Positions 1 to 64,000 of a stretch of 64,000 bases of DNA are shown in pieces. Source of the DNA: a virus (taxonomy: Duplodnaviria; Caudoviricetes); the IMG/VR virus record IMGVR_UViG_3300028833_000067, positions 32,001 through 96,000 of that record; one strand, written 5' to 3'. Under the pieces are notes generated by a model. That model made no database searches, was not told where the DNA came from, and was given only the letters and a program-made list of their open reading frames with translations. The translations under genes were made by a program, and so were the position numbers. Numbering within the stretch: position 1 is the stretch's first letter; each line of letters begins with the position of its first letter.

Positions 1-3000
1 GTAGTAGGACTATTTGGGTCTTGTGTATCTTTCTTATAATAGACATAATATAGTTCCTTTAATGAACCTTTAGCACTAGTTGGACTTTTAATAGTAGAAA
101 CACCATTTTTATTATAATAATTAATATAGTAATGATATATAATTTGTCCCTATGGGCAATATTTCTGCTCTTGAGTAATTACATATTTGTTTTTAATATT
201 GGAAGGATATGTGGTTGATTTAGCATTATCTTTAAAAATATCAATCTAATCTGTTACACCCTTTGCAGAAGTGGGCGCGCTAATTGGAGTATCACTAGTA
301 TAATATGTATAATAACTACCAGTTTTATTTCGCTTAAACAAACCTTTTACCTTATCTAAATTGCCATATTCATCATAAACAAAAATGCCGCCTGTTATTT
401 CACTACTATTAAAGAAACTTGCGCTTTCAGCAGAAATAACCGCGTCTATAGTTTTACCAGCCATATCCTTTATATCCGCTTTATCTTTTCCTGTGATATT
501 ATTTGAAGAAGGATAAGTAGTATTACTTTTATACTTACTAATTTCCCAAGCTGTATAATATTTATAATCCTTTGACATATTATCTACATAAGGAAAATAA
601 GTAGTCCATTGATTTATTTCATCAGTAGTATAAATTTTAGTCTCATTATTTTTTACCTTATTATAGGTTAAAACCTTTGGCGAACCAGTTGTTAAATAGT
701 ATAACTTACGTAAATTGGTAATATAATCTGCCGTAGTATTAGCATGGTATCCATATTTATGAGCATTATATTCAATTGTAGTAAAGCCATTTCGTTGTTG
801 ATGGGTAATTTTTTTAATAATATAAAATCCATTAGATAATTTATTATCAGTCTTAATTTCTGCCCACTCATATTTATTGCCTTTTTTTATTCCAATATAT
901 AAAGTAATTGTCGAGATATCTTTGTTTTCATCATCTTTTATAAGCTAATAAACCTCTCCTACCATTACATTATTATTGTTTAATGATGTTTTTTTATCTA
1001 TGGTTCCCTTATATTCTAGTATAGGAACCCATATCGTGCCAGAAACAAGTTCCTACATCTTATTATCGCCCGGCACAGAATTATTAGTATTATTTATATA
1101 ATTACTTTCATCTATGGCGCTAAAACGAATTCCATATTGTACAGTATCAAAGCTGGTAGTATGATATTCCTTATATAATTTTAAAGTCTCAGGCTATACT
1201 CCCATACACTTCTCATTCTAATTAAACTACACATAATATGTATCATACTTAGAATTAGAAGAATCTTTCATTAAAGCCATAACTTCAGGATTACGATAAT
1301 CTCGTGTAATAAAACCATCACTATCGCCATCGGCACTATCAAGCCCCGTAATAAAAGCCATATTTTCTGTAATTCTTTCTTCATCTAATTTAATTGACTC
1401 TTCTAGAACTTTATTCTTAGCTTTTACTTCTACTAAGACATCACTAAGATTCTTCTAAGCATTCTATAATGGCTCTAATTGGCTATTTAATTTACGCATC
1501 GTTTTTTCGTATTCTGAAATCTCATTATACTATTCCTCACTAATAGTCCCAATATCATGTAAGTAATCAAAATTCATTACATAATCTTCTTTAGTCTTAT
1601 TAGCTTCACTATCCATAATATTAATAGTTCCAGTATATAAATCTGGCGCGTCTACCGAACGCACAAACATTTTAGTAGAAATATCAGTGCTATCCATTTC
1701 TCTTGTAATTTTAGACGCAGAATTAGGATACATTAAAGTTTCTACATTTTCTCTTTCCTTTAAGAAATTATTATAGAATACAATAATGCGCCCAATTATA
1801 TTATAATTCCTATCATATAGATATTCATAGCGGCAAAAAACTTCAAATTTTTCCGCTAAATCCTAAGTTATATTATATAAGTTGCTTTCTTTTAAATCAA
1901 CTACGCGAGTCATTTCCTATAATTGAGAATAAGACGCGGGCTAACAATCATCTGTCCAGCTGTCAACATAACTTTCTACATAAATTTTATCTTCAACTAC
2001 CTCACTAGTATTAAATAAACTATCATGAGATATACGAATGTCATAATACCACTCTGTAGGATTCAATTTATTAGAATCTATTATTCCATTTGTCTTTGGA
2101 ACTGGTTTAATACGCGCACCATTCGCATAGTCTTCCATCCAATACTATAAATTACATATAGGCTATGCTGCAGCTTTCGCTTCTGCATCAGCATAAGTTT
2201 TATCAGTACCAACTTCAGCTTCCTGCCATTCATTATAAGCATTGTAAAATCCTTCAGCGGTTAAAGCACGTTTATAACCAACTTTTCCTAATTCATGAAA
2301 AGCCAATCCTTCGCAACTAACAGTACATATTAAATTATCCTATTCATGACTTTCTTCGACTTTAGTAATAAGAAATTCAAATACATTTGAAGTAAAATTC
2401 TTATAATAATTCAAATCGTCTGAAGAGAATATATCCCCTGTTGCTTTTAATTGTTCATATTCGTCTGCTAATACATGTAACTATTGAGCCCAAACTGCTT
2501 CTTTTTCAATGGTAGTATCCGTATCATATTTAGCACGAATAATCAAACCCTATGTATCCTTTAATAACAAATCTTCAATATTAGTAGGGTCTTTTTGTAC
2601 TAGCGTATCAACATATGCTGCTAATCCGCTCGTATCTATCGTCCCATTTGAACTCATAGTATATAATAAGTTCTATCCATTTTGAGGTATTGGTGTAAGA
2701 GATACAATCATATTTCCAATAGTATAGGTAGTAGTTAATAAAGTGAAATAACTGCCGTCCGCATTATGAATAATAGGACGATTCCATAAATCTACATTTC
2801 CATTTGCTGTATTAAAATATTCAATAATTTTAATTTTCTATTGAACGTTTGCGTCTTTTTCAGCCCATTTATTAAAAATAACTTTTACTTTCCGCATACT
2901 AGTTAAAATATTTCTATTTATTTCTTGCGTTTCTCCCAACTCATCCTAATAGTTTGAACCATAGTAAATATTATGTGTACTATACCAATTCGGATTTTCT

Positions 3001-3242
3001 ACTTTTTTCCCATTTATAAATAAATACATAGGTACTTCAAAAGTAAAATTTGATGTACCATCAATATTCAATTCCATTTTTGCGTTTTGAATCTATCCAG
3101 TAGCCCTTGCCTGCGACCAAACGATCGCAGGCAAGTTCTCACCGGAAATAGAAATTGGATCACCACTTTTTAAAGTGGCGATATAATTATCTTGAATTGT
3201 CCATACAGATACTTCATAGTTTCTAAATTTTTTCCAATCCAT
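1..3242 (-). CDS. Tal-like/baseplate hub tail protein, >1080 aa, truncated at window edge (TAG=Gln)
   Basis: ATG at 3242 with AAGGAGG RBS. Track fragments 246-578, 1530-1733 and 1941-2138 are in one frame and each ends at TAG. N-terminus includes MELNIDGTSNFTFEVP. Lies directly after the Dit-like gene. Confidence 0.7.
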
Positions 3243-3266
3243 AGATACTTCCTCCTTTTATCTCCA

Positions 3267-5243
3267 TTATAAGTACATATATTTATATTCTAATTGTATA
3301 TGAGAAATAGGGGCTGGCAGATTGTGGAATAGACAATGTGAATAAGTTTTAGTTATTTCATTTGTTTCTTCCCATCTGGATACTCTACCTTCACTATTAA
3401 ATTCATTTTGGTCTTCTATATATAGCCAATTGGAGCGTAGCATATCTCCTACATTTTCTGTATGAGTTTTAAAATATTTTTCTTTATCTGCGCTTGTAGC
3501 GCCATCGCGTAGAACGTTATTCTCTATATTATTATCCTTTGCTACAATTTTATCAATTATATTAGTAGTACTACTATCCGATTGCCAATACTAAAACTCA
3601 CCAGTTGCTATTCCTCTTTCTGCATCAAAAGTAAAGCTCATTGAAGAACTGGGAACATTATCCCATCCGCTTATGCCATCATCCGTTGTATGGCCATTAA
3701 AGAATCTACGTAATAATTTTCTAAAAGCATATACACCAGTCCCAGCAAACTATCCATTTTCTTTAAAATATTTATAATATTTTGTTAAGGCTAAATTTGG
3801 ATTGTTATCTATATTATTGCTGTCAGATTTATTATTCTTCTATAAAAACTCCATAATAGAAATAGTAAATGCTCTAACCGCAGGATGCCTAATCTAATCA
3901 CGTAGTGTATCAACAAAATCTCGCCAATTTGGTTTATCGTCATCAGTCATTTTCCCAACTGCCTTAATCAGCGAGAGAGCCTTATTCCAACTAGTAATTA
4001 TATTAGGAGTAGTAAAATCAAATTCTTTAGTATGCTAACTCATAATTGTAATTGTAGAATAATCTTTAGCATTACTATTCCCTTTCTCAATATTAGCAAT
4101 TGAATTAGCAATTGTATTAATAGGGTTAACTTCATTATTCTCTACACTAATCTAAATAGGTACTGTAAACTTCAAAATAGTAGGACTTGGCGCATTGCCG
4201 CCATAGAAAAAGTAATATTTATTATCAGAACCCGCGTATAATTCGCCTTCTATTGCATATTGATTTGTTTCATATTCTAATGATGCCCCAGCAATGCGGC
4301 CTTGTGCAACAGCAACATGTGGTTTGTTTTCTTCAATTCGTGCGCCTATCCAATATTGTATTTCTCCATTTTCTTCTGTTATAAAATGTCCCAAAGTATT
4401 ATCTTTCCAGTTGCTAGGACGAGTACTGCCATAATTCTACGCAATTAAAGAATAAGCAACACTACTCTGTACTTGTGCAAACTATGTACCACCAAAATGC
4501 ATAGTCGAAGATACTAAATCCTATATTGGAACAGTATCTTCATAAGCAATTTTTAATGCTTCAGTTAAGCTATCAGAAGGCTATCCGCCTATCTCAAAAC
4601 CCGAAGGCAATGTAATAAAACCAGTTTCTTTATCACGAGTAAATAAATTACTTTTACCATACCAAAATGAGGAATCTGAGACAAAATCTAAATTAATAAA
4701 TCCTCGATAAGTAGTTGTACTTGTATTGAAACTCTAGCCCCCTAATTGGACTTGAATTTTTTTCTCAAACGGCATAAGATTATCTAATTCCGGCGGCGCC
4801 GATACTCGCGCCATAATAGCACGATTAGGATGCTCTGCTAAAATCAATTCACGCGTAACTCCACCGCGGAACCAGTGTAAAAATCTATCTAATTGCCGCT
4901 AATCTAAATCATCAGATACGAGTTTTAAACTTAAAGTGAAAGGAGAGAAGTGAGTTCCATGATAATACTGCCCATCCATTATATCATAGTCAGTAGTTAA
5001 ATCTTGAAATTCTGAATATCCATTACGAGAAATTCCATCTCCATCACTACAAGCAATTAAATCAAAATCTTCTATCTTTTTTCCGCCAAAAGAAAAGCTT
5101 ATAAAGGAGCGCTGACGCGCGGGGAGGAGAACCTCCCCGCGATGCGTCACCTAATAAACCTAAGTATGTCTAACTGCTTCATTTATAATATTTGATGTAC
5201 TAACACCATTTAAACTCCCATAATCTGCGTATATTGTTGCCAT
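3267..5243 (-). CDS. Distal tail (Dit)-like protein, 658 aa (TAG=Gln)
   Basis: ATG at 5243 with AGGAGG, TAA at 3267. Fragments 4152-4394 and 4899-5150 are in frame. N-terminus SFISFSFGGKKIEDFDL...DGQYYHG, C-terminus EYKYMYL. Immediately downstream of the TMP. Confidence 0.75.
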
Positions 5244-5248
5244 CGCCT

Positions 5249-8200
5249 TTACCTCCTTACGCTATTGTTAGCTTTTGTCTTGGAAGCAATGCGAAGCATT
5301 TCATCCATTACTGTACGAGCTGCCTAGCGTGAATCATAGTCATTAGCAAGCTTATCAATATGAAGATTAACTTCTGCTTTATCAATTTGCATTGTATTAG
5401 AATTATTAGAAATTGAGTCATAAGCATTTGCTGGTAAACCTTGATAAGCCTCGTTGTAGGATTTGAGTAGATTTATTAAGGAATTAGGACGGTTGCTAAG
5501 GATGTTTTCACGAAGGATACGAGTTTGGACGGGGTTGAGGACTGCTTCTGGTTGACCTGTTTCGCCTATTAGAGCATTGGTAGGTTTATCTATTAATCCA
5601 CCAGATCCCATTACCATCATTTTTCTTGTCGTCAATCTACCTGGTTTTGTGGTTGTAGCAATGTCTGTCGGCTTTATAAGAGCTTTACCAAATGTATCTT
5701 CATTACGTTCATAGTTGCAAATTTTGCATCTTGTACCGTTCCAAACATGAGGTTTTTTATCTTTACTTCCTTTACTACCATCAGAAAAAGTAATAATTTT
5801 CCAATGATACTATTCATCCTTTCCATAAGACTTACCGTCCCATTTTCCTGCGCCCTTGCTCTTCTTACTCTTACCGCTACCTTTACCTTTATCGCTATCT
5901 TTACCTTTATCACCGGTCTTTTTACCATCGTCTTTACCAGGATCAATTTTAATATCTCCAGCTACTTTTTTCCTAATTGCGGCGACATCGCCCGGAATTC
6001 CAGCTCCCTCATCTCTGAAAAGAGCCCATTGCTAAGCTTTAAATATTGTCTAATATAAAGCTTCTTCACTAGCAACTGGTGATTTATCCCAATAGCTAGA
6101 ATCATTTTCATGAATATATCTAGCAATTTCCTAAGGACTTCTACTCATAATATCAGTAACTTCAGCCCAAAGTAATCCATGTTTTTTCTAATACTCTAAT
6201 ATTTCTGTCTCTAATTGAATCTAAGCTTCTAATTTCTCAATCTATTTATCACTCGCGGCTTGAATAGCATCAATCTATTCTTGCTGCTTATCGAAGTATA
6301 AGGAACGTTCCTAATCACTAATCTAATCATTTAGACTTGCGATTTCAGCCGCGGAGCCACCAGAACGAACTAATATATCGCGCTTATTCCGCAATCTATC
6401 TAATTCTTGCTATGAATCAGCTAACTAATACATATTTTGTTCTTTCTGTAATACATCCGTAAGTCCCTTAATATACTTCTCATTTGAACTTGAAATTGCT
6501 TCTTTAGTATCAGTTAATGCGTCAATCGCGCGCTGACGAGTATCAACAATCGCATTATAAATGCTTGTTTCAAGCTCCATCTAATTATCGCGCATTTCCT
6601 TAATTAACTCATTCTATTGCTATTCAAGTTCTTGCTACTTCTTATAGCCTTCCTCAACGGAATCATGTAATGACTACATTTCTTCCTTATCGGTATCAAT
6701 CTTCTCCCAGAAAGCCTTGACCATTGAACTGAAATCTTTACCATCAATTTCTTTACCACTATTATCATACTTCATAAATTCCTTATATTTAGGATTTAAA
6801 GCGATAATAGCTTTATATTGTTCTTCATCAGTCATATTAGGCTTTCCAGTATTCGGATCGCGGCTAGCAATCTTAGAAAGTTTCTCCATCGCGCCAGGTT
6901 TATACTTAAGTTGACCATTCTCATCAAAAGTATATAAAGCAGTAAATGGATTATTTCGAGAGTTCATCTCCGCACGACGCTTATTAAAGTATGCTTCCTA
7001 ACTTTCAGTTAAATCTTTCTAAACAGAAAGCTATTCTTGTAATGCCTCTAAGCTGTCCTTCTGGCTATGGAAGTAATCTCTACCATTTGGCGCCCATTCA
7101 GAGCTTATGCGGTTGCGGTAAGCTTCGTAGTAAGCAATATCCTTTTCTAGCTAAGCGATTCGCTGTAACCAGTTATACCACTTTTCTAGGTCTCTTAGGA
7201 ATTGGCCACCGCCGCCTCCACCGCCGCCACCGCCGCCTTTGCCCATTAAGTCCTCAACGCTTAATTGAGCTAAGGAAGCCCATTGTGCGCGTAATTGCTT
7301 TAATGCGGCTAATGCGGCTGCAGCACTTGCCATTGCAGGCCCGCCATGTATACTACCTTTAGCAAATGCTACTGCATTTTGTTCATTAGTAATTGCGTGA
7401 CCCCGACCCTTAGATGTACCCTTTTCAAGTAAGGATTTTGTTTGTAGATGATTAAATACTATTGCATCATCTGCTAGATTAACCATCTCTGGACCGTTTT
7501 GTCCTGCGACAAAGTAACGGCCGTTGGAAACCACAAGCTCGGGGCCGAGTTCACCCATTAAAGTGCCCTTTGCATTAGCAAGGCCAATATTGCCGGTTGC
7601 CTAAGTTCCTTCAGGAGTACTGCCGCTAGGTATAGTCTTTGGCAGCCCACTTGTATCTGCAATTAACTTAACTTTTGCAGTAAATGGACCAACAAGAGCA
7701 TCTAAAATAGGTTGTACACTTGGTGAAGCTAATGTTACTTTTATATCTTTTAATCCACTTTCAATTGTTGTTTTTGCATCCTTAGCAAGTTCAGGCTTAA
7801 CTGTAACCTAAGCTTCATCAGTAATAAATCTAAATCCTGATATTGAACTAACTTTAGTTCCATCTGGTAATGACCAATCAATATCACCTGTAATAGAAAC
7901 ATGCTACTATAATTGACTAACCTCGCTTCGAAGTGTCTAAAATACCTTTTGCGCTGCATTATTTAACGCATTTAAGTGTGTCGTTATAGAGCCCTATGCC
8001 TATCCAAAACGTTTTTCTAATTCAGAAATTGCGCCACTTGCTCTTGCTACCATTGCCTATATAGTTGCTGGCAAACTAGAACTAGAAATGCTTGTTTCAA
8101 TATCCTTTATAGTTGGCGCTGTTTCTACCATCTAAATTTCTTGCTTAATTGGAGGAAGAGTGGTTTCTGAGAGTTCTGAAACTTTCTATTCAGTCTGCTT

Positions 8201-11200
8201 ACTAAATTTTTCCCAAGGAGGAGTCTACTAAGGTGTATAAAAATCTGATATAGTCTATGGTTTGTATAAATCCTATTTTGGAGGATTTTCAACAGAAGGT
8301 TCATTTGGCGGTTTTACTCCCGTATCTTCATCCTCTACTATAATATTCTTAGCTTTAACCTTAATATCAATTGGGTCTTTTACTTCGAGAGCATCGGCAT
8401 CGAGAGAAATATCGGCGCCTTCAGTAACTACCTTTACTGCTGATGCCGTTGCTTCAACAGTATTCTCTAAAGTTGGGGACTATTTAGCTAATTTTGCTTC
8501 GAATGCTGCAATCTCCTCATCTGTCATGCCTGCTGCATGTGCTTCATCAACATTCACTTTACCATCTACAACATGAATGTCAACTTCAACTTCGGCTTCA
8601 CCTTTACCTTTAATAACTTTCTTTTTAATAGTAAAGGTTTTACCAGAATTACCATTCTCAAGATCCTTTCCAAGTATTGTGTCTAAATAAGCCTATAACC
8701 CGGATAAGCTATCTGAACTATGAACAGTCTTGCCGTCATTATATGTATATTTTGTAGTACCTGCAGTAATATCAATTTCTGCTTCAATTGTATAGCCACC
8801 TGAACGGAACTGCACTGTACGTTTTGCACCGGCATTCTTACCAGAAATATCTTCAAAACCTTCCATAGAAGAAGCCTCAATATATGCCTATGCTGCAGCT
8901 TGTGCACTTTCAGTACTAATATCAAAAGATTGGCCATCTAATTTCAAGGTAGTTTTAATCGTACCATCTTTTTCAATTTGAATTTCAATCTTTGCTTTTT
9001 CAGAAAGAGTAATAATACGACGTCCTGTAGTAGCATCACCTTTTTCCCATTTTCCATTATCTTTTGTATCAAGCTAATTAGCAATTTTCATATAACTATA
9101 CATGGAATCATAATTATCACCAAAATCATGTCCATCATAAACATAATGTGGAGTACCATCATTATAATAACTATATGTTAAGTCTAATCCAATTGCTCTA
9201 GTAACTTGAACAGAATACTCTTTTCCTTTATCTGTAAATGTATAAGTTCCAGTTTCAGTTTGACGTCCTTCTTTTGCTATAAGGCCCATAATAAATTCTT
9301 TAGAACCAGTTCTTTTATTATAAGTATATTGTGGTTCTCCATTATTATCTAAAGAAACCTCAATATCAATACCACTAATAGTAGTCTTACCTTTAATGAC
9401 CTGTTTGCCGTCGTTATTAAGAGCAACTTCAAAATCAAGACCTTTATCTTTATACATTGCAGCTTCGCCCATTAATGCAAGCAATTCCTTATTATTTTTT
9501 CCTTCAAATTTTTTGCCATCAAAATATCCAGTGTAGCCAGTTTTATCATCACCAGATATTACAAATTCATTTGAAGCAATACCAATTAAAGTTCGTAATT
9601 TAATTAATTCTTTACGCTGAATTGTACGTCCTTCATCCTTTTTTGTTTTATATTTATCTAATGCATCCTATATAAATGTTGTATACGCGGCCTAATCCTT
9701 AGCATATTTATTACTACCAAGATAAGTATCTACAGCTTTACGTGCATCTTCATCAGTATAGTCGATTTCAATCGCAGTTTCGCCGACAAATGTTAAGGTA
9801 CGTACTAACTTACCATCTTCCACTACATTAAAGACAAATTCAGATAAATCAACACCGCTCTATTTAAGAACTTTCTGCACACTAGCCCCAATATCATTTA
9901 AATCATAATCCCCAGAAATAGCAGCTTGATACAAACCATTTAACATAGTCTAATATGCTTCCTATGCTTTCTTTTTATCATCATCAGTTAAACCACCAAA
10001 TAAATTATCAAACATTTCCGTTTTTGTTTGGTTGTCACCTAGCATCTCCATCATAGAACGCATTTGACCGTTAAAGTTTATTTGTGTATTTTCAAAACGT
10101 TCTTTTAGTTCATCATTGCCTCTAACATACTCTAATAATTTCTGCCTTGCTTTATCAAAACCATCTGTAAATTCAGTAATTTGATCTAAAACTTCACCAT
10201 TTTCATCAGAGGTAACAAAGATATCTCCCAAATCAATTTGCGTATCCTCACCAGTAATTTCACCTAATTGTTCCATTGCCACAATAATTTCTAACATAGC
10301 AATTAAACCATCAAGCATTTTTACTTGTGATTTGGCCATCGCTTGAATGCCAGAAGTAACACTACTTTGCATCGCGGCGGTGCCAGATTGAATATCAATT
10401 GCGCTATTACGTAAATTAACTTTAAGTTCACCAGTATCAATAGCAGTTAGAGAATCGCAACCTGCTTGAATAGCTTCTGAAGCTGATTTAAGAGAACCGT
10501 CAAACTTAAGCGCACCTAATTGAATTGGCCCGCCAAGCGCGGCAATATTGTTTATTTCGGTGGCAATATTGTACCAGTCTTCATAATCAATAAATCCCGT
10601 TTTGCCTTTCTTAGTTCCACTACCAGCTTTAAAAGCATCGCGTAGAGTATGTAAAGCCTAAGTCCAATTCTTTGCATAATTTAATGGATTCTTTTGTGCA
10701 GCTGGAATTTCATTTGACATAAAGTTAAATGAATTATCTTCGGAGGTAGAACGTACTGCTAAAATCTCTTGAGCTACAGAAAGTTCAGCCTAATATTGCT
10801 ATAAGCGTGCATCAGATACTTCTCTATCTGCACTCTTAATTGCATTAGATACATCTGCAATATGAGCAATTAAGGCTGAAGTAGAAGCAAAGTTTTCATT
10901 TGTTTGTTCTAAAGAATCTTTTAATTTATCAAATACTAGGGTTGCTTGCAAACCATCAACCTGTTTAAGTGCATTATACAATGCAATTGCCGATTGTTCT
11001 GATAATTTTAATCCTTCTGCAGTTTTAGTAAAATCTATATTATTAACGCCTAAATCTTTAGCTTTAGATACTAAATCAGAAGCTTCTACATTAGTCAATC
11101 CACCTTCGATACCACTTGTAATAGCATCAACATATGCTTTAAGAATATTTTTAATTGCATCTGCTAATTCTTGGAATCCATCTTTTAAATCTAATTCTGC

Positions 11201-14200
11201 ACTCGCGGCAGCATCTTTTATAGAATTTGCAATTTCTAATAAATTAGCATTATCACTTAATTTTAATATTCCATTAATAATTTGTGCCCCAAATGGAATT
11301 AATTTGGTATTTAAATCATATAGAGCTGTAGACTGATGCGTTGAACCAGTTTCCCAATTATTTAATTGATTATCTATATCTGTAGCTACATGTGTTACAA
11401 TTTTTTTAGATAACGCATGACTAAAATCACTAAGATTAATCCAATCTCCAGGTTTAGCTTCTTCTAATCCTTTAATTTCTTCTGTAATGCTTTTTTCAGT
11501 TTTATGATTCAATTCAATTAAACCGTCATTAAATGTTTTATACGCACTTAAATATTCTTCAGAATTAAATTCCCAGCCCATACCTTCAGCAAAACGATTA
11601 AAGTCGCGAATACGCATTTTATTACCGCCCATGGCTTCAATAACTTTATCGGTAGTTAGCTATTCCATTAATTCATCAGTCATTTCAATACCAGCATTAG
11701 ATAATATTTCTGCAAATGCAGTATAAGTCATACCAGAAGCATTACCCAGTGCATCAATTGCTGCTTGTTCTGTAGCATTACCATTCTATGTTTCTAAAAT
11801 CTTTGCCTTAGCTTCATTTACTGCTGCTAATGTGGCTTCTCCAGATTTTAGTAACATATCATAATATTTTTGATATACAGAACTAATTTCTTCTAAAGTC
11901 GCAGTAATTACAGCAGTAGTATCATCAATTTCAATATGATATTTTCCGGCTTCATCAACTGCATCAAAAATTGCTTTTGCTTGGCCGCTAATTAAACCGC
12001 CAACACCATAACTTAATTGATCAAATGCATTTTCTAACTAACTAACTTCTGAACGGTATGCTGCTTCAACATCGGATGCTGTTAATTCTTTTCTTTGTGC
12101 TTTTGCGACTGCTCTCATTACTTCAACCGCAGCCGCACCGCCCTATTTAAGCTAATTAATATAATATTCTGATATTTCATCAGTAGTTGCACGAGATGCC
12201 TCATCTGCTGCTCTTCTCATCTCTGCTGGATGAATCTTCTCTGCTTCCTTAGCATCAATGTATGCCTTTCTTGCTTGTTGAAATACTTCATCAGAAGATT
12301 TTAAATAAGTTACTAAAGCATTTTTTAATGTTTTATAAGCCTCTCCATCATTTGATTTATTTTCTGCATCTAAGAAAGCATTAATATCAATATTTTCGGC
12401 TAATTTTTTCTAAACATTATCATTAACATATTTATTTAATTCTTGAGAATCAAGTAAGCCAAGATTTACAAGTTCTTGTCCCTGTGCTTGTACATAAGCT
12501 TGTAATACTTGAGGGTCTAATGTCCAAGCATCTAATATATCATTGTAGTTAAATGCATTATCTAAAGAAATACCAGTTAAATCTTTATATTCCTTTAAAA
12601 ACTTCTACATATCTGCAGTGTTGGTAGTGCCGCTGATAGTATAATTTACAGCAGAAGTTAAATTACTCATATTAGCATCCATAATAGATGCAATTTCTTC
12701 TCCAAATAGCTGATTAATATCTTGGCCCATGCCCTTCATTGCTGCTCGTAAGCTACTAACATTTAATTTCTATTTTCCAGTTACATCTTTAGTAATAAAT
12801 TTATGTAAATCAATTCCTTCAAATTGTGTATTAAAAGCAGCGATTTGCTCATTAGTAATATTAGTATAATTAGAAAGAACATCTTGTAATGCCTTCATTG
12901 ACTTATATTTTTTAGTATCTTCTAAATTATCAATTAATGCTTGTAATGAATTTACTGCTTCTTTATTAGATGGGGATGTTCTTGCTAATTCTTCACGCAG
13001 TTTCTATACGGCTGTATCTCCAGCAATAAATTGTTTGGTATAATCATCCCAGCGATAGCCAAGACTTTCCATAAAACTATCAGTATTTTCTACAGTACGA
13101 TGTAAGGCACTTTGTAATGTCTATGCTGAAGAATATGCAACATTCTCAGCAATTACACCTTTCCATGCTTCATTCTAATTAAATTTAGTTTTCCAAGTAG
13201 CAACTGCAGAGCGTATTGCCGTTGCTTCTTGAGGATTAGATTTAACCCAATTTTCATCAGCTAATTTAGATTCTAAGAGTGTAATATAACCATTAAGTTC
13301 TTTTTCAGTTTGGACTAAAATCGAATCTTCAGTTATACCTAATAAATCTTTAATTTCACTAATATTAATCCTGTCGCCTACTTTTGCACCACTTAAACTA
13401 GAAATCTAACTAGCAGCAGCTTTATCTAAATCTAAATCATTAGCATTGGAGATAAGACTATCAATATAAGCGCGACGGTATTTTTCTTGCGCTGCATGAC
13501 TTAATTTGTCATATTCAATACCAACGCCCTTTAAGAAGGTAATAAAACTATCCCAATCTACAATAGTAGTCTTACCAAAAATATCAGTAGAGAATACCTG
13601 ACTGCTGAGTAGTTTTAATTTCTTAAACTTATCCTCTTTCCATTTACCTGTGCTTTCATCAAAATATTCATCTAATTGAAGACCCATATCACTAAAGGCA
13701 GATTCAATATTACTAAAGTCTAATTGTGAACCCGCAGATAATAAAGTATCTCCAGCTTTCTACTTTTTATAATGTGCAGTAATAAGTTCACCATAGGATT
13801 TATTCCGTTCTGCAAGTGTTAATAAATTATCTTTATTTTTCTGATATAGTGCACGCGCCGCGGCAACATAATCTTGTCCAGCATCTAGTACACCATCTGT
13901 TGCCTTAAGGTCTATCTCTTCTGCTTCACTTAATAAAGCAATGGTAGTATCAGATAGCGCTTTTCCACCGCCTTCAAGTACTTCAGTAATAGCAGTAGCG
14001 ATTTGATCTGAACGAGCCTTACTTTGAGCACCTTTAGATGCCGCGTCCGCGGCTTGACGAGCAGCCTTACGATTACGAGCATCAGCTTCTTTATCTTTAT
14101 CACCTGCTGTAACTGCAGCCTCAATTTCTGCATCTAAGCTATCAAGAGAACCATAAATCTTATTAAGATATGCTTCACGTACTTGTTGCCAAGTATATGA

Positions 14201-17200
14201 AACATCTTCTTTATATTTTCTAACAATCTTACCACTCTCATCAGTAGTTTTAACACTAAAATCATCTAATTCTAGCGCAAGAGAATCTATCAACTTTTGA
14301 TTAGTTCCTGTGAAATCACTACCAGTAGATAATTTATTCCAATCAATTGCAGAATATAACTAATTTTTCTTATTACTCTAATATTCTTTTAGTAGAGTAT
14401 CTGCTGCAATAGCACTTTCATCATTCGCTTTTGCATGAGCTTCTAAAAATGTAAAAAAGTTATCTAAAGTTTTTTCCTTATATGTATCATCGGTCATAAA
14501 TTCTTCAGTCAAGCCTTCATAAACTAATGATAATTGTTCATTATCAGTTCCAATAACTGAATGAATATCAGCCATTATTTCATCAGCATAAGCATACTAA
14601 TTTCCTTTATGCTATGACATATAAGTATTTTTAAACTTAGCTAAATTATATTGTCCTTCTTTTTCTTGTGCATCTAAAATTGCTTTTACGCCAGCATCAT
14701 TAACATCAATACCTCTACCTCTTAATATTGTTTCGAAATAATTTCTATCGGTATAATTCGTGGCATTTTCTGAATCACTAATACGACTACCAATTATACC
14801 CATCATATTCTAAGTATTCTAAGTAGTACGACCTGTTAAACCACTGGTTCTTAATGCAGAAGTATAAATTTTATTTCCATTTTCATCAATACTAGTTGTA
14901 GTAACCTATTCAGTATAAATTTTAGCGGTATCAGCTAACTACTCTGCAGATGCGGCCATTTGCTATTCTTTTGCTTCAATAGCTTTCTATAAACCTTCAG
15001 CATTATAAATATATTTACCAAGAGCTGCATCATATGTAAATATATCATCAAAACTATCAATTTCAGAAAATACTGCACTAAGTTTGTCAAAACTCTCAAT
15101 AGCTTTATCTAAAGTTAATCCTGATTTATTAGTAGTTAAAATACTATCTATATCTTTAGCCGCAGTTGTTAACTAAGTAGTTAATTCCTATGCTAAAGTA
15201 TTAATATTGAAAACTAAATTCTCTGCCGCGCTATTAAGAGATACGACTAAATCTCCAATATAACCACTATCGGTGGCTATTCCTCGATCATTAGCATATT
15301 TTAAAATAGCATCTCGTGCTGTTGTAATAGAATTATAGCTATCAAATTTAATAGAAGTAATAGTGCTAAATAAATCATTTTGTACCTAATCATCTGTAAT
15401 ACCTTTTAAAACATTAAAAATATTATATAATTCTGTTAATCTACTGGTTGCTAATTGAGTGTATCCTTTTTCTGCTAAGTCATTAATACCTATTAACTAA
15501 TCAGTAAAATAATCAGAATATTTAGAAATAATACCTTCGCCTTGACCAAGAGCATAGGCAATATCTAAAGCATAATTACCCTATTCAGGATGTTCTCCAT
15601 TAATATCACCTTCAAGATATTTACCAGGAGTATCATACCATCCTATTTTTTCAAGGCCCTCCATGTCTTTATTTAATTTATGAGCTATTTTACCATCCTT
15701 ATCATAAGCATAAATAGTTTTAAGAATTCGTTCTCGATTATTTTTATTACTTTCAATAAACTAATCTATAATAGCATAATATACTTCTGAATTATCCTCT
15801 TCTGTTATTCCAAGAGATGTAGCAATGTCCTCTCCACTTAGATATTCTGTAAAATCTAATGACTCTAAAGTTTCTCTTTGAGACTCAGATAAAGAACCAA
15901 TCCAATCTAATAGAGTCTACGATAACTATTCAATTTCATGAGTATATTCATCATCATTTTTATATTGCCAGTCAGAAACACTAGCATACCCATGTTCCAT
16001 TGTAGCTTTTCGTTCCGCAGCCTGATACATTAATGAAGTATAAATACCTTTGCTACCTATATTATTAATTATTGATGAAGATAAATCTCCCCGTAATGGT
16101 GCAGCACTTAACAAAGCCTCAGAAGTCAATGCCTTACTCGCGGATGCAATTAATGCATTTTTACTACTTTTTAATTCTTTAATAACACCCTATACTTTAT
16201 TAAGTGCAACATTTAATTCTTTGGTATCAGGAGCTTCGTCGCCCCATTCAAAATAATCAGCCGCACTAGTAGCTCCTCCAAAAGCGTCTGGATGAGATTT
16301 AATTAAATTATCTAAAGTCTCTACTGTTTCAGTATAATTATATCGAATTCCTTGTGCGATACGCTCATTATATTGTGTTACTTGGCTACGATTAAAATCA
16401 GTACCGCCATATTCAATGGTAATACCCTGACCAGGACTGAAAGTAGTGCCTTTTTCGCCTGCGGTATTCTGTGCAATCATTTTTCCCCAATCTAATACTT
16501 CATCAACTGTCCATACTACAGTATTATCAAAAGTACCATTCTCTGCAGTATGACGAGCCATAATATCAGCATATCTTTGCCCTTCTTCAGTTGACATATC
16601 AAATTGATATCCACCAGAGATCATAGCGGACATTGCTCTTTCATATAAATCTTTAAAATTTCTATCATAATCAACCGTGGTAGTAGCCCCTGACGCACCA
16701 AGAAAAAGATCAATAATATCAATGCCAGTACCAGCATAATTTGTGGATTCACTATACTGAGATGCAGTCAACGTTTCTGCTCCACCATACTAATTTTGTA
16801 CTTTCCATCCTTGTTCATCGCTATTTGTTTCATAATATAAACTAACCGCACGATCGGTATGTGAAGCCGATTCTGTTGCACTATTTAATTCAGTCTATAA
16901 CTACTCTGCATAATCTAACTATTCATTAACAGTTTTCATATTAGCGATAGCCGCTTGTCGCGCTGTACGAGCAGCCTCCGTACGAGTCTATGCTAAATAT
17001 GTTTCAGCATCTTCTAAAGCAATAATAGCATTACCAGCCTCGTCATATGCAGAAACTAAATTCGGATAAGCATCTGCCATTGTATTCATAGCATCTTTAT
17101 ATGCTTGCATATCCTCGGTGGAATTATACATGGCTTTTTTTAAAGCTTTTAAATTATCAATCTATGAAGAAACATCTGTAACCTTGCTTTGAGCTTTTTG

Positions 17201-20200
17201 ATTTTCTTCTGTTTTTTCGGCCGCTTCTTCTTTTAATTTCTCAATTTTTTCTAATGTAGTAACTTGTAATCCATCTATAATTGCACCTATACCGCCCGCA
17301 AGAAAGCCACCAAACGCACCAATCGCTGCGCCCCATGGGCCAAATGCCAGACCCATTGAAGCTCCAGTGCCTGCCATAGAAATACCATTGCCAAGACCTG
17401 TATATATTTTTGATTTTTCTACGCCATTACCGCCAATACCTTGCCATCCTAAAATATTATCACCTAATTGATCTTTATGTCCTGCGCCTGCTGCAGTAAT
17501 CATTGTACCAAAAATACGTGCAGCTCCCGAGGCAACACCAATGCCTTTCATTACATTTAAAGAATATTTTCCACCGATATCAGTAGCTCCTCTCGCGGCA
17601 CCAGCCTTCTCTCTATCAGCAGACGCGGCATCTTTTGCGGCAGGTACTTTTTCTTGATCTGCTGTCTATGCACCTATCGCAGATGGGATTTTATTCTAAT
17701 CAGCGGTCGCTGCTCCTTCAGCAGGAACAATTTTAGATTGATCGGACACGGCAGCCTCTTCAGCTGCGGGTACTTTATTTTGATCTGCCTATGCAGCCCC
17801 TTCAGCTGGTGGGACTTTATTCTAATCCGCAACCGCAGCTTCTTCTGCAGGAGGGACTTTATTTTGATCTGCCTATGCAGCTTCTTCCGCAGGGAGAATT
17901 TTTTGCTAATCTGCATTTGCAGCCACCTCGGCTGATGGAACTTTATTTTGATCTGCCTATGCAGCTTCTTCTGCAGGAGGAACTTTATTTTTATCTGCCT
18001 GTGCAGCTTCATTTGCTGCAGCCGCGGCTTCCTATAATGCTGTATATAAATCATCAAATCCACTAGGCGTTTCAGCCAAACTAGCTAAAAAACGATCTAA
18101 TGCATTAAAATTAGCATTGCCCCCATTTACTCCCATCTCTGCGAGTAAGGATTGACGTATACTAGCATCACCTAAACTAGGATAATTACTTAAAATGTTT
18201 TCTAAAACATATGACGAACTCTAACCAGAAGTTCCAGTTAAGAAATTAGTCATAGCTCCAATATTATTAATTGGTACTACGGCTGCAGCAGGATTTGTCA
18301 CTGCAGTCGCGGACATAGCCATGCCCATATTAGCTGCATGTGTTCCATTAATTACTCCCATTGCTGCATCATATTCAGATGTATTGGGTTTAATATTAAT
18401 TATCTTATCTAATGGGGCCTAAATATCTTTAATTTTTTGTTCATATTCTTGATTTTCTATGGTAATTTTAGCTTTTCTCTCTGTTAGCCAATCTTTACCT
18501 ATTCCTAATAGGCTTTTGGTACCAGTGCCTAATCCAATAATATTCATTAATGTAGTAAGAACGCCAGATGTACCAAGTTTACCAATTGTGGTTATAATAC
18601 GAGTTAACCACTCATAGGCGCCCTTTAAATTATTTTCTATATGTAAATCTAAATATAACTATGAAAAAGCATTTTTTAATTGATTCGCTTTAGATTCAAG
18701 AGAATCCATTGTTTTTGCTGTTTGCACTATGCTAGTATTTTCTGCATTATTAGCAGTATCTATCGCGCGACTTAATTCATCATAGTTAGATACCAAAGCA
18801 ATAAAACGAGATTGCTATCTATTACCAGCCATAATTGTAGCAATATAACGTTGTGTATTATTATCTAATGAATCCCATTTTGCAGCTAATTCCATAATAA
18901 CATCATCAAAATCACGGAATTGACCACTTGCATCTTTAATAGAAATTCCAACAGATTTTAATGCGGTATCAACTTTATTAAATGCCACTTCTTCTCCATC
19001 GACATTAATTAAACTACTAGGAGATGCTTTCATTTCACCATAACGAGAAATAATAGATTTTAAAGCAGAACCAATATTTTGAGCAGATTCACGAGTAGTC
19101 TGAATCATAACGCTCATAAATGCAGAAGTACTTTGCAATGACATTCCAACATTCGCAGCAGAAGAAGCCGTCTTCTCCATAGCATTTGCTATTTCAGCAG
19201 AACTTACAGCGAATTTTGCTGCCAACGCACTATACGTATCAGTTACTGATTGTGCTTGAGTCATTTCAATTTTAAATGCACGAATAGCTACTGTCATGGC
19301 ATTAGCCGCATCGCTATACTCCATACCAGCAATTTTTGCCATTTTTAATGTCTCAGTAGTCAATTCCATAACTTGAGCCGTTTGTAAACCCTATTGATAG
19401 AAGATTTGAGAAACAGTATATACATCTTTTGTAGCAACACCATATTGCTATGCCGTAGCAGTATATTCACCTATTTTCCCCCATAATTCTTTCTATGACA
19501 TATTGGTAACAACTGCAATATTAGTTATATTCTTATCAAGTTCTTTTATATTATTAAAAGCATTTCGTACTGCCTATGTTACCTTACGAACAATAGCATA
19601 GATACCAATATATCGAGTAATAAAATTAGAAATACCCTACATTTTTCCGATTGCATCATCTAATGATTGTAATCGTGCTTTTCCTGCAGCAACTGCCGCA
19701 TTTAAATTATTAATCTCTGCTGTAGCGGCAGTAAATAAACCAGATAACTAAGGTGACCTTGCAACAGCATTAGTTAAAGCATCCTAATATTCTCTTAATT
19801 TCTATTGAGGTTCTTTTAATGCTTCAGCTATCTCATGTGCTTTTGCGGCAATTTCCTAATTGGGTAAATCAAAAATTTTATTTAAATTAGTATAAGCTCC
19901 TGCACGTGTAGTATCTTTATCAATATCAGCTTTTAATTTATCTACTTCAGCTTTCTAAGAAGCATAACTATTACGTAGCGATTCAATATTGCCTAGATTA
20001 TCGCCAAATAATACTTTTTTAGCTAATCCAGAATCTGTACCCATAGATTTAAGTACATCAGTCCAAGACATTTTAAGTTCAGTGGCTTGTTCTTTAATAC
20101 GTCTACGAATTGCCGTAATATCTTCCTAACTAAAACTAAACTATTCAGTAAGTTTAGATAGAAATGTATTCATTCCATTAAATCCGCCTTTAAATCCCGT

Positions 20201-20932
20201 GAAGCCTTTTTCATCAAAATTTAATGCGTCAGATAATGCTTGCTATACTTCATTTTTATTACCATTTTTATTAATAGCTTTAAACGCCTAACTAAAATAA
20301 TCTAATGCTCCCCACTGAGTAAATGCATTTTGGCCTGCCTAATTTTCATTTAATTGAGATATTTTAGTATTATATTCAGCAGTTTTTAATTCAATTGTCT
20401 AAATAACTCTATTCATGCCAATTTCAATTGCACGATAGAGTTCATCATAGCCCTGCTCAAGCATTTTTGCTGCTTTAGCAGGCTCAGCTACGTTTAGATT
20501 AGCTAAAAAATCCTAATTATTAATTAACTTATCTTTCTAAGTACCTTTAAAAGAAATTAAGCTATTTTGTAATTCTTGAATTCTAGCCTATAATGCAGTA
20601 ATCTAGCCACTTACATCATCAGGAATTTTTAAATCAGTAAAAGATAAATTCTTAGCAGTATTAGCAACTTTATTTAATCCCAATTCAACCTAATCAATAT
20701 CTTTCTAAATTGAAGAAAAATCTCCCTGTGTAGTTAAAGCAGTTTTTGCTTTTGCTGCAATCTAATCTAGACGTGTTAAAACCTTTCCTAATTCTTGATC
20801 AATCTTTTTCCCGCCTAATGAATTAGATAAAATATTCTTATCTGCAAACTACTTTAACTAATTCGCTATCTCCTACAAATTCTAAATTTGTATAGATACT
20901 GGAAGTTCAATGCCTTGTGTTGCCATCTCCAT
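5249..20932 (-). CDS. Giant tape measure protein, 5227 aa (TAG=Gln)
   Basis: 14 track fragments share one frame, and a manual scan between them found only TAG, no TAA/TGA. TP901-type TMP core near 18.8-19.6 kb (ELTTETLKMAKIAG...AGNRQQSRFIAL). GExGPE-type motifs near the C-terminus. Alternative start 20926. Confidence 0.9.
17630..18020 (-). repeat. 42-bp (14-aa) tandem repeat inside TMP, about 9 units, consensus AEEAAQADQNKVPP
   Basis: Units read directly at 42-bp spacing. Confidence 0.95.
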
Positions 20933-20955
20933 CTCATCTCCTTTCATCCCATAAT

Positions 20956-20986
20956 AAAAAAAGAGCCACTTTCAAAAGAAAGTGGC
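20956..20986 (-). terminator. Intrinsic terminator upstream of TMP
   Basis: Minus strand GCCACTTTC-TTTT-GAAAGTGGC followed by TCTTTTTTT. Confidence 0.75.
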
Positions 20987-20991
20987 ACATA

Positions 20992-21894
20992 TCAAATATC
21001 CCCGTCATCTGGTTCCCCTAAACGAGTTATTTCCATAATTAAATTTTTCTAATCCCCAACTGTTTCTGGCAATCCAATGATATTAAAAGTAGAAACGGTG
21101 GGATCGGCCCTTTCTCCCAGTCGTAAGTTAATATTACTTACAACCCTAACTTTCGGCATATACAAAATATTTGTATAATTTAAACCCTCATTTTCATCCT
21201 TTGAGTAAAACTTTGCTTCAAGCGCGAAAAGACCATTAAAACGTTCTTTTTGCACACTATAAATCAAGGCTTCGTGCTCATATTTATAGTAATAATCAAT
21301 CGTATATTTCCTATTATTTTCTACTGGCTCTTCAAAATTTTTATCCTTGGCTAACATAATGCGCCAATGGTCTGAATCATTAGCATCAACTACACTTATA
21401 TCCTTTCCATAAATTTTATTCTAAATTGTATCCCTATCATAATCAAATATGAATACTTTTTTAATTGGATAATTTACTGGTTTATGCTATAGCTCTACAT
21501 ATGGAAACTCTTTAATTTTTCCTTTAATTTCCTAAGATATAGTATTTTCAGCTAGAATTGATTCTATCATATGTACATACATAGGTTGTCTTTCTTTCTA
21601 TGATAAAACATTCGCGCCAAGTAAAATACTCATACCAACTGAAGACATTACCCCTTCTGTCATCTAAAACTGAACTTCGCCTCGCTCATCCCAAATAATG
21701 CGTGGCATATTTGCCCAGCCGCCGCGCGCGAATACTGGTCTATTTGATTCAGTTAATAATGACATATTCACATTATTAAAATATAGCACTGGTTCGTCTG
21801 CTTCAATATAACGTTCACCAAAATACATTGGCGCTTTCGCGCGAAGAGTTACCTCATAAAGTTCTTTATGGCCAAAATTTTGATCTAATATCAT
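20992..21894 (-). CDS. Tail-tube paralogue (minor tail protein), 300 aa (TAG=Gln)
   Basis: Joins fragments 21049-21357 and 21664-21894. GGWANMPRIIWD and ERADPTVSTF align with GGWGNPKLIQWD and AEGDPSTFEM of the adjacent major tail protein. Confidence 0.75.
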
Positions 21895-21910
21895 ATACTA
21901 TCACCACCTA

Positions 21911-21943
21911 AAAAAAATAAAGGGCTTCCCGATTGGGAAGCCC
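21911..21943 (-). terminator. Intrinsic terminator after major tail gene
   Basis: GGGCTTCCC-AATC-GGGAAGCCC followed by TTTATTTTTTT on the minus strand. Confidence 0.85.
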
Positions 21944-21955
21944 ATTTATTCTTAA

Positions 21956-22957
21956 TTAAGGTGTTCCACCTTCGGAAGAACTAGAAGCGGCTAAAGAGCC
22001 ATAGTCATTACCACTCTGAGAAGCAGAAGCTTCATCAAGGTTATAACGAACTAGCTTCATCATTTCATTCTGGCCAGCTTCATTGGTAGAACGAAGTACA
22101 TTTAAAGTCATTTCAAATGTGGAAGGATCGCCTTCTGCCTGTAGGGTAATAGTAACATTGCTCTGTACCTTGGCCTTGTTAATGATGAACTGGAATGGTT
22201 CATCCTTACCGGTCTTTTCAGAACGCATGAATGTATCACCAACTACACGATAGGTGCCAGGGAAAGTATCTGGACTAATAGTTACTTCAACTGCACTCTC
22301 ATCGGTAGTAGAAGAAGTTACTACATCTTCCCAGAAAATACGAATCTGATCGCCTTCTACTGGGGCAGTTTCTTCATCAATACCAGCGGCAGGATTCTTG
22401 AACTTAATATTGTTAAGAGCTGTCATTACCTTAGCTGCTCCATTTGGATCATCTACTACAATCTGAGTACGAGTACCAGCTGTAGTGCTATTCATACCGC
22501 CGCCTAAGTTAATTAGACGAATTGGATGACCAAATGTGGCCTTAGGATATAGTACCTTTTTAGTTAAATGATCTACTGGAGCAGGAATAAGACCATTAGC
22601 TTTAGCTACAACCTGCTCAGTATGACGTACTATAACGGTCTCGCCTTCAACATTAGTCTTTTTAATAGCGCCACCAAGCATAAACCGTAAAGATTCTATA
22701 GACATTAGAGCGTCTTCTAGAGTAATATTGATTTCCTTACCATAGTCCCACTGAATTAGTTTTGGATTTCCCCAACCGCCCTGAGCTGCGGTATTTTCAG
22801 CAGTGGTTTCAATGGTGGAAACTTTTAGGGTATCTAGGAATAGAACGATGTCACCGGCATATACACCAGCGGCAGAGTCATTATCTAGAGCTTCAAAGTA
22901 AACGTTGGCTACTTCTTTTATGCCATACTTATCAAAAATATTAACGTTACTTGCCAT
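21956..22957 (-). CDS. Major tail (tube) protein, 333 aa
   Basis: Intact ORF with no TAG, strong RBS, own terminator, position upstream of TMP. Confidence 0.75.
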   Translation of the reverse strand: MASNVNIFDKYGIKEVANVYFEALDNDSAAGVYAGDIVLFLDTLKVSTIETTAENTAAQGGWGNPKLIQWDYGKEINITLEDALMSIESLRFMLGGAIKKTNVEGETVIVRHTEQVVAKANGLIPAPVDHLTKKVLYPKATFGHPIRLINLGGGMNSTTAGTRTQIVVDDPNGAAKVMTALNNIKFKNPAAGIDEETAPVEGDQIRIFWEDVVTSSTTDESAVEVTISPDTFPGTYRVVGDTFMRSEKTGKDEPFQFIINKAKVQSNVTITLQAEGDPSTFEMTLNVLRSTNEAGQNEMMKLVRYNLDEASASQSGNDYGSLAASSSSEGGTP

Positions 22958-22971
22958 AAGAGTTACCTCCT

Positions 22972-23745
22972 TTATTTATCAGAACTGGCAATGGAACGCA
23001 TCCAATGCTTCAGCTATGATTTGTTAATTTTAGCGCCAGCAAGGGCTGCTTTCTAATTTATATTAAACTAATCACGCCAGCCCATCCGCTTTAACTAATC
23101 GTGAAAAGCATAATATGTAATATCCCAAATATTATGAATATTTAGGCCGCAATCATTAAGAGCCATGCTCCCAATTAAATCAGATAATTTTAAATCTGAA
23201 TCTTGTCCACTTTTCGCTTTTGCTTTAGCCTTACGTACTTTTTCACGATTTATACGCATTTGCATTTTTATGCGTTTAGTTATTGGATCATCATCATCAT
23301 TAATGATGATTTCCTCTCCTTCCTATTCGATAAAATACATGCGCCGTAAAATATGCTATAAGTCTTGAAATTGTTTTTCCTCAAGAATATGCTTGTCCTC
23401 TACGGGCCCGATAATTATCTAAGGTGGATCTAAAATAAAAGTAACTTGTGAATGCGTAAAAAAACGAAAAGCAGATTTTAATAAGGTGTTAATTGATGGG
23501 TCTAGAGTAGTCATAAGTAATAAATACTAGAAATCTGTAATTTTTTCTAATAAATTATTTAATTCACTATCTCCCTAAAGATCAGTAGGTTTATCAGAAG
23601 TTAATATACCTAAATATTTCTAAAAATTTTCATATCCAACATCAACAATTTCACCTAAAGTTGCAGGATAAACTGCACATATATCTTCTATAAATACTGG
23701 ACTACCTTTTAGAAATTTTAAAACTTCATTATCAGTTAAATTCAT
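22972..23745 (-). CDS. Tail assembly chaperone-like protein, 257 aa (TAG=Gln)
   Basis: Absent from the track. Open from MNLTDNEV to TAA 22972 if TAG is sense. Function inferred from position and the C-terminal NIWDITYYAFHDQL segment. Confidence 0.5.
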
Positions 23746-24238
23746 TAATATTATATTGCATAGTATAGCCGCCTATTTGTGAAGTAAAAACATTTCGATC
23801 TGCTCTTACAAACTATAATGTTCCAATTCCAGCCATTTTCGCGCCATTAAACATATTATCAATTTCTTCCATAATAAGATAAGGACGTAAAGATTGCCCA
23901 TTTAGAACCCATTCATCGTAAGGGCAGGCAATATCAATACCTATTGTATCCAATTTAAAATCAGGATTTATAATATTAGTTGTAAAACTATTAAATAGCG
24001 CGACTATATATGAAGTTTTTTCTGTACTTTCATCCCAAATTTTTGGGGTGATCATAATCTACTTATTAAGAAGCGAGATGCCATCTACGTTCTAATATTT
24101 TTCTTCATCAAAAGGATCACGTACCTAGTATTTAAGAAGTCGACATAAGCGCTAATTAGACATTAATTTATTTGCTATGTGAAAAGCATTAGTTCCCATC
24201 ACAGCAAATCTACGCTATGTAATTTTTTCAGTTGCCAT
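23732..24238 (-). CDS. Tail terminator/neck-like protein, 168 aa (TAG=Gln)
   Basis: Extends fragment 23813-24055. GAGGTG RBS. Function from synteny. Confidence 0.55.
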
Positions 24239-24248
24239 ATAACTCACC

Positions 24249-25499
24249 TCACCATAATGGAATAATATCTACTGTTTTAGTATATTCCTCGCCTTGATAA
24301 GTTGCAATTAAAACAACTGATCCTAATTTATTTTTTGCATTAGCATGAAGAATATATTTATTAGAAATTTTTTCCCCATTATCATCTAATGCTTGTGTTA
24401 AAGTAGCATAATCAGAAGGTGGCCTTTTTGCATGAGGATCTTCTTGAATCTCGAAAGTAACTTCTTCATTATTAATAGTTCCATCATCAGTTACTAAACT
24501 ATATGATTCTTTACGATTAAGCCGCAATTTATCTGCTCCTTTAATATATGCAACCAATTTAGTTTCAATAGGATTAATAGTAATTTCAACTGTCTTTGTA
24601 ACTGCGGGCCGATTCTTTAATTGCATTGTAATAATACATTGGCCAGGACCAATAGCCTAAAATGTATCATCAATAAAATTACAATCATCTGGTTTAATTA
24701 AATTAATTTCCCACTAATTTAATGTACCCGCTTCAAACTTAGGAACAATCTAATCTCCAACTTTATATAATGTTGGTAGTTCAGGAAATTTATATTTATC
24801 TGTTGCGGCAACATCTAAATCTCTATCATCATACTAATAATTAACTTTACTTTCTGTTAATGACATATATACAATTCCCTCAACACTAGTCCAATCGCAT
24901 TCAATCACGACCCAACCTTCATTTTCAATAATAAAAGTGACTCCGCGCATTAATTCATCATAATCCGCACTTCCTTCTTTAAAAGAAGGCCGCGGCATAA
25001 TAATTTCCGCAAATTTATTTGGCTGAGGAGAAATTAAGCTGTGCCACATTCTAAAATTTCCCTTTACTTTACTATCTACTGAGCTAACAGCATAAGCCCA
25101 AGATTTATGTAAATATCCCTCAGTATCAATCCATTTTAACTCATAATTGCATTTAATAATCTAAAATGTCTAATATTGTTCATGCACCTTATGTTCTTTC
25201 TATAATAAAAGCCATTTTTCAATAGCTCCATTATCTTGTCTCCATGTAAGTATGTCTCCAACTTGTATTGGTATATCAAGCGCAACATACAAATACATGA
25301 TTTTCTTTTCTTCCTTATCTTTATTAGTTTGAATTATACCGCTGAAATATAATCCACGTTCTACAGATAAGTCTTCAATAGTAAAAGCAGAACGAGCCAT
25401 CCATTTTTCAAAAGCTAAAATTCCGCTATTTTTCATTCGGTCTGCATATGTTTCTCCAAAATGATTAACACGGGAAAAGTAAACATCAAGGTAATTCAT
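24249..25499 (-). CDS. Head closure/neck protein with possible C-terminal Ig-like domains, 416 aa (TAG=Gln)
   Basis: Fragments 24249-24626, 24834-25049 and 25200-25499 are in one frame. Function from synteny. Confidence 0.55.
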
Positions 25500-25821
25500 T
25501 AGGCATATTTAAGCCACTTACTAAATTAATACATTCAAAGATGGTTTTTCTAAAATGTTCATAAGATAAATATTTTAACATTCCCATCTTCCCTCGAAGT
25601 GGCCACCAGTTAATTGAATTAGCCCCAAGGCCATCAATTTCAATTTTTAATGAATCTAAAAACTTTTCCCATTCTCCATCTTTTTCGCGCTCGCAAAGAA
25701 GCCCATATAAACGCCCTTTTAATTTATTTTTATATCCATCAAATGTAGCATTAGCTATGCTATTTTTTTCCTGCTAGCTATCTAAAGATTCCTGCAGGGG
25801 CGTGTCCTCTAGATTTATCAT
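25486..25821 (-). CDS. Hypothetical head-tail region protein, about 111 aa (start uncertain)
   Basis: Open frame FDGYKNKLKGRLYGLLCERE...FRKTIFECINL fills the gap between neighbours. Confidence 0.55.
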
Positions 25822-26242
25822 AATCGTCTTTTGCTCCTTCACATTCTATAGCAACTCTAGCTTCCATATCATTTAATTTATCTAAATGATTTGCGGCAGA
25901 AAAATCTTTTGAAGTATATAATTGACCGATATGTTCCCAGCTTGCAACGCAACGTTTAATCCATTCATGCTTCATATATGTAGCAAGTACTTGGATTTCA
26001 GCATTAGTAAGCTCTTCTTTAAACTAATATATTTTTAATTGTGAAGAAGTCTCAGAATCTTCAGCGGGAGATACTTCTTCATAATCTAAACTCACACGTG
26101 GATATTTAAACCGAGCAATGGCCATTTTGAGAAGTTCTTGCCAGTCTCGTTCTACGATAGCTAACTCTTCTTCTAATGTCCACTCGTCCGCGGTTATGCG
26201 TGCGAGAAATGCATCATAAACTTTTAAGAAGGGTGTTGCCAT
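25751..26242 (-). CDS. Head-tail adaptor-like protein, 163 aa (TAG=Gln)
   Basis: Fragments 26024-26242 and 25778-25975 are in frame. TAA at 25751. Function from synteny. Confidence 0.6.
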
Positions 26243-26248
26243 TTTTCA

Positions 26249-26689
26249 TCACTTCTCTTCTGCGTCATGCTTCGCGGCAATAGCCTGAATTACATCAACA
26301 TCGCAGTATTTTTTAATTAGGGCCACAATACCCGCATTGGTGATCTTATGCTCTACAGCAAGAGTAACGGCACTTTCTTTTTCTGCATCAGTCGCATGTG
26401 GAATAAACTTAGCAAATGCAGTTACATCACCTTTAACTAACATCTTTTCAATTTCAGAAGCTTCAAATACATTTTCAACAACTTCTACTTGTTTTTCTTC
26501 TTCTAAACCATTAACCTTAATATAATGTCCATTAACAAGAGACATAAATCCAGTATCAAAAGTCATTTCTTCATATTCCTCATCACTGACTGGAATCTCG
26601 CGTCCTGGCATTAATTCACGATTAAAACGAATAGCCGGAAAATATAATGAAACTAAACTTGTACTAATATTTTTAATTGTAATAGCCAT
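26249..26689 (-). CDS. Hypothetical virion-associated protein, 146 aa
   Basis: Intact ORF with AAGGAGG RBS directly after the capsid gene. Confidence 0.75.
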   Translation of the reverse strand: MAITIKNISTSLVSLYFPAIRFNRELMPGREIPVSDEEYEEMTFDTGFMSLVNGHYIKVNGLEEEKQVEVVENVFEASEIEKMLVKGDVTAFAKFIPHATDAEKESAVTLAVEHKITNAGIVALIKKYCDVDVIQAIAAKHDAEEK

Positions 26690-26722
26690 AATTGTTCCTC
26701 CTTTTATCTCCGAAAAGAAATC

Positions 26723-26748
26723 TGGGAGGGAGGGATTACCTCCCTCCC
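26723..26748 (-). terminator. Hairpin after major capsid gene
   Basis: GGGAGGGAGG-TAATC-CCTCCCTCCC followed by an imperfect T-rich tail. Confidence 0.65.
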
Positions 26749-26761
26749 ATTATATTACTAA

Positions 26762-27862
26762 TTAGTTAGTAATTGTAGTATTTGCCATTAATGCTGTATT
26801 TTCGGTTTCCCAACCACTACCCTGAGATAGTGCAGCATTGTAATAGATACCCCAATAGTTAGGAGTAGTAAATAGACCAACGCCAACCTTTACATAACCC
26901 TGTAGTACAAAGCTATTATCGCCCTCATGGTCATCCCACTCACGGAAGTAAGGAGAGCCTTCGAAAGCCATCTTAATAATCTTTTCCTTGCCAGCAGGTA
27001 GTACATAAGCAAAGGCAGGATTGAACTGTAGCTTAGTATTGGTTTCATCAGTCCAAGACTGTGGCATTACAACAACAGGAGTGCCATAGAACTTGCCAAT
27101 GTAACCACGATCACGGATTTCTTGCATATCAACATCAGATAGCTTTACTGTAGTGGTACTATTAACATTATATACTAATGCATTTACCATTTCAGCCGCG
27201 AACTCAGGAGTGCAATAAATAATTGGGCTGCCATAAGGAGCAACAGTGTTGCATAGTTTCTTCATAGCAGTAGGATTGAACTGATTGGTTGCAACCTTGT
27301 TGCGAGCTGGACGGCCAGCAGCATTCCAAGAATTGAGTAAGCAACCCTGAACCATTTCAAATAGACGATCAACAATACCTTCCTGGATGACTTCATAAAT
27401 ATCGGTCATGGATTCTAGACCATCGAGATAACGCTCGAAGTCTACATATCCAGCACCACCAATGGCCTGAATATATAGATCGAAACGATCACGATCTAGA
27501 CGGAAGGTTTCATAGTTACCAGATTCAGTGGCGCGAGTAACGAACTGCTTACCACGAATCTTGCCGCGAGTTACACGGAACTCTGGGCGCTGGCCCTGAG
27601 CATAATTCTTTACTTCAACGAACATATCAAGAGCACTCTTGACATTCTGTGGTAGAACTTCCTGTAGATTTTCTTCTAGTAGTTCAAATACATCTTCTTT
27701 ATTACGATTGAAGACGTGACGATTGAAGTGTACGCCATCCTTTGTCATTAGCTTGGCTAATTCATCACGGAGAGCGGCTTCATAATCATAATTTTCTGCT
27801 GCGAATTCAGCAGGAACGGCACGACCAAATACGCCGTTCATTAATACATGTAGCTTATTCAT
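26762..27862 (-). CDS. Major capsid protein, 366 aa
   Basis: Size, position after protease/scaffold, GYIGKFYGTPVVVM motif typical of HK97-fold capsids, no TAG. ATG 27862 fits the GGAGG spacing better than the track start. Confidence 0.85.
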   Translation of the reverse strand: MNKLHVLMNGVFGRAVPAEFAAENYDYEAALRDELAKLMTKDGVHFNRHVFNRNKEDVFELLEENLQEVLPQNVKSALDMFVEVKNYAQGQRPEFRVTRGKIRGKQFVTRATESGNYETFRLDRDRFDLYIQAIGGAGYVDFERYLDGLESMTDIYEVIQEGIVDRLFEMVQGCLLNSWNAAGRPARNKVATNQFNPTAMKKLCNTVAPYGSPIIYCTPEFAAEMVNALVYNVNSTTTVKLSDVDMQEIRDRGYIGKFYGTPVVVMPQSWTDETNTKLQFNPAFAYVLPAGKEKIIKMAFEGSPYFREWDDHEGDNSFVLQGYVKVGVGLFTTPNYWGIYYNAALSQGSGWETENTALMANTTITN

Positions 27863-27877
27863 AAGTCGCACCTCCCA

Positions 27878-28480
27878 TTATCCTAGACTTACAATCTGAT
27901 ACTTAACGCCCTTTCCGCCGTTAGGTATAGTGTAGTATTTTACAACCTTTGCATAAGTGCCAGACTGTGGCTTAGTAGCAGTTAGCTGTGGAACAGGACT
28001 ACCAGCTACAGGAGCAACATACATAGGAGTAGTATCAATAGCATTTAATGCTGTCTCAAGAGCAGCAAAAGTAGCATATGTAGATTCATCATACTGTAAG
28101 CAGTTAGTGGTTACAGTATCGCCAAGACCAAAGATACCAACACGAGGATAATCCCCAGCGATCTTGCGGCCAAAGCGTTGTAGACCATAGTGTTCACGGT
28201 CATATTCTTTTTCTGTAGTATAAACAATACCAATGGGAGAATCGGTTGCAGCAGCAGGAGCATTAATAGCGCCAGCGGCCTTATCAGCAACAACCCACAT
28301 ACCATTTTCACAAGGATTGGCCTTGGTGAAAGCAGCTCCGAGAGGAGTCTGAGAAACTACCATACCAGTCTTTGGGAATGCTACCTGGTTTAGTTCTAGG
28401 CTGGCATATAGCTTTTCATCGGGATCACGATGCTGATCAACTAGATCGCCCACAACATTAGTAATAGGAAATCTTGTCAT
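27878..28480 (-). CDS. Capsid decoration/cement-like protein, 200 aa
   Basis: Lies between scaffold and capsid genes, no TAG. Function from synteny. Confidence 0.6.
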   Translation of the reverse strand: MTRFPITNVVGDLVDQHRDPDEKLYASLELNQVAFPKTGMVVSQTPLGAAFTKANPCENGMWVVADKAAGAINAPAAATDSPIGIVYTTEKEYDREHYGLQRFGRKIAGDYPRVGIFGLGDTVTTNCLQYDESTYATFAALETALNAIDTTPMYVAPVAGSPVPQLTATKPQSGTYAKVVKYYTIPNGGKGVKYQIVSLG

Positions 28481-28493
28481 AGTTTATTCCTCC

Positions 28494-29798
28494 TTAGTTC
28501 TTGCGATATTTTTCCATAAATAACGCGAATTCATCAACAACGGGTTCTGGTAGTGGAACTACTTTGTTGTCAGCACTGCCAGCCATGTGTTTATCAGCAT
28601 AGCAAATTGCGAGTTTGCTCTTTAATTCATCAAGACTGAAATTATTCATTTCTTCACGAATTGGGCTGATTTCTTCCTCAGTTAAGTCAGTTGCGAACTG
28701 CTCAATTAAGGCATTTTTTTGTTCTACTTCTAAACGAGTGCGCTCGGCTTCATAGGTAGCAATCTCATTACGCAAGGTAGCTTCAGTCTCAGACGCGGAT
28801 GTTATCTGGGCCTCAAGTTCTTGAATACGAGTTTGAGCATTCTCATAATTAGTAGTCATTTCATTTAATTGATTCTCAAGCTCAGCGATACGAGCTTCAA
28901 AATCGGGTGCGGGTTCAGCCGCGGGTTCAGGCTCCGTAGCAGCTGGCTCTGCGGGCTCAGCCGCAGGTTCAACTGATTCAGCAGCAGATTCATCAGCAGC
29001 AAAATCTTCTGCTGGCTCTGCGGCTGGCTCTGCAGCTGGTTCGGCCGCAGGCTCCACTGGAGCTACTGGCTCCTGATTTACAGGTTCTTCCTGTACAGGA
29101 GTGGGTTCATTTACTTCGGGATTTACAACATTTTCCATTTGATGTTCCCCTCCTTCTGTTGGTTGTTTTTCAGCCTCTTCAACTTTAGCCTTCAAATCAG
29201 CCAATAGAGAAGAGAACTTTTCATATTGAGATGTATATGTATCATCATTCTTACTAAAGAAAGAAGATACAGAAAAACATGGTTCATGATCACCTATAAT
29301 ACATAAACCCATGATTTCAGCTTTGGTATAAACAAAATATTCAGTGTTATCAATATTTGCCCAATCGCCTTCAATTGAATTTATATCAAGTTCCATAGAT
29401 TGATGTTGTCCAATTACAAAATTGGCTTCATTGAAGTATTTAGTAAATAATACTACAGAAAAAACAGCATAATCGCGTTCTATTCCATCAGTATCTTTAA
29501 ATGGCTGCCAGCCATCAAACTATTCAACATAACCATAAGCGCTCGCAAGAGTTGGACCTGTATGACTTGCCCAACCTTGAGATTCAGGATCAAAAAATCC
29601 AACTACTGGAGTATCACCCTTAGTTGCGCTATTAATTAGCATTTCTGCAACATCATCCTTAATATAAGAACCATTGCGATTGCCATATTTAGTAAAAACG
29701 CCAACTTTTAATCTATTGAGGTTAGAAGAACCATTGATAGATTCAGCAGGAGACATTATAATAGCATTATCAAAATAAATAGGAATATTTCTTTTCAT
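28494..29798 (-). CDS. Prohead protease-scaffold fusion, 434 aa (one TAG=Gln at 29520)
   Basis: 29520-29798 reads in frame into 28494-29396 (YVE-Q-FDGWQPF...HQSMELD). EPAA repeats, then a coiled coil. Confidence 0.8.
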
Positions 29799-29814
29799 AA
29801 TATAATTCGCCTCC

Positions 29815-31359
29815 TTAACTCATACTATCAATATTTGCTTGCGTTTTTTGCGATCTATCTTCATCAGCAAGCGTTGGTCTTCCGCCCTTATTAGTGATGT
29901 CTTTCGGCTAACCTGAACTACTACTATTTTTTTCTCCAGAATTATTTTTTTTCTGAGAATTTTCATCACCAGATTGTGTATAAGATGATGATAATGGACG
30001 CATTTTTTCGCCTAAGTTTAAAAATTCATTTTCAAAGTCTACTGTGCTTACTAAGCTGCGTTGTTTAATTCCCATCGCAGCAGCAACACGCATTCTTGGA
30101 TAACCAAATTGCGCCATTGATAAGTAGTAATCTTTATAGTCTTTAATATTAAATTTTGTTACTGGTAAAATTTCAAAATCAAAAGTTAAACCTGTGCGAC
30201 TAAAGCGGCTATTAATTAAGAATTTAATCCAAGTAGCATATGCGTTCATGTATTCTTGCATTACGCTTTCTAAACGTTTAATAACATATGCTAAAGATGA
30301 ACTATTATCTGCATTAAAGAATAATTTACTACTTCCTAAAGAGTCCCATGCATTATCACTATATTTTTCAATACGACTATTTGCCTAGTTAGCTGCGGAG
30401 GAATCTTGTAAATTTTCTAATGTTGCATCTCCAAGCGTTGTTAATACATCTACTGTATCTAAGTCTTGTAGCATTGCGGCAATTCCAGCATGAATTTCCG
30501 CGATTTCATCTAATTCAAATACTAAATGACCATTGCTATCAGTAGGCATTTTATGAATTAATAACTTATATAGTTCATTTTCATCGCGCTTTTCTTCACG
30601 CTTTACAGCATCTTTCAATTTAGCAAGTTCAGGGATAGATGCTACAAGTAATGGTGTAGTGTCTTCTGAGAAGCAGAAAACAATTCCACCCGCACTTGCT
30701 GGTACCATTATCCATGGATCAGTTAATTTATTCGCCTTATATAGTTTCCATCCTTGTTGAATAGCAGGCGGGAAATTAAGTAAAGCAGCATCACGTATTT
30801 TCTCATCTTCATATTTAGTTAAGAAATAAGTAATATTAAACTCTAAAATACAAAGATTATTAAAGTCTTTTAATCGTGTGCGGCAATATTCCTATGGTAA
30901 ATCCTATACAACCACTTTATTACCGTGTTCTTGTAGAATACCATAATATATCCCCGATTTTAACCATTCGCGCGTAATACGTGTCAATGTATTCTTAATA
31001 TCTAAAGCTTCAACAAAACTACAAGCATTATAGAATGCTTTTATAATTTGCGTTTTAGAACCTTTACCAGTTTCATAGATAGGAGTTACTAGTGTTTCAT
31101 ATAAAAAGAGTGTTGCAAGAAAATTGATATTATTGCGGTAGCGACCATTTGTTCTATAATAATATCGAGATAATTCACGAATAGCTGAAATCTCACCAGA
31201 GCGAATTATTTCTTCTATTTCTTCTATAGTGAAATCTCTATTAATTACACTATTCGTTCTATGGCCGCCCCAGCGAGAGAGGCGTTCACGAGAATCAATA
31301 GGAACATAATTAATACGGAACTATGGTCTTGCAAACATAGCTTTAAAATCCTAACTCAC
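29815..31359 (-). CDS. Portal protein, 514 aa (GTG start, TAG=Gln)
   Basis: AGGAGGTG RBS. Fragments 29908-30261 and 30385-30708 are in frame. C-terminal PLSSSYTQSG...GGRP. Sits between terminase and protease. Confidence 0.8.
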
Positions 31360-31364
31360 AAAAA

Positions 31365-33149
31365 TCACCTCCTACTTTTAGGAGTAAAGAAACCAAATGA
31401 ACCAATATTCTTTTTTCTGCGTTTAAAAATTTCTTTATCTTCATAATATTTAATTCTATACATCGCATATTCTAGTGCGCTAAAACGGTCTTTTTCAATT
31501 GATTTTGAAATGCGTTCGACTTTATATTTATTCTCTACGCCAGTGGGCTTTAGCCGCAAATTGTTAAGTTCATCCATAAGACGAGAAGTCATTTCATATG
31601 GTAATAAAAATACTCGTCTATCATATGATGTCATTCTCTAACCTTTTTTTGTTTTAATTAACTTATCTTTAACAACACGTTCATGCGCCAAAAAAGAAGT
31701 TGATCCGTTATTAACAGCAGTAAGAAATGCCGCATGAATTTCATCTTCATTAGAGGCAGAAGCTTTTATATCGTATATAATAGCATTATATTTAATATTA
31801 GGTTCTTCCACTTCATCATGCATTTCTGGCGGTAAGTGGTTCTCATTATTAAAGGTGAAGTATGCGGGAAATTGTTCTCCTGTTTTTGCGTCAAAAGAAG
31901 GTAAAACCATCGCATCCATAAGACCGATACCTGGGCCGTTACCATCAATAACAATCTCTTTAGGATGATATAATTCAATTAATTTTTTAATACGTGGCGC
32001 CTATACAGTGATATAATTCTCACCATGTATTACTTCAGTATAAACCACATTTTTCTTAAAACGCTGCTCCCCGGGTAATACCTTAATAACCATAATAGCA
32101 GTATTCGCGCCATAGCGTGCTACGTCAACGCCAATTATATAGAAAGTGCCATCTGGCAGGTTGTTCATGGCTTTACGTTCACATTTCAATAAAGAGCGAT
32201 GCTTGTTTAAACGACGTGAATCTAACCACGCATCTTTACTATTACCACTCCATATTGATAATGATTCTCGCGCGAAAGAATCCTCACTTACTGTATTAGA
32301 ATAACGTTGATCCATTAAGGTCGCTTTATCTAATAGCCCATAATGTAATGGTACTTCATAAGAGAGGCCCCATGAGAAATACTCTTTCGGCCGCAAGACC
32401 GCATTTACGGTTATTTCAATTAATTTCTGGTACATAAATACTGTACGTTCAGCCGCAGTAGTAATAAATATCTAAGAGGAAGATGGCTCATTGGGATTTA
32501 AAGAACCATCTACTTCTCTACGCGCAATATTCATTTGCGGCCAAAGTACTTCGTTGAATGGAATTTCATCAATTAATGCGGCTTCTTCTAGAATAGCAGC
32601 AGTAGCACGAAGGCCACGAGATGTGTCTTTCGATACAACAGAAATCATACTACCATTTTTTAAGTATAATTCATAATAGTTTGTACTTGCTTTTTGTCCT
32701 GTTTTACCATCATCGGCACGAGTTTTTAATTCCTTTCGTAATAAAGGCCAATGCCTAAATATTTCTTCAAACTTAGCTTCTGCTATCTTAATAACTGTTC
32801 CCTTGGTATCAGAAGCAATCATTATAGTAGAATTAGGCAATAATACTGCTCGTATTAATGCGCTTAAATAGGCTGTAAAGGATTTAGAAGTAGCACGAGT
32901 AGCAGTCCAGAAAGTATATCTATAGCGCATGGCCGCGCGTAATTCTACCCGCTAAAAAGGCATTAGATGAAAATGCTTTGCGTCTGCCGAATCCTATATA
33001 GCATCAAGGAGTAAATCTGGATACCTTATCCATAAGTCAAGGTACCTAGTAAATAATTCTTGATTTGCGTCAAGATATTCACGCGTTAGAACAACTCCTT
33101 TTTCAATTGGTATTCCATCACGTAATACAGCTTCGTCAAAATCATTCAT
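31365..33149 (-). CDS. terL: Terminase large subunit, 594 aa (TAG=Gln)
   Basis: Four fragments in one frame. Q-motif LMPFQ, Walker A-like ATRATSKS, Walker B-like ILEEAA, nuclease motifs IGVDVAR, IDGNGPG and KDRFSA. Confidence 0.9.
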
Positions 33150-34092
33150 CTGTACCCCCTCCCATTAGCTCGGCAGAGAGATCATCTTCTCCTTCATACT
33201 CTACATCCGCTGTCTCATCAAAATCAACCTTTTCATTTTCAATCTCTTCAAGGCGTTCGGTCATATTATAACGAGCACGTTTATCTTCAACTTGCTCCGC
33301 AAAATTGCCTTCATTGATTACGAGACGTTTTAAGTAATTCTAAATATTTTCCATCATAAAGTCAATGGAGTCTTGTGGCTCAGTATGCCAATTTGGATGC
33401 CATCCTTTCTTACCATAATAAACCATAAGCTCTCCAACAGATTCAAAGTCCGCTGCAGATTTAGCATTAGAGGCTTCAAAATGATATGTCTTAACAATAT
33501 CGTCGGCCTATTTCATCATCTTGGAAACGTCTGCGCCCGCGCGCAAACCTTCCTTAATATGTAATTGAAGCTCACAAAAGTCTCGTGCCTTTTCTTGCAG
33601 AATTGGTGTAGAAACATTCTAAGTAGCAACAATCTAATTATAAAAATTATCAAGCCATAGTAATTGTTCTGGTTTATAAGCGGCTGACCATACCTTTCTT
33701 AAATGTTTAAGTTTAGCCTCATTTAAAACTTTAATCTCATCATCAATTGTGCCCTCTTCACGCGCCATGCGCCAACGTTCATTTTCATCCGCCCAGCGTA
33801 AAGGCTCATAATGTTCATCATATAAGAGATTGAAGTAAGCAGTTAAAGTGTGATCTTTATGCTATGCATACAATTGTGTCCATTTGTCAATATCAAATGG
33901 TAAGTCGAGCCAGCGCATCATACGATCTACTTCGCCCAAATTGTCTTGCGGCGTCATAACCTCAAGGCATGGAGTACAAATATAGCAACGGCCATTAGGG
34001 AAAAATTTAGAAGGAGTGGTTTGAAACTGCTCAAGAGGACGTTCCTATTTACATTTAAGACAACGTCGGGTCTTTTTTTCTAAGGTCTGCAT
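33142..34092 (-). CDS. Zn-finger protein, candidate terminase small subunit, 316 aa (TAG=Gln)
   Basis: Absent from the track. N-terminal CLKC...CTPC. Overlaps the terL start. Confidence 0.55.
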
Positions 34093-35356
34093 TATTGCTC
34101 ACTCCTCTTTTTATTCGATTTAACTTATCACATGCTTTGCATGTATTAGAAAGTCCATCTTTATGCGAATTATTCCTACTAAAAAATAAAGGATCTATTG
34201 GAAACATTCTTCCGCAATGAATACATTTTTTCTTCTAATTCTATGGTGTCTCTATTTCCATTCTATTTATCTTTGCTATTTTTGCAATTCTATTGGGAAT
34301 CTCTATTCCAATTACAGAAGCTAAATAATTTAATGAGTATTCTGTAGCATACTTCGCGCGCATTTCCTCCAAAATCTCATCATATTGAAGTCCTTTTTTC
34401 CGCAAATCTATAAAAAACAAACGTAGCTCACTGAAATTGCACATTGTAGTATATCGTTCAAAATCCCATAGTAAGGTTCGTCCATATGTATCTAGCTTAT
34501 CGCGCAAAGCTTCATATAATGTATGATAATGATTAAGTAGCGCGCGAACATGCTTAGGATTCTCCCAATCAAATGTATGCTCACATATAACCCATTTTAT
34601 CTCTAAATTATCCCCCTCCCCACGTGTCTCATAATCTTCCAAGTTCTTAGAAACACGAGAAGTATAAGAATGATTTACTCTGTCTTGCCACTAATCGCGA
34701 GTAATCCAATAAAATGAGTTGCCAGTCCAATCATAGAATTGCGTTTTTGGATGGTCTAAATTCTAAAAATGTAATGTGGGCTTATATGAATCTTTCAAAT
34801 AATACTAATGCTTCCTAATATCAATTAAATTATGCTTTAACTAATAAATACGATAGGAATCAGTAACAAGAGTATCAGATTCATTTGCGGCAATTTTGCC
34901 CTATGCAATGTCAAGCATACGTTGCCACCTATCAATAATTTCCCACTATTCGCGCATACCTGGGATATCAGAATCGCCAGGATCTATCATTTCACCTGTC
35001 TTTTTATCATATTTAGGCTTAACAATAGTTGGTTTTGGTTGCGTATAAGCATCACGCTTATATGCAGAGCGCACCTGCTATTCATCAAATCCTGGGGCTT
35101 CCATTATCTCATCTAAGGACTATACTTTATCATCTTTTGTCTTATAACTCTTATATCTTTTATTTTTATCAGTAGTTTCATTACGCTAAATTGCATTTTG
35201 TCCATTTTCATCCTTGCCGTAGAGAATATAGGAGGCCATTTGCTCCAATTCAGTTTGAGTTGGATCAGTTTCTAAAGAGTCAATGATTTTTGCGATAGCG
35301 ATACAGCGTTCTGTATCACGCTCTATAGAATAATCTAATGAGTATTTCTTTTTCAT
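34055..35356 (-). CDS. First gene of late operon, with HTH-like region and C-terminal Zn finger, 433 aa (TAG=Gln)
   Basis: ATG 35356 with GGAGGTG. Contains fragment 34241-34642. Ends CIHC...KDGLSNTCKAC. Confidence 0.65.
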
Positions 35357-35375
35357 ACTCTCACCTCCAATTCTT

Positions 35376-35405
35376 ATTTTATCATATTTGATTTTAATTT
35401 GTCAA
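35376..35405 (-). promoter_or_regulatory. Sigma-A-type promoter of late operon
   Basis: TTGACA-18 bp-TAAAAT with a TG extended -10. Confidence 0.6.
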
Positions 35406-35412
35406 ATATTAG

Positions 35413-35477
35413 ATTTTTAAAGTTGGTGGATTATTTTAAAAAAGGTTGGTGAATGATTTTTAAAAAGGTTGGTGGAA
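35413..35477. repeat. Three direct repeats ATTTT(T)AAA(AAG)GTTGGTGRA
   Basis: Read directly; period about 20-24 bp. Confidence 0.8.
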
Positions 35478-35546
35478 TGTGGGCAGGCCCGGCTTCGCCG
35501 GGCAGTTAGTCTTGGCTAACTTCCCGAAACGGATGCCCCATAACAC

Positions 35547-35584
35547 AAAAAAAAGAGAGGGAATATATTTCCCTCTCTTTTTTT
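35547..35584. terminator. Bidirectional intrinsic terminator
   Basis: A-tract, GAGAGGGAA-TATAT-TTCCCTCTC, T-tract. Confidence 0.85.
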
Positions 35585-35590
35585 CACTTG

Positions 35591-36382
35591 TTAGCGGTTC
35601 AACGTTTCTGCAAGGCTTGTAAACTTGCCGTCTTCCAATGCCGACAGAAAAGCATCATATTTCCCGGTATTATATACAACTTGCACACCGCAGGATTTTA
35701 CGGTTATTCCCTTCCCCCGTGTTAAATTGTCCATGTCTTTTTGAAAATCATACTTGTTAGCCCAGTATGCGGAATATGCGCAAATATAATCAATGGCCTT
35801 TTCATATTCCTTATTCCTCACAAGGCTATACACCGCTTTTTTGTCCTCTTCACTAAAAACACCGTAAACAACAGATGTATAATTACCGTCCATATAATCA
35901 AACAGTGTTCCGAAAGTGAGCGTTTTTCCATTGTGTCCGACCTCTATAACGCCATACTTTTTTGAGATAATATCCGACGTTTTAATATCTTTGACGGATA
36001 GCATAGACCAGCGAACGAGCGCAAGCCTTCTCATAAAGGCACAACGAACGAGGATTTCATACAAATCACCAAACGCCCCCAAATCATTTATAGTCTGTTC
36101 GTTCGTTTCTTTTATGTCCGCCAGCATTGACAAATAGTCAAGAATTGTCAATTCTCCGCGTTTGATTGCTTCTTTCGCGGTGGAAGAGAGTGCAAAAGAG
36201 AGGAAGGACAGACGGTCAGCAGAAGGGAACTGTACAGGAAAAAGTGAAATAAGGTTGTCAACAATAGAAATAGCCGCTTTTTCGATGTTTTCCCGGGAAC
36301 AAAGAGAACCAACAAAAGCAAGAATAGAGGAAATAATTGTCCGGGCCTGCAAAGTTGTGAGAGCGTTTTCATGTCTTGCCAT
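35591..36382 (-). CDS. Orphan protein, 263 aa, possible PD-(D/E)xK-like fold
   Basis: Intact standard-code ORF, probable start MARHEN. GDLYE...SD...IEVG pattern is only suggestive. Confidence 0.6.
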   Translation of the reverse strand: MARHENALTTLQARTIISSILAFVGSLCSRENIEKAAISIVDNLISLFPVQFPSADRLSFLSFALSSTAKEAIKRGELTILDYLSMLADIKETNEQTINDLGAFGDLYEILVRCAFMRRLALVRWSMLSVKDIKTSDIISKKYGVIEVGHNGKTLTFGTLFDYMDGNYTSVVYGVFSEEDKKAVYSLVRNKEYEKAIDYICAYSAYWANKYDFQKDMDNLTRGKGITVKSCGVQVVYNTGKYDAFLSALEDGKFTSLAETLNR

Positions 36383-36610
36383 AGTGGGGAACCTTCTTTC
36401 ATATAATGTCAAGCGGTGTACCGCTTGCAAGGGTATTCTCTCACTTTGCAAGGGAAAAAACAAGTACAAAAACAGGAAAAAATGACGATTTAATATTTTT
36501 GTAACAATTGTTTAAAAATTCTTAACAATTAAATATCTGTTCAATCGTTTCAATAAAATGTATTATAATGTATTATTATTTGTATTGTCTAAAGCGTACA
36601 AATCTCGGCC

Positions 36611-36725
36611 TGTGGATAACTCGCCTCAGCTTGTGGAAAACTTGTGAATAACTTTTTCCACAACCAAAGTTTTCCACAGCCATGTTTTCCACAAGTTTTC
36701 CACAGGGAAACCGAAGTTATCCACA
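36611..36725. promoter_or_regulatory. Cluster of 8 DnaA-box-like 9-mers (candidate origin or DnaA titration site)
   Basis: TGTGGATAA 36611, TGTGGAAAA 36632, TGTGAATAA 36643, TTTTCCACA 36654/36670/36685/36696, TTATCCACA 36717. AT-rich tract at 36490-36590. Confidence 0.8.
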
Positions 36726-36937
36726 GGTTTTACCAGATATGACAAATGTAACAGATTCGTAACAATTGTAACAATTGCGTCACAAACCCTGGAAGCGTTG
36801 ATTTATAAGGCTTCCAGGGTTTTTTGGATGTATAACATCCAAGTGTTAGCCGTGACTAACTCAGCCGTTTTATGGTATAATCTGGTCAGGAGGTGGGGGA
36901 AATGTTACGAAAGTGTTACAAATGCATTGGAAGGTGG

Positions 36938-37122
36938 GATACCTCAGCAGGCGAGGTACCTCAGCAGATGAGATACCTCAGTAGGCGAGGGCGCGCTCGC
37001 GCCTATACGGATGCGCGCCCTGCCCCGGGTATATATAGGCGCCGGCGAGCTGCAAGCTGGGAGCTGCAAGCTGGGAGCTGCAAGCTGCGAGCTGGGAACT
37101 GCGAGCTGGAAGATGTAAGCTG
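36938..37122 (+). repeat. 3x TACCTCAGYAG followed by 7-bp RAGCTGN tandem repeats
   Basis: Read directly. Confidence 0.8.
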
Positions 37123-37138
37123 GAAAGGAGCTAAAACA

Positions 37139-37324
37139 ATGCTAATAATGGGAACTGGGTTTGTGCTGGGCGGGTTGGTAGCTGGAAGCTTCGCCCCACT
37201 CAAAATGGTCGCTGTGTGCGAGTTAATCGGATGGGCGTTAATGGGTGTGGCCGGACTAAGAGCCGAACAGAAAGAGCGCAAGGCCGCACAAAAATTAGCA
37301 ATGTATCCAACCTATAAATATTGA
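37139..37324 (+). CDS. Small membrane protein, 61 aa
   Basis: AAGGAG RBS, two hydrophobic segments, downstream hairpin. Confidence 0.6.
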   Translation: MLIMGTGFVLGGLVAGSFAPLKMVAVCELIGWALMGVAGLRAEQKERKAAQKLAMYPTYKY

Positions 37325-37374
37325 GCGCTTCGGCGCTCTTGTACTTTTGGATGTATCACATCCAAAAGAAATAG

Positions 37375-37403
37375 TTGACAAGCATATTTATAAGTGTTAT
37401 ACT
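37375..37403 (+). promoter_or_regulatory. Representative cassette promoter
   Basis: TTGACA-17 bp-TATACT, 9 bp after the palindrome at 37347-37365. Confidence 0.9.
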
Positions 37404-37454
37404 TGTATCATCAAAAGGGAAGGAAAACCTACCAAACCGGAAAGGATTGAAACC

Positions 37455-37742
37455 ATGAAAAAGACCATCGTAATCATCACCGCCACCATGCTCCTGCTCT
37501 CCCTTGTTAGTGCCGCAAGTGCGGAGCTTTATCCCACCACTGCTATGGTTTGCCGGGTGGATCGGGAAAGTGATTTAGTGTACTGCAAAGAATGTAATGG
37601 TAACATCTGGGCGTTTTTCGGGGTTGAAGATTGGGAAGAGGGAGACTTAGTCTCAATGATCATGGATGACAACGACACTGAATTGATCTATGATGACATG
37701 ATCTTACAAGTGAGATACGGTGGATATGTTGAGGGGTTTTAA
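37455..37742 (+). CDS. Secreted acidic protein, 95 aa
   Basis: Signal peptide MKKTIVII...AASA; cassette context. Confidence 0.75.
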   Translation: MKKTIVIITATMLLLSLVSAASAELYPTTAMVCRVDRESDLVYCKECNGNIWAFFGVEDWEEGDLVSMIMDDNDTELIYDDMILQVRYGGYVEGF

Positions 37743-37877
37743 CCCCTCTTTTTTTTGTTATGGGGCTTTGGATGTAATACATCTAAAACATTCGTTTGAC
37801 AAATATATATATTTATTGTATACTTGTATCATCAAAGAGGGAAGGAAAACCCACCAAACCAGAGAGGAAGGAAGAGC

Positions 37878-38015
37878 ATGAAAACGGTTGAGATGATGAA
37901 GTGGAACAAAGGTTACTACGTGACCATGCGGCAGGGATGTAATGTCCAGCGCGAATGGGTCAAGACAAAGAAGGCCGCCGAAATTCTCATGAAAAAGTGG
38001 CAAAAAGGGGAATAA
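37878..38015 (+). CDS. Hypothetical, 45 aa
   Basis: Cassette promoter, RBS and terminator. Confidence 0.7.
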   Translation: MKTVEMMKWNKGYYVTMRQGCNVQREWVKTKKAAEILMKKWQKGE

Positions 38016-38117
38016 TCCCCTTCTTCCCCTTTTAGATGTATTACATCTAAAACCTTGTGTTGACAATTGAATATTTCTATAGTATACTTATGCCATCAAA
38101 TGAAGGAGGTTACTACC

Positions 38118-38330
38118 ATGAAGTATTTACTGATGAGAGAATATGAAACCATGAAAGTTTATGAACTTGACAACGTGATTTATAAGAAGATTGAATACAA
38201 ACTTGTTAAACTTACAGGTAGCGAACTGATAGCAAAAAAACTGATGCTCAAGTTTGGCTCTCTCACTGTTCAACAGCTTAGTTGCAATTCTCAAATCAAT
38301 ATTTTCGACTGCTTTGAGATTCTCGGATAA
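38118..38330 (+). CDS. Hypothetical, 70 aa
   Basis: AAGGAGG RBS; cassette context. Confidence 0.7.
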   Translation: MKYLLMREYETMKVYELDNVIYKKIEYKLVKLTGSELIAKKLMLKFGSLTVQQLSCNSQINIFDCFEILG

Positions 38331-38451
38331 ACCGAGAATCTTTTTATTTGTGAATTTAGATGTATTACATCCAAAATATGGGATTGACCTTTTACAAATA
38401 ATGAGTATAATTATAATTGTTCCAAGGGGAACAGAAAGGAAGGAAAAGAAC

Positions 38452-38613
38452 ATGTATTACTGGATGCATAAGGAATACGGGCACATCGTACCGGAAAACA
38501 AGCTTTGGGAAGATGCAGAAGAATTGGGCTATGATGACATTACCGACCCCTGTTCTGTTGAATACGGCAATTTCAATTTGTATTATGAGAAGACAAATAT
38601 GGTGGTCAACTAA
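38452..38613 (+). CDS. Hypothetical, 53 aa
   Basis: Cassette context. Confidence 0.7.
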   Translation: MYYWMHKEYGHIVPENKLWEDAEELGYDDITDPCSVEYGNFNLYYEKTNMVVN

Positions 38614-38724
38614 CCACCATATTTTTATATAAATACTTTTAGATGTAATACATCTAATTTTTGCTCTTGAACATTTTCCATGACAATGTTATAATAGGGT
38701 ATCAAATGAAGGAGGGATTATCCA

Positions 38725-38886
38725 ATGTCTAACTATGCCGAAACTTTCGCCAAGGAACTCGAAAAGAATCAGCGCATCCGCGAACTCGCCGAAAAGAACG
38801 ATTCTCCCGAGGGCCTCACTGATGCCGAACTCGATGAATTCGTCCGTTTGATTGACCGCATTGCATACAATTTCGGGAGATATTAA
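38725..38886 (+). CDS. Hypothetical, 53 aa (MSNYAETF...)
   Basis: Below the track cut-off; AAGGAGG RBS; cassette context. Confidence 0.7.
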   Translation: MSNYAETFAKELEKNQRIRELAEKNDSPEGLTDAELDEFVRLIDRIAYNFGRY

Positions 38887-39013
38887 TCTCCCTATTTTTA
38901 TTACATATTTTAGATGTAATACATCCAACTTTGCTCTTGACTTTTCATGATTTTATATGTATAATTGGGTTGTACCCAAGGAACCCAAACAAAAGAAAGT
39001 GAGGAACGAAAAC

Positions 39014-39253
39014 ATGAAGACCACAGTAAGAGCCCACGTAATTATCCCGGATTGCTATCTGACTATTCAGCGGTTATATGATGATGGGAAATTCTTCCGT
39101 CTTGAGGAAGAAGTCAAAACGGGAGAAGACGCCGCCAAATTTATTGAAAGATTGCTTGCTCAGGGTGGACGTTTACTCGATGCTCACGAATTTGTTGACG
39201 ATGATGATTTCAAGACAAAACTTTCTGCAACTTTTGAGTATATCTCCAACTAA
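39014..39253 (+). CDS. Hypothetical, 79 aa
   Basis: Cassette context. Confidence 0.7.
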   Translation: MKTTVRAHVIIPDCYLTIQRLYDDGKFFRLEEEVKTGEDAAKFIERLLAQGGRLLDAHEFVDDDDFKTKLSATFEYISN

Positions 39254-39359
39254 GGCCCACGGGCCTTTCTTGTTTTAGATGTATTACATCCAAATTCTCC
39301 TATTGCAATTACAGCATATCCATGCTATAATAAGGCATCAAATGAAGGAGGCGCTGACC

Positions 39360-39668
39360 ATGATCAATATTCGGACAATTCGGAAACTGCAGGAAAATGA
39401 CGGGCTTACTCTGAAGGCCGGGAAAATCATCACTTACAAAACCGGGTGGCAGGTTGCCGACTATGGTTATGAGCTGGCAACAGCTGAGGAAGCAATCGCT
39501 TGTGTTCGCAAGCTGGGCGGCAACTGCGGCATTTGGTATGCCGGCGGCATCTACTATATTGATCATTCTTTCCGTATCAGCACCAAACGGGAAGCATTGG
39601 AAATCGGCCGCAAGTTTTCTCAAATTTCAATTTTCGGATGGAAGACACAGAAACTTGCATATTGCTAA
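39360..39668 (+). CDS. Possible SAM-lyase-like protein, 102 aa
   Basis: GxW...DxS...AxxxGxxFxQxSI pattern. The ORF is solid; the function is tentative. Confidence 0.4.
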   Translation: MINIRTIRKLQENDGLTLKAGKIITYKTGWQVADYGYELATAEEAIACVRKLGGNCGIWYAGGIYYIDHSFRISTKREALEIGRKFSQISIFGWKTQKLAYC

Positions 39669-39807
39669 ACACAGCGCCCGAAACCGGGCGCAATTTCATT
39701 TTCAAAAGTTGGATGTATAACATCCAAAACTTGCTCTTGCACTATTCCCGAAAGTATGTTATTATATACTTGTCCGAAGGGACAATAAATAATGGAGGGA
39801 TTTCATT

Positions 39808-39975
39808 ATGGATAATATTAAAGTTACCTATGAACTTCGGCGGCATGATTCTTCCCGTTTCCATGGGTGGATTGTGTGGGAATGTTCTGATGGTATGGAA
39901 TCAGTGTATTTCCAGTCAACTTCTCTTACAGAAGCCAAAGCAGTCTTTAATGATTTGCACGCCGAAGTTTTATAG
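39808..39975 (+). CDS. Hypothetical, 55 aa, ends in TAG
   Basis: GGAGG RBS; TAG lies in the loop of the terminal hairpin. Confidence 0.7.
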   Translation: MDNIKVTYELRRHDSSRFHGWIVWECSDGMESVYFQSTSLTEAKAVFNDLHAEVL

Positions 39976-40054
39976 ACTTCGACCTTTCTATTTGGATGTA
40001 TAACATCCAAAATCCCCTCTTGTGCTTTTCCTCAAAAGGTGATAATATATACTT

Positions 40055-40350
40055 GTTCCGAGGGGAGCGCGGGCAGAGCCCTGAAGCGGGTGTGACCCAT
40101 GTGAGTCAGTAAGACCACGCGCGATGAACCGGCCGCACGCCGAAAGAGCGAGATGGTGCGGGATACACAGTGGCGAGCTGTGGGGTCAGCTGGAGCTGGC
40201 TTAAATGTCGAGGCAGCACCTGCAGGGGACTGAAACAGGCAGGGATTCATCTCGTGAAGACCTCCCCTTCCCGTTAGCCGTAGGGAAAACGGTGGAAAGC
40301 CGTTGAAATCGGTTAGAGAATCCCGGCGAAAAAAGTACCCGGGATTTTCG
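40055..40350 (+). ncRNA. Structured ncRNA, copy 1 (family not recognised)
   Basis: Own palindrome and promoter, GC-rich, no RBS/ORF, terminal hairpin, covaries with copy 2. Confidence 0.75.
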
Positions 40351-40425
40351 CTTAACTGCCTTTTGGATGTATAACATCCAACTTTACTGCTTGCTTTTTC
40401 CCTTCAAAAGTGATAATATATACTT

Positions 40426-40720
40426 GTTCCAAGGGGAGGGGCGGCGAAGCCGAAGAGGTGCGACCCACGTGAGTCCGTAAGACCGGCCCCCGATGAACCG
40501 ACCGCGCGCCGAAGTCCTACTGCGCGGTATACGGGGTGAGGAACCCCGGGGTCAGCTGGGCTGGCTCAAATGTGCAGGCAACAACAGGGGAGCGTCTGGG
40601 ACCCCGGGGCTGGTAGGATGGACGCAAGGGGTGGTAACCCGCCCGGCGAAGAGCCGGACTCAAGGCCGCAAGTGGGCGGATGAATAGCCAAGAGCGGATA
40701 ACAAGTAATCCGCTCTTTTT
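40426..40720 (+). ncRNA. Structured ncRNA, copy 2 (family not recognised)
   Basis: As copy 1. Terminator GAGCGGAT...ATCCGCTC-TTTTTT. Confidence 0.75.
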
Positions 40721-40839
40721 TGTCGTATACATTTGGATGTATAACATCCAATTTAAAATTTGACAAACCCCATGGGCAAGCGTATAATCATAAGTGAAAA
40801 GAGGGAAGGAAAACCCGTTAAACCAGAAGGAGAACGGAC

Positions 40840-41079
40840 ATGGAAAAGACTCTTAATACTTACCTTGATGTGAGCATCTATATCTCTCATACCAGTGAGT
40901 ATCGCGCCGGCCGTATCTACACCAACAATGAGATTGCAAAGCTGGATCTGCATCTGGATGTCCCCTATGAGCAGGCGAAAAAGGAGCTTGCTCGTCTGAT
41001 GCTTCGCACCGGTAAGATGCCCAAGGTTCATCACGGTTCTACCTCTACCATGTATTCCCTCGCCGCTTTTCTTGATTAA
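40840..41079 (+). CDS. Hypothetical, 79 aa (family A)
   Basis: Cassette context. Confidence 0.75.
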   Translation: MEKTLNTYLDVSIYISHTSEYRAGRIYTNNEIAKLDLHLDVPYEQAKKELARLMLRTGKMPKVHHGSTSTMYSLAAFLD

Positions 41080-41210
41080 GAAAGTATACCCCTCTTTTGA
41101 GGGGTATACTTGTTTTAGATGTATAACATCCAAAATAATGATTTGACATATATAATAATATATGATATTATAATAACGTCCTAAGAAGGACAGAAAGAGA
41201 GGAAAAGAAC

Positions 41211-41444
41211 ATGAGAATTGGAAGAATGGTTATTGATACGGACAATATGAGTATTGAGGACATGGAAACCGTTATCCGCGAAATGCGCGCTATTCGCGCC
41301 CGCAAGCTGAAAGCTGAAGAGCTGAAGACCCGGATGCTTGAACTGATCGCGGATGCCAAAGAAAACGGTTTTACCTTCATTGACAAAGATTTCGGACAGG
41401 TTTGGACAGGTAATGATTTTACACTTTATGACGAACGGACTTAA
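41211..41444 (+). CDS. Hypothetical coiled-coil protein, 77 aa
   Basis: Cassette context. Confidence 0.75.
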   Translation: MRIGRMVIDTDNMSIEDMETVIREMRAIRARKLKAEELKTRMLELIADAKENGFTFIDKDFGQVWTGNDFTLYDERT

Positions 41445-41575
41445 GCGCCTTTAGGCGCTTAGGATATTTGGATGTATAACATCCAAAAGTCGCTCTTGCA
41501 ATTTCCTAAAATAAGAGTATAATTATAGATGAAAAGAGAGAAGGAAAACTCACCAAACCGGAAGGAGATTTAATC

Positions 41576-41818
41576 ATGAAGAAGTATATGGCAGTTACCG
41601 TAACTACTGGCAATAACTCTTGTATTAATAGTGCTTATCTCTATTATTCTGATGAGGAACTGGGATTGGAAATTGCTACTGTCATCTCTTATGAAGAAGG
41701 AATGAAGCAGTTGCGCCAATTGGAAAAGCGTCTGGGCAAGCCCGCACAGATGAAAATCAATCAGTTTGACCGGGAAATTGTTTACAAAGAACTGTACGGG
41801 TTCCTTGACCGGGAGTAA
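41576..41818 (+). CDS. Hypothetical, 80 aa (family A)
   Basis: Cassette context. Confidence 0.75.
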   Translation: MKKYMAVTVTTGNNSCINSAYLYYSDEELGLEIATVISYEEGMKQLRQLEKRLGKPAQMKINQFDREIVYKELYGFLDRE

Positions 41819-41936
41819 TCCCGGTTCATTATATTTGGATGTATAACATCCAAAATCAATGCTTGACATATCATATATGTATGATATAATGATATTGTCC
41901 TAAGGGACAAGAAATAAAAGAAAGAGGGATTTGAAC

Positions 41937-42218
41937 ATGAGTTACATCACGAAAAGCAACAACGGTCACGAATACGCCAACACCTATGTCCGGATTTTTG
42001 ACGACAACACCGTTCAGCTGGTAAGCTACACCACAACCGTGATTGAAATCACGCCGGACGGTTGGCTTTCCTGCAATGGGCTGTACAGCATGACCACTAT
42101 TAAACACATCGGCTGGTTCATGCGGGAACGTGGCTTTTCCTACTACCTTGCCAAACAGCTGTATCTTGACAATAAAGAGTTCAACGTATACACCGGCGAG
42201 TGCCGGGACCGGGGCTAA
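41937..42218 (+). CDS. Hypothetical phage early protein, 93 aa
   Basis: SYxTxV...YSxTTxKHIxxF motif; cassette context. Confidence 0.75.
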   Translation: MSYITKSNNGHEYANTYVRIFDDNTVQLVSYTTTVIEITPDGWLSCNGLYSMTTIKHIGWFMRERGFSYYLAKQLYLDNKEFNVYTGECRDRG

Positions 42219-42343
42219 TACCCCGGTTTTCTTTTATACTGTATTTGGATGTATTACATCTAAAATTCATTCTTGACTTTTCCCTTATATATGCTATAAT
42301 GATATTGTCCTCAGAGAGAGGAACAAGAAAGGAGATTAAAACA

Positions 42344-42583
42344 ATGTACCTGTTCTATGCTGATCGCACTGGTTGGATTCCTATGGGGAATGATGGACAG
42401 CTTGTAGTGCCAAAGTGTATTCGGTCTCGCCGTGCCCTGCTGAAGCTGGCGGAAAGCTTTCTTGGCAATAGAGCTGGTCGGGTATACCTTATGAACAGCT
42501 GGACTCAACAGATGTGCGAGCTGGGCCCGCGTGCTTTTGAAGAGTATATTGCACGCCACGGAGAGGTTGTGATGTATAAATGA
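42344..42583 (+). CDS. Hypothetical, 79 aa
   Basis: AAGGAG RBS; cassette context. Confidence 0.7.
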   Translation: MYLFYADRTGWIPMGNDGQLVVPKCIRSRRALLKLAESFLGNRAGRVYLMNSWTQQMCELGPRAFEEYIARHGEVVMYK

Positions 42584-42753
42584 TTTCCTGTTTTAAATTA
42601 TCCCGTCCACCGCCCACGGATACTACTCTTGGGCGGTAAAACTTTATTTTCATATTTGGATGTATAACATCCAAAAACTGCTCTTGCAATTTAGCGTATC
42701 TTCTGATATACTATAGATGTTCCAAGAGAGGAACAGAAAGGAAGGAAACGAAC

Positions 42754-42999
42754 ATGAATAAGACTTATATCAGCATCAGCATTACTTACTACTCCACCAA
42801 ATGCATTACTCCTGATATCCACTATTACAGCGATGATGGAATTCATCCCGTAACCTCCACTTGGAATAAGCTGACCGTAAGCGAAGCTAACAAGCTGATG
42901 TGGGAACTGGTCAAGCTGGGCGCGAAAAATTCCTATACCGCCAATATGTTCGACAATGGCATCAGTGAACGCCGGGTTACCTTCTGGGGATTCCTGTAA
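42754..42999 (+). CDS. Hypothetical, 81 aa (family A)
   Basis: Cassette context. Confidence 0.75.
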   Translation: MNKTYISISITYYSTKCITPDIHYYSDDGIHPVTSTWNKLTVSEANKLMWELVKLGAKNSYTANMFDNGISERRVTFWGFL

Positions 43000-43158
43000 A
43001 AAAATATCCGCCCTATGGGCGGATATTTTTATATCTTATTTTGGATGTATAACATCCAAAAAGATAATTTGACTTTTATTCTAAAATATGATATTATAAT
43101 CATGCGGAAGGGAGAGAAACCTTCCAAGATGAGAAAAAGAAAGGAAAGGGATAGCACA

Positions 43159-43398
43159 ATGACAATGACTATTGAAAAGAAACTGAGAGATTTCCACTTC
43201 TGGGGCGGTGCCGCAACCAATGCCGCTAAGCTGACTCCCGAAGAGCTGGACGCGCTGGAAAACCAGCTGGAAGAAATTATCGGCGATGAAGAGCCTTGGA
43301 GCACCACGGAAGTCAATGACTGGATGTGGTTCGACTTCGAAGATATCTGCAAAGACTGGCTTGGAATTGACTATGAGGAAGTTATGGCAAGGGAGTAA
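43159..43398 (+). CDS. Small acidic protein, 79 aa
   Basis: Cassette context; rich in D/E and Trp. Confidence 0.75.
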   Translation: MTMTIEKKLRDFHFWGGAATNAAKLTPEELDALENQLEEIIGDEEPWSTTEVNDWMWFDFEDICKDWLGIDYEEVMARE

Positions 43399-43521
43399 TC
43401 CCTCGCCTTAATTTCATTTCATATTTTAGATGTATAACATCCAATTCTATCGTTTGACATTCTTCCCAATTCATGCTATTATATATTTGTCCGAAGGGGA
43501 CAAGAAAGGAAGGTAAGACAA

Positions 43522-43707
43522 ATGGATAACCGCTTTATGATGACAACCGCTTATTCAGACTGTTCCGTCAAGGGCGAGCATGGAAATGATTTAATGTTCC
43601 TTCTCCGCGCAGCTGCAATCTACTGGGAAGACCCTGATTGCGAGTATATCCATATCTGGGATAAAGAAAATGGAAAAGATATACTATCTTTCTCCCGGCC
43701 CCATTAA
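43522..43707 (+). CDS. Hypothetical, 61 aa
   Basis: Cassette context. Confidence 0.7.
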   Translation: MDNRFMMTTAYSDCSVKGEHGNDLMFLLRAAAIYWEDPDCEYIHIWDKENGKDILSFSRPH

Positions 43708-43814
43708 GGGGCTTTCTATATTTGATGTATGACATCCAATATATGGACTTGACTATTATTCTATATGTGATATAATGATATCGTTCCAAGAGAGAACAGA
43801 AAGGCGGTAGCAAG

Positions 43815-44042
43815 ATGGTAAAGATTACAAAGGCGCTCGCACGCAAGATGTACAATAACGGCGAAGAAGTTATGATTATTCCCAGCAAAGTCCGTCCCAC
43901 TGGGATGCTTGCCAGCTGGACTACAAAGCCCTCTGATGACCCCGATGCAGATTTTGACAAGCTGTGCAATGCAATCTTCTACTATAACTGTTCCCCTGAG
44001 ACGGGCATGAGCCTTGTCTACTATGCAAAAGAGGTGGTGTGA
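43815..44042 (+). CDS. Hypothetical, 75 aa
   Basis: Cassette context. Confidence 0.75.
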   Translation: MVKITKALARKMYNNGEEVMIIPSKVRPTGMLASWTTKPSDDPDADFDKLCNAIFYYNCSPETGMSLVYYAKEVV

Positions 44043-44044
44043 GC

Positions 44045-44269
44045 ATGAACGAGCTGTATGTATTGATGAGAGACAGCGAGCTGGTCGGAGTTTATACTAC
44101 ACATCGAAAAGCTACGCAAGAACTGATTTTATCCACTCAAAAAGAGGGCCTCACTCTTAAAGACTATTCTTTCGAGTTTGGGGTTGAGTTCTTTACCTAT
44201 GTAGGCGCTCTCCCGTCCAACCTTTATTGTTGGGAAATTCAAGAAGTTACACCCGATAACCGGGTGTAA
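44045..44269 (+). CDS. Hypothetical, 74 aa
   Basis: GAGGTG RBS; second gene of the cassette. Confidence 0.7.
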   Translation: MNELYVLMRDSELVGVYTTHRKATQELILSTQKEGLTLKDYSFEFGVEFFTYVGALPSNLYCWEIQEVTPDNRV

Positions 44270-44502
44270 TTTCATTTTATCCTAATTTGGATGTATGACA
44301 TCTAAAATATTCTCTTGACTACATTTCTAAAGTATGATATGATATCAGTGTTGAAAGGGACGGGTTCAAGAGCATGAACCTTAAAGCGGTTAGCATAACG
44401 CATTGTCTGAAACACCGAAAGATACGGAGTAGGTTAAATATATTGACTGAAGCGAAGCCGCCGCCCCAATCACTACCAACTATTATTAAGCTGGAGGGAA
44501 AA

Positions 44503-44691
44503 ATGAAAGTTGTAATTAAGTTTACTCAAATTAACACTGAAAGGAATACTGTTGTTCAGAACTGGGAAAGGGAAATTACCCTTTCATCCATCGAAGAGAT
44601 TGTCACCGCGGCGGAAATGGCTGCTCAGGTTACAGAAGCACTTTATATTAACACCAAAGTATTTTACCGTATTGAAGGTGCCGAGGAATAA
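44503..44691 (+). CDS. Hypothetical, 62 aa, with long leader
   Basis: GGAGG RBS at about 44493. Confidence 0.65.
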   Translation: MKVVIKFTQINTERNTVVQNWEREITLSSIEEIVTAAEMAAQVTEALYINTKVFYRIEGAEE

Positions 44692-44813
44692 TCCCCGGCA
44701 ACTTTATTTAGATGTATAACATCCAAATAACACTATTGATTTTCTCATAAGTATATGATAATATATAATTGTTCCAAGAGAAAGAAAACCACTAAACCAG
44801 AAAGGAAATGAAA

Positions 44814-45095
44814 ATGAAGACTCATGTTGAATACGCAATGAAAATACTGGTTCCACTAATGAAGAACGGTAAAATGAATCGTGAAGAAGCAATAAAAGCA
44901 CTCCATGATGCAAAAGCGTGCTCTCTCGTAACATTGGCCCGAGCTGGCGCGGTTCGGCTTCTTAATGACAATGTGTATACTCCTGAGCGCATGAAGGCTG
45001 ATAATGAAGCACGTGAGCGCCAGAAGAAAATGAAAGAACTGCGCGCAAAAATGAAAGAATTGGAAAAAGAAATGGAAAAATTAAAAAAGGCGTAA
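44814..45095 (+). CDS. Basic coiled-coil protein, 93 aa
   Basis: Cassette context. Confidence 0.7.
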   Translation: MKTHVEYAMKILVPLMKNGKMNREEAIKALHDAKACSLVTLARAGAVRLLNDNVYTPERMKADNEARERQKKMKELRAKMKELEKEMEKLKKA

Positions 45096-45230
45096 AGCCT
45101 TTTTATTTTAGAATAAATACACATTATTCTAATATCACATTTTTATATTTAGATGTATAACATCCAAATAACGTTATTGACTTTCCCATTACTTCATGGT
45201 ATTATATGTACATGAAAAGGAGGTACTACC

Positions 45231-45560
45231 ATGAAGGAACAAATGACTTACCATGTAGCGGTTCAAAGAGCAGAAAGAGTAAAGCACATTATTGAAGATG
45301 TAGGTCTGGGTCAGATTATCAAAGAAAAATATACTCGTTTTAGCCTTGAGCAAGCTGGACGCTGGGTTTGTATCACTGATACTGGTATCACCATTATCAA
45401 GGATGAGCCCAAGGAAAAAATTATTACCATGTATGTCACCACACAAAGGGAGCTGGTAGCTGTGTTCGGTGGCACCAAGAAAGTTCCTACTTACCTGCGG
45501 AAAAAGGTTGATTATAATCAGAGTAAGTACACTGAAAGGGGTAAAACGATATGGAAATGA
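45231..45560 (+). CDS. Hypothetical, 109 aa
   Basis: AAGGAGG RBS. Confidence 0.75.
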   Translation: MKEQMTYHVAVQRAERVKHIIEDVGLGQIIKEKYTRFSLEQAGRWVCITDTGITIIKDEPKEKIITMYVTTQRELVAVFGGTKKVPTYLRKKVDYNQSKYTERGKTIWK

Positions 45561-45835
45561 AAAAGCTGTTAAATATCACACGTAAGTTTTCCAATGACCG
45601 CCGTAAGCTGAATCGCAAGCTGAAGAAAGCTGGCATCAAGTTTGAATGGCACACCCTATATGAAGGCTATCAGTGGAGCTTTCCCACCTTTCCCGGCGGA
45701 GATATTGCTATTCACTGCGGCACCTATGGCGCGCGTCGTGGTTACTTTGAATCCTACTGTATGCCGTGGGACGATGGTGATGTAACTATTCTCACAGCAG
45801 AAGAAGCAATCAAGCATCTAACCGAAGGGAAGTAA
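45551..45835 (+). CDS. Hypothetical, 94 aa
   Basis: Overlaps the previous stop; terminator follows. Confidence 0.7.
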   Translation: MEMKKLLNITRKFSNDRRKLNRKLKKAGIKFEWHTLYEGYQWSFPTFPGGDIAIHCGTYGARRGYFESYCMPWDDGDVTILTAEEAIKHLTEGK

Positions 45836-45929
45836 TTCCCTTCTTATAGTTTGGATGTATTACATCTAATTTTATTATTTGACAATTATCTAATTTTATT
45901 ATATAATGCTAATGTAAGGAGGGGATATT

Positions 45930-46079
45930 ATGAGTAAGAAGAAAAACCCAAAACAGAAAACATGGGTTGAAGTATTCCAGTCTGAGCGCAAGAAATTTCC
46001 ACAGGGATATTGCGTTACTCGCATTATCCCCGACAAGCGTCGTAAACCGCCAAAACACAAGGGGAGAGAATTGGAATGA
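45930..46079 (+). CDS. Small basic protein, 49 aa
   Basis: AAGGAGG RBS; MSKKKNPK...TRIIPDKRRKPPKHKG. Confidence 0.65.
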   Translation: MSKKKNPKQKTWVEVFQSERKKFPQGYCVTRIIPDKRRKPPKHKGRELE

Positions 46080-46264
46080 AATTTGTACAGAAAATTACTT
46101 TTGACCTTGGAGAGCTTGAATACTATCGTGATGAACTCGGATGGAATGTTGATTCTATTGAAGATGTAGCCGAACGCATTAAAGATTGGAATGAGGAAGA
46201 ATTACATTCACTTTTAGGATGCGCCATCGATTATGAATGTTGGATAGAAGAAACCGAAGCATAA
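46076..46264 (+). CDS. Acidic hypothetical, 62 aa
   Basis: ATGA overlap with the previous gene. Confidence 0.7.
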   Translation: MKFVQKITFDLGELEYYRDELGWNVDSIEDVAERIKDWNEEELHSLLGCAIDYECWIEETEA

Positions 46265-46279
46265 GAGGAGAGATTGGGA

Positions 46280-46486
46280 ATGACTTATGTTCGTGTAGAT
46301 TGGGATAACGGATATTATGAATATCTCCCCAATGATACAGATTGCGGTGATGGGGAGTTTAGAAACAGTTTTTTACTTCATAACAACTACCAATATAAGC
46401 GTATCCGTTTTCTACCTGAATTACCTAAAGGAAAACATTGTAAAAAAATCTATTACCGCGATGATAAAAAGAACAAAAGTAATTGA
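46280..46486 (+). CDS. Hypothetical, 68 aa, flanked by a 22-bp direct repeat
   Basis: GAGGAG RBS. Confidence 0.65.
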   Translation: MTYVRVDWDNGYYEYLPNDTDCGDGEFRNSFLLHNNYQYKRIRFLPELPKGKHCKKIYYRDDKKNKSN

Positions 46487-46525
46487 ATAGAAGAAACCGA
46501 AGCATAAGGGAAGGGAGTATGATGA

Positions 46526-46690
46526 ATGAAACCTTATCACATTTATCAAAATACCAGAGATGGTAAAATTCTCTATGCATGTTTCCGAACAAAAGAGGTT
46601 GCCGAAATGGCTTTAGAAACACTAAAGCGTCGAGAAAAACAATATCCTAAGTGGCTTCGAGCAATATATACTTTGGAGGAAGTACGATGA
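46526..46690 (+). CDS. Hypothetical, 54 aa
   Basis: GGGAG RBS; ATGA overlap with the next gene. Confidence 0.6.
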   Translation: MKPYHIYQNTRDGKILYACFRTKEVAEMALETLKRREKQYPKWLRAIYTLEEVR

Positions 46691-46848
46691 AATATAAATG
46701 GGTAATTATGCAGGAACTTGAAGATACTAATTGCGCGAATCCTTATTTGATTGTGGATACGGAAGAGCGCGCCGAAGAATTATGCTATAAGTTGGAATCC
46801 GAAAACCCGGGCTTTATCTTCTGGTCTTATATGTGTGAGGAGGAATAA
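46687..46848 (+). CDS. Hypothetical, 53 aa
   Basis: GGAGG RBS; terminator. Confidence 0.7.
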   Translation: MKYKWVIMQELEDTNCANPYLIVDTEERAEELCYKLESENPGFIFWSYMCEEE

Positions 46849-46960
46849 TCCTCCTATCTAATTTGGATGTATAACATCTAAAATAATATATTGACATTCC
46901 CATAACTATATGATAAGATATCATTGTTCCGAGAGGGAACACGAAAGGAGATTGAAAGAT

Positions 46961-47095
46961 ATGAACACTCTGTATGCGGTAAAGAATTTCGGACGGTATC
47001 ACTTCTTCAAGACCGAGGAACTCCGCAAGGCGTATCTGGACAGTCTGCCCGAATGGGAATCTAAGCACTGTGAAGTTTATGAAGTGCGCTATTGA
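46961..47095 (+). CDS. Hypothetical, 44 aa
   Basis: AAGGAG RBS. Confidence 0.65.
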   Translation: MNTLYAVKNFGRYHFFKTEELRKAYLDSLPEWESKHCEVYEVRY

Positions 47096-47110
47096 AAGGC
47101 GGTGTGAGCT

Positions 47111-47314
47111 GTGACTACTCGTACTTATTATATGCCGAAGAATCGGATTGCTCTCCATGTTATCAACTACATGGTGTCCAAAGTGGGATGTAGTATCGGT
47201 GAGCTGAAAGTCAACAGTCAAGCTGGTACCATCCGTGTTCCCGTAACCTGTAATGATACTGATGTTGCTAAGATTGAGCGCATCCTCAAGACTTATGATA
47301 TGTTGGGAGAATGA
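47111..47314 (+). CDS. Hypothetical, 67 aa
   Basis: GTG start; operon context. Confidence 0.65.
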   Translation: MTTRTYYMPKNRIALHVINYMVSKVGCSIGELKVNSQAGTIRVPVTCNDTDVAKIERILKTYDMLGE

Positions 47315-47523
47315 AAATGAACGAAAGTACTAAGTTGATTGTAATTGTTTTCATTATTGTATTTATGATTTTCTTTCCTCCATTTCTGGTAATGATTGCT
47401 TGGAATGGTTTTGCTAATGGCTTTAATCTCCCCACCTTCTCTTATTGGCAGTGGTTTATTACACTTCTTGCCATTCGACTTGTCATAGGGCGAGTTAATT
47501 TCAAGAGGATTAGCGAAAGCTAA
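47311..47523 (+). CDS. Small membrane protein, 70 aa
   Basis: Two hydrophobic segments. Confidence 0.7.
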   Translation: MKMNESTKLIVIVFIIVFMIFFPPFLVMIAWNGFANGFNLPTFSYWQWFITLLAIRLVIGRVNFKRISES

Positions 47524-47647
47524 TCCCCTTGGAATAGATTTAGATGTATAACATCCAAATTAAATAATTGACTTTTTCCAAATTTTGAGTATAATAATAA
47601 TTGTTCCGAGGGACAAGGTGAGGAACCCAACAGAAGGAAATGCTACT

Positions 47648-47719
47648 ATGAAGGCGCCAATTATAGATAGCAGGAAAATGTGGCTCGCAAACATCCGTAA
47701 CCTCGTAACAAAAAAATAA
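47648..47719 (+). CDS. Possible 23-aa peptide MKAPIIDSRKMWLANIRNLVTKK
   Basis: Only ORF in this cassette; AGAAGGA RBS. Confidence 0.35.
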   Translation: MKAPIIDSRKMWLANIRNLVTKK

Positions 47720-47838
47720 CAGATTTAATGCTTGACAAAAAGCAAAAAATCTGATATAATAAAGATGTTCCAAGAGGAAACAAAAATTTGTGCAGGGTGG
47801 TCTGCCGAAACTAAACCACTGAGAAAAAAGGAGTAATT

Positions 47839-48327
47839 ATGACTAACGTAGAAATCCTCAACACTATTCTGTCTATCCCCGGTGCTAACATGGCTCGTGC
47901 CAACAAGACCAACTTTATTGTTATCCCTACTGATGAAGGCTTCGTGAAGGTTGCCGTTTCCAACGCTCTTGCGAAGGATACCAAGGCCCACAAGGCTTTT
48001 AATGCCGAAGCCGCTATTGCCGAGTATAAGGCTTATGAAGCCGAAGTTGCTCTGCGTGAAGCCGAGAAGGCCACCAAGCCCGTCAAGGTTCGTGGCGTGA
48101 ATCCCGAAGCGCAGGCTCGGCGTGATGAGCTTGACGCTAAGATCGCCGCTCTTCCTTCCTTCACCGAGTACACCGCTACCGATATTCTGAAGGCCCTGTC
48201 TGGTCAGGTTGCCGAGAATGTCACCGTGATGGCGGTTGGCCAGAGCGCGAAGCGCCTTGTCGAGAATGGCGTCCTTACGGTTGGTAATCGTGAAGGCGAC
48301 AAGAAGTCCTATTACACCAAGGCTTAA
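47839..48327 (+). CDS. Protein with C-terminal winged-helix-like domain, 162 aa
   Basis: TATDIL...VGQSAKRLVENGVL...KKSYY; strong RBS. Confidence 0.65.
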   Translation: MTNVEILNTILSIPGANMARANKTNFIVIPTDEGFVKVAVSNALAKDTKAHKAFNAEAAIAEYKAYEAEVALREAEKATKPVKVRGVNPEAQARRDELDAKIAALPSFTEYTATDILKALSGQVAENVTVMAVGQSAKRLVENGVLTVGNREGDKKSYYTKA

Positions 48328-48483
48328 TATGGTGTAATCTCCGTACACTCCCCTTCTGATAGAAGGGGAGCTATTTTATTTTCAATTATTTAGATGTTAT
48401 ACATCCAATTTTATTTCTTGACTTTTCCCTTAACTTCTGTTATACTAAACATGCTCAAGAGAGAGCAGAAGGAGTGAAGAAAA

Positions 48484-48939
48484 ATGATGAAGAGAACAAT
48501 CTGGTTCGACATGGATGGGACTATTGCCGACCTGTATAACGTAGAAAATTGGCTTCCGAAACTGCGTTCCTATGACCCTTCCCCTTATACCGAAGCAAAA
48601 GTCATGTGGAATATGAGCCTGCTTGCCCGGTATCTGAATAAGCTCCAGAAGCTCGGATATTGGATTGGAATTATTAGCTGGGCTTCTAAGGATTCCACGA
48701 AAGAATATGACAGAGCTGTAGCTGACGCAAAGCGCCGTTGGTTAGCTGAACATCTTTCCTCTGTAGAGTTTGACTTCACGCTGATAACAGCCTATGGAGT
48801 ACCGAAGGAATTGTGGATGAATACAACTGATGATATTCTGTTCGATGACAACGAAGAAATTCGTAACGAATGGGATGGCGAAGCGTATGAGCCGACAGAA
48901 ATCTTCTCCGTTCTTTCCTCTCTCATCAAAGGGGAGTAA
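48484..48939 (+). CDS. HAD-family phosphatase/5'-nucleotidase
   Basis: FDMDGTIAD motif I and ILFDDN motif. Confidence 0.8.
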   Translation: MMKRTIWFDMDGTIADLYNVENWLPKLRSYDPSPYTEAKVMWNMSLLARYLNKLQKLGYWIGIISWASKDSTKEYDRAVADAKRRWLAEHLSSVEFDFTLITAYGVPKELWMNTTDDILFDDNEEIRNEWDGEAYEPTEIFSVLSSLIKGE

Positions 48940-49016
48940 TCCCCTTTTAATGTTTTAGATGTATAACATCTAAATCTAATACTTGATTTTTATTAAAATT
49001 ATGTTATAATATAATT

Positions 49017-49247
49017 GTTCTAAGGGATGAGGACTTCCAAGACCACACATCACGGACTTCCTACATCGCCGTTAGACTGGGTGGTTTGAGGCAGTACTTC
49101 CGCCGAGCGAATAAAAAAAGGGGATTGCTGACGCTTTGCTGCGATGGGCTAGCATGTTCTAAATAGGTAGAACTAAACTCGGAGCCATCATAAGGGGAGT
49201 GTGTGTTGCCCTTATGGAAATTAGGCATGATTAGAGTGCCTAATTTC
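49017..49247 (+). ncRNA. Candidate ncRNA, about 230 nt
   Basis: Palindrome, promoter and terminator with no credible ORF; several stems. Confidence 0.5.
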
Positions 49248-49374
49248 ATTTTGTTGACTTAGATGTATAACATCCAATTATAGACCTTGCAATTTTCCTA
49301 ATATATGGTATACTATCATTGTTCCGAGGGAAGACGGAACAAAAGAAATAAAAAAAGAGAGAGGAATTAAAACG

Positions 49375-50358
49375 ATGAAAGTATCTGAAACGATGACCAT
49401 TACCAAGCGGAGTGTTGACGGTGCGTTCTATGGTGAGCGCAATAATGTCCCCTATGTAATTGAGCGTTCTCACGCTGATTATAATGCCTATGATGGCTTC
49501 TATAATGTTATGAGGGCTACGGCTTTCGGCGACCGTCCTCAGCTTTTTAAAGAAATTCTGTCGACCAATCGTTATCCCACGATTTTTGGTCATTCTGAAC
49601 CCACTACGACTGCCCCTGTAGTTCAGCGTGACCCCAAGGATATTCTGATTGACGGAATCAAGCATCTGATGTCCTTCTTCAGCGAATTCTCCTTCACTCC
49701 TTCTTTCCGGTTCACCAATACCTTTGCATATATGGCGTGCAAGGGCACGGAACAGGCAACCGAGTATGTGACGAATTACTTCGCCTTGATGGATTCTTCC
49801 TATGTAAAGGAAGTTCAGCAGAAGGTCAAGAGTTCTGAATTTAAACAGATTATCAAAGATATTGCTCAGTATGGTGAACCTACTTCCCATATCAATACCC
49901 GGTTTAAGGTTTACTTTGGGCCTGCCGGAACAGGCAAGACCACGATTGCGCAGGAAGAAAGCGACAATCGGTGCATTGTGTGTAACTCTTCTATGTTGCC
50001 GTCTGACCTGATGGAAGATTTTATCTTCAAAGATGGCAACCCCGATTTTAACCCTTCCCTTCTGTGGGATTGTATGGAACAGGGCAAAACCATTGTTCTT
50101 GATGAAATCAATCTTCTTCCCTTTGATTCCCTGCGTTTCCTTCAGGGCATTGTGGATGGCAAGAGCGAGTTCTATTACAAGAACCGTCCGGTTCATATCC
50201 ATGAAGGATTCCAGATTATCGGAACAATGAACCTCTCTCTTGGCGGTATGGTCTACGGATTGCCCGAGCCGTTGGTCGACCGTTGCTCTGAAACCAAAGA
50301 ATTTGCGCTTACTGCTGAGCAGTTGACAAAAGCAATTATCGGGTGGGATGCGGAGTAA
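49375..50358 (+). CDS. MoxR/CbbQ-like AAA+ ATPase, 327 aa
   Basis: GPAGTGKT, LDEIN, GTMN, PLVDR. Confidence 0.85.
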   Translation: MKVSETMTITKRSVDGAFYGERNNVPYVIERSHADYNAYDGFYNVMRATAFGDRPQLFKEILSTNRYPTIFGHSEPTTTAPVVQRDPKDILIDGIKHLMSFFSEFSFTPSFRFTNTFAYMACKGTEQATEYVTNYFALMDSSYVKEVQQKVKSSEFKQIIKDIAQYGEPTSHINTRFKVYFGPAGTGKTTIAQEESDNRCIVCNSSMLPSDLMEDFIFKDGNPDFNPSLLWDCMEQGKTIVLDEINLLPFDSLRFLQGIVDGKSEFYYKNRPVHIHEGFQIIGTMNLSLGGMVYGLPEPLVDRCSETKEFALTAEQLTKAIIGWDAE

Positions 50359-50483
50359 TCCGTATCCCAATTTCTTTTTAGACTATTTGGATGTATTACA
50401 TCCATATTTAAAATTTGACTTTTTATATAACTTCTGATATACTTGTATTGTTCCAAGAGAGGAACGGAAAGAGAGGAACTGAA

Positions 50484-52058
50484 ATGGAACTGACCTTTGC
50501 AAGGTGTGAATCAATCGTTAATACTCTTCCTATCGGATTCTATACTGGAAGAAGGATTGGCATTACTCTTGATAAGGAAGCAGAAACTTCCTTCTATGAC
50601 CCAATGGAAGATAAGATTGTTGTTTCTTATCCCATTATTGCCATGCGGATGAAGCAGACTCCTGAAGGAACTTGCGATGAGGAAGAAGCAGTTCGGTCAA
50701 TGCTTTACCATGAAGTTTCTCATGCTATCCTTACTCCTGCAAGTGAAATGCGGAATACCTTTCAGTTAAACTGCATGGAAGATGAACGAATTGAAACGGT
50801 TCTTCGGCATTACTATCATGGTGTAAATTTCCGCAAACAGTTGCTTGATATCCATGGCGGTCACATTCCGCAGGCAAAAGATGCGCAGAGTGCGTTCTTT
50901 AATGCGGTTCGATTTGGTCTGGGTACGGGGAAAGTACAGAAAGAAGTTAATCGAATTATCAATAAATATGCTAAAATGAATCGTAGTACTTCCCGTTGGG
51001 AAAATCATAAAGATTGCTATGGTGCAGGATACTATGAAGACGAAGTTAATGAATTGTATAACTTAGTCCGTAAAGAGTTTAAAGCACATCCCGAAGAGTT
51101 TCAGCCGCAGGGTAGTTCGGGTAAAGATAATCCTCAAGAAATGGATAAAATGGGTGAATCTAATCCCAATGGTAAAGGTAAAAGTAAAGCCGAAAAAGAA
51201 GCCCATGGTAATGGTGAAGAAAAAGCCGACAAATGTGAAACTGAAAATGGTGAAGATGGAGATAATGAACCCGAGGAATCTGAATCCTATAAGGGCGAAG
51301 CACATGAATGTGAACTTTCACCAGATGAAGTAAAGAAAATGGTTGGTGCTTCTCTGGGCGGTCATCCCGATTTGGATGAAGCACAAGTTACCAAACTTGC
51401 CGAGTTCCAAAAGACAGTTGAGATGATTATTGGCAATTTTAACAAAAAGAATAAGGGCGGTAGTGGAATTAACGCTTATTCTGGTGTATTCAATCCTCGT
51501 GCCGTTGCCCGTAAAGATTATCGGTTCTTTGAACGAGCCATGACCACGCAGGGTAATAACAAGTTTGGTACTTGCCATCTGAATCTGATTATTGATTGTT
51601 CCGGTTCATTCCAAGAAAATGTTCCTCTGACTAATGGTATCCTTGCCGTTCTGTCTGAGATTGAACGCAAGAATCGGAACTTCTCCATGGATGTTGCTTT
51701 TATCAATCATAACTTTCATTTATGCGAATCCGTCCGTGAGCGTAAAATGGTTGCCAACGGTGGGAATGATATTCCCGATGATATGAAAGAAATCCTTATG
51801 AAATTGCAGAAACCGCAAACTTGCAACTATAATATTGTCTTGTTCGATGGCGATGCAATTTGTAATCGGTGGGGCAATTATGATGGTAACAAACTGTTTG
51901 GGGTATTTGATATGAAGCAAACAACACTTATCACCGACCCTGACAATGAACAGTACATGAATCCGCCTTTCACTTCCGCCAAGGTGGTGGTCACTCAAAA
52001 CTATACCGAAGAATTGATTGACCATATCATTCATGCACTGACTATCGCCTTCGGTTAA
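50484..52058 (+). CDS. HExxH metallopeptidase-like plus VWA (MIDAS) protein, 524 aa
   Basis: LYHEVSH, MEDERIE, IDCSGS, LFDGD; adjacent to the AAA+ gene. Confidence 0.8.
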   Translation: MELTFARCESIVNTLPIGFYTGRRIGITLDKEAETSFYDPMEDKIVVSYPIIAMRMKQTPEGTCDEEEAVRSMLYHEVSHAILTPASEMRNTFQLNCMEDERIETVLRHYYHGVNFRKQLLDIHGGHIPQAKDAQSAFFNAVRFGLGTGKVQKEVNRIINKYAKMNRSTSRWENHKDCYGAGYYEDEVNELYNLVRKEFKAHPEEFQPQGSSGKDNPQEMDKMGESNPNGKGKSKAEKEAHGNGEEKADKCETENGEDGDNEPEESESYKGEAHECELSPDEVKKMVGASLGGHPDLDEAQVTKLAEFQKTVEMIIGNFNKKNKGGSGINAYSGVFNPRAVARKDYRFFERAMTTQGNNKFGTCHLNLIIDCSGSFQENVPLTNGILAVLSEIERKNRNFSMDVAFINHNFHLCESVRERKMVANGGNDIPDDMKEILMKLQKPQTCNYNIVLFDGDAICNRWGNYDGNKLFGVFDMKQTTLITDPDNEQYMNPPFTSAKVVVTQNYTEELIDHIIHALTIAFG

Positions 52059-52210
52059 TATAAGGGGAGTTAGACTCCCCTAATTTTATTTTTATATATT
52101 TAGATGTATGACATCCAAAATAATCGTTGACAAATCCTATAATTGATGATATACTATCTACGAAATAAGGGAAGGAAAACCCAAGACAAACCAAAAGGAG
52201 TTTTTGTTGA

Positions 52211-52969
52211 ATGTCTGATTACGCCCTGATTCTGGATACTGAAACCACAAGCCTTGACAAGCCTTTCTGCTATGATTGTTCATGGGTTATCATGCAGAAA
52301 GCTGATGGGAAACTGATTGATTTTAAAGCGAATGTGGTTGAACAGGTTTGGCATAATCTGCCCCTGTTTGAATCCGCGTACTATAAGGAAAAGCGGCAAA
52401 AGTACGTTCAGATGATGCGAAAGCATGATGCCACAATGGATAAATGGGGTTACATCATGCGTAAGCTGAAACAGGATATTATCAAGTACGGAATCGAAGA
52501 AGTGTATGCCTATAATTCCGATTTTGATGATAAAGTGATTGCCTATAATTGTGATTGGTTCAAGTGCAATAACCCCCTTGAGAATGTCGCTGTCTATGAT
52601 ATTTGGGGATATGCAAGCGAATTTATCACGGGTGATTCTGATTATCGTGCTTTTTGCGAAACCTACGAACGCTTTACCGATACTGGAAATTACAAGGGGA
52701 GCGCCGAAGTGGTTCATCAGTTTCTGCTGGATGACCCGGAGTTTATCGAAGAACACATGGGCTTGTTTGATTCTGAAATTGAAGCAAGTATTCTGTTTGA
52801 ATGTGTGAATCGTGGCGCTGAATGGGGCAAGAATTACAAGGTAAATAAAGTGTTGGCTCGTCCGATTCTTCACCCCTTCACCATTAAGATTGACGGAGTT
52901 GAAGTTTATAGTGGTGAATACGTGAAGAAGTTTGTGCGGTCGGATGTGTACAATTTCAAGAGCAAGTAA
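52211..52969 (+). CDS. DEDDh 3'-5' exonuclease
   Basis: LDTETT, AYNSDFD, HMGLFD. Confidence 0.85.
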   Translation: MSDYALILDTETTSLDKPFCYDCSWVIMQKADGKLIDFKANVVEQVWHNLPLFESAYYKEKRQKYVQMMRKHDATMDKWGYIMRKLKQDIIKYGIEEVYAYNSDFDDKVIAYNCDWFKCNNPLENVAVYDIWGYASEFITGDSDYRAFCETYERFTDTGNYKGSAEVVHQFLLDDPEFIEEHMGLFDSEIEASILFECVNRGAEWGKNYKVNKVLARPILHPFTIKIDGVEVYSGEYVKKFVRSDVYNFKSK

Positions 52970-53072
52970 AAAGGTGGGACAGAAATGTCCCACCTTTCCC
53001 CATCTGATATTTGGATGTTAGACATCCAAATCAAATAATTGACTTTTACTGAAATTCTGTTATAATATAATT

Positions 53073-53203
53073 GTTCCAAGGGACAAGAGATTCCCCCCTC
53101 TGAGGCAGGAAGCCGAGTACGTAAACTGCAGTAAGTCGTACAAAAGAGCGAATCTCAGGGTTGATGTCCTCTCGCCCATTAAGCGAAACATTAACCTTGG
53201 AAA
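53073..53203 (+). ncRNA. Candidate ncRNA, about 130 nt
   Basis: ORF-less cassette; TTCCAAGG/CCTTGGAA and GAGATTC/GAATCTC pairings. Confidence 0.45.
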
Positions 53204-53302
53204 ATTTCAAAAAACCTCTTGACAAACCCAAGAATCCATGATATAATAACTACGAAAGATGAAGAGAAGGAAAACTCTTACAAAACCAGAAAGGATACCG
53301 CT

Positions 53303-53623
53303 ATGAAGAAAGCGTCTATGGAAACCCTCATCAACTACATCGACAACCACAATCTGACCGACCTGTTCCCCATCAAGGATGAACTGACCGCCGAACTGTC
53401 CAAGGGTAAGGCCAAGGCCGATGCGAATCGGGCTTTGTATGATGAGTACCATGACAAGGTTGTCGACGCTCTGAGCAAGGCTTCCGCTCCCGTGACTGCA
53501 CAGGAGATTGCGGATGAAACCGGAATTGCTCGTGGCAAGATTGTATATGGTCTGACCAACTACTGGAAGTCCGAAGTGGTTCGGGATGATTCCGGTAAGA
53601 CCGCCACTTACACTCTTGCGTAA
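53303..53623 (+). CDS. Winged-HTH protein (family B), 106 aa
   Basis: PVTAQEIADETGIARGKIVYGL; paralogue of 56893-57219. Confidence 0.75.
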   Translation: MKKASMETLINYIDNHNLTDLFPIKDELTAELSKGKAKADANRALYDEYHDKVVDALSKASAPVTAQEIADETGIARGKIVYGLTNYWKSEVVRDDSGKTATYTLA

Positions 53624-53786
53624 TCCCCTTCCCACCGCCCTACAGGGCGGTTTTCTTTTAGGCATACTTAGATGTAAGACATCTAAAATTGTATCCAAAA
53701 TACATAGTTGACAAAAGTCAAAATTTATGATATAATTTTTTCAGAAACAGGAGAAGGATACTCCATAAACCAGAAAGGATATGCGT

Positions 53787-54128
53787 ATGGCAAGTAAGGC
53801 AAGTTTGGAAAATGCGCTTCGTGCAGAGATTCTGGAAGTTATTACTAATGCCCTGTCTGAACACTTTGATGTCGATATTATTACTGTCGGAAGTGGCGAA
53901 ATTTCTCTTCCTCTGACCGATGCGGAAGGGAACGAAAAGTATCCCAAGATTAAGGTTTCTATTCCTCGTGGTACTCGCAATGGTGAAGGCGGTTATATTC
54001 CCTATGATGGATATAACGCCGCCGAAGAGTACAAACTTGAACAGGAAAGCAAAGTGCAGGAACGCGCCGTTCGGAAAGCCATGAAGGAAGCCGAGAAGGG
54101 AAAGAAAAAGAATGATTCCGAAGAGTAA
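53787..54128 (+). CDS. Hypothetical (family C), 113 aa
   Basis: Cassette context. Confidence 0.75.
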   Translation: MASKASLENALRAEILEVITNALSEHFDVDIITVGSGEISLPLTDAEGNEKYPKIKVSIPRGTRNGEGGYIPYDGYNAAEEYKLEQESKVQERAVRKAMKEAEKGKKKNDSEE

Positions 54129-54324
54129 GGTTTGGTATAAGAAAGGACAGGCAAGAGCGTGCTCGGCACTCTCTTGCTATGCCCTAAAACTTGAACTTCA
54201 TGATGGAACTATTGTTGATGGCTATTACTATTGTAGACAATTCTATTCCGGCTATGAAAAAATAACTAATGAAGTAAATCGGTGGATGATTCCACAAGAA
54301 GGAGAAAGCGTTAGACTTAACTAA
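54112..54324 (+). CDS. Hypothetical, 70 aa
   Basis: Overlaps the previous gene. Confidence 0.55.
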   Translation: MIPKSKVWYKKGQARACSALSCYALKLELHDGTIVDGYYYCRQFYSGYEKITNEVNRWMIPQEGESVRLN

Positions 54325-54461
54325 CGCTTGAATAACTTGGATGTTATACATCTAAAACTTTCTCTTGCTTTTTTCATAAAAAGTGATATAATATAATTGT
54401 TCCAAGGGAACGGAAGAAAAACGAGAAGGACACTCGATAAAACCAGAAAGGAAATACTGGT

Positions 54462-54878
54462 ATGAAGATGAATCTGGACATGAGCTTTGAAGAAGGTCTG
54501 AATGTTATGGAAGCCCTGCGTAAGTGCGCCATTAAAAATGGTTGGGATGAAGATGAATTAGATGAGTGCGGAGTTCTTGAAGAATATGCTTCCGCCGTGG
54601 ATGCCGCTCTCGCTGCTATGGGTATCGCCGCTTGTATCGACCTTGACAGCGAATCCGAACTCAAAGTCGAAGATGAAGACTTCGATGATGAAGATTGGGA
54701 TGAAGACGAAGAAGATGACTACTTCGATTCGGATGATGAAGATGTAGAAGAAGATGACTGTCCGTATACTCTGACTCCCAAGGGTGAGTTTATTGTACAT
54801 GCTCTTGAAGCGGGCGTTTCTTTTGAAAATGCTTGTGAACTTGCAGATATTTTGTTCGATGATAACGAAGGCGAGTAA
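54462..54878 (+). CDS. Extremely acidic protein, 138 aa
   Basis: EDEDFDDEDWDEDEEDDYFDSDDEDVEEDD tract. Confidence 0.8.
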   Translation: MKMNLDMSFEEGLNVMEALRKCAIKNGWDEDELDECGVLEEYASAVDAALAAMGIAACIDLDSESELKVEDEDFDDEDWDEDEEDDYFDSDDEDVEEDDCPYTLTPKGEFIVHALEAGVSFENACELADILFDDNEGE

Positions 54879-54982
54879 TCGCCTTCTGCTCATTTAGATG
54901 TCTAACATCTAAAATATCTCCTTGACTTTTCTTTTAGATATGATATAATGTGTATGAACCAAGAGAGAAAGGATGATGAAGA

Positions 54983-55333
54983 ATGGCGAAGGTTACGAAG
55001 AATATTGTGGATAAGGATTTGCGTGAAAAGGTCTTTGAAGATTTGATGGACTTTACTTCTGGTGGTTCTGATTATGATTATACGAAAATCAATGACCGTC
55101 AGTATGGCGTTCTCATCACTGATTTGAATGGCGTTCAGCGCTATTGCCGTATTGGCGTTATCGTTGCCGAAGAACGTGAAGACATGACTGCCGAAGAATT
55201 GATGCAGTCCGAGATTGCCGCTTACAATGCTAAGCAGGCAGAGAAGGAAACCAAGGCTCAGGCTCGCGCCGAAAAGGCGAAAAAGGACAAGGAGCGTCGG
55301 GCGAAGGAAAAGGAGGAAAAGGAAAATGAGTAA
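54983..55333 (+). CDS. Hypothetical (family C), 116 aa
   Basis: Cassette context. Confidence 0.75.
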   Translation: MAKVTKNIVDKDLREKVFEDLMDFTSGGSDYDYTKINDRQYGVLITDLNGVQRYCRIGVIVAEEREDMTAEELMQSEIAAYNAKQAEKETKAQARAEKAKKDKERRAKEKEEKENE

Positions 55334-55517
55334 ATTGAAAATGTATCGGGAAGCCCTTGTGGAAGTTAATGACAATGGTGAAAGATATATTAGTCATATC
55401 CCGTGGTCAGACTTTATCACTGAACGTATTTTGAATTTGTTTGGGAAAATTGACTACCAGCGGCCTTTCTCCATTCGCCTTTTGATGCCATGGGAATGGG
55501 AAATTAGTAAAAGCTAA
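55326..55517 (+). CDS. Hypothetical, 63 aa
   Basis: RBS within the previous gene. Confidence 0.6.
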   Translation: MSKLKMYREALVEVNDNGERYISHIPWSDFITERILNLFGKIDYQRPFSIRLLMPWEWEISKS

Positions 55518-55576
55518 AACGAAAAAGATTGCTAAAAATAAAGAAAAGCATGAAAATGAAAGGATGGAAAAAGAAA

Positions 55577-55765
55577 ATGTTTAGTGAAGAAAAGTGCCCT
55601 AACTGCGGTTCTGAAGAATACACGATTGACAACTATTGGGATGATTTCGATGAAGACGGCGGTATTCGGGTGTGGAACTGTACTTGCCCGAAATGCCATC
55701 AGAAGTTTGATATCACCTATGCGTACAAATGTACGGAGATTAGTGTGGAAGTTAGTGAAAGCTAA
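55577..55765 (+). CDS. Zn-ribbon protein, 62 aa
   Basis: CPNC...CPKC. Confidence 0.7.
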   Translation: MFSEEKCPNCGSEEYTIDNYWDDFDEDGGIRVWNCTCPKCHQKFDITYAYKCTEISVEVSES

Positions 55766-55875
55766 CTTCATTTTATTTACTTAGATGTCAAACATCCAAT
55801 TTATTTTCTTGATTTATCCTAATATCTATGATATAATAGCATTGTTCCAAGAGGAACGGAAAGGATGTATAAGAA

Positions 55876-56046
55876 ATGACGATACGAGAGTTAATTAAAG
55901 AATTACAGAAGTATCCGAAAGACACCAAGGTTGCTACCGATGATGGAACTGGCTATGTCGCTTTTGATGTATATTTAGACTATGATAAATCTTTAAAGCA
56001 GATTGGTATTTATGCACATGGACATGACTATGGAGAGGAAGACTGA
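55876..56046 (+). CDS. Hypothetical, 56 aa
   Basis: MTIRELIKELQKYP; cassette context. Confidence 0.7.
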   Translation: MTIRELIKELQKYPKDTKVATDDGTGYVAFDVYLDYDKSLKQIGIYAHGHDYGEED

Positions 56047-56048
56047 AA

Positions 56049-56225
56049 ATGCGCACGCCACAGCGGAGAAAAGAACGAGCCGAAATGGTTAAAGCACTTA
56101 GTGATATTATTACTAACTGCAATAATGACGCCGAATTTTTTATTCGTCTTCTCTGGGCAAATGAATGGATTAGCAATCAACTATTAACATTTGAAAGCGA
56201 GGAACAGGAAAATGCAGACGATTAA
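56049..56225 (+). CDS. Hypothetical, 58 aa
   Basis: GAGG RBS. Confidence 0.55.
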   Translation: MRTPQRRKERAEMVKALSDIITNCNNDAEFFIRLLWANEWISNQLLTFESEEQENADD

Positions 56226-56469
56226 AAACTGGTTTGGCATTAAGACCGCTTACCGCTTTGAATGGAATGATGTTCGTTGTGGAATTACCCTTTTGAATGT
56301 GATTCTGATTATGCTCTTTGGTCTTCAGGTATCATGGTTCGGCCTTGCTATTGCTGTCTTCGGCGTATGTAAAGACCTTTCACAGCATCGGCATATCAAC
56401 GATGTTCTGATGCACTTGTCAAGCGTTGTTCTTAACCTTTACTTCCTTTCCCTCCTATATGGCGATTGA
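56212..56469 (+). CDS. Membrane protein, 85 aa
   Basis: Three hydrophobic segments. Confidence 0.7.
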   Translation: MQTIKNWFGIKTAYRFEWNDVRCGITLLNVILIMLFGLQVSWFGLAIAVFGVCKDLSQHRHINDVLMHLSSVVLNLYFLSLLYGD

Positions 56470-56679
56470 ACCGCCATATCATATTTAGATGTATGACATC
56501 TAAATTAAACAATTGACTTTCTCTAAATTTGTGGTATACTATAATTGTTCCAAGGGGAGAGAGCGGAACGAGCCGAACCGCAAGGTCGCCTTGTTCTCTG
56601 TCGTAAGGGTTTCAAAATAACTAATAAAAAAGTTTGAAAACCCCTTGACAAACAGCAAATCCTGTGCTATAATAAGGAT

Positions 56680-56790
56680 GTTCCAAGAAACAGGGATGGA
56701 CCTCAACGAGGTGAGAACTAATGGATTGCCATGAAAACTCCCGTTGTCCCAAGGAGTGGAAATGGACAGGTTTCCGCAACTTTCCCTGAT
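56680..56790 (+). ncRNA. Candidate small RNA
   Basis: Own TTGACA/TATAAT promoter; CAGGGA/TCCCTG closing stem; no ORF. Confidence 0.4.
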
Positions 56791-56892
56791 AAGAAAAAAG
56801 TTGCGCCAACTACTTGACATTACACCACAAACGTGGTATAATGAATACGAAACAGGGGAAGGAAAACCCCACAAACCAGAAAGGCATTTATT

Positions 56893-57219
56893 ATGAAGAA
56901 AACTACTCTTGAAACCATCCGCACCGCTCTGACTAACCTTGGTTACACCGATGAAACTGTTCTTGCTGAACTGGACACCGAACTGAGCAAGGGCGCCGCT
57001 GAGAAGACTGCTCGCGCCGCCGAGTATGAGTCCATCCATGATCTGATTATGGAAACTCTGTCCGATACCCCTATTACTTGCGGTGAACTGTGGGAGTCCA
57101 TCGAGGGTAGTGTGCCCGAAGGTATCACCAAGGGTAAGGTACAGTACGCTCTGACCCATCTGTGGCAGGATGAGATCGTCAAGATCACCGGCAAGCCTAA
57201 CACTTACCGTAGGGCGTAA
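56893..57219 (+). CDS. Winged-HTH protein (family B), 108 aa
   Basis: Paralogue of 53303-53623. Confidence 0.75.
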   Translation: MKKTTLETIRTALTNLGYTDETVLAELDTELSKGAAEKTARAAEYESIHDLIMETLSDTPITCGELWESIEGSVPEGITKGKVQYALTHLWQDEIVKITGKPNTYRRA

Positions 57220-57423
57220 GGTACAAAGGTTTCAAGGGGCTTATCCTTAAAACCCCTTTCCAGATAGCGGTCTAAATTGAATGTGTCACGACCCAAAAAA
57301 CATGGAACATTCATCCGAGCCGTAGGATAGACAATTCGGCACATTCCTGCCTCCAATAAAGAGGCAGGCTTTTTTATATAAATAAAATTGGATGTTAGAC
57401 ATCCAATAAATAAATCCTTCGGA

Positions 57424-57750
57424 CTATATCCGAAGGATTCTTTTTATATTATCACAGAAAGTATCCCACCATGTCTTTTCATATTTATAAAAAGTATCAA
57501 CAAAAATGCGATAAATCGGATAAGTAATATCCGGATGTTTAGGATTAAATTTAATAAGCCAAAGTTCTTGCTCTCGTTTATCATTAGAATACGTCCAAGC
57601 CATAGGATGCCATTCTGTTTTCCCTAATTCATGCACAGAATTAAGAATAGTTTTATCTGATAAGTTCCCATTATATTCTATGCCGCCATAAATAATTTCA
57701 CCAGAACCAATTTTAGAGTATATAAGGCGTTTTACTTTAATTACTTTCAC
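57424..57750 (-). CDS. Hypothetical, 108 aa, ends in TAG
   Basis: TAG lies in the loop of the AATCCTTCGGA/TCCGAAGGATT hairpin. Confidence 0.65.
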   Translation of the reverse strand: MKVIKVKRLIYSKIGSGEIIYGGIEYNGNLSDKTILNSVHELGKTEWHPMAWTYSNDKREQELWLIKFNPKHPDITYPIYRIFVDTFYKYEKTWWDTFCDNIKRILRI

Positions 57751-58112
57751 GTTCCCAACACCTGCCTATATGCTATTTCCCAAGCCATATGTAATGCATC
57801 ATGACTTGTCAATTGCTGAGTTTTTCCTGTATAATGCACCAGAAGAGCATTATTTATTTGCTTATATTGTCTTAAATCATCATCGTATGCGGCAACAAGA
57901 TTCAGAATACGTTTCTGATAAGTTTCAATCTCTTGAAGTTCTATATTCTTATCCGACCCATCAGGGAGCATTTCTGTGCTTCCCTTGCATACAATAATCT
58001 TATGGCAGTAAGTTATCATTCTTTGCCTATGCTTGCACAAATTATCTAACAGCCCTTTCATATGGATATCTTCACCGCTCCAAGTATCAGTCTCTTTTTT
58101 CCTTCCAAACAT
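57747..58112 (-). CDS. Hypothetical, 121 aa
   Basis: AAGGAG RBS; minus-strand promoter next to palindrome 58179. Confidence 0.7.
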   Translation of the reverse strand: MFGRKKETDTWSGEDIHMKGLLDNLCKHRQRMITYCHKIIVCKGSTEMLPDGSDKNIELQEIETYQKRILNLVAAYDDDLRQYKQINNALLVHYTGKTQQLTSHDALHMAWEIAYRQVLGT

Positions 58113-58213
58113 ATCTTCATCTCCTTTCCGATTACATACATATTATATCAAAATTAAATAAATAGTCAATAAATTTATTTAGATGTATTACATCCAATTC
58201 CTAAAAGGAGGGA

Positions 58214-58822
58214 TTAGTCCCTACCTTCCGCAATTGCACGAAACATTTCTTTATTGGCAAAAGTATCACACAGTTCATAATAGGTCTCTTCATCAACATA
58301 AAACCATTCTTCTGTATTCTGTGCCACAGCATAGGCATGTTCTGCAATATACTCATGACAGCGTTCTTCAGAATATCTATCTGATTCTTCTGCAGTTAAA
58401 TAAATATTATTATGATAAATCATAGGATTATGACGCACATAGGTCTTAATACGCGCACCAATATCATCAGCCATCCCGACCTTTACACAATAATATTTAT
58501 GATCATCCGGAGTGATGCCAATCATACCAACAAAATACAAGCCTTGCTTATGCGTATCACAATCTACATATGGTATTTTTAATTCGCCCAAACCATAAAC
58601 CGTTTTCTTATAGCCGCCATTATAATGAACACCATTAGCATCATAAGTGTAATATTTTTCTAATGCTCTGCGACAGTTACTATCAAGTGGACGACGAAAA
58701 TCTTGAAAAATTGCATCTAATGCAGTTTGAGAAAGTCCCTCTTCATCTGAAAAGCAATCACACATTTCTTTCCAATGATAGGTATTAATGCGTTCAGCAA
58801 TTTTTTCTTCATAAACAGACAT
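58214..58822 (-). CDS. GIY-YIG/T5orf172-like domain protein, 202 aa
   Basis: GLYFVG...VKVG...R...E...H...EWF; shared cassette leader upstream. Confidence 0.7.
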   Translation of the reverse strand: MSVYEEKIAERINTYHWKEMCDCFSDEEGLSQTALDAIFQDFRRPLDSNCRRALEKYYTYDANGVHYNGGYKKTVYGLGELKIPYVDCDTHKQGLYFVGMIGITPDDHKYYCVKVGMADDIGARIKTYVRHNPMIYHNNIYLTAEESDRYSEERCHEYIAEHAYAVAQNTEEWFYVDEETYYELCDTFANKEMFRAIAEGRD

Positions 58823-58929
58823 AATAAAATTCCTTTCTGGTTTATCAGTGTTTTCCTTCACTTCGTAGATAGAGTATAGCATAAAAAAGAATAAATGTCA
58901 AATCAAATTTTTGGATGTATAACATCCAA

Positions 58930-59746
58930 GTCAAGTACTTGACAAATTCCCTAAAATGTGCTTATCCCTTGTATACAGTATACTGTATCCAGTATTTTTA
59001 TATGGCCACTTCTGGCATAAGCATCTTGCCGCTGTCAAGTACTTGACAAGCCGCCGCGTTAAGCTATAAGCTGCATCTATAAGCTGGAAAATTTCGTGTC
59101 AAGTATTTGACATAAGCTGGATAAGCTGGGTTATAGAAGCTGCTGTCAAGTATGTATACTGGATACATGTTTAAGCTGGAAAATTGAATTTCAATTTTAA
59201 TTGAATATGAATGTTCGTATAGGTGCCTCATTCGTTTTACGCTAACGAAAAATCCTATTGCGCAAGGCAACGCTATTCTCGATGTTATCGAGAACTCAGG
59301 AGCTGTGCGCGATAGGATTTTTCGTCGTTGCCATTTTTTGGGGCTAATTTCCTCGCGGCCAATTTTTGCCTCAAAAAATAGGCGCCGCCGCGCGAATCCC
59401 CTTTTTTATTATATCCAATTTTTTCTCTATTTATGCCTGAAAAGGGGTATTAGCGTGAACAGTAGGAAAAAGCTTGACTTCCTGTTATCCAAAGAGGTAG
59501 CATTTTAAGCTGCTTAAAATAATATCATAGCGTGGCAATGCGCAAGCCATTCTACCGTCTTATCCCCCACTTCCGACGGATTTGATATATATATACTATT
59601 TCCGTCAGATAAGGGGGATTCGACGTAGAATCCTATTGCGCAATACCACAGAGTTGGTTAAAATAAGCTGGTCAATGTACTAGGTAGCGGGATGGGAAAA
59701 TCATCGAGAAATCTAACATTTGACTATTACAGTCAAGTATTTGACA
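58930..59746. repeat. Non-coding region with GTCAAGTAYTTGAC palindromes (4x), AATCCTATTGCGCA (3x) and AAGCTG repeats
   Basis: Palindromes at 58930, 59034, 59098, 59732. 14-mer at 59251 and 59629, inverted with one mismatch at 59306. Confidence 0.8.
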
Positions 59747-60062
59747 ACCAAATATTTCATATGTTATAATGGTTTTAGAAAGAAAATATTAAGGAATTTT
59801 TAATATTTGACAATATTATTTTGTCGAGCTTAAAATAATTTATTTCTTGACAAAAGCTGGAAATCGGGCACTCCCACATATTCAACTCCTCCCTTCTCTC
59901 CGTTCCCGATGCGCATCGGGGAGTAAGAGTATAGAGGTGCTCGTCGGGCCCAGAGATTCCCTATCTTTCCATCCTTTCCCTCTCTTTTTTCTGAGTTAGA
60001 GGTACCCGTTTCTAATATTTTAGAAAGATTTAAACCGCGCGTACGCTGGAGGTGAGCGTAAG

Positions 60063-60278
60063 TTGAAACAAGAAATAATTAAAGCACTTCGATATTTTCA
60101 CAGCCCCGATGGCCCGAATATTAGTATTAGTACGCTGAGTTTGTATTGCGGCGTTCCTAGTAGTACTTTGCGCGATTACTTAAGTGGGAAATGTACGCCA
60201 AGAGAACCCAATAAGTCAATAATGGAGAAGGGGCTTAGTGATATGTTAAGGGAGATGTTGACGGAATGGCATATATAA
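60063..60278 (+). CDS. XRE/Cro-like HTH protein, 71 aa
   Basis: ISISTLSLYCGVPSSTLRDYLSGKCTP; GGAGG RBS, TTG start. Confidence 0.75.
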   Translation: MKQEIIKALRYFHSPDGPNISISTLSLYCGVPSSTLRDYLSGKCTPREPNKSIMEKGLSDMLREMLTEWHI

Positions 60279-60499
60279 TTGGTGAGTATGATAGGTATAG
60301 GAAATGGGATAGGGAGCATGCACAATATGTGTTTTGCGTTAATGATAAGTGGTCGGCTATTTATAGGGTAGGAATGGAATGGGGCTTGCCGCAAGTAGAA
60401 TAGCGGCTGGAAGATAATAGTAGTTTGAGTACGTATTATGTGTATGAGAGGCTGGAAGATGCTATGGAGTATGTGAAGCTACTTAAGAGATTGAATTGA
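60266..60499 (+). CDS. Hypothetical, 77 aa (one TAG=Gln)
   Basis: Open from MAYIIGEY to TGA 60499 with one TAG. Confidence 0.6.
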
Positions 60500-60510
60500 T
60501 GGGTGAAAGT

Positions 60511-62163
60511 ATGAGATAGCATGAGGAAGTTAAGGAATTTGCCGCGAATGATATTATAGAGCTTGTGCGCAAGACGGATTTATCGGATATGAATACGTTT
60601 TTGGTACTCAATGGAGGTACTGGGGTTGGTAAGACTACGGCTATTATGAATAGTGTGCTTGAAGTGCTAGATTAGAAATGCCGCGGGCCGCAAACTATGC
60701 TTGTTGTGGAGAGTAGGAGTATTACGGTGGAGCAGCTGCGGCATAGGTATGGAGAGACAGATGTTTGTTAGAGAATGGGATTCGCAAACATGATAAAGCG
60801 CGGCAATGTTGATTACAATTGGGTTGTGATTGATGAGTGTCATGGGCTGTTTAGTGAGGCTAGCTTTGCGGAAGATACTACTATTATTGGGGAATGGATT
60901 AGGAGCGGCCGCACCTATTAGCATATAATATTTATTACGGCAAATGATGAGTACTTTGAGGAGCTATCGAAGTAGTTTTTTGCGGAAGAGTGTAATTTTA
61001 TTTATTTGTTTCCGGACTTTACTAAGTATGTTAGTAATACGTATGTGAAGGAGATATAGTTTATTAAGACTAGGAATACGAATAGTACGCTTAGTTATTT
61101 TATATAGTAGGAAGAAGGTAAGCGCGGTATTATATTTTTGAAGAGCGCGAGTAAGGTTAAGGATTGGTACTTTCGCTTGATTGATTAGAAGAAATAGGTT
61201 GCGATGCTTGTTTCGCGCGCGAACTAGACATCACTCGCGCTTAGTACTGAATAGGCAAATATTGCGGCGAAAGACTTGCTATTGGATTTAAGCGGCGGCG
61301 AAAGCGGCCTTACACTAGCTGATTTATAGGTGATGGCGGATAAATAGAGAATTGCTGAAGGCAAGGAATCGCTATTTGAAGCATTGGAGAACGAGCACTT
61401 ACCTGATGATATTTCAATTTTAATCGTAACGGATACGCTATAGGAAGGTATGAGTCTCACATTTCCCAAAATTGATTATATGATTATAGATGGGTATGGG
61501 GAAGTGGAAATTAGATAGAAGGTTGGGCGCTTTCGCGGCAACCTTGACTAGCTTTTTATTATATTTAATCCTAATAATGCGATGCGGGATTTTCAAATCC
61601 AATCCGATATGTTTGCGTATTATAGGAAGTTATAGGCAGATGGAGATTAGATTGAGCTGGCGAAGTAGTATGGTTTAATGAAGGGCGCACGCTTTAAGAT
61701 TAGATATATAGTAGAAAGGCAATTTCAAAATGGAACCAAATAGTATGAAGTGAATGAGTAGGCATATTTACACCTCCTGAAAGACCACCGGGACTACTTA
61801 AAGCTAATTTCAAATCCAGAAACCGCTGTATAGGAGATGTATTCATATTTGGGCGCCAGTCCTAAAATGCTAGCCCCCAATGAAGTTCGGATTTCAAATT
61901 AGAAAGACGCACTATTGGAGATTGTGGAAAGGTGGCGCGGCGTTCCCTTAAAGGGCCCCGCCTAGGAAGCATTGATATAGGATTTTGAGAGTATGGATAT
62001 TAGAGATAAGAATTATAGAAAAATAACGTCATTACGAGGATGTACCACATTACTCGCCGAAGCGGGAATTACCGTTGTAGAAAGATAGGCTACACTTAAA
62101 GATGTGGAATAGTGGCCGCAATATCTAAGTAAGGTGAGAGAAAAGTATAGGTGCATCGTTTAA
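60511..62163 (+). CDS. SF2 DExH helicase, 550 aa (TAG=Gln)
   Basis: Absent from the track. GGTGVGKTT, VIDECH, FITA, TDTLQEG, motif VI QKVGRFR. Confidence 0.9.
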
Positions 62164-62214
62164 TATATGGTACTTAGAGGCGCGAGCCTCCTAGGTATAC
62201 TCTTAATTACATCC

Positions 62215-62240
62215 GGGAGCCGAAAGGCTCCCACTTTTTT
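62215..62240 (+). terminator. Intrinsic terminator
   Basis: GGGAGCC-GAAA-GGCTCCC followed by ACTTTTTT. Confidence 0.8.
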
Positions 62241-62384
62241 ATTTGACAATTGGCTCAATTTTTGTTATATTATAATTGATGAAAAATAATAGGATTTAAA
62301 AAAGTTATAATAAAAAATATTTTTTAGAAGAAAATATACAGAGTCTGTCATTCTTATAACACAAATAATATGGAGGTGATAGTG

Positions 62385-62681
62385 ATGGCTCAATTTAATA
62401 ATCAATCAACCGTTAATATTAACAAAACATATGCATGGCTTGATTTTGAAGATACAATAAATGCTTGTCGCACTCTTAATGGCGCCGCATTTAAAGTCTA
62501 TGTATATCTTTCTTCATATACTGGCGGTGAAGTCATTGATTTTTCGCCGCAAGCAGTAGGAGAAGAATTAGGTATTGGCATTTCAACTGCACGCAATGCA
62601 TTTAATGAATTGGCGCGAGAAGGATATCTTGAAAAAATAGCAGATAAAACTTATACTTTTACGGGGCGCCAAAAACTATAA
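62385..62681 (+). CDS. Winged-HTH protein (initiator-like), 98 aa
   Basis: AFKVYVYL...SPQAVGEELGIGISTARNAFNELAREGYL. Confidence 0.75.
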   Translation: MAQFNNQSTVNINKTYAWLDFEDTINACRTLNGAAFKVYVYLSSYTGGEVIDFSPQAVGEELGIGISTARNAFNELAREGYLEKIADKTYTFTGRQKL

Positions 62682-62702
62682 TAACTTTTACAAATTATGC
62701 GC

Positions 62703-62739
62703 AATTTTACAAAACTTGTAGAATTTTACAAAACTTGTA
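62703..62739. repeat. Tandem 18-bp repeat AATTTTACAAAACTTGTA x2 followed by an AT-rich tract
   Basis: Read directly. Confidence 0.8.
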
Positions 62740-62866
62740 AAAATTTGACAAGTTAGATTAAAAAAATTACAAGTTAGCTACTACAATAATAATAAATAAT
62801 ATATAATAATGTAATAATAATTTAAATAATAATATTTTCGCGCCCGTCGGCGCGGGAGGAAAATCA

Positions 62867-63088
62867 ATGAAATTATATTCTGTATTTATGACTTGGGCGG
62901 CCGCGAGATTATGCAACTCAGGTTTCCCGATACTCCATATGGGACGAAATCAAAAGAATCCCAAATATATGGTGTATCAATTTGAAGATACACCACAATT
63001 ACGCGAGGCTTTTGCCGCGATATTAGCAGATGAGGTGGACAACCATGGCAGAGAAAGAACAAAAGAAAATGTGGATAGACCGACATGA
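62867..63088 (+). CDS. Small hypothetical (DUF5659-like), 73 aa
   Basis: GGAGG RBS; A..L...GF.....N.KNP...VY.FE pattern. Confidence 0.55.
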   Translation: MKLYSVFMTWAAARLCNSGFPILHMGRNQKNPKYMVYQFEDTPQLREAFAAILADEVDNHGRERTKENVDRPT

Positions 63089-63518
63089 CCCTGGTCCAGC
63101 CAATTATATTAAGATAGGAGATGTAGATTTTTTTAGCGCATATAATCGTTTGACTTATGTAGGAGTAGGGGTTTATGCCTACATATGTTGCCAAGTACCT
63201 AATAGTTATGATGGTAAGAAGAATGTAAAGAATAATCGCCCGCGGCCGTTCGAGCTTTCGCCGCAGGCAATAGCTAACTTTACTGGTATGCCTTATTCTT
63301 CCGCGAAAAAAGGTATTGATGATTTAGTAAATAGCGGTTATATTTATTGCTTAGACCCAAAATTACATTTATATCAATTTATTGATGTACTACCAGAAGA
63401 TAAAGGACAAACAATGGCAGAACATGAATTAGTAAAAGAATATAACTTAGAAGATAGTTTGGCGCAGTTGCAGCAGAAGCGCGATGAGCAATTGCATGAA
63501 ATTGCAAAAAGAATGTGA
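63045..63518 (+). CDS. Winged-HTH protein, 157 aa
   Basis: LSPQAIANFTGMPYSSAKKGIDDLVNSGYI; similar to 62385-62681. Confidence 0.75.
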   Translation: MAEKEQKKMWIDRHDPGPANYIKIGDVDFFSAYNRLTYVGVGVYAYICCQVPNSYDGKKNVKNNRPRPFELSPQAIANFTGMPYSSAKKGIDDLVNSGYIYCLDPKLHLYQFIDVLPEDKGQTMAEHELVKEYNLEDSLAQLQQKRDEQLHEIAKRM

Positions 63519-63530
63519 GGTGTATTTATT

Positions 63531-64000
63531 ATGGAAGAAAAGAAATATACAATTTATAAATTTACTTTTTCTGATGGAAAAGTTTATATAGGATAGACAA
63601 GTTAGCCAGTAGAAGATAGATGGAATCACGGTGAAGGTTATAAAGGACAAGAAGTATATGTACCTATTATATTAGATGGGTGGAATAATGTATAGAAAGA
63701 AATCTTACATACGGGATTAACATCTGAATAGGCAGATAAGTTAGAAAAATATTATATTAAAAAATTCAATAGCCAAGTCCAAGGTTACAATAGGACTGAG
63801 GGTGGAAAAAAGGCCACCAAAACTCGAAGTATAACTCCAATCATTAGTTTTGAACGAATGATAGAATTAGAAAAAACTATTATAGAAAAATTACCAATGC
63901 TGATAAGTAATTCTCCTAATAAAATACTAACTTTTAAAGAATTGCGTGAACTGGCAGAAACAAAGCCATTAGAACAAGTAATTTATTAGAGTCATATGCT
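63531..64000 (+). CDS. GIY-YIG endonuclease, truncated at window edge (TAG=Gln)
   Basis: TIYKF...KVYIGQT...RW...EKYYI...GYN..GG. Confidence 0.85.

Follow-up and report, generated by a model that had tools for sequence, protein, structure and literature searches.

An uncultured phage that reads TAG as glutamine probably encodes a tail tape measure protein of about 5,225 residues

Under the standard code (table 11) a 15.7-kb region of the DNA analysed here breaks up into short frames, the longest of which has 277 aa. The window is a stretch of 64,000 nucleotides from a member of the Caudoviricetes (positions 32,001 to 96,000 of IMG/VR record IMGVR_UViG_3300028833_000067). A preliminary description, made from the letters alone, had proposed that the region is a single recoded gene for a tape measure protein (TMP). 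Does this locus encode one giant protein, and would that protein measure the tail? Our analysis indicates that the ORF encodes the tape measure protein of an uncultured 177-kb phage with a non-contractile tail, one that reads TAG as glutamine in its late genes (probability about 0.87).

Translation with table 15 gives one ORF on the minus strand at 5249..20947, which has 5,232 aa from the first ATG and a mass of about 0.57 MDa if 110 Da is taken for each residue. It contains 125 TAG, 142 CAA and 26 CAG codons. No internal TAA or TGA was found among its 5,232 codons, and the sole stop is the terminal TAA at 5249-5251; the 15.7-kb frame free of TAA and TGA that had been claimed is thereby borne out. 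On the same strand, 8.7% of the codons in the two remaining frames are one or other of these triplets, so the chance of 5,232 codons without either is about 1e-206. The length given earlier, 5,227 aa, corresponds to the second in-frame ATG at 20932, and the strand, which had not been named, is the minus strand. A third ATG at 20926 gives 5,225 aa, and it is there (residue 8) that the N-termini of homologues align. An AAAGGAG Shine-Dalgarno sequence is located 5 and 11 nt upstream of the ATGs at 20932 and 20926, and one of these two is the likely start.

Alignments support the decoding of TAG as glutamine. In the terminase large subunit (TerL), four of the five TAGs align with Gln of standard-code TerLs, and at two sites Gln is present in all five homologues. 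Of the TMP's TAGs, 90 were aligned with relatives, where 21 of them correspond to TAG and 17 to CAA or CAG. No suppressor tRNA turned up in the genome with ARAGORN at default settings or with the Rfam tRNA scan, and ARAGORN at lowered thresholds returned noise only. In its intron mode ARAGORN reported a tRNA(CUA) at about 140,729-140,991 of the genome, interrupted by an insert of 175 nt. Against the group I intron family RF00028 the insert scores 36.5 bits (E 1.5e-7), which falls short of the gathering score (50). The phage-encoded tRNA(CUA) expected of code-15 phages is found here as this intron-split gene. Another mark of such phages, recoding that is concentrated in the late and structural genes and spares the early ones, is also present: by per-gene TAG share, early-region genes have no TAG and late neighbours use it at a rate like that of the TMP. 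The proposed recoding is upheld by these alignments and this tRNA gene, as is the expectation that standard-code annotation would miss the gene. A public protein library holds a 132-aa and a 57-aa fragment of it, both 100% identical, and no full-length copy.

Along the protein, a TP901-type core close to the N-terminus is followed by a hydrophobic segment rich in Gly, a long middle of modular make-up and a C-terminal part that is conserved (Table 1). Within the core, PF10145 matches aa 498-705 (E 1.8e-28, 100.2 bits against a cut-off of 33.2), TIGR01760 matches with E 7e-29 (100.9 bits against 28.8), and among the TMP PHROGs phrog_4211 matches with E 7e-54. In a hydropathy scan the sole TM-like stretch, aa 1206-1227, falls within the family-conserved Gly-rich segment. 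The gene order is terminase, portal, capsid-like gene, two phrog_2729 genes, TMP, Dit-like gene and giant tail gene, which places the ORF in the tail module, and this order is kept in two IMG/VR loci (L002 and L003). The 333-aa phrog_2729 protein is a candidate for the major tail tube protein; the phrog_2729 gene pair also precedes the TMP in L003. Downstream, the 658-aa gene matches PF05709 with E 0.0037, below the Pfam cut-off, and its position is kept in L002 and L003. PHROG and Pfam searches gave no family match for the 2,642-aa gene. No contractile sheath family was found in the 98%-complete genome.

Table 1. Features of the tape measure gene and its surroundings (window positions)
Feature	Position	Strand	Basis
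TP901-type TMP core, aa 456-791	18575..19582	-	PF10145, TIGR01760, phrog_4211
Seven tandem 42-nt (14-aa) units, AAQADQNKVPPAEE type	17712..18010	-	TRF, translation, coverage profile
Gly-rich hydrophobic segment, aa ~1110-1230	17258..17620	-	hydropathy scan, family consensus (alignments A1-A3)
Middle region, aa 2440-3639, short helices and beta-hairpins (predicted)	10031..13630	-	AlphaFold2
Lineage-specific beta-rich region, aa 3640-4400	7748..10030	-	library search, coverage of giant homologues
Family-invariant C-terminal beta motif (TLMGELGPELVV...IVFNHLQT), aa ~4462-4510	7418..7564	-	invariant columns in A1 and A2
Poly-Gly run, 11-12 Gly, family-conserved	7206..7237	-	scan of sequence, alignment
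Long helices, aa ~4580-4985 (predicted)	5993..7210	-	AlphaFold2, pLDDT about 90
Terminase large subunit	31365-33149	-	in-frame TAG
Portal	29815-31368	-	in-frame TAG
333-aa virion protein (phrog_2729)	21956..22957	-	PHROG match; no TAG, Gln by CAG only
300-aa phrog_2729 paralogue, 6 TAG, directly upstream of TMP	20992..21894	-	PHROG match
Strong terminator-like hairpin, 9 bp (7 GC), after 333-aa gene	21922..21943	-	sequence
Terminator-like hairpin and T-run, between upstream gene and TMP start	20965..20986	-	sequence
658-aa gene just downstream of TMP, Dit-like	3267..5243	-	weak Sipho_tail match
3' part of 2,642-aa gene cut by the window edge, candidate tail tip or fibre protein	3..3242	-

This TMP is not unique; it is one of hundreds of giants, and public protein collections contain hundreds of its full-length relatives. 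At least 811 protein clusters of at least 2,877 aa share its core. The survey of TMP length in relatives that the preliminary description had proposed gives 3,248-7,257 aa for the 120 best of these clusters, 13 of them longer than the protein studied here. One HSP with 37% identity spans residues 12-4980 in the alignment with a homologue of 5,178 aa (P0008), and several others are collinear. Because the 5,178-aa protein aligns collinearly over about 5,000 residues, the TMP gene is one unit, and by its sequence the locus encodes a single predicted product of about 5,225 aa. Domain matches, gene order and these full-length homologues all agree with the tape measure identity proposed earlier. Among the metagenomic homologues (P0002-P0121) the core is 73-83% identical and the remainder 30-50%, with variable segments at 800-1200, 1400-3200 and 3600-4400; the tandem-repeat segment also varies among relatives. 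Scanning IMG/VR with aa 2300-2900 gave no relative, and with aa 3200-3620 it gave two, L002 and L003. Both have TAG recoding and synteny in common with this phage, the TMP of L003 having 4,248 aa with 124 TAG and that of L002 at least 4,962 aa with 151 TAG. For aa 3640-4400, a HMMER search of 1.84 billion representative proteins gave 9 matches; most are short fragments called in the standard code, and two derive from this TMP gene itself. Of the 120 best giant homologues, 5-9 cover the region. P0125, an Ig-repeat protein whose match to this region looks compositional, was rejected as a relative. A literature search found no paper describing this uncultured giant-TMP family.

AlphaFold2 models were obtained for two segments covering 2,032 of the 5,232 residues, the middle region being folded on a 17-sequence alignment. 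The model of aa 2440-3639 (mean pLDDT 72; 63% helix, 8% strand) has 51 short helices with a median of 14 residues, 27 strands and about a dozen beta-hairpins, and conserved Gly and Thr residues of the alignment coincide with these hairpins. The second, C-terminal segment is 52% helix and includes one helix of 102 residues; in the models aa ~4580-4985 appears to be the most coiled-coil-like part of the folded segments, and the strands of the C-terminal beta motif are predicted at modest confidence. A tape measure protein is expected to be mostly helical with a membrane-active segment that is hydrophobic or rich in Gly, and the helix content of both folded segments and the TM-like stretch agree with this. 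When both models were compared with PDB and BFVD by Foldseek, the only matches were generic ones to helical repeats or coiled coils (TM about 0.1), and a Chou-Fasman-type propensity profile was uninformative. BLAST of the TMP against itself revealed no internal repeats. Module HMMs gave weak cross-matches only (best aa 2777-2854 against 1956-2020, 16 bits), and internal repetition is at most suggested.

Comparison with known phages places the protein in a wider setting. The phAss-1 group (OQ749652) consists of TAG-recoded human-gut siphoviruses (Babkin et al. 2023, PMC10607447), which like this phage use code 15 in late genes and have a very long, TAG-rich TMP. The PF10145 cores are 30% identical (E 1e-40) and the TerL proteins 34% identical. 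However, the phAss-1 TMPs have 3,149-3,209 aa and only the core in common with this TMP, the genome is 136 kb against 177 kb, and three ordinary suppressor tRNA genes stand against the single, intron-split one found here. Members of the proposed genus Phassvirus are 80-86% identical in nucleotide sequence and have synteny in common; membership of this phage is ruled out by its 30-34% protein identity in TMP core and TerL. In GenBank, the region of the 3,150-aa TMP of phAss-1 is annotated with nothing but small CDS fragments. The TMP of Thermus phages P23-45 and P74-26 (gp96, 5,002 aa) is of equal size class, with an implied tail of the order of 0.8-1 micrometre, and no sequence relationship to it was detected. 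Those phages keep to the standard code. Their TMP includes a virion RNA polymerase, at the N-terminus, and a metallopeptidase, neither of which was found here. Among phages of Bacillota, orf166 of Lactococcus phage phiL47 (949 group) belongs to the same TMP core family (25% identity, E 7e-25). The terminases of 949-group, SPbeta-like, E3 and Enterococcus H1-type siphoviruses are 30-36% identical to that of this phage, and the order of structural genes is the same. All of them combine a large genome with a long flexible tail. Unlike this phage, they are standard-code phages; their TMPs have 1,500-3,300 aa, with similarity confined to the core.

The tail of phiL47 measures 480 nm and that of phage 949 measures 500 nm (PMC3888941). 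With a TMP of 3,275 aa, phiL47 has 0.147 nm of tail per residue, and by this scaling, taken from a phage that shares just the TMP core with the present protein, the tail would reach up to about 0.77 micrometre (766 nm). The ~780 nm of the preliminary description is likewise a prediction. It could be shorter, as the middle is modelled as short helices and beta-hairpins and not as one long coil. Part of the TMP may fold back or be cargo, which would give fewer nm per residue. The earlier caveat on parts that are not ruler thus stands, and it is sharpened by the predicted fold of the middle region.

In an alternative that we consider improbable, yet by far the strongest of those weighed, the protein is a TMP of which only a part acts as ruler: the modular middle and the beta-rich region 3640-4400 would be folded or ejected cargo and the tail would be much shorter than 0.77 micrometre. 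The short helices and strands of the middle with their conserved hairpin residues favour this, though monomer AlphaFold models often fold extended helices back on themselves. Family alignments contain many conserved blocks along the full length of the TMP, more than a passive spacer needs. Some relatives have SH3, PG-binding, choline-binding or Hint/intein domains inside the TMP, and the P23-45 TMP includes a working RNA polymerase (PMC10770324). In the protein studied here, however, searches of Pfam, PHROGs and NCBIfam with three pieces and phmmer against PDB sequences found no enzyme or binding domain, and scans for DxDGD, HExxH and CxxC gave nothing pointing to cargo, DxDGD and HExxH being absent. 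The PDB match 6eld falls on a Gly-rich low-complexity stretch and was rejected. A TMP-fused virion RNA polymerase of the P23-45 gp96 type was also rejected: there is no D.DGD anywhere and no RNAP family match, and the core begins at about residue 456, so that there is no long N-terminal extension. Moreover, the full TMP lengths of both phiL47 and P23-45 (for the latter, PMC10034513) fit about 0.15-0.17 nm per residue.

It is very unlikely that the frame is not one protein, with some TAGs acting as stops or being partially suppressed to yield several shorter or mostly truncated products. Each of the 125 TAGs does need read-through, the first 500 codons have the highest density of TAG (26 against 14 CAA+CAG), and the TMP of Geobacillus phage E3 is annotated as two genes. 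On the other hand TAGs are spread over the entire ORF, where no gap between them exceeds 287 codons, neighbouring late genes use TAG at a similar rate, and TAG is exchanged with CAA or CAG among relatives. The homologues' frames are open and collinear, and the genes surrounding the TMP all end in TAA or TGA. Still harder to credit is a dead gene, or a chimera made in assembly. This contig was assembled from a metagenome, is linear and lacks terminal repeats, which would leave room for a chimera; the improbability of such an open frame argues against both, the architecture and synteny are repeated on independent contigs, and the genome is rated 98% complete.

For a single tape measure protein of this size, a speculative reading of its build is that the giant TMPs of this uncultured clade (3.2-7.3 kaa) are strings of a dozen or more conserved modules of about 90 residues, each a helix/beta-hairpin unit, and not plain coiled-coil rulers. 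We regard this as possible and rather doubtful. Tail length would in that case increase module by module, giving this phage about 0.77 micrometre and members of more than 7,000 aa tails of more than 1 micrometre. If true, the latter would exceed P74-26, the current record holder.

From what is known of lambda gpH, TP901-1 and T5 pb2, a few copies of the TMP would lie extended in the lumen of the tail tube with the C-terminus at the tip, and tube subunits would polymerise round them until the end of the protein is reached. As tube growth would stop there, gene length would set tail length. At infection the TMP would be ejected, and its hydrophobic segment could help form a DNA conduit across the envelope. 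With 125 TAG codons, full-length TMP could not be made before the intron-split tRNA(CUA) is spliced and charged, which would tie its synthesis to the late phase. Owing to the two upstream terminator-like hairpins, the TMP may be made in far smaller amounts than the tube protein.

Few dimensions of a virion can be read from a gene, and the length of its tail is among them. Standard-code gene calling shreds genes such as this one, and phage annotation and protein clustering therefore need code-15 calls. As its members range naturally over 3.2-7.3 kaa, the family could serve to test the reach of the ruler rule, and it also allows a test of the modular build of very long TMPs. To our knowledge, tails of 0.5-1 micrometre are otherwise documented for a few Thermus phages only. 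Judging from this TMP and its relatives, tails of that length may be common among gut or rumen phages of Bacillota-type lineage.

Translation with table 15, in which TAG is read as Gln, gives a single open reading frame at 5249..20947 on the minus strand, coding for 5,232 aa as counted from the first ATG. The frame contains 125 TAG, 142 CAA and 26 CAG codons and terminates with TAA, and a scan of it found no internal TAA or TGA, as the preliminary description had held. In the strand's other two frames, TAA and TGA together account for 8.7% of codons; therefore the chance of a run of 5,232 codons free of both is about 1e-206. The start proposed earlier (20932, giving 5,227 aa) matches the second in-frame ATG, but the first ATG gives the longer product and homologues of this tail tape measure protein (TMP) begin at the position of the third, 20926. 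The ATGs at 20932 and 20926 are preceded, at a distance of 5 and 11 nt respectively, by the sequence AAAGGAG. From the homologue starts and this spacing, the length of the TMP is thus 5,225-5,232 aa, depending on the start ATG. Under table 11, the standard code, the region is split into pieces of no more than 277 aa. A large protein library holds fragments of 132 and 57 aa, each 100% identical to the TMP, and no full-length copy of it, which is direct evidence that the gene was broken up by standard-code calling, an outcome that had been foreseen. The same is seen in phAss-1, a TAG-recoded human-gut siphovirus, whose GenBank record shows only small CDS fragments over its 3,150-aa TMP ORF.

The tape measure identity was borne out by PF10145 (aa 498-705, E 1.8e-28, 100 bits against a cut-off of 33), TIGR01760 tape_meas_TP901 (aa 456-791, E 7e-29), 11 tape-measure-annotated PHROG families matching aa ~230-1230, and the gene order. 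The other ~4,000 residues have no match in Pfam, PHROG, NCBIfam or PDB sequences. The genome is one IMG/VR record of 176,887 bp, rated 98% complete, in which a search for a sheath family found none. Relatives of its terminase (30-36% identity) are large Bacillota siphoviruses, namely Geobacillus E3, Enterococcus H1/EF1/VRE9, Alicyclobacillus KKP_3916, SPbeta-like Bacillus phages, phages of the Lactococcus 949 group and phAss-1. The pair of phrog_2729 virion proteins (~300 aa each) sits at the usual place of the tail chaperones and is also found in a relative (L003:641-2584). A second very large ORF (3,220 aa, 21 TAG) lies outside the window at genome 109760-119422 (+), window-relative 77760-87422, and the ~11 kb at 36500-48000 hold plus-strand ORFs that are all small and in standard code.

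Genes, TMP regions and hairpins (aa, residues of the TMP; negative positions and those beyond 64,000 are window-relative and lie elsewhere in the genome)
Feature	Position	Strand	Remarks
Terminase large subunit (TerL)	31365-33149	-	first in listed gene order
Portal	29815-31368	-	after terminase
Capsid-like gene, phrog_4088	26762-27871	-	after portal; CAG-preferring
phrog_2729 paralogue, 333 aa	21956-22957	-	after capsid-like gene; 0 TAG; CAG-preferring
Terminator-like hairpin	21922-21943	-	strong; 3' of the 333-aa gene
phrog_2729 paralogue, 300 aa	20992-21894	-	immediately before TMP; 6 TAG
Terminator-like hairpin	20965-20986	-	strong; directly 5' of TMP
658-aa gene		-	next after TMP; weak Sipho_tail (Dit) match
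2,642-aa gene		-	after 658-aa gene; extends beyond window
CAG-preferring gene	49375-50358
CAG-preferring gene	-26218..-25316
CAG-preferring gene	124857-126380
CAG-preferring gene	130694-131911
TMP N-terminal part	~430 aa		coiled-coil-like, very TAG-rich
TP901-type core	aa 456-791
Seven tandem 14-aa units	aa ~980-1078
Gly-rich hydrophobic segment	aa ~1110-1230		conserved; contains the TMP's only TM-like stretch
Beta-rich region	aa 3640-4400		almost no relatives
C-terminal part	aa 4401-5232		invariant beta motif GELGPELVV...IVFNHLQT, poly-Gly run
Disordered stretch	within aa 4401-5232		Lys/Gly/Asp-rich

An AlphaFold2 model of aa 2440-3639 (17-sequence alignment, mean pLDDT 72) contains 51 helices with a median length of 14 residues, and its 27 short strands pair into about a dozen hairpins, at which nearly invariant Gly/Thr residues are found. 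Long helices are confidently predicted at aa ~4580-4985, one of them with 102 residues. Module HMMs of the TMP gave only weak cross-matches and fold searches with the models only generic helical ones; searches of the TMP for domains and motifs revealed neither an enzyme nor an intein, nor any wall-binding domain or RNA-polymerase motif.

The reading of TAG as Gln is supported by alignments. TerL has five TAGs, of which four fall on Gln positions of standard-code homologues, and at two of these four sites Gln is present in 5/5 homologues. Among 90 TAG positions of the TMP alignable to the related recoded IMG/VR phages L002 and L003, 21 face TAG and 17 face CAA/CAG, while 26 TAGs of those TMPs face CAA/CAG here. 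In the TMP, TAG accounts for 43% of the Gln-type codons, a share similar to that in neighbouring late genes (32-69%, portal lowest); early-region genes have 0 TAG. Among the 11-13 tRNAs given by default scans there is no CUA anticodon, because the only tRNA that has one is interrupted by a 175-nt insert; it was found by ARAGORN in intron mode outside the window (genome ~140,729-140,991; L009:330-592). The group-I-like insert adjoins the anticodon and scores 36.5 bits (E 1.5e-7) against the Rfam group I intron model, below the gathering score. This split tRNA points to a TAG-decoding route in the phage itself. Some genes, likely capsid and tube proteins among them, encode Gln by 10-14 CAG, 0-1 CAA and 0 TAG, and their late neighbours (TAG 32-69%) use almost no CAG. 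These CAG-preferring genes may be the most highly expressed or independent of the suppressor tRNA. The highest TAG share in the genome (28/35 Gln-type codons, 80%) is that of a helicase-like ORF at 60496-62163 (+) with weak DEAD/Helicase_C matches. Because of its TAG load, synthesis of the TMP would depend on the suppressor tRNA. The positions of the two hairpins, which flank the 300-aa paralogue, fit strong expression of the tube gene and, after it, attenuated expression of the TMP.

The TMP of the cultured Lactococcus 949-group phage phiL47 (3,275 aa) shares the core (E 7e-25), and the 480 nm tail of phiL47 (PMC3888941) gives 0.147 nm per residue. By this ratio the tail of the present phage would be ~766 nm long, or ~784 nm at 0.15 nm per residue; the middle of short helices and hairpins and the beta-rich insert leave room for a lower value. 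PMC10034513 describes Thermus phage P74-26 as the holder of the longest tail known, almost 1 micrometre.

A survey of TMP lengths in relatives, proposed in the preliminary description, was made by searching the core (aa 430-900) against library proteins of 2,877-9,156 aa at E <= 1e-3, which gave at least 811 protein clusters. The best 120 of the 811 are 3,248-7,257 aa long (median 4,014): 19 exceed 5,002 aa, 13 are longer than the present TMP and 5 exceed 6,000 aa. P0008 (5,178 aa) aligns to residues 12-4980 in one HSP at 37% identity, and P0004, P0007, P0017 and P0002 are also collinear. Conserved stretches at aa 400-800, 1200-1400, 3200-3600 and 4400-5000 and in the final 100 residues act as anchors, and the intervals vary. 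Synteny around the TMP is repeated in the IMG/VR contigs L002 (TMP at least 4,962 aa, 151 TAG) and L003 (4,248 aa, 124 TAG). Within the TMP of some giant relatives, P0002, P0087, P0034, P0047, P0091 and others, lie Hint/intein domains (PF01079, PF14890, PF07591) or domains of the wall-binding type (SH3_3, SH3_4, PG_binding_1, choline-binding). Judged from sequence, the TMP is one gene product and belongs to a family. Already published are gut phages that are recoded and have TMPs of some 3,150 aa (PMC10607447), the recoding of late genes as a means of regulation (bioRxiv 10.1101/2021.08.26.457843) and the 5,002-aa TMP of Thermus phage P23-45 (PMC10770324); a search of the literature turned up no account of TMPs longer than 5,002 aa or of this family. 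The family is thus populous and apparently unpublished, and the TMP described here is one further member of it.

Follow-up and report, generated by a model that had tools for sequence, protein, structure and literature searches.

A phage array of early expression cassettes headed by a near-invariant palindrome, a candidate common operator

Results

The DNA investigated here originates from an uncultured rumen phage with a genome of 176,887 bp (~177 kb), in which TAG is read as glutamine. The phage is a long-tailed siphophage and its host is of a Gram-positive type. Within the window, the whole stretch of 64,000 nucleotides that was analysed, the palindrome TTRGATGT-N3-ACATCYAA is repeated 40 times between positions 36824 and 58929, with 38 exact copies and two containing one mismatch, where shuffles preserving the dinucleotide composition yield an expectation of 0.00 copies. 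A search of the entire genome with up to two mismatches allowed revealed no further copy outside the array, in line with the original prediction of 40 palindromes in 22 kb and none elsewhere in the window. Together, the palindromes bound 39 cassettes, with c1-c37 directed rightward and c38-c39 leftward.

The cassettes share a layout consisting of a terminator hairpin, the palindrome, 9 or 8 nt, a TTGACA-like −35 element, 16-17 nt and TATAAT, followed by a 5′ leader, a strong ribosome site and a small gene. The first palindrome (TTGGATGT ATA ACATCCAA, exact, 36824..36842) precedes a weak −35 element (GTGACT) with a perfect TATAAT by 9 nt, and the second (exact, 37347..37365) is found at the same distance from TTGACA-17-TATACT. 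Further exact copies with a 9-nt gap are located at 37768..37786, 38032..38050, 38356..38374, 38639..38657, 39275..39293 and 39709..39727, followed by those at 39992..40010 and 40363..40381, which head the cassettes c10 and c11. These two contain no ORF, the first encoding a non-coding RNA, and are paralogous, with 76% identity over 196 nt. The series of exact copies with 9-nt gaps continues at 41115..41133, 41468..41486, 41835..41853, 42245..42263, 42656..42674, 43041..43059, 43426..43444, 44287..44305, 44708..44726, 45149..45167, 45851..45869, 46863..46881, 47540..47558 (the first of two tandem promoters of c26), 48390..48408, 48955..48973 (heading another cassette without ORF), 49259..49277 (heading a cassette for an AAA_5 ATPase), 53011..53029 (the first of two tandem promoters of c32), 54337..54355, 54894..54912, 55781..55799 and 56485..56503 (the first of three tandem promoters of c37). 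The same gap accompanies both mismatched copies, palindrome 20 (43721..43739, starting with TTTGATGT) and palindrome 30 (50387..50405, ending with ACATCCAT), while three exact copies (38910..38928, 40733..40751 and 52100..52118) are separated by 8 nt. Palindrome 33 (53668..53686) is the only copy with a gap of 21 nt, which is also present in its orthologues in the relatives G002 and G003. As proposed, the last two copies serve promoters on the minus strand, with 58179..58197 placed 9 nt from TTGACT-16-TATAAT and 58911..58929 upstream of TTGACA-17-TATACT; on the plus side of the latter, a TTGACA is also found 9 nt away. Palindrome 38 (57388..57406) has no promoter and resides between convergent terminators, a layout consistent with this copy marking where an inverted block of two cassettes ends.

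Taken over all −35 elements starting with TTG, the gap amounts to 9 nt at 34 sites, 8 nt at 3 and 21 nt at 1, and 37 of 38 palindrome-tagged strong host-type promoters are thus phased at 8-9 bp. The predicted placement is borne out, with the palindrome centred at about −53/−54 relative to the start site. Unlike this spacing, that between the palindrome and the terminator upstream varies. Contrary to the claim that the palindrome heads every expression cassette, the copy at 57388 lacks a promoter, and at 36824 the −35 element is weak.

Four consensus promoters on the plus strand within the array lack a palindrome. They are located at 47732..47760, where an A-tract is found upstream, 53219..53247, 56645..56673 and 56814..56842, and the first, second and fourth drive the genes at 47839-48327, 53303-53623 and 56893-57219, respectively. 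At all four, A-tracts occupy the position of the palindrome, which we count in favour of an operator. The existence of four strong promoters without a copy and of one copy without a promoter (57388) was conversely counted against it.

Late genes contain 18.8 in-frame TAG per 1000 codons, whereas those of the array contain none and are therefore early genes. The near-consensus sequence of their promoters supports this classification, which is in keeping with the model of bioRxiv 10.1101/2021.08.26.457843. As originally described, the region consists of early expression cassettes that are each self-contained. A family search of the cargo left almost all array genes without a match, no integrase was found among the scanned proteins of the array and its neighbourhood, and we can only conjecture that the content is an anti-defence arsenal.

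The arms of the palindrome are better conserved than the −35 hexamer, with 1.86 compared to 1.20 bit per position, and the 9-nt gap between both is nearly random (0.41 bit). The sharp drop from the arms to the adjacent gap implies that homogenisation by gene conversion alone is insufficient to account for the pattern. The central triplet, initially regarded as free, is in fact biased (ATA n=17, ATT n=6, AAT n=4, ATG n=4; 0.96 bit per position). Within the studied phage, positions 3 and 17 are polymorphic and positions 5 and 15 fixed. R3 and Y17 assort independently, with the four combinations found at 13, 6, 6 and 13 sites as expected, and A-C mismatches thus occur at 13 of the 38 sites on the plus strand and at 6 of the 38 on the minus strand. 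The 13 mismatched sites have a folding energy of only −2.9 kcal/mol. In light of this independence and the weak folding, it is the sequence of the half-site rather than its pairing that is under selection, and the symmetry is, as suggested before, consistent with a dimeric protein reader.

In relatives, the array occupies the same genomic place adjoining the end of the structural module. The palindrome is conserved across the family with symmetric changes of its arms (TTAGATGT/ACATCTAA, TTAGGTGT/ACACCTAA, TTAGGTGG/CCACCTAA), and the upstream elements of more distant relatives are quite different. In a comparison with the close relative G003, all 12 orthologous cassette pairs examined differ at positions 5 and 15, with both arms of the palindrome altered between near-identical flanks. 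The concerted change in 12 of 12 pairs points to a regulon-wide switch in the specificity of a putative sequence-specific reader. The same two phages share 94-99% identity in replication genes, compared to 32-43% in tail-fibre and distal-tail proteins. G002 contains palindromes of 18 and 19 bp, and in both the spacing between the promoter-proximal arm and the −35 element is constant, which favours an operator. Other features are less readily reconciled with this reading. In G002 and L009, centres of 2 and 3 nt are mixed within one genome, which is unusual for a rigid dimer and counts against an operator. The same applies to a bias in substitutions, where C-to-T changes at position 16 of the proximal arm outnumber the mirror change in the distal arm by 9 to 1 among the listed G002 sites, with an equivalent bias in L009 and L015.

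Content and order of the cassettes differ between relatives, with the order permuted in the left half of the array, and homology between cassettes in different contexts begins and stops at palindromes. An invariant order, which would have spoken against the original prediction, is thus not observed. For about eleven cassettes, the four genomes compared offer at most short matches to the repeated head and no counterpart. Identical 19-mers cluster in neighbouring cassettes (P = 0.0004 in G002, 0.018 in G003 and 0.08 in the studied phage), and the non-palindromic centre has a majority form specific to each genome.

Among candidate readers, the original prediction had named the products of 53303..53623, 56893..57219 and 60063-60278. 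The first is a plus-strand-encoded winged-helix protein of 106 residues of the CodY DNA-binding domain type (model pLDDT 95; profile match E 5e-4) and a candidate DNA binder; the second, on the same strand, is a paralogue of 108 residues with 37% identity. Both are genuine winged-helix proteins, but their recognition helices remain constant where the palindrome changes. The 53303 protein has an orthologue in G003 with an identical DNA-reading half despite the differing palindromes of the two phages, which speaks against it as reader. The third candidate has only a weak HTH match (E 0.05), and no counterpart was found for it in the corresponding place of G001 and G003. By eye, an alignment shows the C-terminal region of a 162-residue protein (47839..48327, plus strand), which has no Pfam or PHROG match, to resemble the winged-helix part of both paralogues. 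In an Xre-type protein, a residue of helix 3 is S, T or E for palindrome types A, G and A, which fits seven genomes, yet G013 has an S-type helix and no such palindrome, which speaks against this protein. When tested for covariation, the three CodY-like paralogues, the array proteins common to all 11 arrays and the Xre-type protein failed or half passed, and no residue in any protein encoded in 11 of 11 compared arrays separates A-type from G-type arrays. No reader was found among these proteins, which counts against an operator, as does the absence of ParB, HU and sigma-70 region 2 domains from the studied genome.

Discussion

We assign a probability of roughly 0.55 to the palindrome being the common operator of one class of early promoters, which would in addition provide recombination homology for cassettes. 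The presumed reader would be a sequence-specific, probably dimeric DNA-binding protein, more likely encoded by the phage than by the host, which we infer to bind between about −63 and −45, the region in which UP elements are normally bound by the alpha subunit of the host RNA polymerase. From this position, it could increase the activity of about 38 sigma-A-type early promoters in concert or, with greater likelihood, turn them off at a later stage. As a head of ~100 bp, comprising palindrome, promoter and leader, is repeated 40 times, it may also serve as homology for the addition, removal, permutation and inversion of whole cassettes by ordinary recombination. Against an operator count that a centre at −53/−54 is not a classical position for an activator and that consensus promoters require none.

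It is conceivable, though in our view unlikely, that phage lineages have copied the operator of an abundant transcription factor of their own host and that the variants reflect different hosts. Such an origin would agree with the absence of covariation between the palindrome and any phage protein and with the low identity of tail-fibre and distal-tail proteins between the studied phage and G003 (32-43%), whose hosts may thus differ. Weak evidence to the contrary comes from 185,579 species genomes, in which the matches listed are scattered single hits in unrelated phyla as expected by chance, and the sole Firmicute record with multiple copies among them is a 4-kb phage fragment binned with an Acutalibacteraceae MAG. 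No regulator of Firmicutes is known to us to recognise this site. An improbable alternative dispenses with a dedicated reader and regards the palindrome as the best-conserved part of a PeSL-like head, which undergoes concerted evolution and acts as recombination joint and as boundary or insulator separating units with strong transcription. The clustering of identical 19-mers in neighbouring cassettes, the genome-specific form of the centre, the location of palindromes at cassette boundaries rather than at every promoter and at the ends of homology blocks, and the promoterless copy at 57388, which suits an inverted two-cassette block, are all in its favour. Yet the 9-nt gap next to the palindrome, which conversion tracts should homogenise as well, is nearly random (0.41 bit), a recombination joint does not need an exact phasing of 8-9 nt on the −35 element, and it would be difficult to explain why positions 3/17 are polymorphic in the studied genome with 5/15 fixed, or why the palindrome alone differs from G003 within otherwise identical flanks.

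We find it highly improbable that the element acts as hairpin in single-stranded DNA or RNA, either as promoter of an N4-type virion RNA polymerase or as signal for processing or stability of read-through transcripts. A stem of 8 bp with a 3-nt loop could form, the arm changes between lineages are compensatory, a loop would easily tolerate centres of 2 or 3 nt, and C-to-T changes in one arm would yield G-U pairs on the plus strand. These properties are outweighed by A-C mismatches at the frequency expected without selection (13 of 38 sites on the plus and 6 on the minus strand, the 13 folding at −2.9 kcal/mol) and by a location between terminators and start sites, which leaves the element mostly untranscribed. 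Moreover, none of the giant proteins of the phage, which comprise a tape measure, fibres and a tail protein, matches a polymerase, and a search of Rfam did not return a match.

A palindromic operator at many promoters of one replicon has precedents in the OB sites of KorB, a 13-bp palindrome with 12 copies in the IncP plasmid RK2, and in phage repressor operators, which allow an entire set of genes to be governed by a single protein. The array described here differs in its 40 copies compared to about a dozen and in the uniform phasing of promoters (37 of 38 at 8-9 bp), and its genome is devoid of a ParB_N domain. The closest known kind of organization is the PeSL (promoter-early stem-loop) cassettes of the T4-type phages RB49/phi1 (Arbiol et al., 2010; PMC2839356), and the analogy drawn in the original prediction is apt. 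Both systems contain many repeated intergenic modules that combine a consensus host-type early promoter with a terminator (PMC2839356), both occupy variable regions in which small orphan genes are abundant, and in both, units between repeats are gained, lost and exchanged among relatives. Whereas the PeSL stem-loop is itself a G+C-rich terminator with five possible placements around the promoter (PMC2839356), our array has individual terminators and adds an A+T-rich invariant palindrome with constant spacing to the −35 element and with arms that change symmetrically between lineages. The phages also differ, a siphophage of a Gram-positive-type host here compared to T4-type myophages.

The host-takeover regions of the Bacillus phage SPO1 and of Kayvirus/Twort-like phages similarly consist of small early genes with strong sigma-A promoters and separating terminators, and factors of the phage subsequently turn off their early transcription. 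The studied array shares the small early genes, the sigma-A-type promoters and the intervening terminators; an invariant upstream palindrome has, to our knowledge, not been described for these regions. In SPO1, the early-gene inhibitor Gp33 is reported to target the RNA polymerase holoenzyme and not an operator (PMC13401047). Finally, single-gene cassettes with palindromic sites between them are also found in integron attC arrays, from which the studied array is distinguished by a separate promoter and terminator in each cassette and by a site that is a 19-bp near-perfect palindrome upstream of the gene.

A conserved palindrome at fixed distance from the array promoters

The 19-bp palindrome TTRGATGT-N3-ACATCYAA is matched exactly 38 times within the window, in all cases between positions 36824 and 58929, at an expectation of 0.00 in dinucleotide-preserving shuffles. 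Allowing one mismatch adds two copies (43721 and 50387), and at two mismatches no further copy was found across the whole 176,887-bp genome, a single virus record of which the window covers bases 32001-96000. The repetition is thus real and highly non-random, and the total of 40 copies and their restriction to the array bear out the original prediction. In the common plan of the units, the palindrome follows a terminator-like hairpin with a T-run and is separated by an A/T-rich gap from a promoter whose -35 and -10 boxes are 16-17 nt apart; behind the -10 box come a leader and a strong Shine-Dalgarno site, and then a small open reading frame (ORF). A simple screen for perfect stems located such hairpins in the 60 nt preceding 28 of the copies, and ten more copies are preceded by imperfect or large-loop hairpins, as judged visually. 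Promoter boxes at both -35 and -10 reside downstream of 38 of the 40 palindromes. At 34 sites, 9 nt separate the palindrome from a -35 box starting with TTG; the distance is 8 nt at three further sites and 21 nt at one. Of the 38 promoters, 37 combine such a box at 8-9 nt (in one case 21 nt) with no more than two mismatches in the -10 box; the copy at 36824 is followed by a weak -35 box and the one at 57388 is without promoter. With usual spacings assumed, the palindrome covers the region from about -63 to -45, in agreement with the proposed centre near -54, and the copies at 58179 and 58911 do face promoters on the minus strand.

The information content per position amounts to 1.86 bit in the arms, 1.20 bit in the -35 hexamer, 0.96 bit in the centre and 0.41 bit in the 9-nt gap, and the force keeping the arms constant spares the neighbouring bases. 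The three central bases, which had been described as free, are not so, with ATA found at 17 of the 40 sites. Positions 3 (R) and 17 (Y) assort independently, the combinations G..C, A..T, G..T and A..C occurring at their expected counts (13, 6, 6 and 13), and folding energies range from -2.9 to -7.8 kcal/mol, with A..C sites reaching only -2.9 kcal/mol. Both properties indicate that the sequence of the half-sites is selected and base pairing is not. The element shares several features with the operators of dimeric regulators, namely dyad symmetry, conserved half-sites, pairing that is not under selection and a fixed position with respect to the promoter, with 37 sites spaced by 8-9 nt. Inside cassettes, four perfect consensus promoters (47732, 53219, 56645 and 56814) do not carry the palindrome and are preceded by short untranslated transcripts without terminator. 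Since these internal promoters contain A-tracts at the equivalent upstream position instead, the palindrome appears to mark the first promoter past a cassette boundary, with an UP-element-like feature taking its place elsewhere. It is also absent from sigma-A-type promoters beyond the array, such as that at position 175780 of the genome.

Lineage variants of the palindrome

Relatives were collected from IMG/VR contigs reached through two array proteins, and eight further large records were examined whole. Neither the array nor the structural region found a nucleotide match in the phage collection, and the exact 19-mer is not found in viral_contigs. In the records bearing the motif, it is confined to a single stretch of about 17-22 kb adjoining the end of the structural module, at the same relative position as here; the architecture is thus shared by relatives and not peculiar to one genome. 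Palindromes of the A-type (TTAGATGT-N3-ACATCTAA), to which the present phage belongs, are found in G001, G004, G008, G017 and L268, those of the G-type (TTAGGTGT-N3-ACACCTAA) in G002, G003, L009, L015, L019, L021, L022 and five ENA contigs, and those of the GG-type (TTAGGTGG-N3-CCACCTAA) in L020 and L264. The changes between lineages are symmetric, affecting both arms. About one third of the sites in G002 are 18 bp long owing to a 2-nt centre, with the distance of the promoter-proximal arm to the -35 box being kept. Of two complete but more distant genomes, G012 contains an early promoter array at 40-64 kb with a long A+T-rich dyad around CCGG upstream, and G013 an array at 12-31 kb with GCCGGC and A-tracts and, in some cases, AGTTAGT-N4-ACTAACT.

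In 12 orthologous heads, each comprising palindrome, promoter and leader, both flanks align almost base for base between the present phage and G003, and positions 5/15 switch from A/T to G/C in all 12 pairs. Drift combined with conversion in tracts limited to 19 bp seems an unlikely cause of this switch, for which a reader of changed specificity, i.e. a protein recognizing the palindrome, would offer the simpler account.

Probable exchange of cassettes between palindromes

Among the cassettes c1-c39 bounded by the palindromes, those from c15 to c38 mostly keep the order seen in G001, G002 and G003. Permutations occur in the left half, where c7, c8, c13 and c14 correspond, for instance, to c10, c7, c14 and c11 of G003, and c1-c4, c6, c10-c12, c19, c22 and c39 match nothing in the four genomes compared beyond short stretches of the repeated head. 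Where orthologous cassettes occur in differing contexts, both ends of the alignable block fall at, or immediately after, successive palindromes. The right end, which is arranged in the same way in G003, reads palindrome, terminator, minus-strand genes, promoter, palindrome, gene, promoter, palindrome, a layout expected if a block of two cassettes had been inverted between palindromes. Cassette-bounded homology, permuted order and the inverted right end support the view that palindromes act as recombination points. Homing-endonuclease-like proteins with T5orf172 and GIY-YIG domains are encoded at 58214-58822 (-), which constitutes the unmatched cassette c39, and at 63531-64286 (+).

The array had been likened to the promoter-early stem-loop (PeSL) cassettes of the T4-type phages RB49 and phi1 (Arbiol et al., 2010, PMC2839356). 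In both, every repeat comprises a strong early promoter of the sigma-70 type, and the repeats precede orphan genes in a hyperplastic region where relatives differ by exchange between repeats. However, the PeSL stem-loop doubles as a stable G+C-rich terminator, whose position relative to the promoter varies (PMC2839356), whereas the repeat described here is A+T-rich, lacks a T-run, occupies one fixed position and is distinct from the upstream terminators, which are not conserved in sequence. The T4-type myoviruses also contrast with the siphovirus tail protein, 5227-aa tape measure and TAG recoding of the present phage. A further trait of PeSL elements is the formation of encapsidated mini-circles. 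The likeness extends to the mode of evolution but not to what the repeat is and where it is placed, nor to the type of phage, and the array falls outside the PeSL definition. It equally differs from integrons, whose promoterless cassettes carry imperfect attC palindromes of 57-141 bp at their end, with an adjoining integrase gene. Here, every cassette is equipped with a promoter and a terminator, the site of 19 bp is located upstream of the gene, and no recombinase family was detected among the array and flanking proteins scanned. No account of the palindrome element was encountered in literature searches, which were aimed at other subjects.

The palindrome as candidate operator

We propose, at a probability of roughly 0.55, that the palindrome is a shared operator through which a candidate lineage-specific DNA-binding regulator would act on a class of early promoters. 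Such a regulator would be placed where the alpha subunit of the polymerase can be helped or blocked, and the repeated head would double as joint for cassette exchange. We regard it as unlikely that the palindrome is instead the site of a host factor; the matches listed in a scan of species genomes comprise chance-level singles and one phage fragment in an Acutalibacteraceae bin, an outcome that speaks neither for nor against such a factor. It appears similarly doubtful that the repeats are PeSL-like boundaries without any reader, kept uniform by conversion. Identical 19-mers do tend to neighbour each other, which speaks for this reading, but the conversion tracts would have to be improbably short to leave the flanks of orthologous heads aligned. 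Still less probable is a hairpin signal, given that base pairing is not under selection. Promoters of the N4 type depend on the extrusion of a hairpin and on a single-subunit RNA polymerase carried in the virion. A virion RNA polymerase appears improbable here, as the giant ORFs encode tape measure, fibres and tail protein, and no RNA polymerase family was matched in three giant proteins, although a very divergent polymerase could escape such matching.

Extending the operator reading, we tentatively consider a dedicated global early regulator whose specificity was reset several times, with all of the about 40 operators being converted on both arms on each occasion and the promoters left unchanged. 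If so, these phages would provide a natural series of orthogonal regulator/operator pairs over a standardized and freely shuffled set of cassettes. If one factor reads the sites, the operator set would be unusually large and uniform for a phage genome, and would clearly exemplify, in nature, a joint change of specificity in a regulator and all of its sites. The head, with its terminator, operator, consensus promoter, 5' stem-loop and strong ribosome site, offers a ready set of parts for Gram-positive hosts.

Candidates for the reader

Three early genes (47839-48327, 53303-53623 and 56893-57219, all on the plus strand), each located behind one palindrome-tagged and one or two untagged consensus promoters, are conserved in the relatives that share this family of palindromes, as far as their sequences cover the region. 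The last two encode winged-helix paralogues of 37% identity, which the C-terminal region of the first (162 aa) appears to resemble when compared by eye. The 53303 family counts more than 290 metagenome members and its profile matches the CodY DNA-binding domain with an E-value of 5e-4. The model of the 53303 protein (pLDDT 95) displays a long helical hairpin and a winged helix, with weak best Foldseek matches (E ~0.007-0.06) that include winged-helix domains of CodY, ArsR/SmtB-type repressors and AspA. The paralogues are credible DNA binders, and the proteins may be regulators or mimics of the DNA-binding domain of host CodY. To this extent their nomination in the original prediction is upheld, but their recognition helices are the same across palindrome types: that of 53303 is identical here and in G003 despite differing palindromes, and those of 56893 orthologues are identical in G001 (A-type) and G002 (G-type). 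Neither paralogue shows covariation with the palindrome, and the same holds for 47839-48327, checked in 12 arrays, whose winged-helix-like C-terminal region contains a stretch that is identical in the same two phages. Another nominated protein with a weak helix-turn-helix (60063-60278, 71 aa) finds no counterpart at the equivalent position in G001 or G003.

No array protein common to 11 arrays contains a column separating A-type from G-type. In a corresponding screen of every protein common to five complete genomes, the top-ranking ClpP, RNA ligase, DUF7788/VWA protein and PhoH were dismissed as non-DNA-binders of mosaic ancestry. A presence/absence screen singled out an HTH_36 paralogue (62382-62681) as the only A-type-specific protein, which was rejected for its absence from G008; HTH_36 is also represented at position 2343-2765 of the genome. 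Family searches of the whole genome detected neither ParB_N nor sigma-70 region 2, HU only below threshold, and a single HTH_3 protein above threshold, a 63-aa Xre-type protein (genome 176238-176429). Among A-type genomes, helix 3 of this protein is SRSHLNK in the present phage and G008 and S(Q/R)EHLSR in G001, G004 and G017, while the G-type genomes G002 and G003 have SRTHLNK, a distribution that fits the palindrome type in seven genomes; G013 has SRSHLNK but none of these palindromes, and the gene is located in a generally hypervariable segment. As a putative reader, the Xre-type protein is a lead and not a finding.

An early standard-code programme in a recoded genome

Open frames of at least 150 codons number 99 under the standard code and 143 with TAG read as an amino acid, the latter including frames of 5240, 3223 and 2647 codons. 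Read in this way, 5249-20932 (-) encodes one tape measure protein of 5227 aa with a PhageMin_Tail domain, whose predicted length would imply an exceptionally long tail. Fibres and a Sipho_tail (siphovirus tail) protein are found among the other giant proteins, and adjoining frames of 2641 and 3192 aa are fibre/adhesin-like (Peptidase_S74 chaperone, CBM_5_12). ARAGORN detected 13 tRNA genes in the genome, none with a CUA anticodon. Sense-strand array genes contain no genuine in-frame TAG, six initially counted cases being spurious or read-through frames, compared to 18.8 per 1000 codons in adjacent late genes. Because of this lack of in-frame TAG and the near-consensus sigma-A-type promoters, we assign the array to an early, standard-code programme, in agreement with the model put forward for recoded phages (bioRxiv 10.1101/2021.08.26.457843). 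It offers an entry point to the timing of this programme before the code switch in large TAG-recoded gut and rumen phages, and shows how small genes, putatively of takeover or anti-defence function, may be traded among them. The sole array gene with a TAG stop is located at 39808-39975 (+), where TAG as glutamine would add 40 residues to the product and carry the frame through the following palindrome and promoter.

Outside the window, the genome carries auxiliary genes for a formate/nitrite-transporter-like protein (22363-22914), a ClpP protease (170918-171523) and a xanthine/uracil permease (174277-175539), and it also encodes an RNA ligase, a PhoH/PIN protein and a nucleoside deoxyribosyltransferase. 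Between array and helicase module, about 1.1 kb (58930-60060) contain near-consensus promoters at 59741 and 59807 and no convincing ORF. A related-phage fragment with six A-type palindromes in 4 kb (L116) is a 3966-bp contig of an Acutalibacteraceae MAG, and its presence in a rumen or gut Firmicute bin is a weak hint at the host.

Transcript leaders and cassettes without ORF

About 18 of 40 cassettes display a conserved 5' stem-loop just past the -10 box (e.g. 38410-38430, 42720-42745 and 48455-48475), with compensatory stems (GTTCC/GGAAC, GTCC/GGAC, TGCTC/GAGCA) and an AAGRG-type loop, followed by a polypurine leader. Other cassettes contain a second leader type (GGGAAGGAAAACC...CAAACCAGAAAGGA), and both probably stabilize the 5' end of the mRNA. 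Strong promoters without ORF head the cassettes or leaders at 40011-40732, 48974-49258, 47600-47730, 53070-53215 and 56540-56810, none of which matches Rfam; across the whole window nothing reached the gathering threshold, and two weak matches over the array at E <= 0.1 were taken as chance. Two of the ORF-less transcripts are G+C-rich paralogues of about 290 nt with 76% identity over 196 nt. The first cassette is filled by short tandem repeats at 36930-37120 (GGTACCTCAGCAG..., GAGCTGCAAGCTGG...), which are followed by a hydrophobic ORF of 61 aa.

What the first reader, a model, noticed from the sequence alone, without database searches (positions are those of the whole stretch)
40055..40720. 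Two paralogous ~290-nt structured RNAs with compensatory changes
Adjacent cassettes have near-identical promoters and GC-rich ORF-less transcripts. Conserved blocks: GGTGYGACCCAYGTGAGTCNGTAAGACC, CGATGAACCGRCCGCRCGCCGAA, GGGGTCAGCTGG(A)GCTGGCTYAAATGT. Covarying stems: GCGCG/CGCGC versus GGGGC/GCCCC; CCGCAC/GTGCGG versus CCGCGC/GCGCGG; CACAG/CTGTG versus CGGGG/CCCCG. GACCC may pair long-range with GGGTC as a pseudoknot. The 3' thirds diverge. I cannot assign them to tRNA, tmRNA, RNase P, SRP or a small ribozyme. They may be a new ribozyme, decoy or anti-defence RNA class.
Basis: partly seen in the sequence, partly recalled or inferred. Interest (0 to 1): 0.85.

Follow-up and report, generated by a model that had tools for sequence, protein, structure and literature searches.

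The report
New knotted RNA family, rumen phages
Two neighbouring gene cassettes of an uncultured 177-kb phage each make a tightly knotted, non-coding RNA of a large, undescribed family found almost only in phage DNA from gut and rumen samples; the fold is well supported but what the RNA does is still unknown.

Summary
Window 40055-40352 (copy A) and 40426-40722 (copy B) are two ORF-less, GC-rich units. Each follows a copy of the phage's palindrome-tagged early promoter and ends at a terminator hairpin.

They are diverged paralogues of an RNA family that matches nothing in Rfam 15, and ARAGORN calls no tRNA or tmRNA. I found 138 copies (119 distinct) in viral, metagenome and MAG contigs.

All members share one topology:
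- a helix P1 and a 2-bp hairpin H2;
- a nearly invariant ~27-nt junction, GGUGYGACCCNYGNGAGUCNGUAAGNC;
- a hairpin H3 whose loop pairs with a 3' segment (PK1);
- a 3' H-type pseudoknot.

On 44 compact members, 86% of cells pair, and 177 cells changed on both sides against 64±7 in shuffles. PK1 occurs in at least 12 different complementary versions.

Its GACCC/GGGTC pseudoknot is not supported.

The family was absent from 150 other genomes of a host-like order and from GenBank phages. Function is untested; my best guess is an early, trans-acting binder or decoy.

The scan has one earlier, unchecked note of a probable member on other DNA (e1-5745908), and several other orphan knotted RNAs in rumen phages.

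The parts
39992..40010 (+). 19-bp palindrome (shared operator-like tag) of cassette A
   Evidence: Exact match to TTGGATGTATAACATCCAA. There are 61 matches in the window against 0.03 expected.
40020..40048 (+). Promoter of RNA A: -35 TTGTGC (40020-25), 17-nt spacer with TG at 40040-41, -10 TAATAT (40043-48). The inferred start is near G40055.
   Evidence: Read from the sequence. The same module precedes the window's protein-coding cassettes. The strict consensus scan does not list it, so promoter activity is inferred.
40055..40352 (+). RNA A (type A member): knotted core 40055-40268, 3' extension and terminator hairpin about 40319-40347 followed by UUUU
   Evidence: CM R1 232 bits, core CM R2 70.5 bits, fold of the 3' part, MFE z-score -2.09.
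40067..40122 (+). RNA A helix P1b (40067-72 with 40116-22, A40117 bulged), enclosing hairpin H2 (40073-79) and the junction
   Evidence: 95% canonical pairs and 3 pairs changed on both sides among 19 type A members. Family-wide, the pair next to H2 is GC in 75 and AU in 32 sequences with no mismatch.
40089..40115 (+). RNA A invariant junction (family signature GGUGYGACCCNYGNGAGUCNGUAAGNC)
   Evidence: Invariant or nearly so in 107 aligned members. The pattern finds at least 119 metagenome stretches.
40133..40161 (+). RNA A hairpin H3 (40133-38 with 40156-61) with a 17-nt loop
   Evidence: 99% canonical pairs. Family-wide covariation is AU 73 and GC 30 at one pair.
40149..40254 (+). RNA A pseudoknot PK1: loop CGAGAUG (40149-55) pairs with CAUCUCG (40248-54)
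   Evidence: 100% canonical pairs, including one G-C to U-G double change. At least 12 other complementary versions occur in other subtypes. Cross-class control.
40166..40202 (+). RNA A optional insertion: hairpins P3a (40166-70 with 40178-82) and P3b (40183-90 with 40195-202)
   Evidence: 100% canonical pairs, with 3 and 5 pairs changed on both sides. The insertion is absent from most members.
40219..40268 (+). RNA A 3' H-type pseudoknot: i CCUGC (40219-23) with i' GCAGG (40239-43), and j AGGGGA (40224-29) with j' UCCCCU (40263-68)
   Evidence: j-j' is 95% canonical with 5 of 6 pairs changed on both sides. i-i' is invariant within type A, but the same crossing topology covaries in compact members.
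40363..40381 (+). 19-bp palindrome of cassette B
   Evidence: Exact match.
40391..40419 (+). Promoter of RNA B: -35 TTGCTT (40391-96), TG at 40411-12, -10 TAATAT (40414-19). The inferred start is near G40426.
   Evidence: Read from the sequence. Nearly identical to promoter A in the alignment.
40426..40722 (+). RNA B (type B member): knotted core 40426-40625, structured 3' extension, terminator 40690-40717 plus U run
   Evidence: R1 191 bits, R2 82.2 bits, terminator scan, MFE z-score -2.95.
40457..40483 (+). RNA B invariant junction (family signature)
40501..40625 (+). RNA B hairpin H3 (40501-07 with 40522-28); PK1 GUCCUAC (40514-20) with GUAGGAU (40613-19); optional P3a/P3b (40532-67); i GGGG (40587-90) with CCCC (40602-05); j GCGUC (40592-96) with GACGC (40621-25)
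   Evidence: Among 17 type B members, H3 is 96% canonical, PK1 is 100% with 2 pairs changed on both sides, and j-j' is 100% with 4 of 5 pairs changed on both sides. i-i' variants GGAC/GUCC and GGGC/GCCC are visible; the register I used for i-i' was off by one.

Best explanation
Identity and fold (shown). The two units are tandem, diverged paralogous genes for stand-alone non-coding RNAs of one previously uncatalogued, phage-borne family. Each is the cargo of one of the phage's palindrome-tagged early promoter cassettes. Each is probably transcribed by host RNA polymerase from an extended -10 promoter and ended by an intrinsic terminator.

The RNA folds into a compact, multiply knotted body. 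Helix P1 closes a junction that holds a 2-bp hairpin (H2) and a ~27-nt, almost invariant strand. The loop of the next hairpin (H3) pairs with a segment 50-90 nt downstream (PK1). That segment lies inside a 3' H-type pseudoknot (i-i' crossing j-j'). Peripheral hairpins (P2, P3a/P3b, H4) come and go between subtypes.

Function (inferred). The RNA acts in trans early in infection as a folded binder. Its invariant junction forms the contact surface or pocket for a host protein or other host component, as a decoy for host take-over or counter-defence. Co-resident paralogues carry different PK1 sequences, which would let each fold without mispairing with the other.

My confidence is about 0.95 for identity and fold, and about 0.3 for the binder or decoy function.
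For: Not coding, not a known RNA:
- No Rfam family at gathering score in the window or in 18 other loci, and nothing credible at E<=10.
- No tRNA or tmRNA.
- Internal ORFs are unrelated to each other and to PHROGs.
- Close homologues differ by 1-, 5- and 9-nt indels inside the core.

Family size:
- CM R1 and nhmmer find 138 copies, 119 distinct.

Fold:
- On 44 compact members, 86.1% of cells pair (shuffles 77.2%).
- 23 of 42 pairs have double-sided changes.
- 177 cells are doubly changed against 64.2±7.1 in shuffles (0/500), and against 22-41 in slid controls.
- Types A and B show the same helices with double changes.
- PK1 exists in at least 12 complementary versions at a constant offset.
- With one representative per loop class, 94% have 5 nt or more of complement in their own tail, against 42% in tails of other classes.

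Phage-borne and optional:
- The window is part of a 176,887-base virus record, which holds exactly 2 copies.
- 0 of 150 other genomes of the same order as one carrier MAG had a match.
- Only 5 hits occurred among representatives of 185,579 species, all on MAG contigs.
- In relative L081 three protein-coding cassettes lie between copies A and B, each bounded by the palindrome.

Stand-alone, early:
- Members have their own promoter and most have a terminator.
- Neighbours are small same-strand phage genes, with no constant partner gene.
Against: - Promoter use, RNA ends and abundance are therefore inferred from sequence.
- Nothing here shows binding to anything.
- A globular, pseudoknotted fold with an invariant internal strand fits a ribozyme or a small-molecule aptamer as well as a protein binder.
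- Some compact members have no obvious terminator before the next promoter. Six members (L157, L158, L186, L197, L228, L234) have no recognisable promoter and follow a second conserved ORF-less element. Not every copy is therefore a separate transcription unit.
- Helix P1a is weak in types A and B (56-59% canonical).
- i-i' does not vary within type A.
- The alignments hold many related sequences, so the shuffle statistics overstate independence.
Confidence: 0.6

Rival explanations
1. Trans- or self-acting ribozyme. The invariant junction together with the conserved AUA...AAAUGUG strand would form an active site held by the triple knot, for example to cut a host RNA or to process itself.
For: The family combines near-invariant unpaired nucleotides with freely varying helices and optional peripheral hairpins. 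That is the conservation pattern of glmS, RNase P and HDV-like ribozymes (general knowledge). The nested and crossing pseudoknots recall HDV-like and glmS cores.
Against: No ribozyme model of Rfam scores, even at E<=10. No conserved candidate cleavage site or processing signal was identified. No catalysis data exist.
Confidence: 0.15
2. Stand-alone aptamer that soaks up a small molecule, such as a nucleotide second messenger of host immunity or stress signalling. It would be an RNA counterpart of phage sponge proteins.
For: The fold is compact and riboswitch-like without any expression platform or downstream regulated gene in the window. It has strong promoters and two or more copies per genome. 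It is early and phage-restricted.
Against: No similarity to any known aptamer class. There is no precedent for RNA sponges. The required stoichiometry is demanding. The 3' domain, which would help to build a pocket, is not conserved in sequence between subtypes.
Confidence: 0.15
3. Self-assembling architectural RNA like ROOL, GOLLD, OLE or raiA. PK1 or another pairing would form between molecules and build homo-oligomers.
For: It occupies the same niche as ROOL and GOLLD: phage or prophage DNA of gut and rumen bacteria, ornate, orphan (10.1101/2024.12.08.627333; PMC5737381). PK1 joins two distant segments and could in principle be swapped between molecules. Co-resident paralogues have orthogonal PK1 sequences.
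Against: The RNA is 3-4 times smaller. It has no sequence or CM relation to those families. Nothing tested here bears on oligomerisation.
Confidence: 0.1
4. Cis-acting element of the transcript: a leader that blocks 5'-3' decay (RNase J) or modifies RNA polymerase for read-through into downstream cassettes.
For: Several compact members run into the next promoter without a clear terminator, and six follow another element without a promoter of their own. The fold starts at the very 5' end of the RNA (P1a at the inferred start).
Against: In the window both copies are followed by terminator hairpins, and the next unit has its own promoter. No ORF follows within the unit. Downstream genes differ between loci.
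Confidence: 0.08
5. Hidden small protein genes or non-functional GC-rich filler.
For: GC-rich sequence leaves open frames of 60-76 codons on either strand.
Against: The frames of copies A and B are not homologous. They match no PHROG. They are broken by 1-nt indels among close homologues. Substitutions are compensatory in helices.
Confidence: 0.02

Closest known systems
ROOL, GOLLD, raiA and OLE: orphan ornate RNAs of bacteria and prophages (PMC5737381; 10.1101/2024.12.08.627333)
   Same: They are stand-alone, highly structured, pseudoknotted non-coding RNAs with conserved unpaired nucleotides. They are often carried by phages or prophages of Firmicutes, and ROOL was first seen in rumen data. 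Their biochemical function is unknown.
   Different: They are 200-800 nt with unrelated sequence and architecture. None of their Rfam models scores here. Multimer formation, shown for them by cryo-EM, is untested here.
RNA-based phage counter-defence: RNA anti-CRISPRs (repeat mimics), pseudo-ToxI, phage tRNAs (my own knowledge of the literature, not read here)
   Same: These are small phage-encoded RNAs expressed from their own promoters. They act as decoys or substitutes early in infection.
   Different: Each of those copies a recognisable host RNA (a CRISPR repeat, a ToxI repeat, a tRNA). This family resembles none. ARAGORN is negative, there is no tandem repeat, the only CRISPR-repeat hit is at chance level (E 6.5), and the GAAAC-like stretch of type A is a small hairpin that variants replace.
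PeSL-type promoter-early cassettes of T4-like phages (PMC2839356, cited through scan notes e1-5750769 and e1-5746844; not read here)
   Same: These are arrays of self-contained early units bounded by a repeated element, whose cargo is swapped between related phages. Here the RNA genes are such cargo.
   Different: PeSL cargo described so far is small protein genes. The boundary element here is a 19-bp palindrome upstream of a host-type promoter.
Doubly pseudoknotted ribozymes and aptamers (glmS, HDV-like, SAM-II/V, preQ1-II/III)
   Same: They combine an H-type pseudoknot with a hairpin loop that pairs with a distant strand, and a small set of invariant unpaired nucleotides.
   Different: No model matches. 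No regulated gene or cleavage site is evident. The size and helix order differ.

Membership tests
Any Rfam 15 family (including raiA, ROOL, GOLLD, HEARO, RNase P, SRP, 6S, tmRNA, riboswitches, small ribozymes) | Covariance-model score at or above the family's gathering score | tested here: not met
   There were 0 matches in the 64-kb window. The best scores over 39900-40850 at E<=10 are 14-15 bits against cut-offs of 39-111. A compact member gives nothing credible. Across 18 other loci the only match is one tRNA elsewhere.
tRNA / tmRNA | Cloverleaf or tRNA-like domain recognised by ARAGORN | tested here: not met
   0 genes in the window.
RNA anti-CRISPR (solitary repeat mimic) | Sequence and hairpin of a CRISPR repeat, conserved across homologues | tested here: not met
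   The only hit is a CRISPR-DR10 match at E 6.5. The GACUGAAAC stretch of type A forms a CUG-AAA-CAG hairpin that is replaced in L237 and L246 and is absent from type B and compact members. Host CRISPR repeats could not be compared because the host is unknown.
Type III antitoxin RNA (ToxI-like) | Tandem direct repeats of a unit of about 30-45 nt | tested here: not met
   Tandem Repeats Finder finds none in 39950-40800.
Riboswitch / cis-regulatory leader | Aptamer followed in the same transcript by an expression platform and a regulated ORF | tested here: not met
   No ORF with a start context lies inside either unit. Terminator hairpins end both units and the next unit has its own promoter.
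Mimic of 16S rRNA helix 44 (a lead from my memory of the CCACGAGAGU...GUAA similarity) | Junction matches host 16S better than chance | tested here: not met
   Against a 16S gene from the same order as a carrier MAG, the h44 site gives 17/28 identities. An unrelated site gives the same number.
The new family defined here (junction GGUGYGACCCNYGNGAGUCNGUAAGNC) | Signature junction between the P1b strands, just 3' of hairpin H2 (GC-NRA-GC) | tested here: met
   Both copies: 40073-40115 and 40444-40483. R2 scores are 70.5 and 82.2 bits.
The new family defined here | Hairpin H3 (CCGCNN...NNGCGG) whose loop pairs with a 3' segment (PK1) | tested here: met
   Copy A has CGAGAUG with CAUCUCG, and copy B has GUCCUAC with GUAGGAU. 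Both are 100% canonical within their types. There are 18 loop classes in the family.
The new family defined here | 3' H-type pseudoknot in the order i, j, i', PK1', j' | tested here: met
   Copy A has CCUGC, AGGGGA, GCAGG, CAUCUCG, UCCCCU. Copy B has GGGG, GCGUC, CCCC, GUAGGA, GACGC. In compact members both crossing helices covary.

The most novel reading that the evidence does not exclude
The family is a new class of phage-made functional RNA with biochemistry of its own. It would be either a ribozyme or a stand-alone aptamer that sequesters a host signalling or immune molecule, with the invariant ~27-nt junction as active site or pocket. Phages would trade it between lineages as a ready-made promoter-RNA-terminator cassette.
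Probability: 0.25. Interest if true: 0.95.

Novelty: categorically new. Interest (0 to 1): 0.78.

Why it matters
Complex-fold RNA families with hundreds of members and strong covariation are rare finds. Most known ones turned out to be ribozymes, riboswitches or parts of key ribonucleoproteins. This family is confined to phages, made from early promoters, often present in several diverged copies per genome, and moved between phage lineages as a cassette. That pattern points to a role in the contest between phage and host.

The family now has a searchable signature, two covariance models and a testable fold. It can therefore be synthesised, probed, solved and used as bait. If it proves to be a decoy, sponge or ribozyme, it would add an RNA-only tool to the known set of phage take-over and counter-defence mechanisms.

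Tried and rejected
1. CRISPR-repeat mimic. Type A contains GUCGAGGCAGCACCUGCAGGGGACUGAAAC, which looks like a type I-C repeat. I rejected this because the CUG-AAA-CAG part is a small hairpin replaced in variants, it is absent from other subtypes, and the Rfam hit is at chance level.

2. GAUGAA/UUCAUC long-range helix in type A, also mentioned in scan note e1-5745908. It competes with PK1. In L260 the changes keep PK1 (G-C to U-G) and break GAUGAA/UUCAUC, so PK1 is preferred.

3. GGGUC lies in the optional hairpin P3b.

4. 16S helix 44 or sarcin-ricin-loop mimicry of the junction. Identity to a real 16S gene is no better than background.

5. A dedicated partner gene. Clustering of 1263 ORFs within 4 kb of 119 loci gave only small early phage proteins at variable offsets.

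6. Cultured relatives. blastn of copies A+B and of a compact member against 50,697 GenBank phage records found nothing.

7. Synteny through the downstream 79-aa gene. It has no relatives in viral contigs.

9. RNAalifold on the 107-sequence MAFFT alignment gave a poor consensus because of register shifts between subtypes. Mutual information and hand-built structures were used instead.

10. Pfam on ten larger window proteins gave almost nothing useful for placing the phage.

11. Literature searches found no description of this family. The 2023 catalogue of about 10,000 candidate viral structured RNAs (PMC10690425) may contain it, but I did not open its supplements.

Full report
**What is there.** The window is bases 32001-96000 of a 176,887-base virus record rated 98% complete.

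From about 36.8 kb to 59 kb the + strand carries an array of short units. Each begins with the palindrome TTGGATGTATAACATCCAA or a near copy (61 matches against 0.03 expected), followed by a host-type promoter.

Two adjacent units, at 39992-40352 and 40363-40722, carry no credible ORF. Their GC is 0.56-0.66, in a region that is otherwise about 0.35-0.47.

Reading the sequence, both units have:
- a -35-like hexamer (TTGTGC and TTGCTT);
- a 17-nt spacer ending in TG;
- a -10 box TAATAT;
- an inferred start at G40055 and G40426, so each RNA begins GUUCC.

Copy B ends at a classical terminator (40690-40717 plus a U run). Copy A ends at a hairpin with a longer loop, about 40319-40347, followed by UUUU.

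The copies align well for about 220 nt and then differ in sequence. Their minimum free energies are lower than those of shuffles (z -2.09 and -2.95).

**Not a known RNA, not a protein.**
- cmscan against all 4227 Rfam 15 families finds nothing at gathering score in the window. At E<=10 over the two units it gives only chance-level hits of 14-15 bits.
- ARAGORN finds no tRNA or tmRNA.
- Tandem Repeats Finder finds no repeat array.
- The open frames that GC-rich sequence leaves (60-76 codons, either strand) are not homologous between the copies and match no PHROG.
- Close homologues differ by 1-, 5- and 9-nt indels inside the core.

A covariance model from the three sequences (R1) then found L013, L075, L081 (two copies) and L088. 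From eight copies I derived the 25-nt signature GGTGYGACCCNYGNGAGTCNGTAAG.

- In one genome for each of 185,579 prokaryote species it hit only five contigs. All five are from MAGs labelled Clostridia, Eubacteriales, Acutalibacteraceae, Bacillota or 'Yak_Rumen'.
- nhmmer over all fetched loci gives 138 copies, 119 distinct.
- Most match only the first ~105 nt of the window's copies. The 5' half is therefore the common core, and the 3' halves fall into subtypes.
- Almost every copy has its own TTGACA-17-TATAAT promoter and no ORF.
- None of 18 further loci has an Rfam match at the RNA, and a compact member shows nothing credible at E<=10.
- blastn against 50,697 GenBank phage records finds no relative.

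**The fold.** I aligned 107 cores (A5) and looked for covarying columns by mutual information. I then aligned 44 members of the commonest compact subtype end to end (A6) and wrote a structure by hand.

Elements from 5' to 3':
- P1a;
- P1b;
- H2, a 2-bp hairpin GC-NRA-GC;
- an optional hairpin P2;
- an almost invariant strand, GGUGYGACCCNYGNGAGUCNGUAAGNC;
- the return strands of P1b and P1a;
- hairpin H3 (ACCGCNN...NNGCGGU);
- the strand KAUA...YAAAUGUG;
- hairpin H4;
- then i, j, i', the partner of the H3 loop (PK1'), and j'.

The pairings i-i' and j-j' cross each other, which makes an H-type pseudoknot. PK1 ties the H3 loop into that knot.

Counts on A6:

| Measure | Observed | Shuffles | Slid controls |
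|---|---|---|---|
| Cells forming standard pairs | 86.1% | 77.2% | 35-47% |
| Pairs (of 42) changed on both sides | 23 | 18.1 (mean) | 7-14 |
| Cells changed on both sides | 177 | 64.2±7.1 (0 of 500 reach it) | 22-41 |

P1b, H3, H4, i-i' and j-j' all contain pairs changed on both sides.

PK1 does not vary inside that subtype, because I selected the subtype by its PK1 sequence. Across the family it occurs in at least a dozen complementary versions at a near-constant offset:
- CGAGAUG/CAUCUCG
- GUCCUG/CAGGAC
- UCCUAC/GUAGGA
- UCAUAC/GUAUGA
- UCAUGC/GCAUGA
- GCCACG/CGUGGC
- GCCGAAU/AUUCGGC
- CGAUCC/GGAUCG
- CGACG/CGUCG
- and others.

With one representative for each of 18 loop classes, 94% have 5 nt or more of complement in their own tail. 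Only 42% do in the tails of other classes.

**The two window copies in this frame** (coordinates are in the parts list).
- *Copy A* belongs to type A (19 distinct members). P1b is 95% canonical, H3 99%, PK1 100%, P3a and P3b 100%, and j-j' 95%, with 5 of 6 j-j' pairs changed on both sides.
- *Copy B* belongs to type B (17 members). H3 is 96% canonical, PK1 100% with two pairs changed on both sides, and j-j' 100% with 4 of 5 changed.
- The 3' thirds differ in sequence but have the same order of strands. Copy A reads CCUGC, AGGGGA, GCAGG, CAUCUCG, UCCCCU. Copy B reads GGGG, GCGUC, CCCC, GUAGGA, GACGC.
Together with P3a it forms a 37-nt insertion that most of the family lacks. For this reason GACCC/GGGUC cannot be a conserved pseudoknot.
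- Weak points: P1a is only 56-59% canonical in types A and B, and i-i' is invariant within type A.

**Where it lives.**
- The core model R2 finds exactly two copies in the window's genome and one or two in three other virus records.
- It finds two or three, on separate contigs, in two MAGs.
- It finds none in 150 other genomes of the same order as one of those MAGs.
- The family is therefore carried by phages, not by their hosts' core genomes.
- In L081, a 133-kb relative with the same palindrome (one mismatch), copies A and B are separated by three palindrome-bounded protein-coding cassettes. The RNA genes behave as independent cassette cargo.
- The family also occurs behind quite different promoters and terminators in other phage lineages.
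- Neighbouring genes are small, same-strand phage proteins (a HAD-like phosphatase, an exonuclease-like protein, unknowns) at variable distances. No constant partner gene emerged.

The anatomy is a compact knot with an invariant unpaired strand, variable helices and optional peripheral hairpins. It has no single-stranded seed and no repeated short motif. This argues against an antisense sRNA or a CsrB-type sponge. It argues for a folded surface or pocket.

Because the RNA is phage-only, made from early host-type promoters and often multi-copy, I rank the readings as follows:

| Reading | Confidence |
|---|---|
| Trans-acting binder or decoy of a host component | about 0.3 |
| Ribozyme | 0.15 |
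| Small-molecule sponge | 0.15 |
| Self-assembling architectural RNA like ROOL or GOLLD | 0.1 |
| Cis-acting leader | 0.08 |

The different PK1 sequences of co-resident paralogues would keep their folds from interfering. That is an inference.

A resemblance of the junction to 16S helix 44, which I recalled from memory, did not survive a test against a real 16S gene.

**Relation to earlier notes of this scan.**
- The same stretch was noted twice by first readers (e1-5780005).
- One unchecked note on another genome (e1-5745908) shares words with copy A and is probably a further member.
- The compact consensus matched no earlier window.
- Follow-up reports on related 183-kb, TAG-recoding phages describe the same palindrome-tagged cassette arrays (e1-5750769, e1-5746844). 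I confirmed that architecture here only as far as go.
- Several other orphan knotted RNAs have been reported from rumen jumbo phages (for example e1-5633798, e1-5633792 and e1-5635660). I could not tell whether any belongs to this family.

**Verdict.** This is a real and strongly supported new family of complex-fold phage RNAs.

Noticed in passing
L009:5690-5880 (- strand); also L158:7747-7913, L197:42-202, L228:1828-1993, L167:3164-3346 and others: A second conserved, ORF-less, GC-rich element of about 170-190 nt lies 100-350 nt upstream of the knotted RNA in 22 of the fetched loci. In six of them (L157, L158, L186, L197, L228, L234) the knotted RNA has no recognisable promoter of its own, so the two may be co-transcribed. 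It is absent from the window.
   Followed up: partly
L013:3700-3940 (- strand): Directly downstream of the diverged family member in L013 there is another promoter-led, ORF-less RNA-like unit. Its 5' end resembles the family's start, but it lacks the signature junction. No homologue was found among the fetched loci.
   Followed up: partly
window 36585-36740: A cluster of DnaA-box-like 9-mers (TTATCCACA and TTTTCCACA variants in both orientations) lies next to an AT-rich tract and GTAACA repeats, at the point where gene orientation switches. It could be an origin or a DnaA sink (also scan note e1-5779994).
   Followed up: no
window 36930-37125: The first cassette after the palindrome at 36824 has a GC-rich leader (GC 0.59). 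It holds two short direct-repeat sets, GATACCTCAGCAGGCGAG-like x3 and GCTGCAAGCTGGGA-like x5, ahead of a small hydrophobic ORF starting at 37140.
   Followed up: no
many loci, e.g. L009:5000-5030 and 5340-5360, L203, L273: In a different phage lineage that carries the RNA, terminators and intergenic spacers repeatedly contain GGCCGGCC-centred hairpins and CTAAAGCG / TTAGCAC repeats. This suggests that lineage has its own cassette-boundary element.
   Followed up: no
window 1-36000 (- strand): Only 23 ORFs of 150 aa or more are found in 64 kb under code 11, and Pfam recognises almost none of ten tested. Earlier notes of the scan propose TAG recoding in the late genes. I did not test this.
   Followed up: no
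L081:1-2000: A 133-kb relative keeps RNA A and RNA B in the same order, but has three palindrome-bounded protein cassettes between them. This is direct evidence that cassettes are gained or lost at the palindromes.
   Followed up: partly
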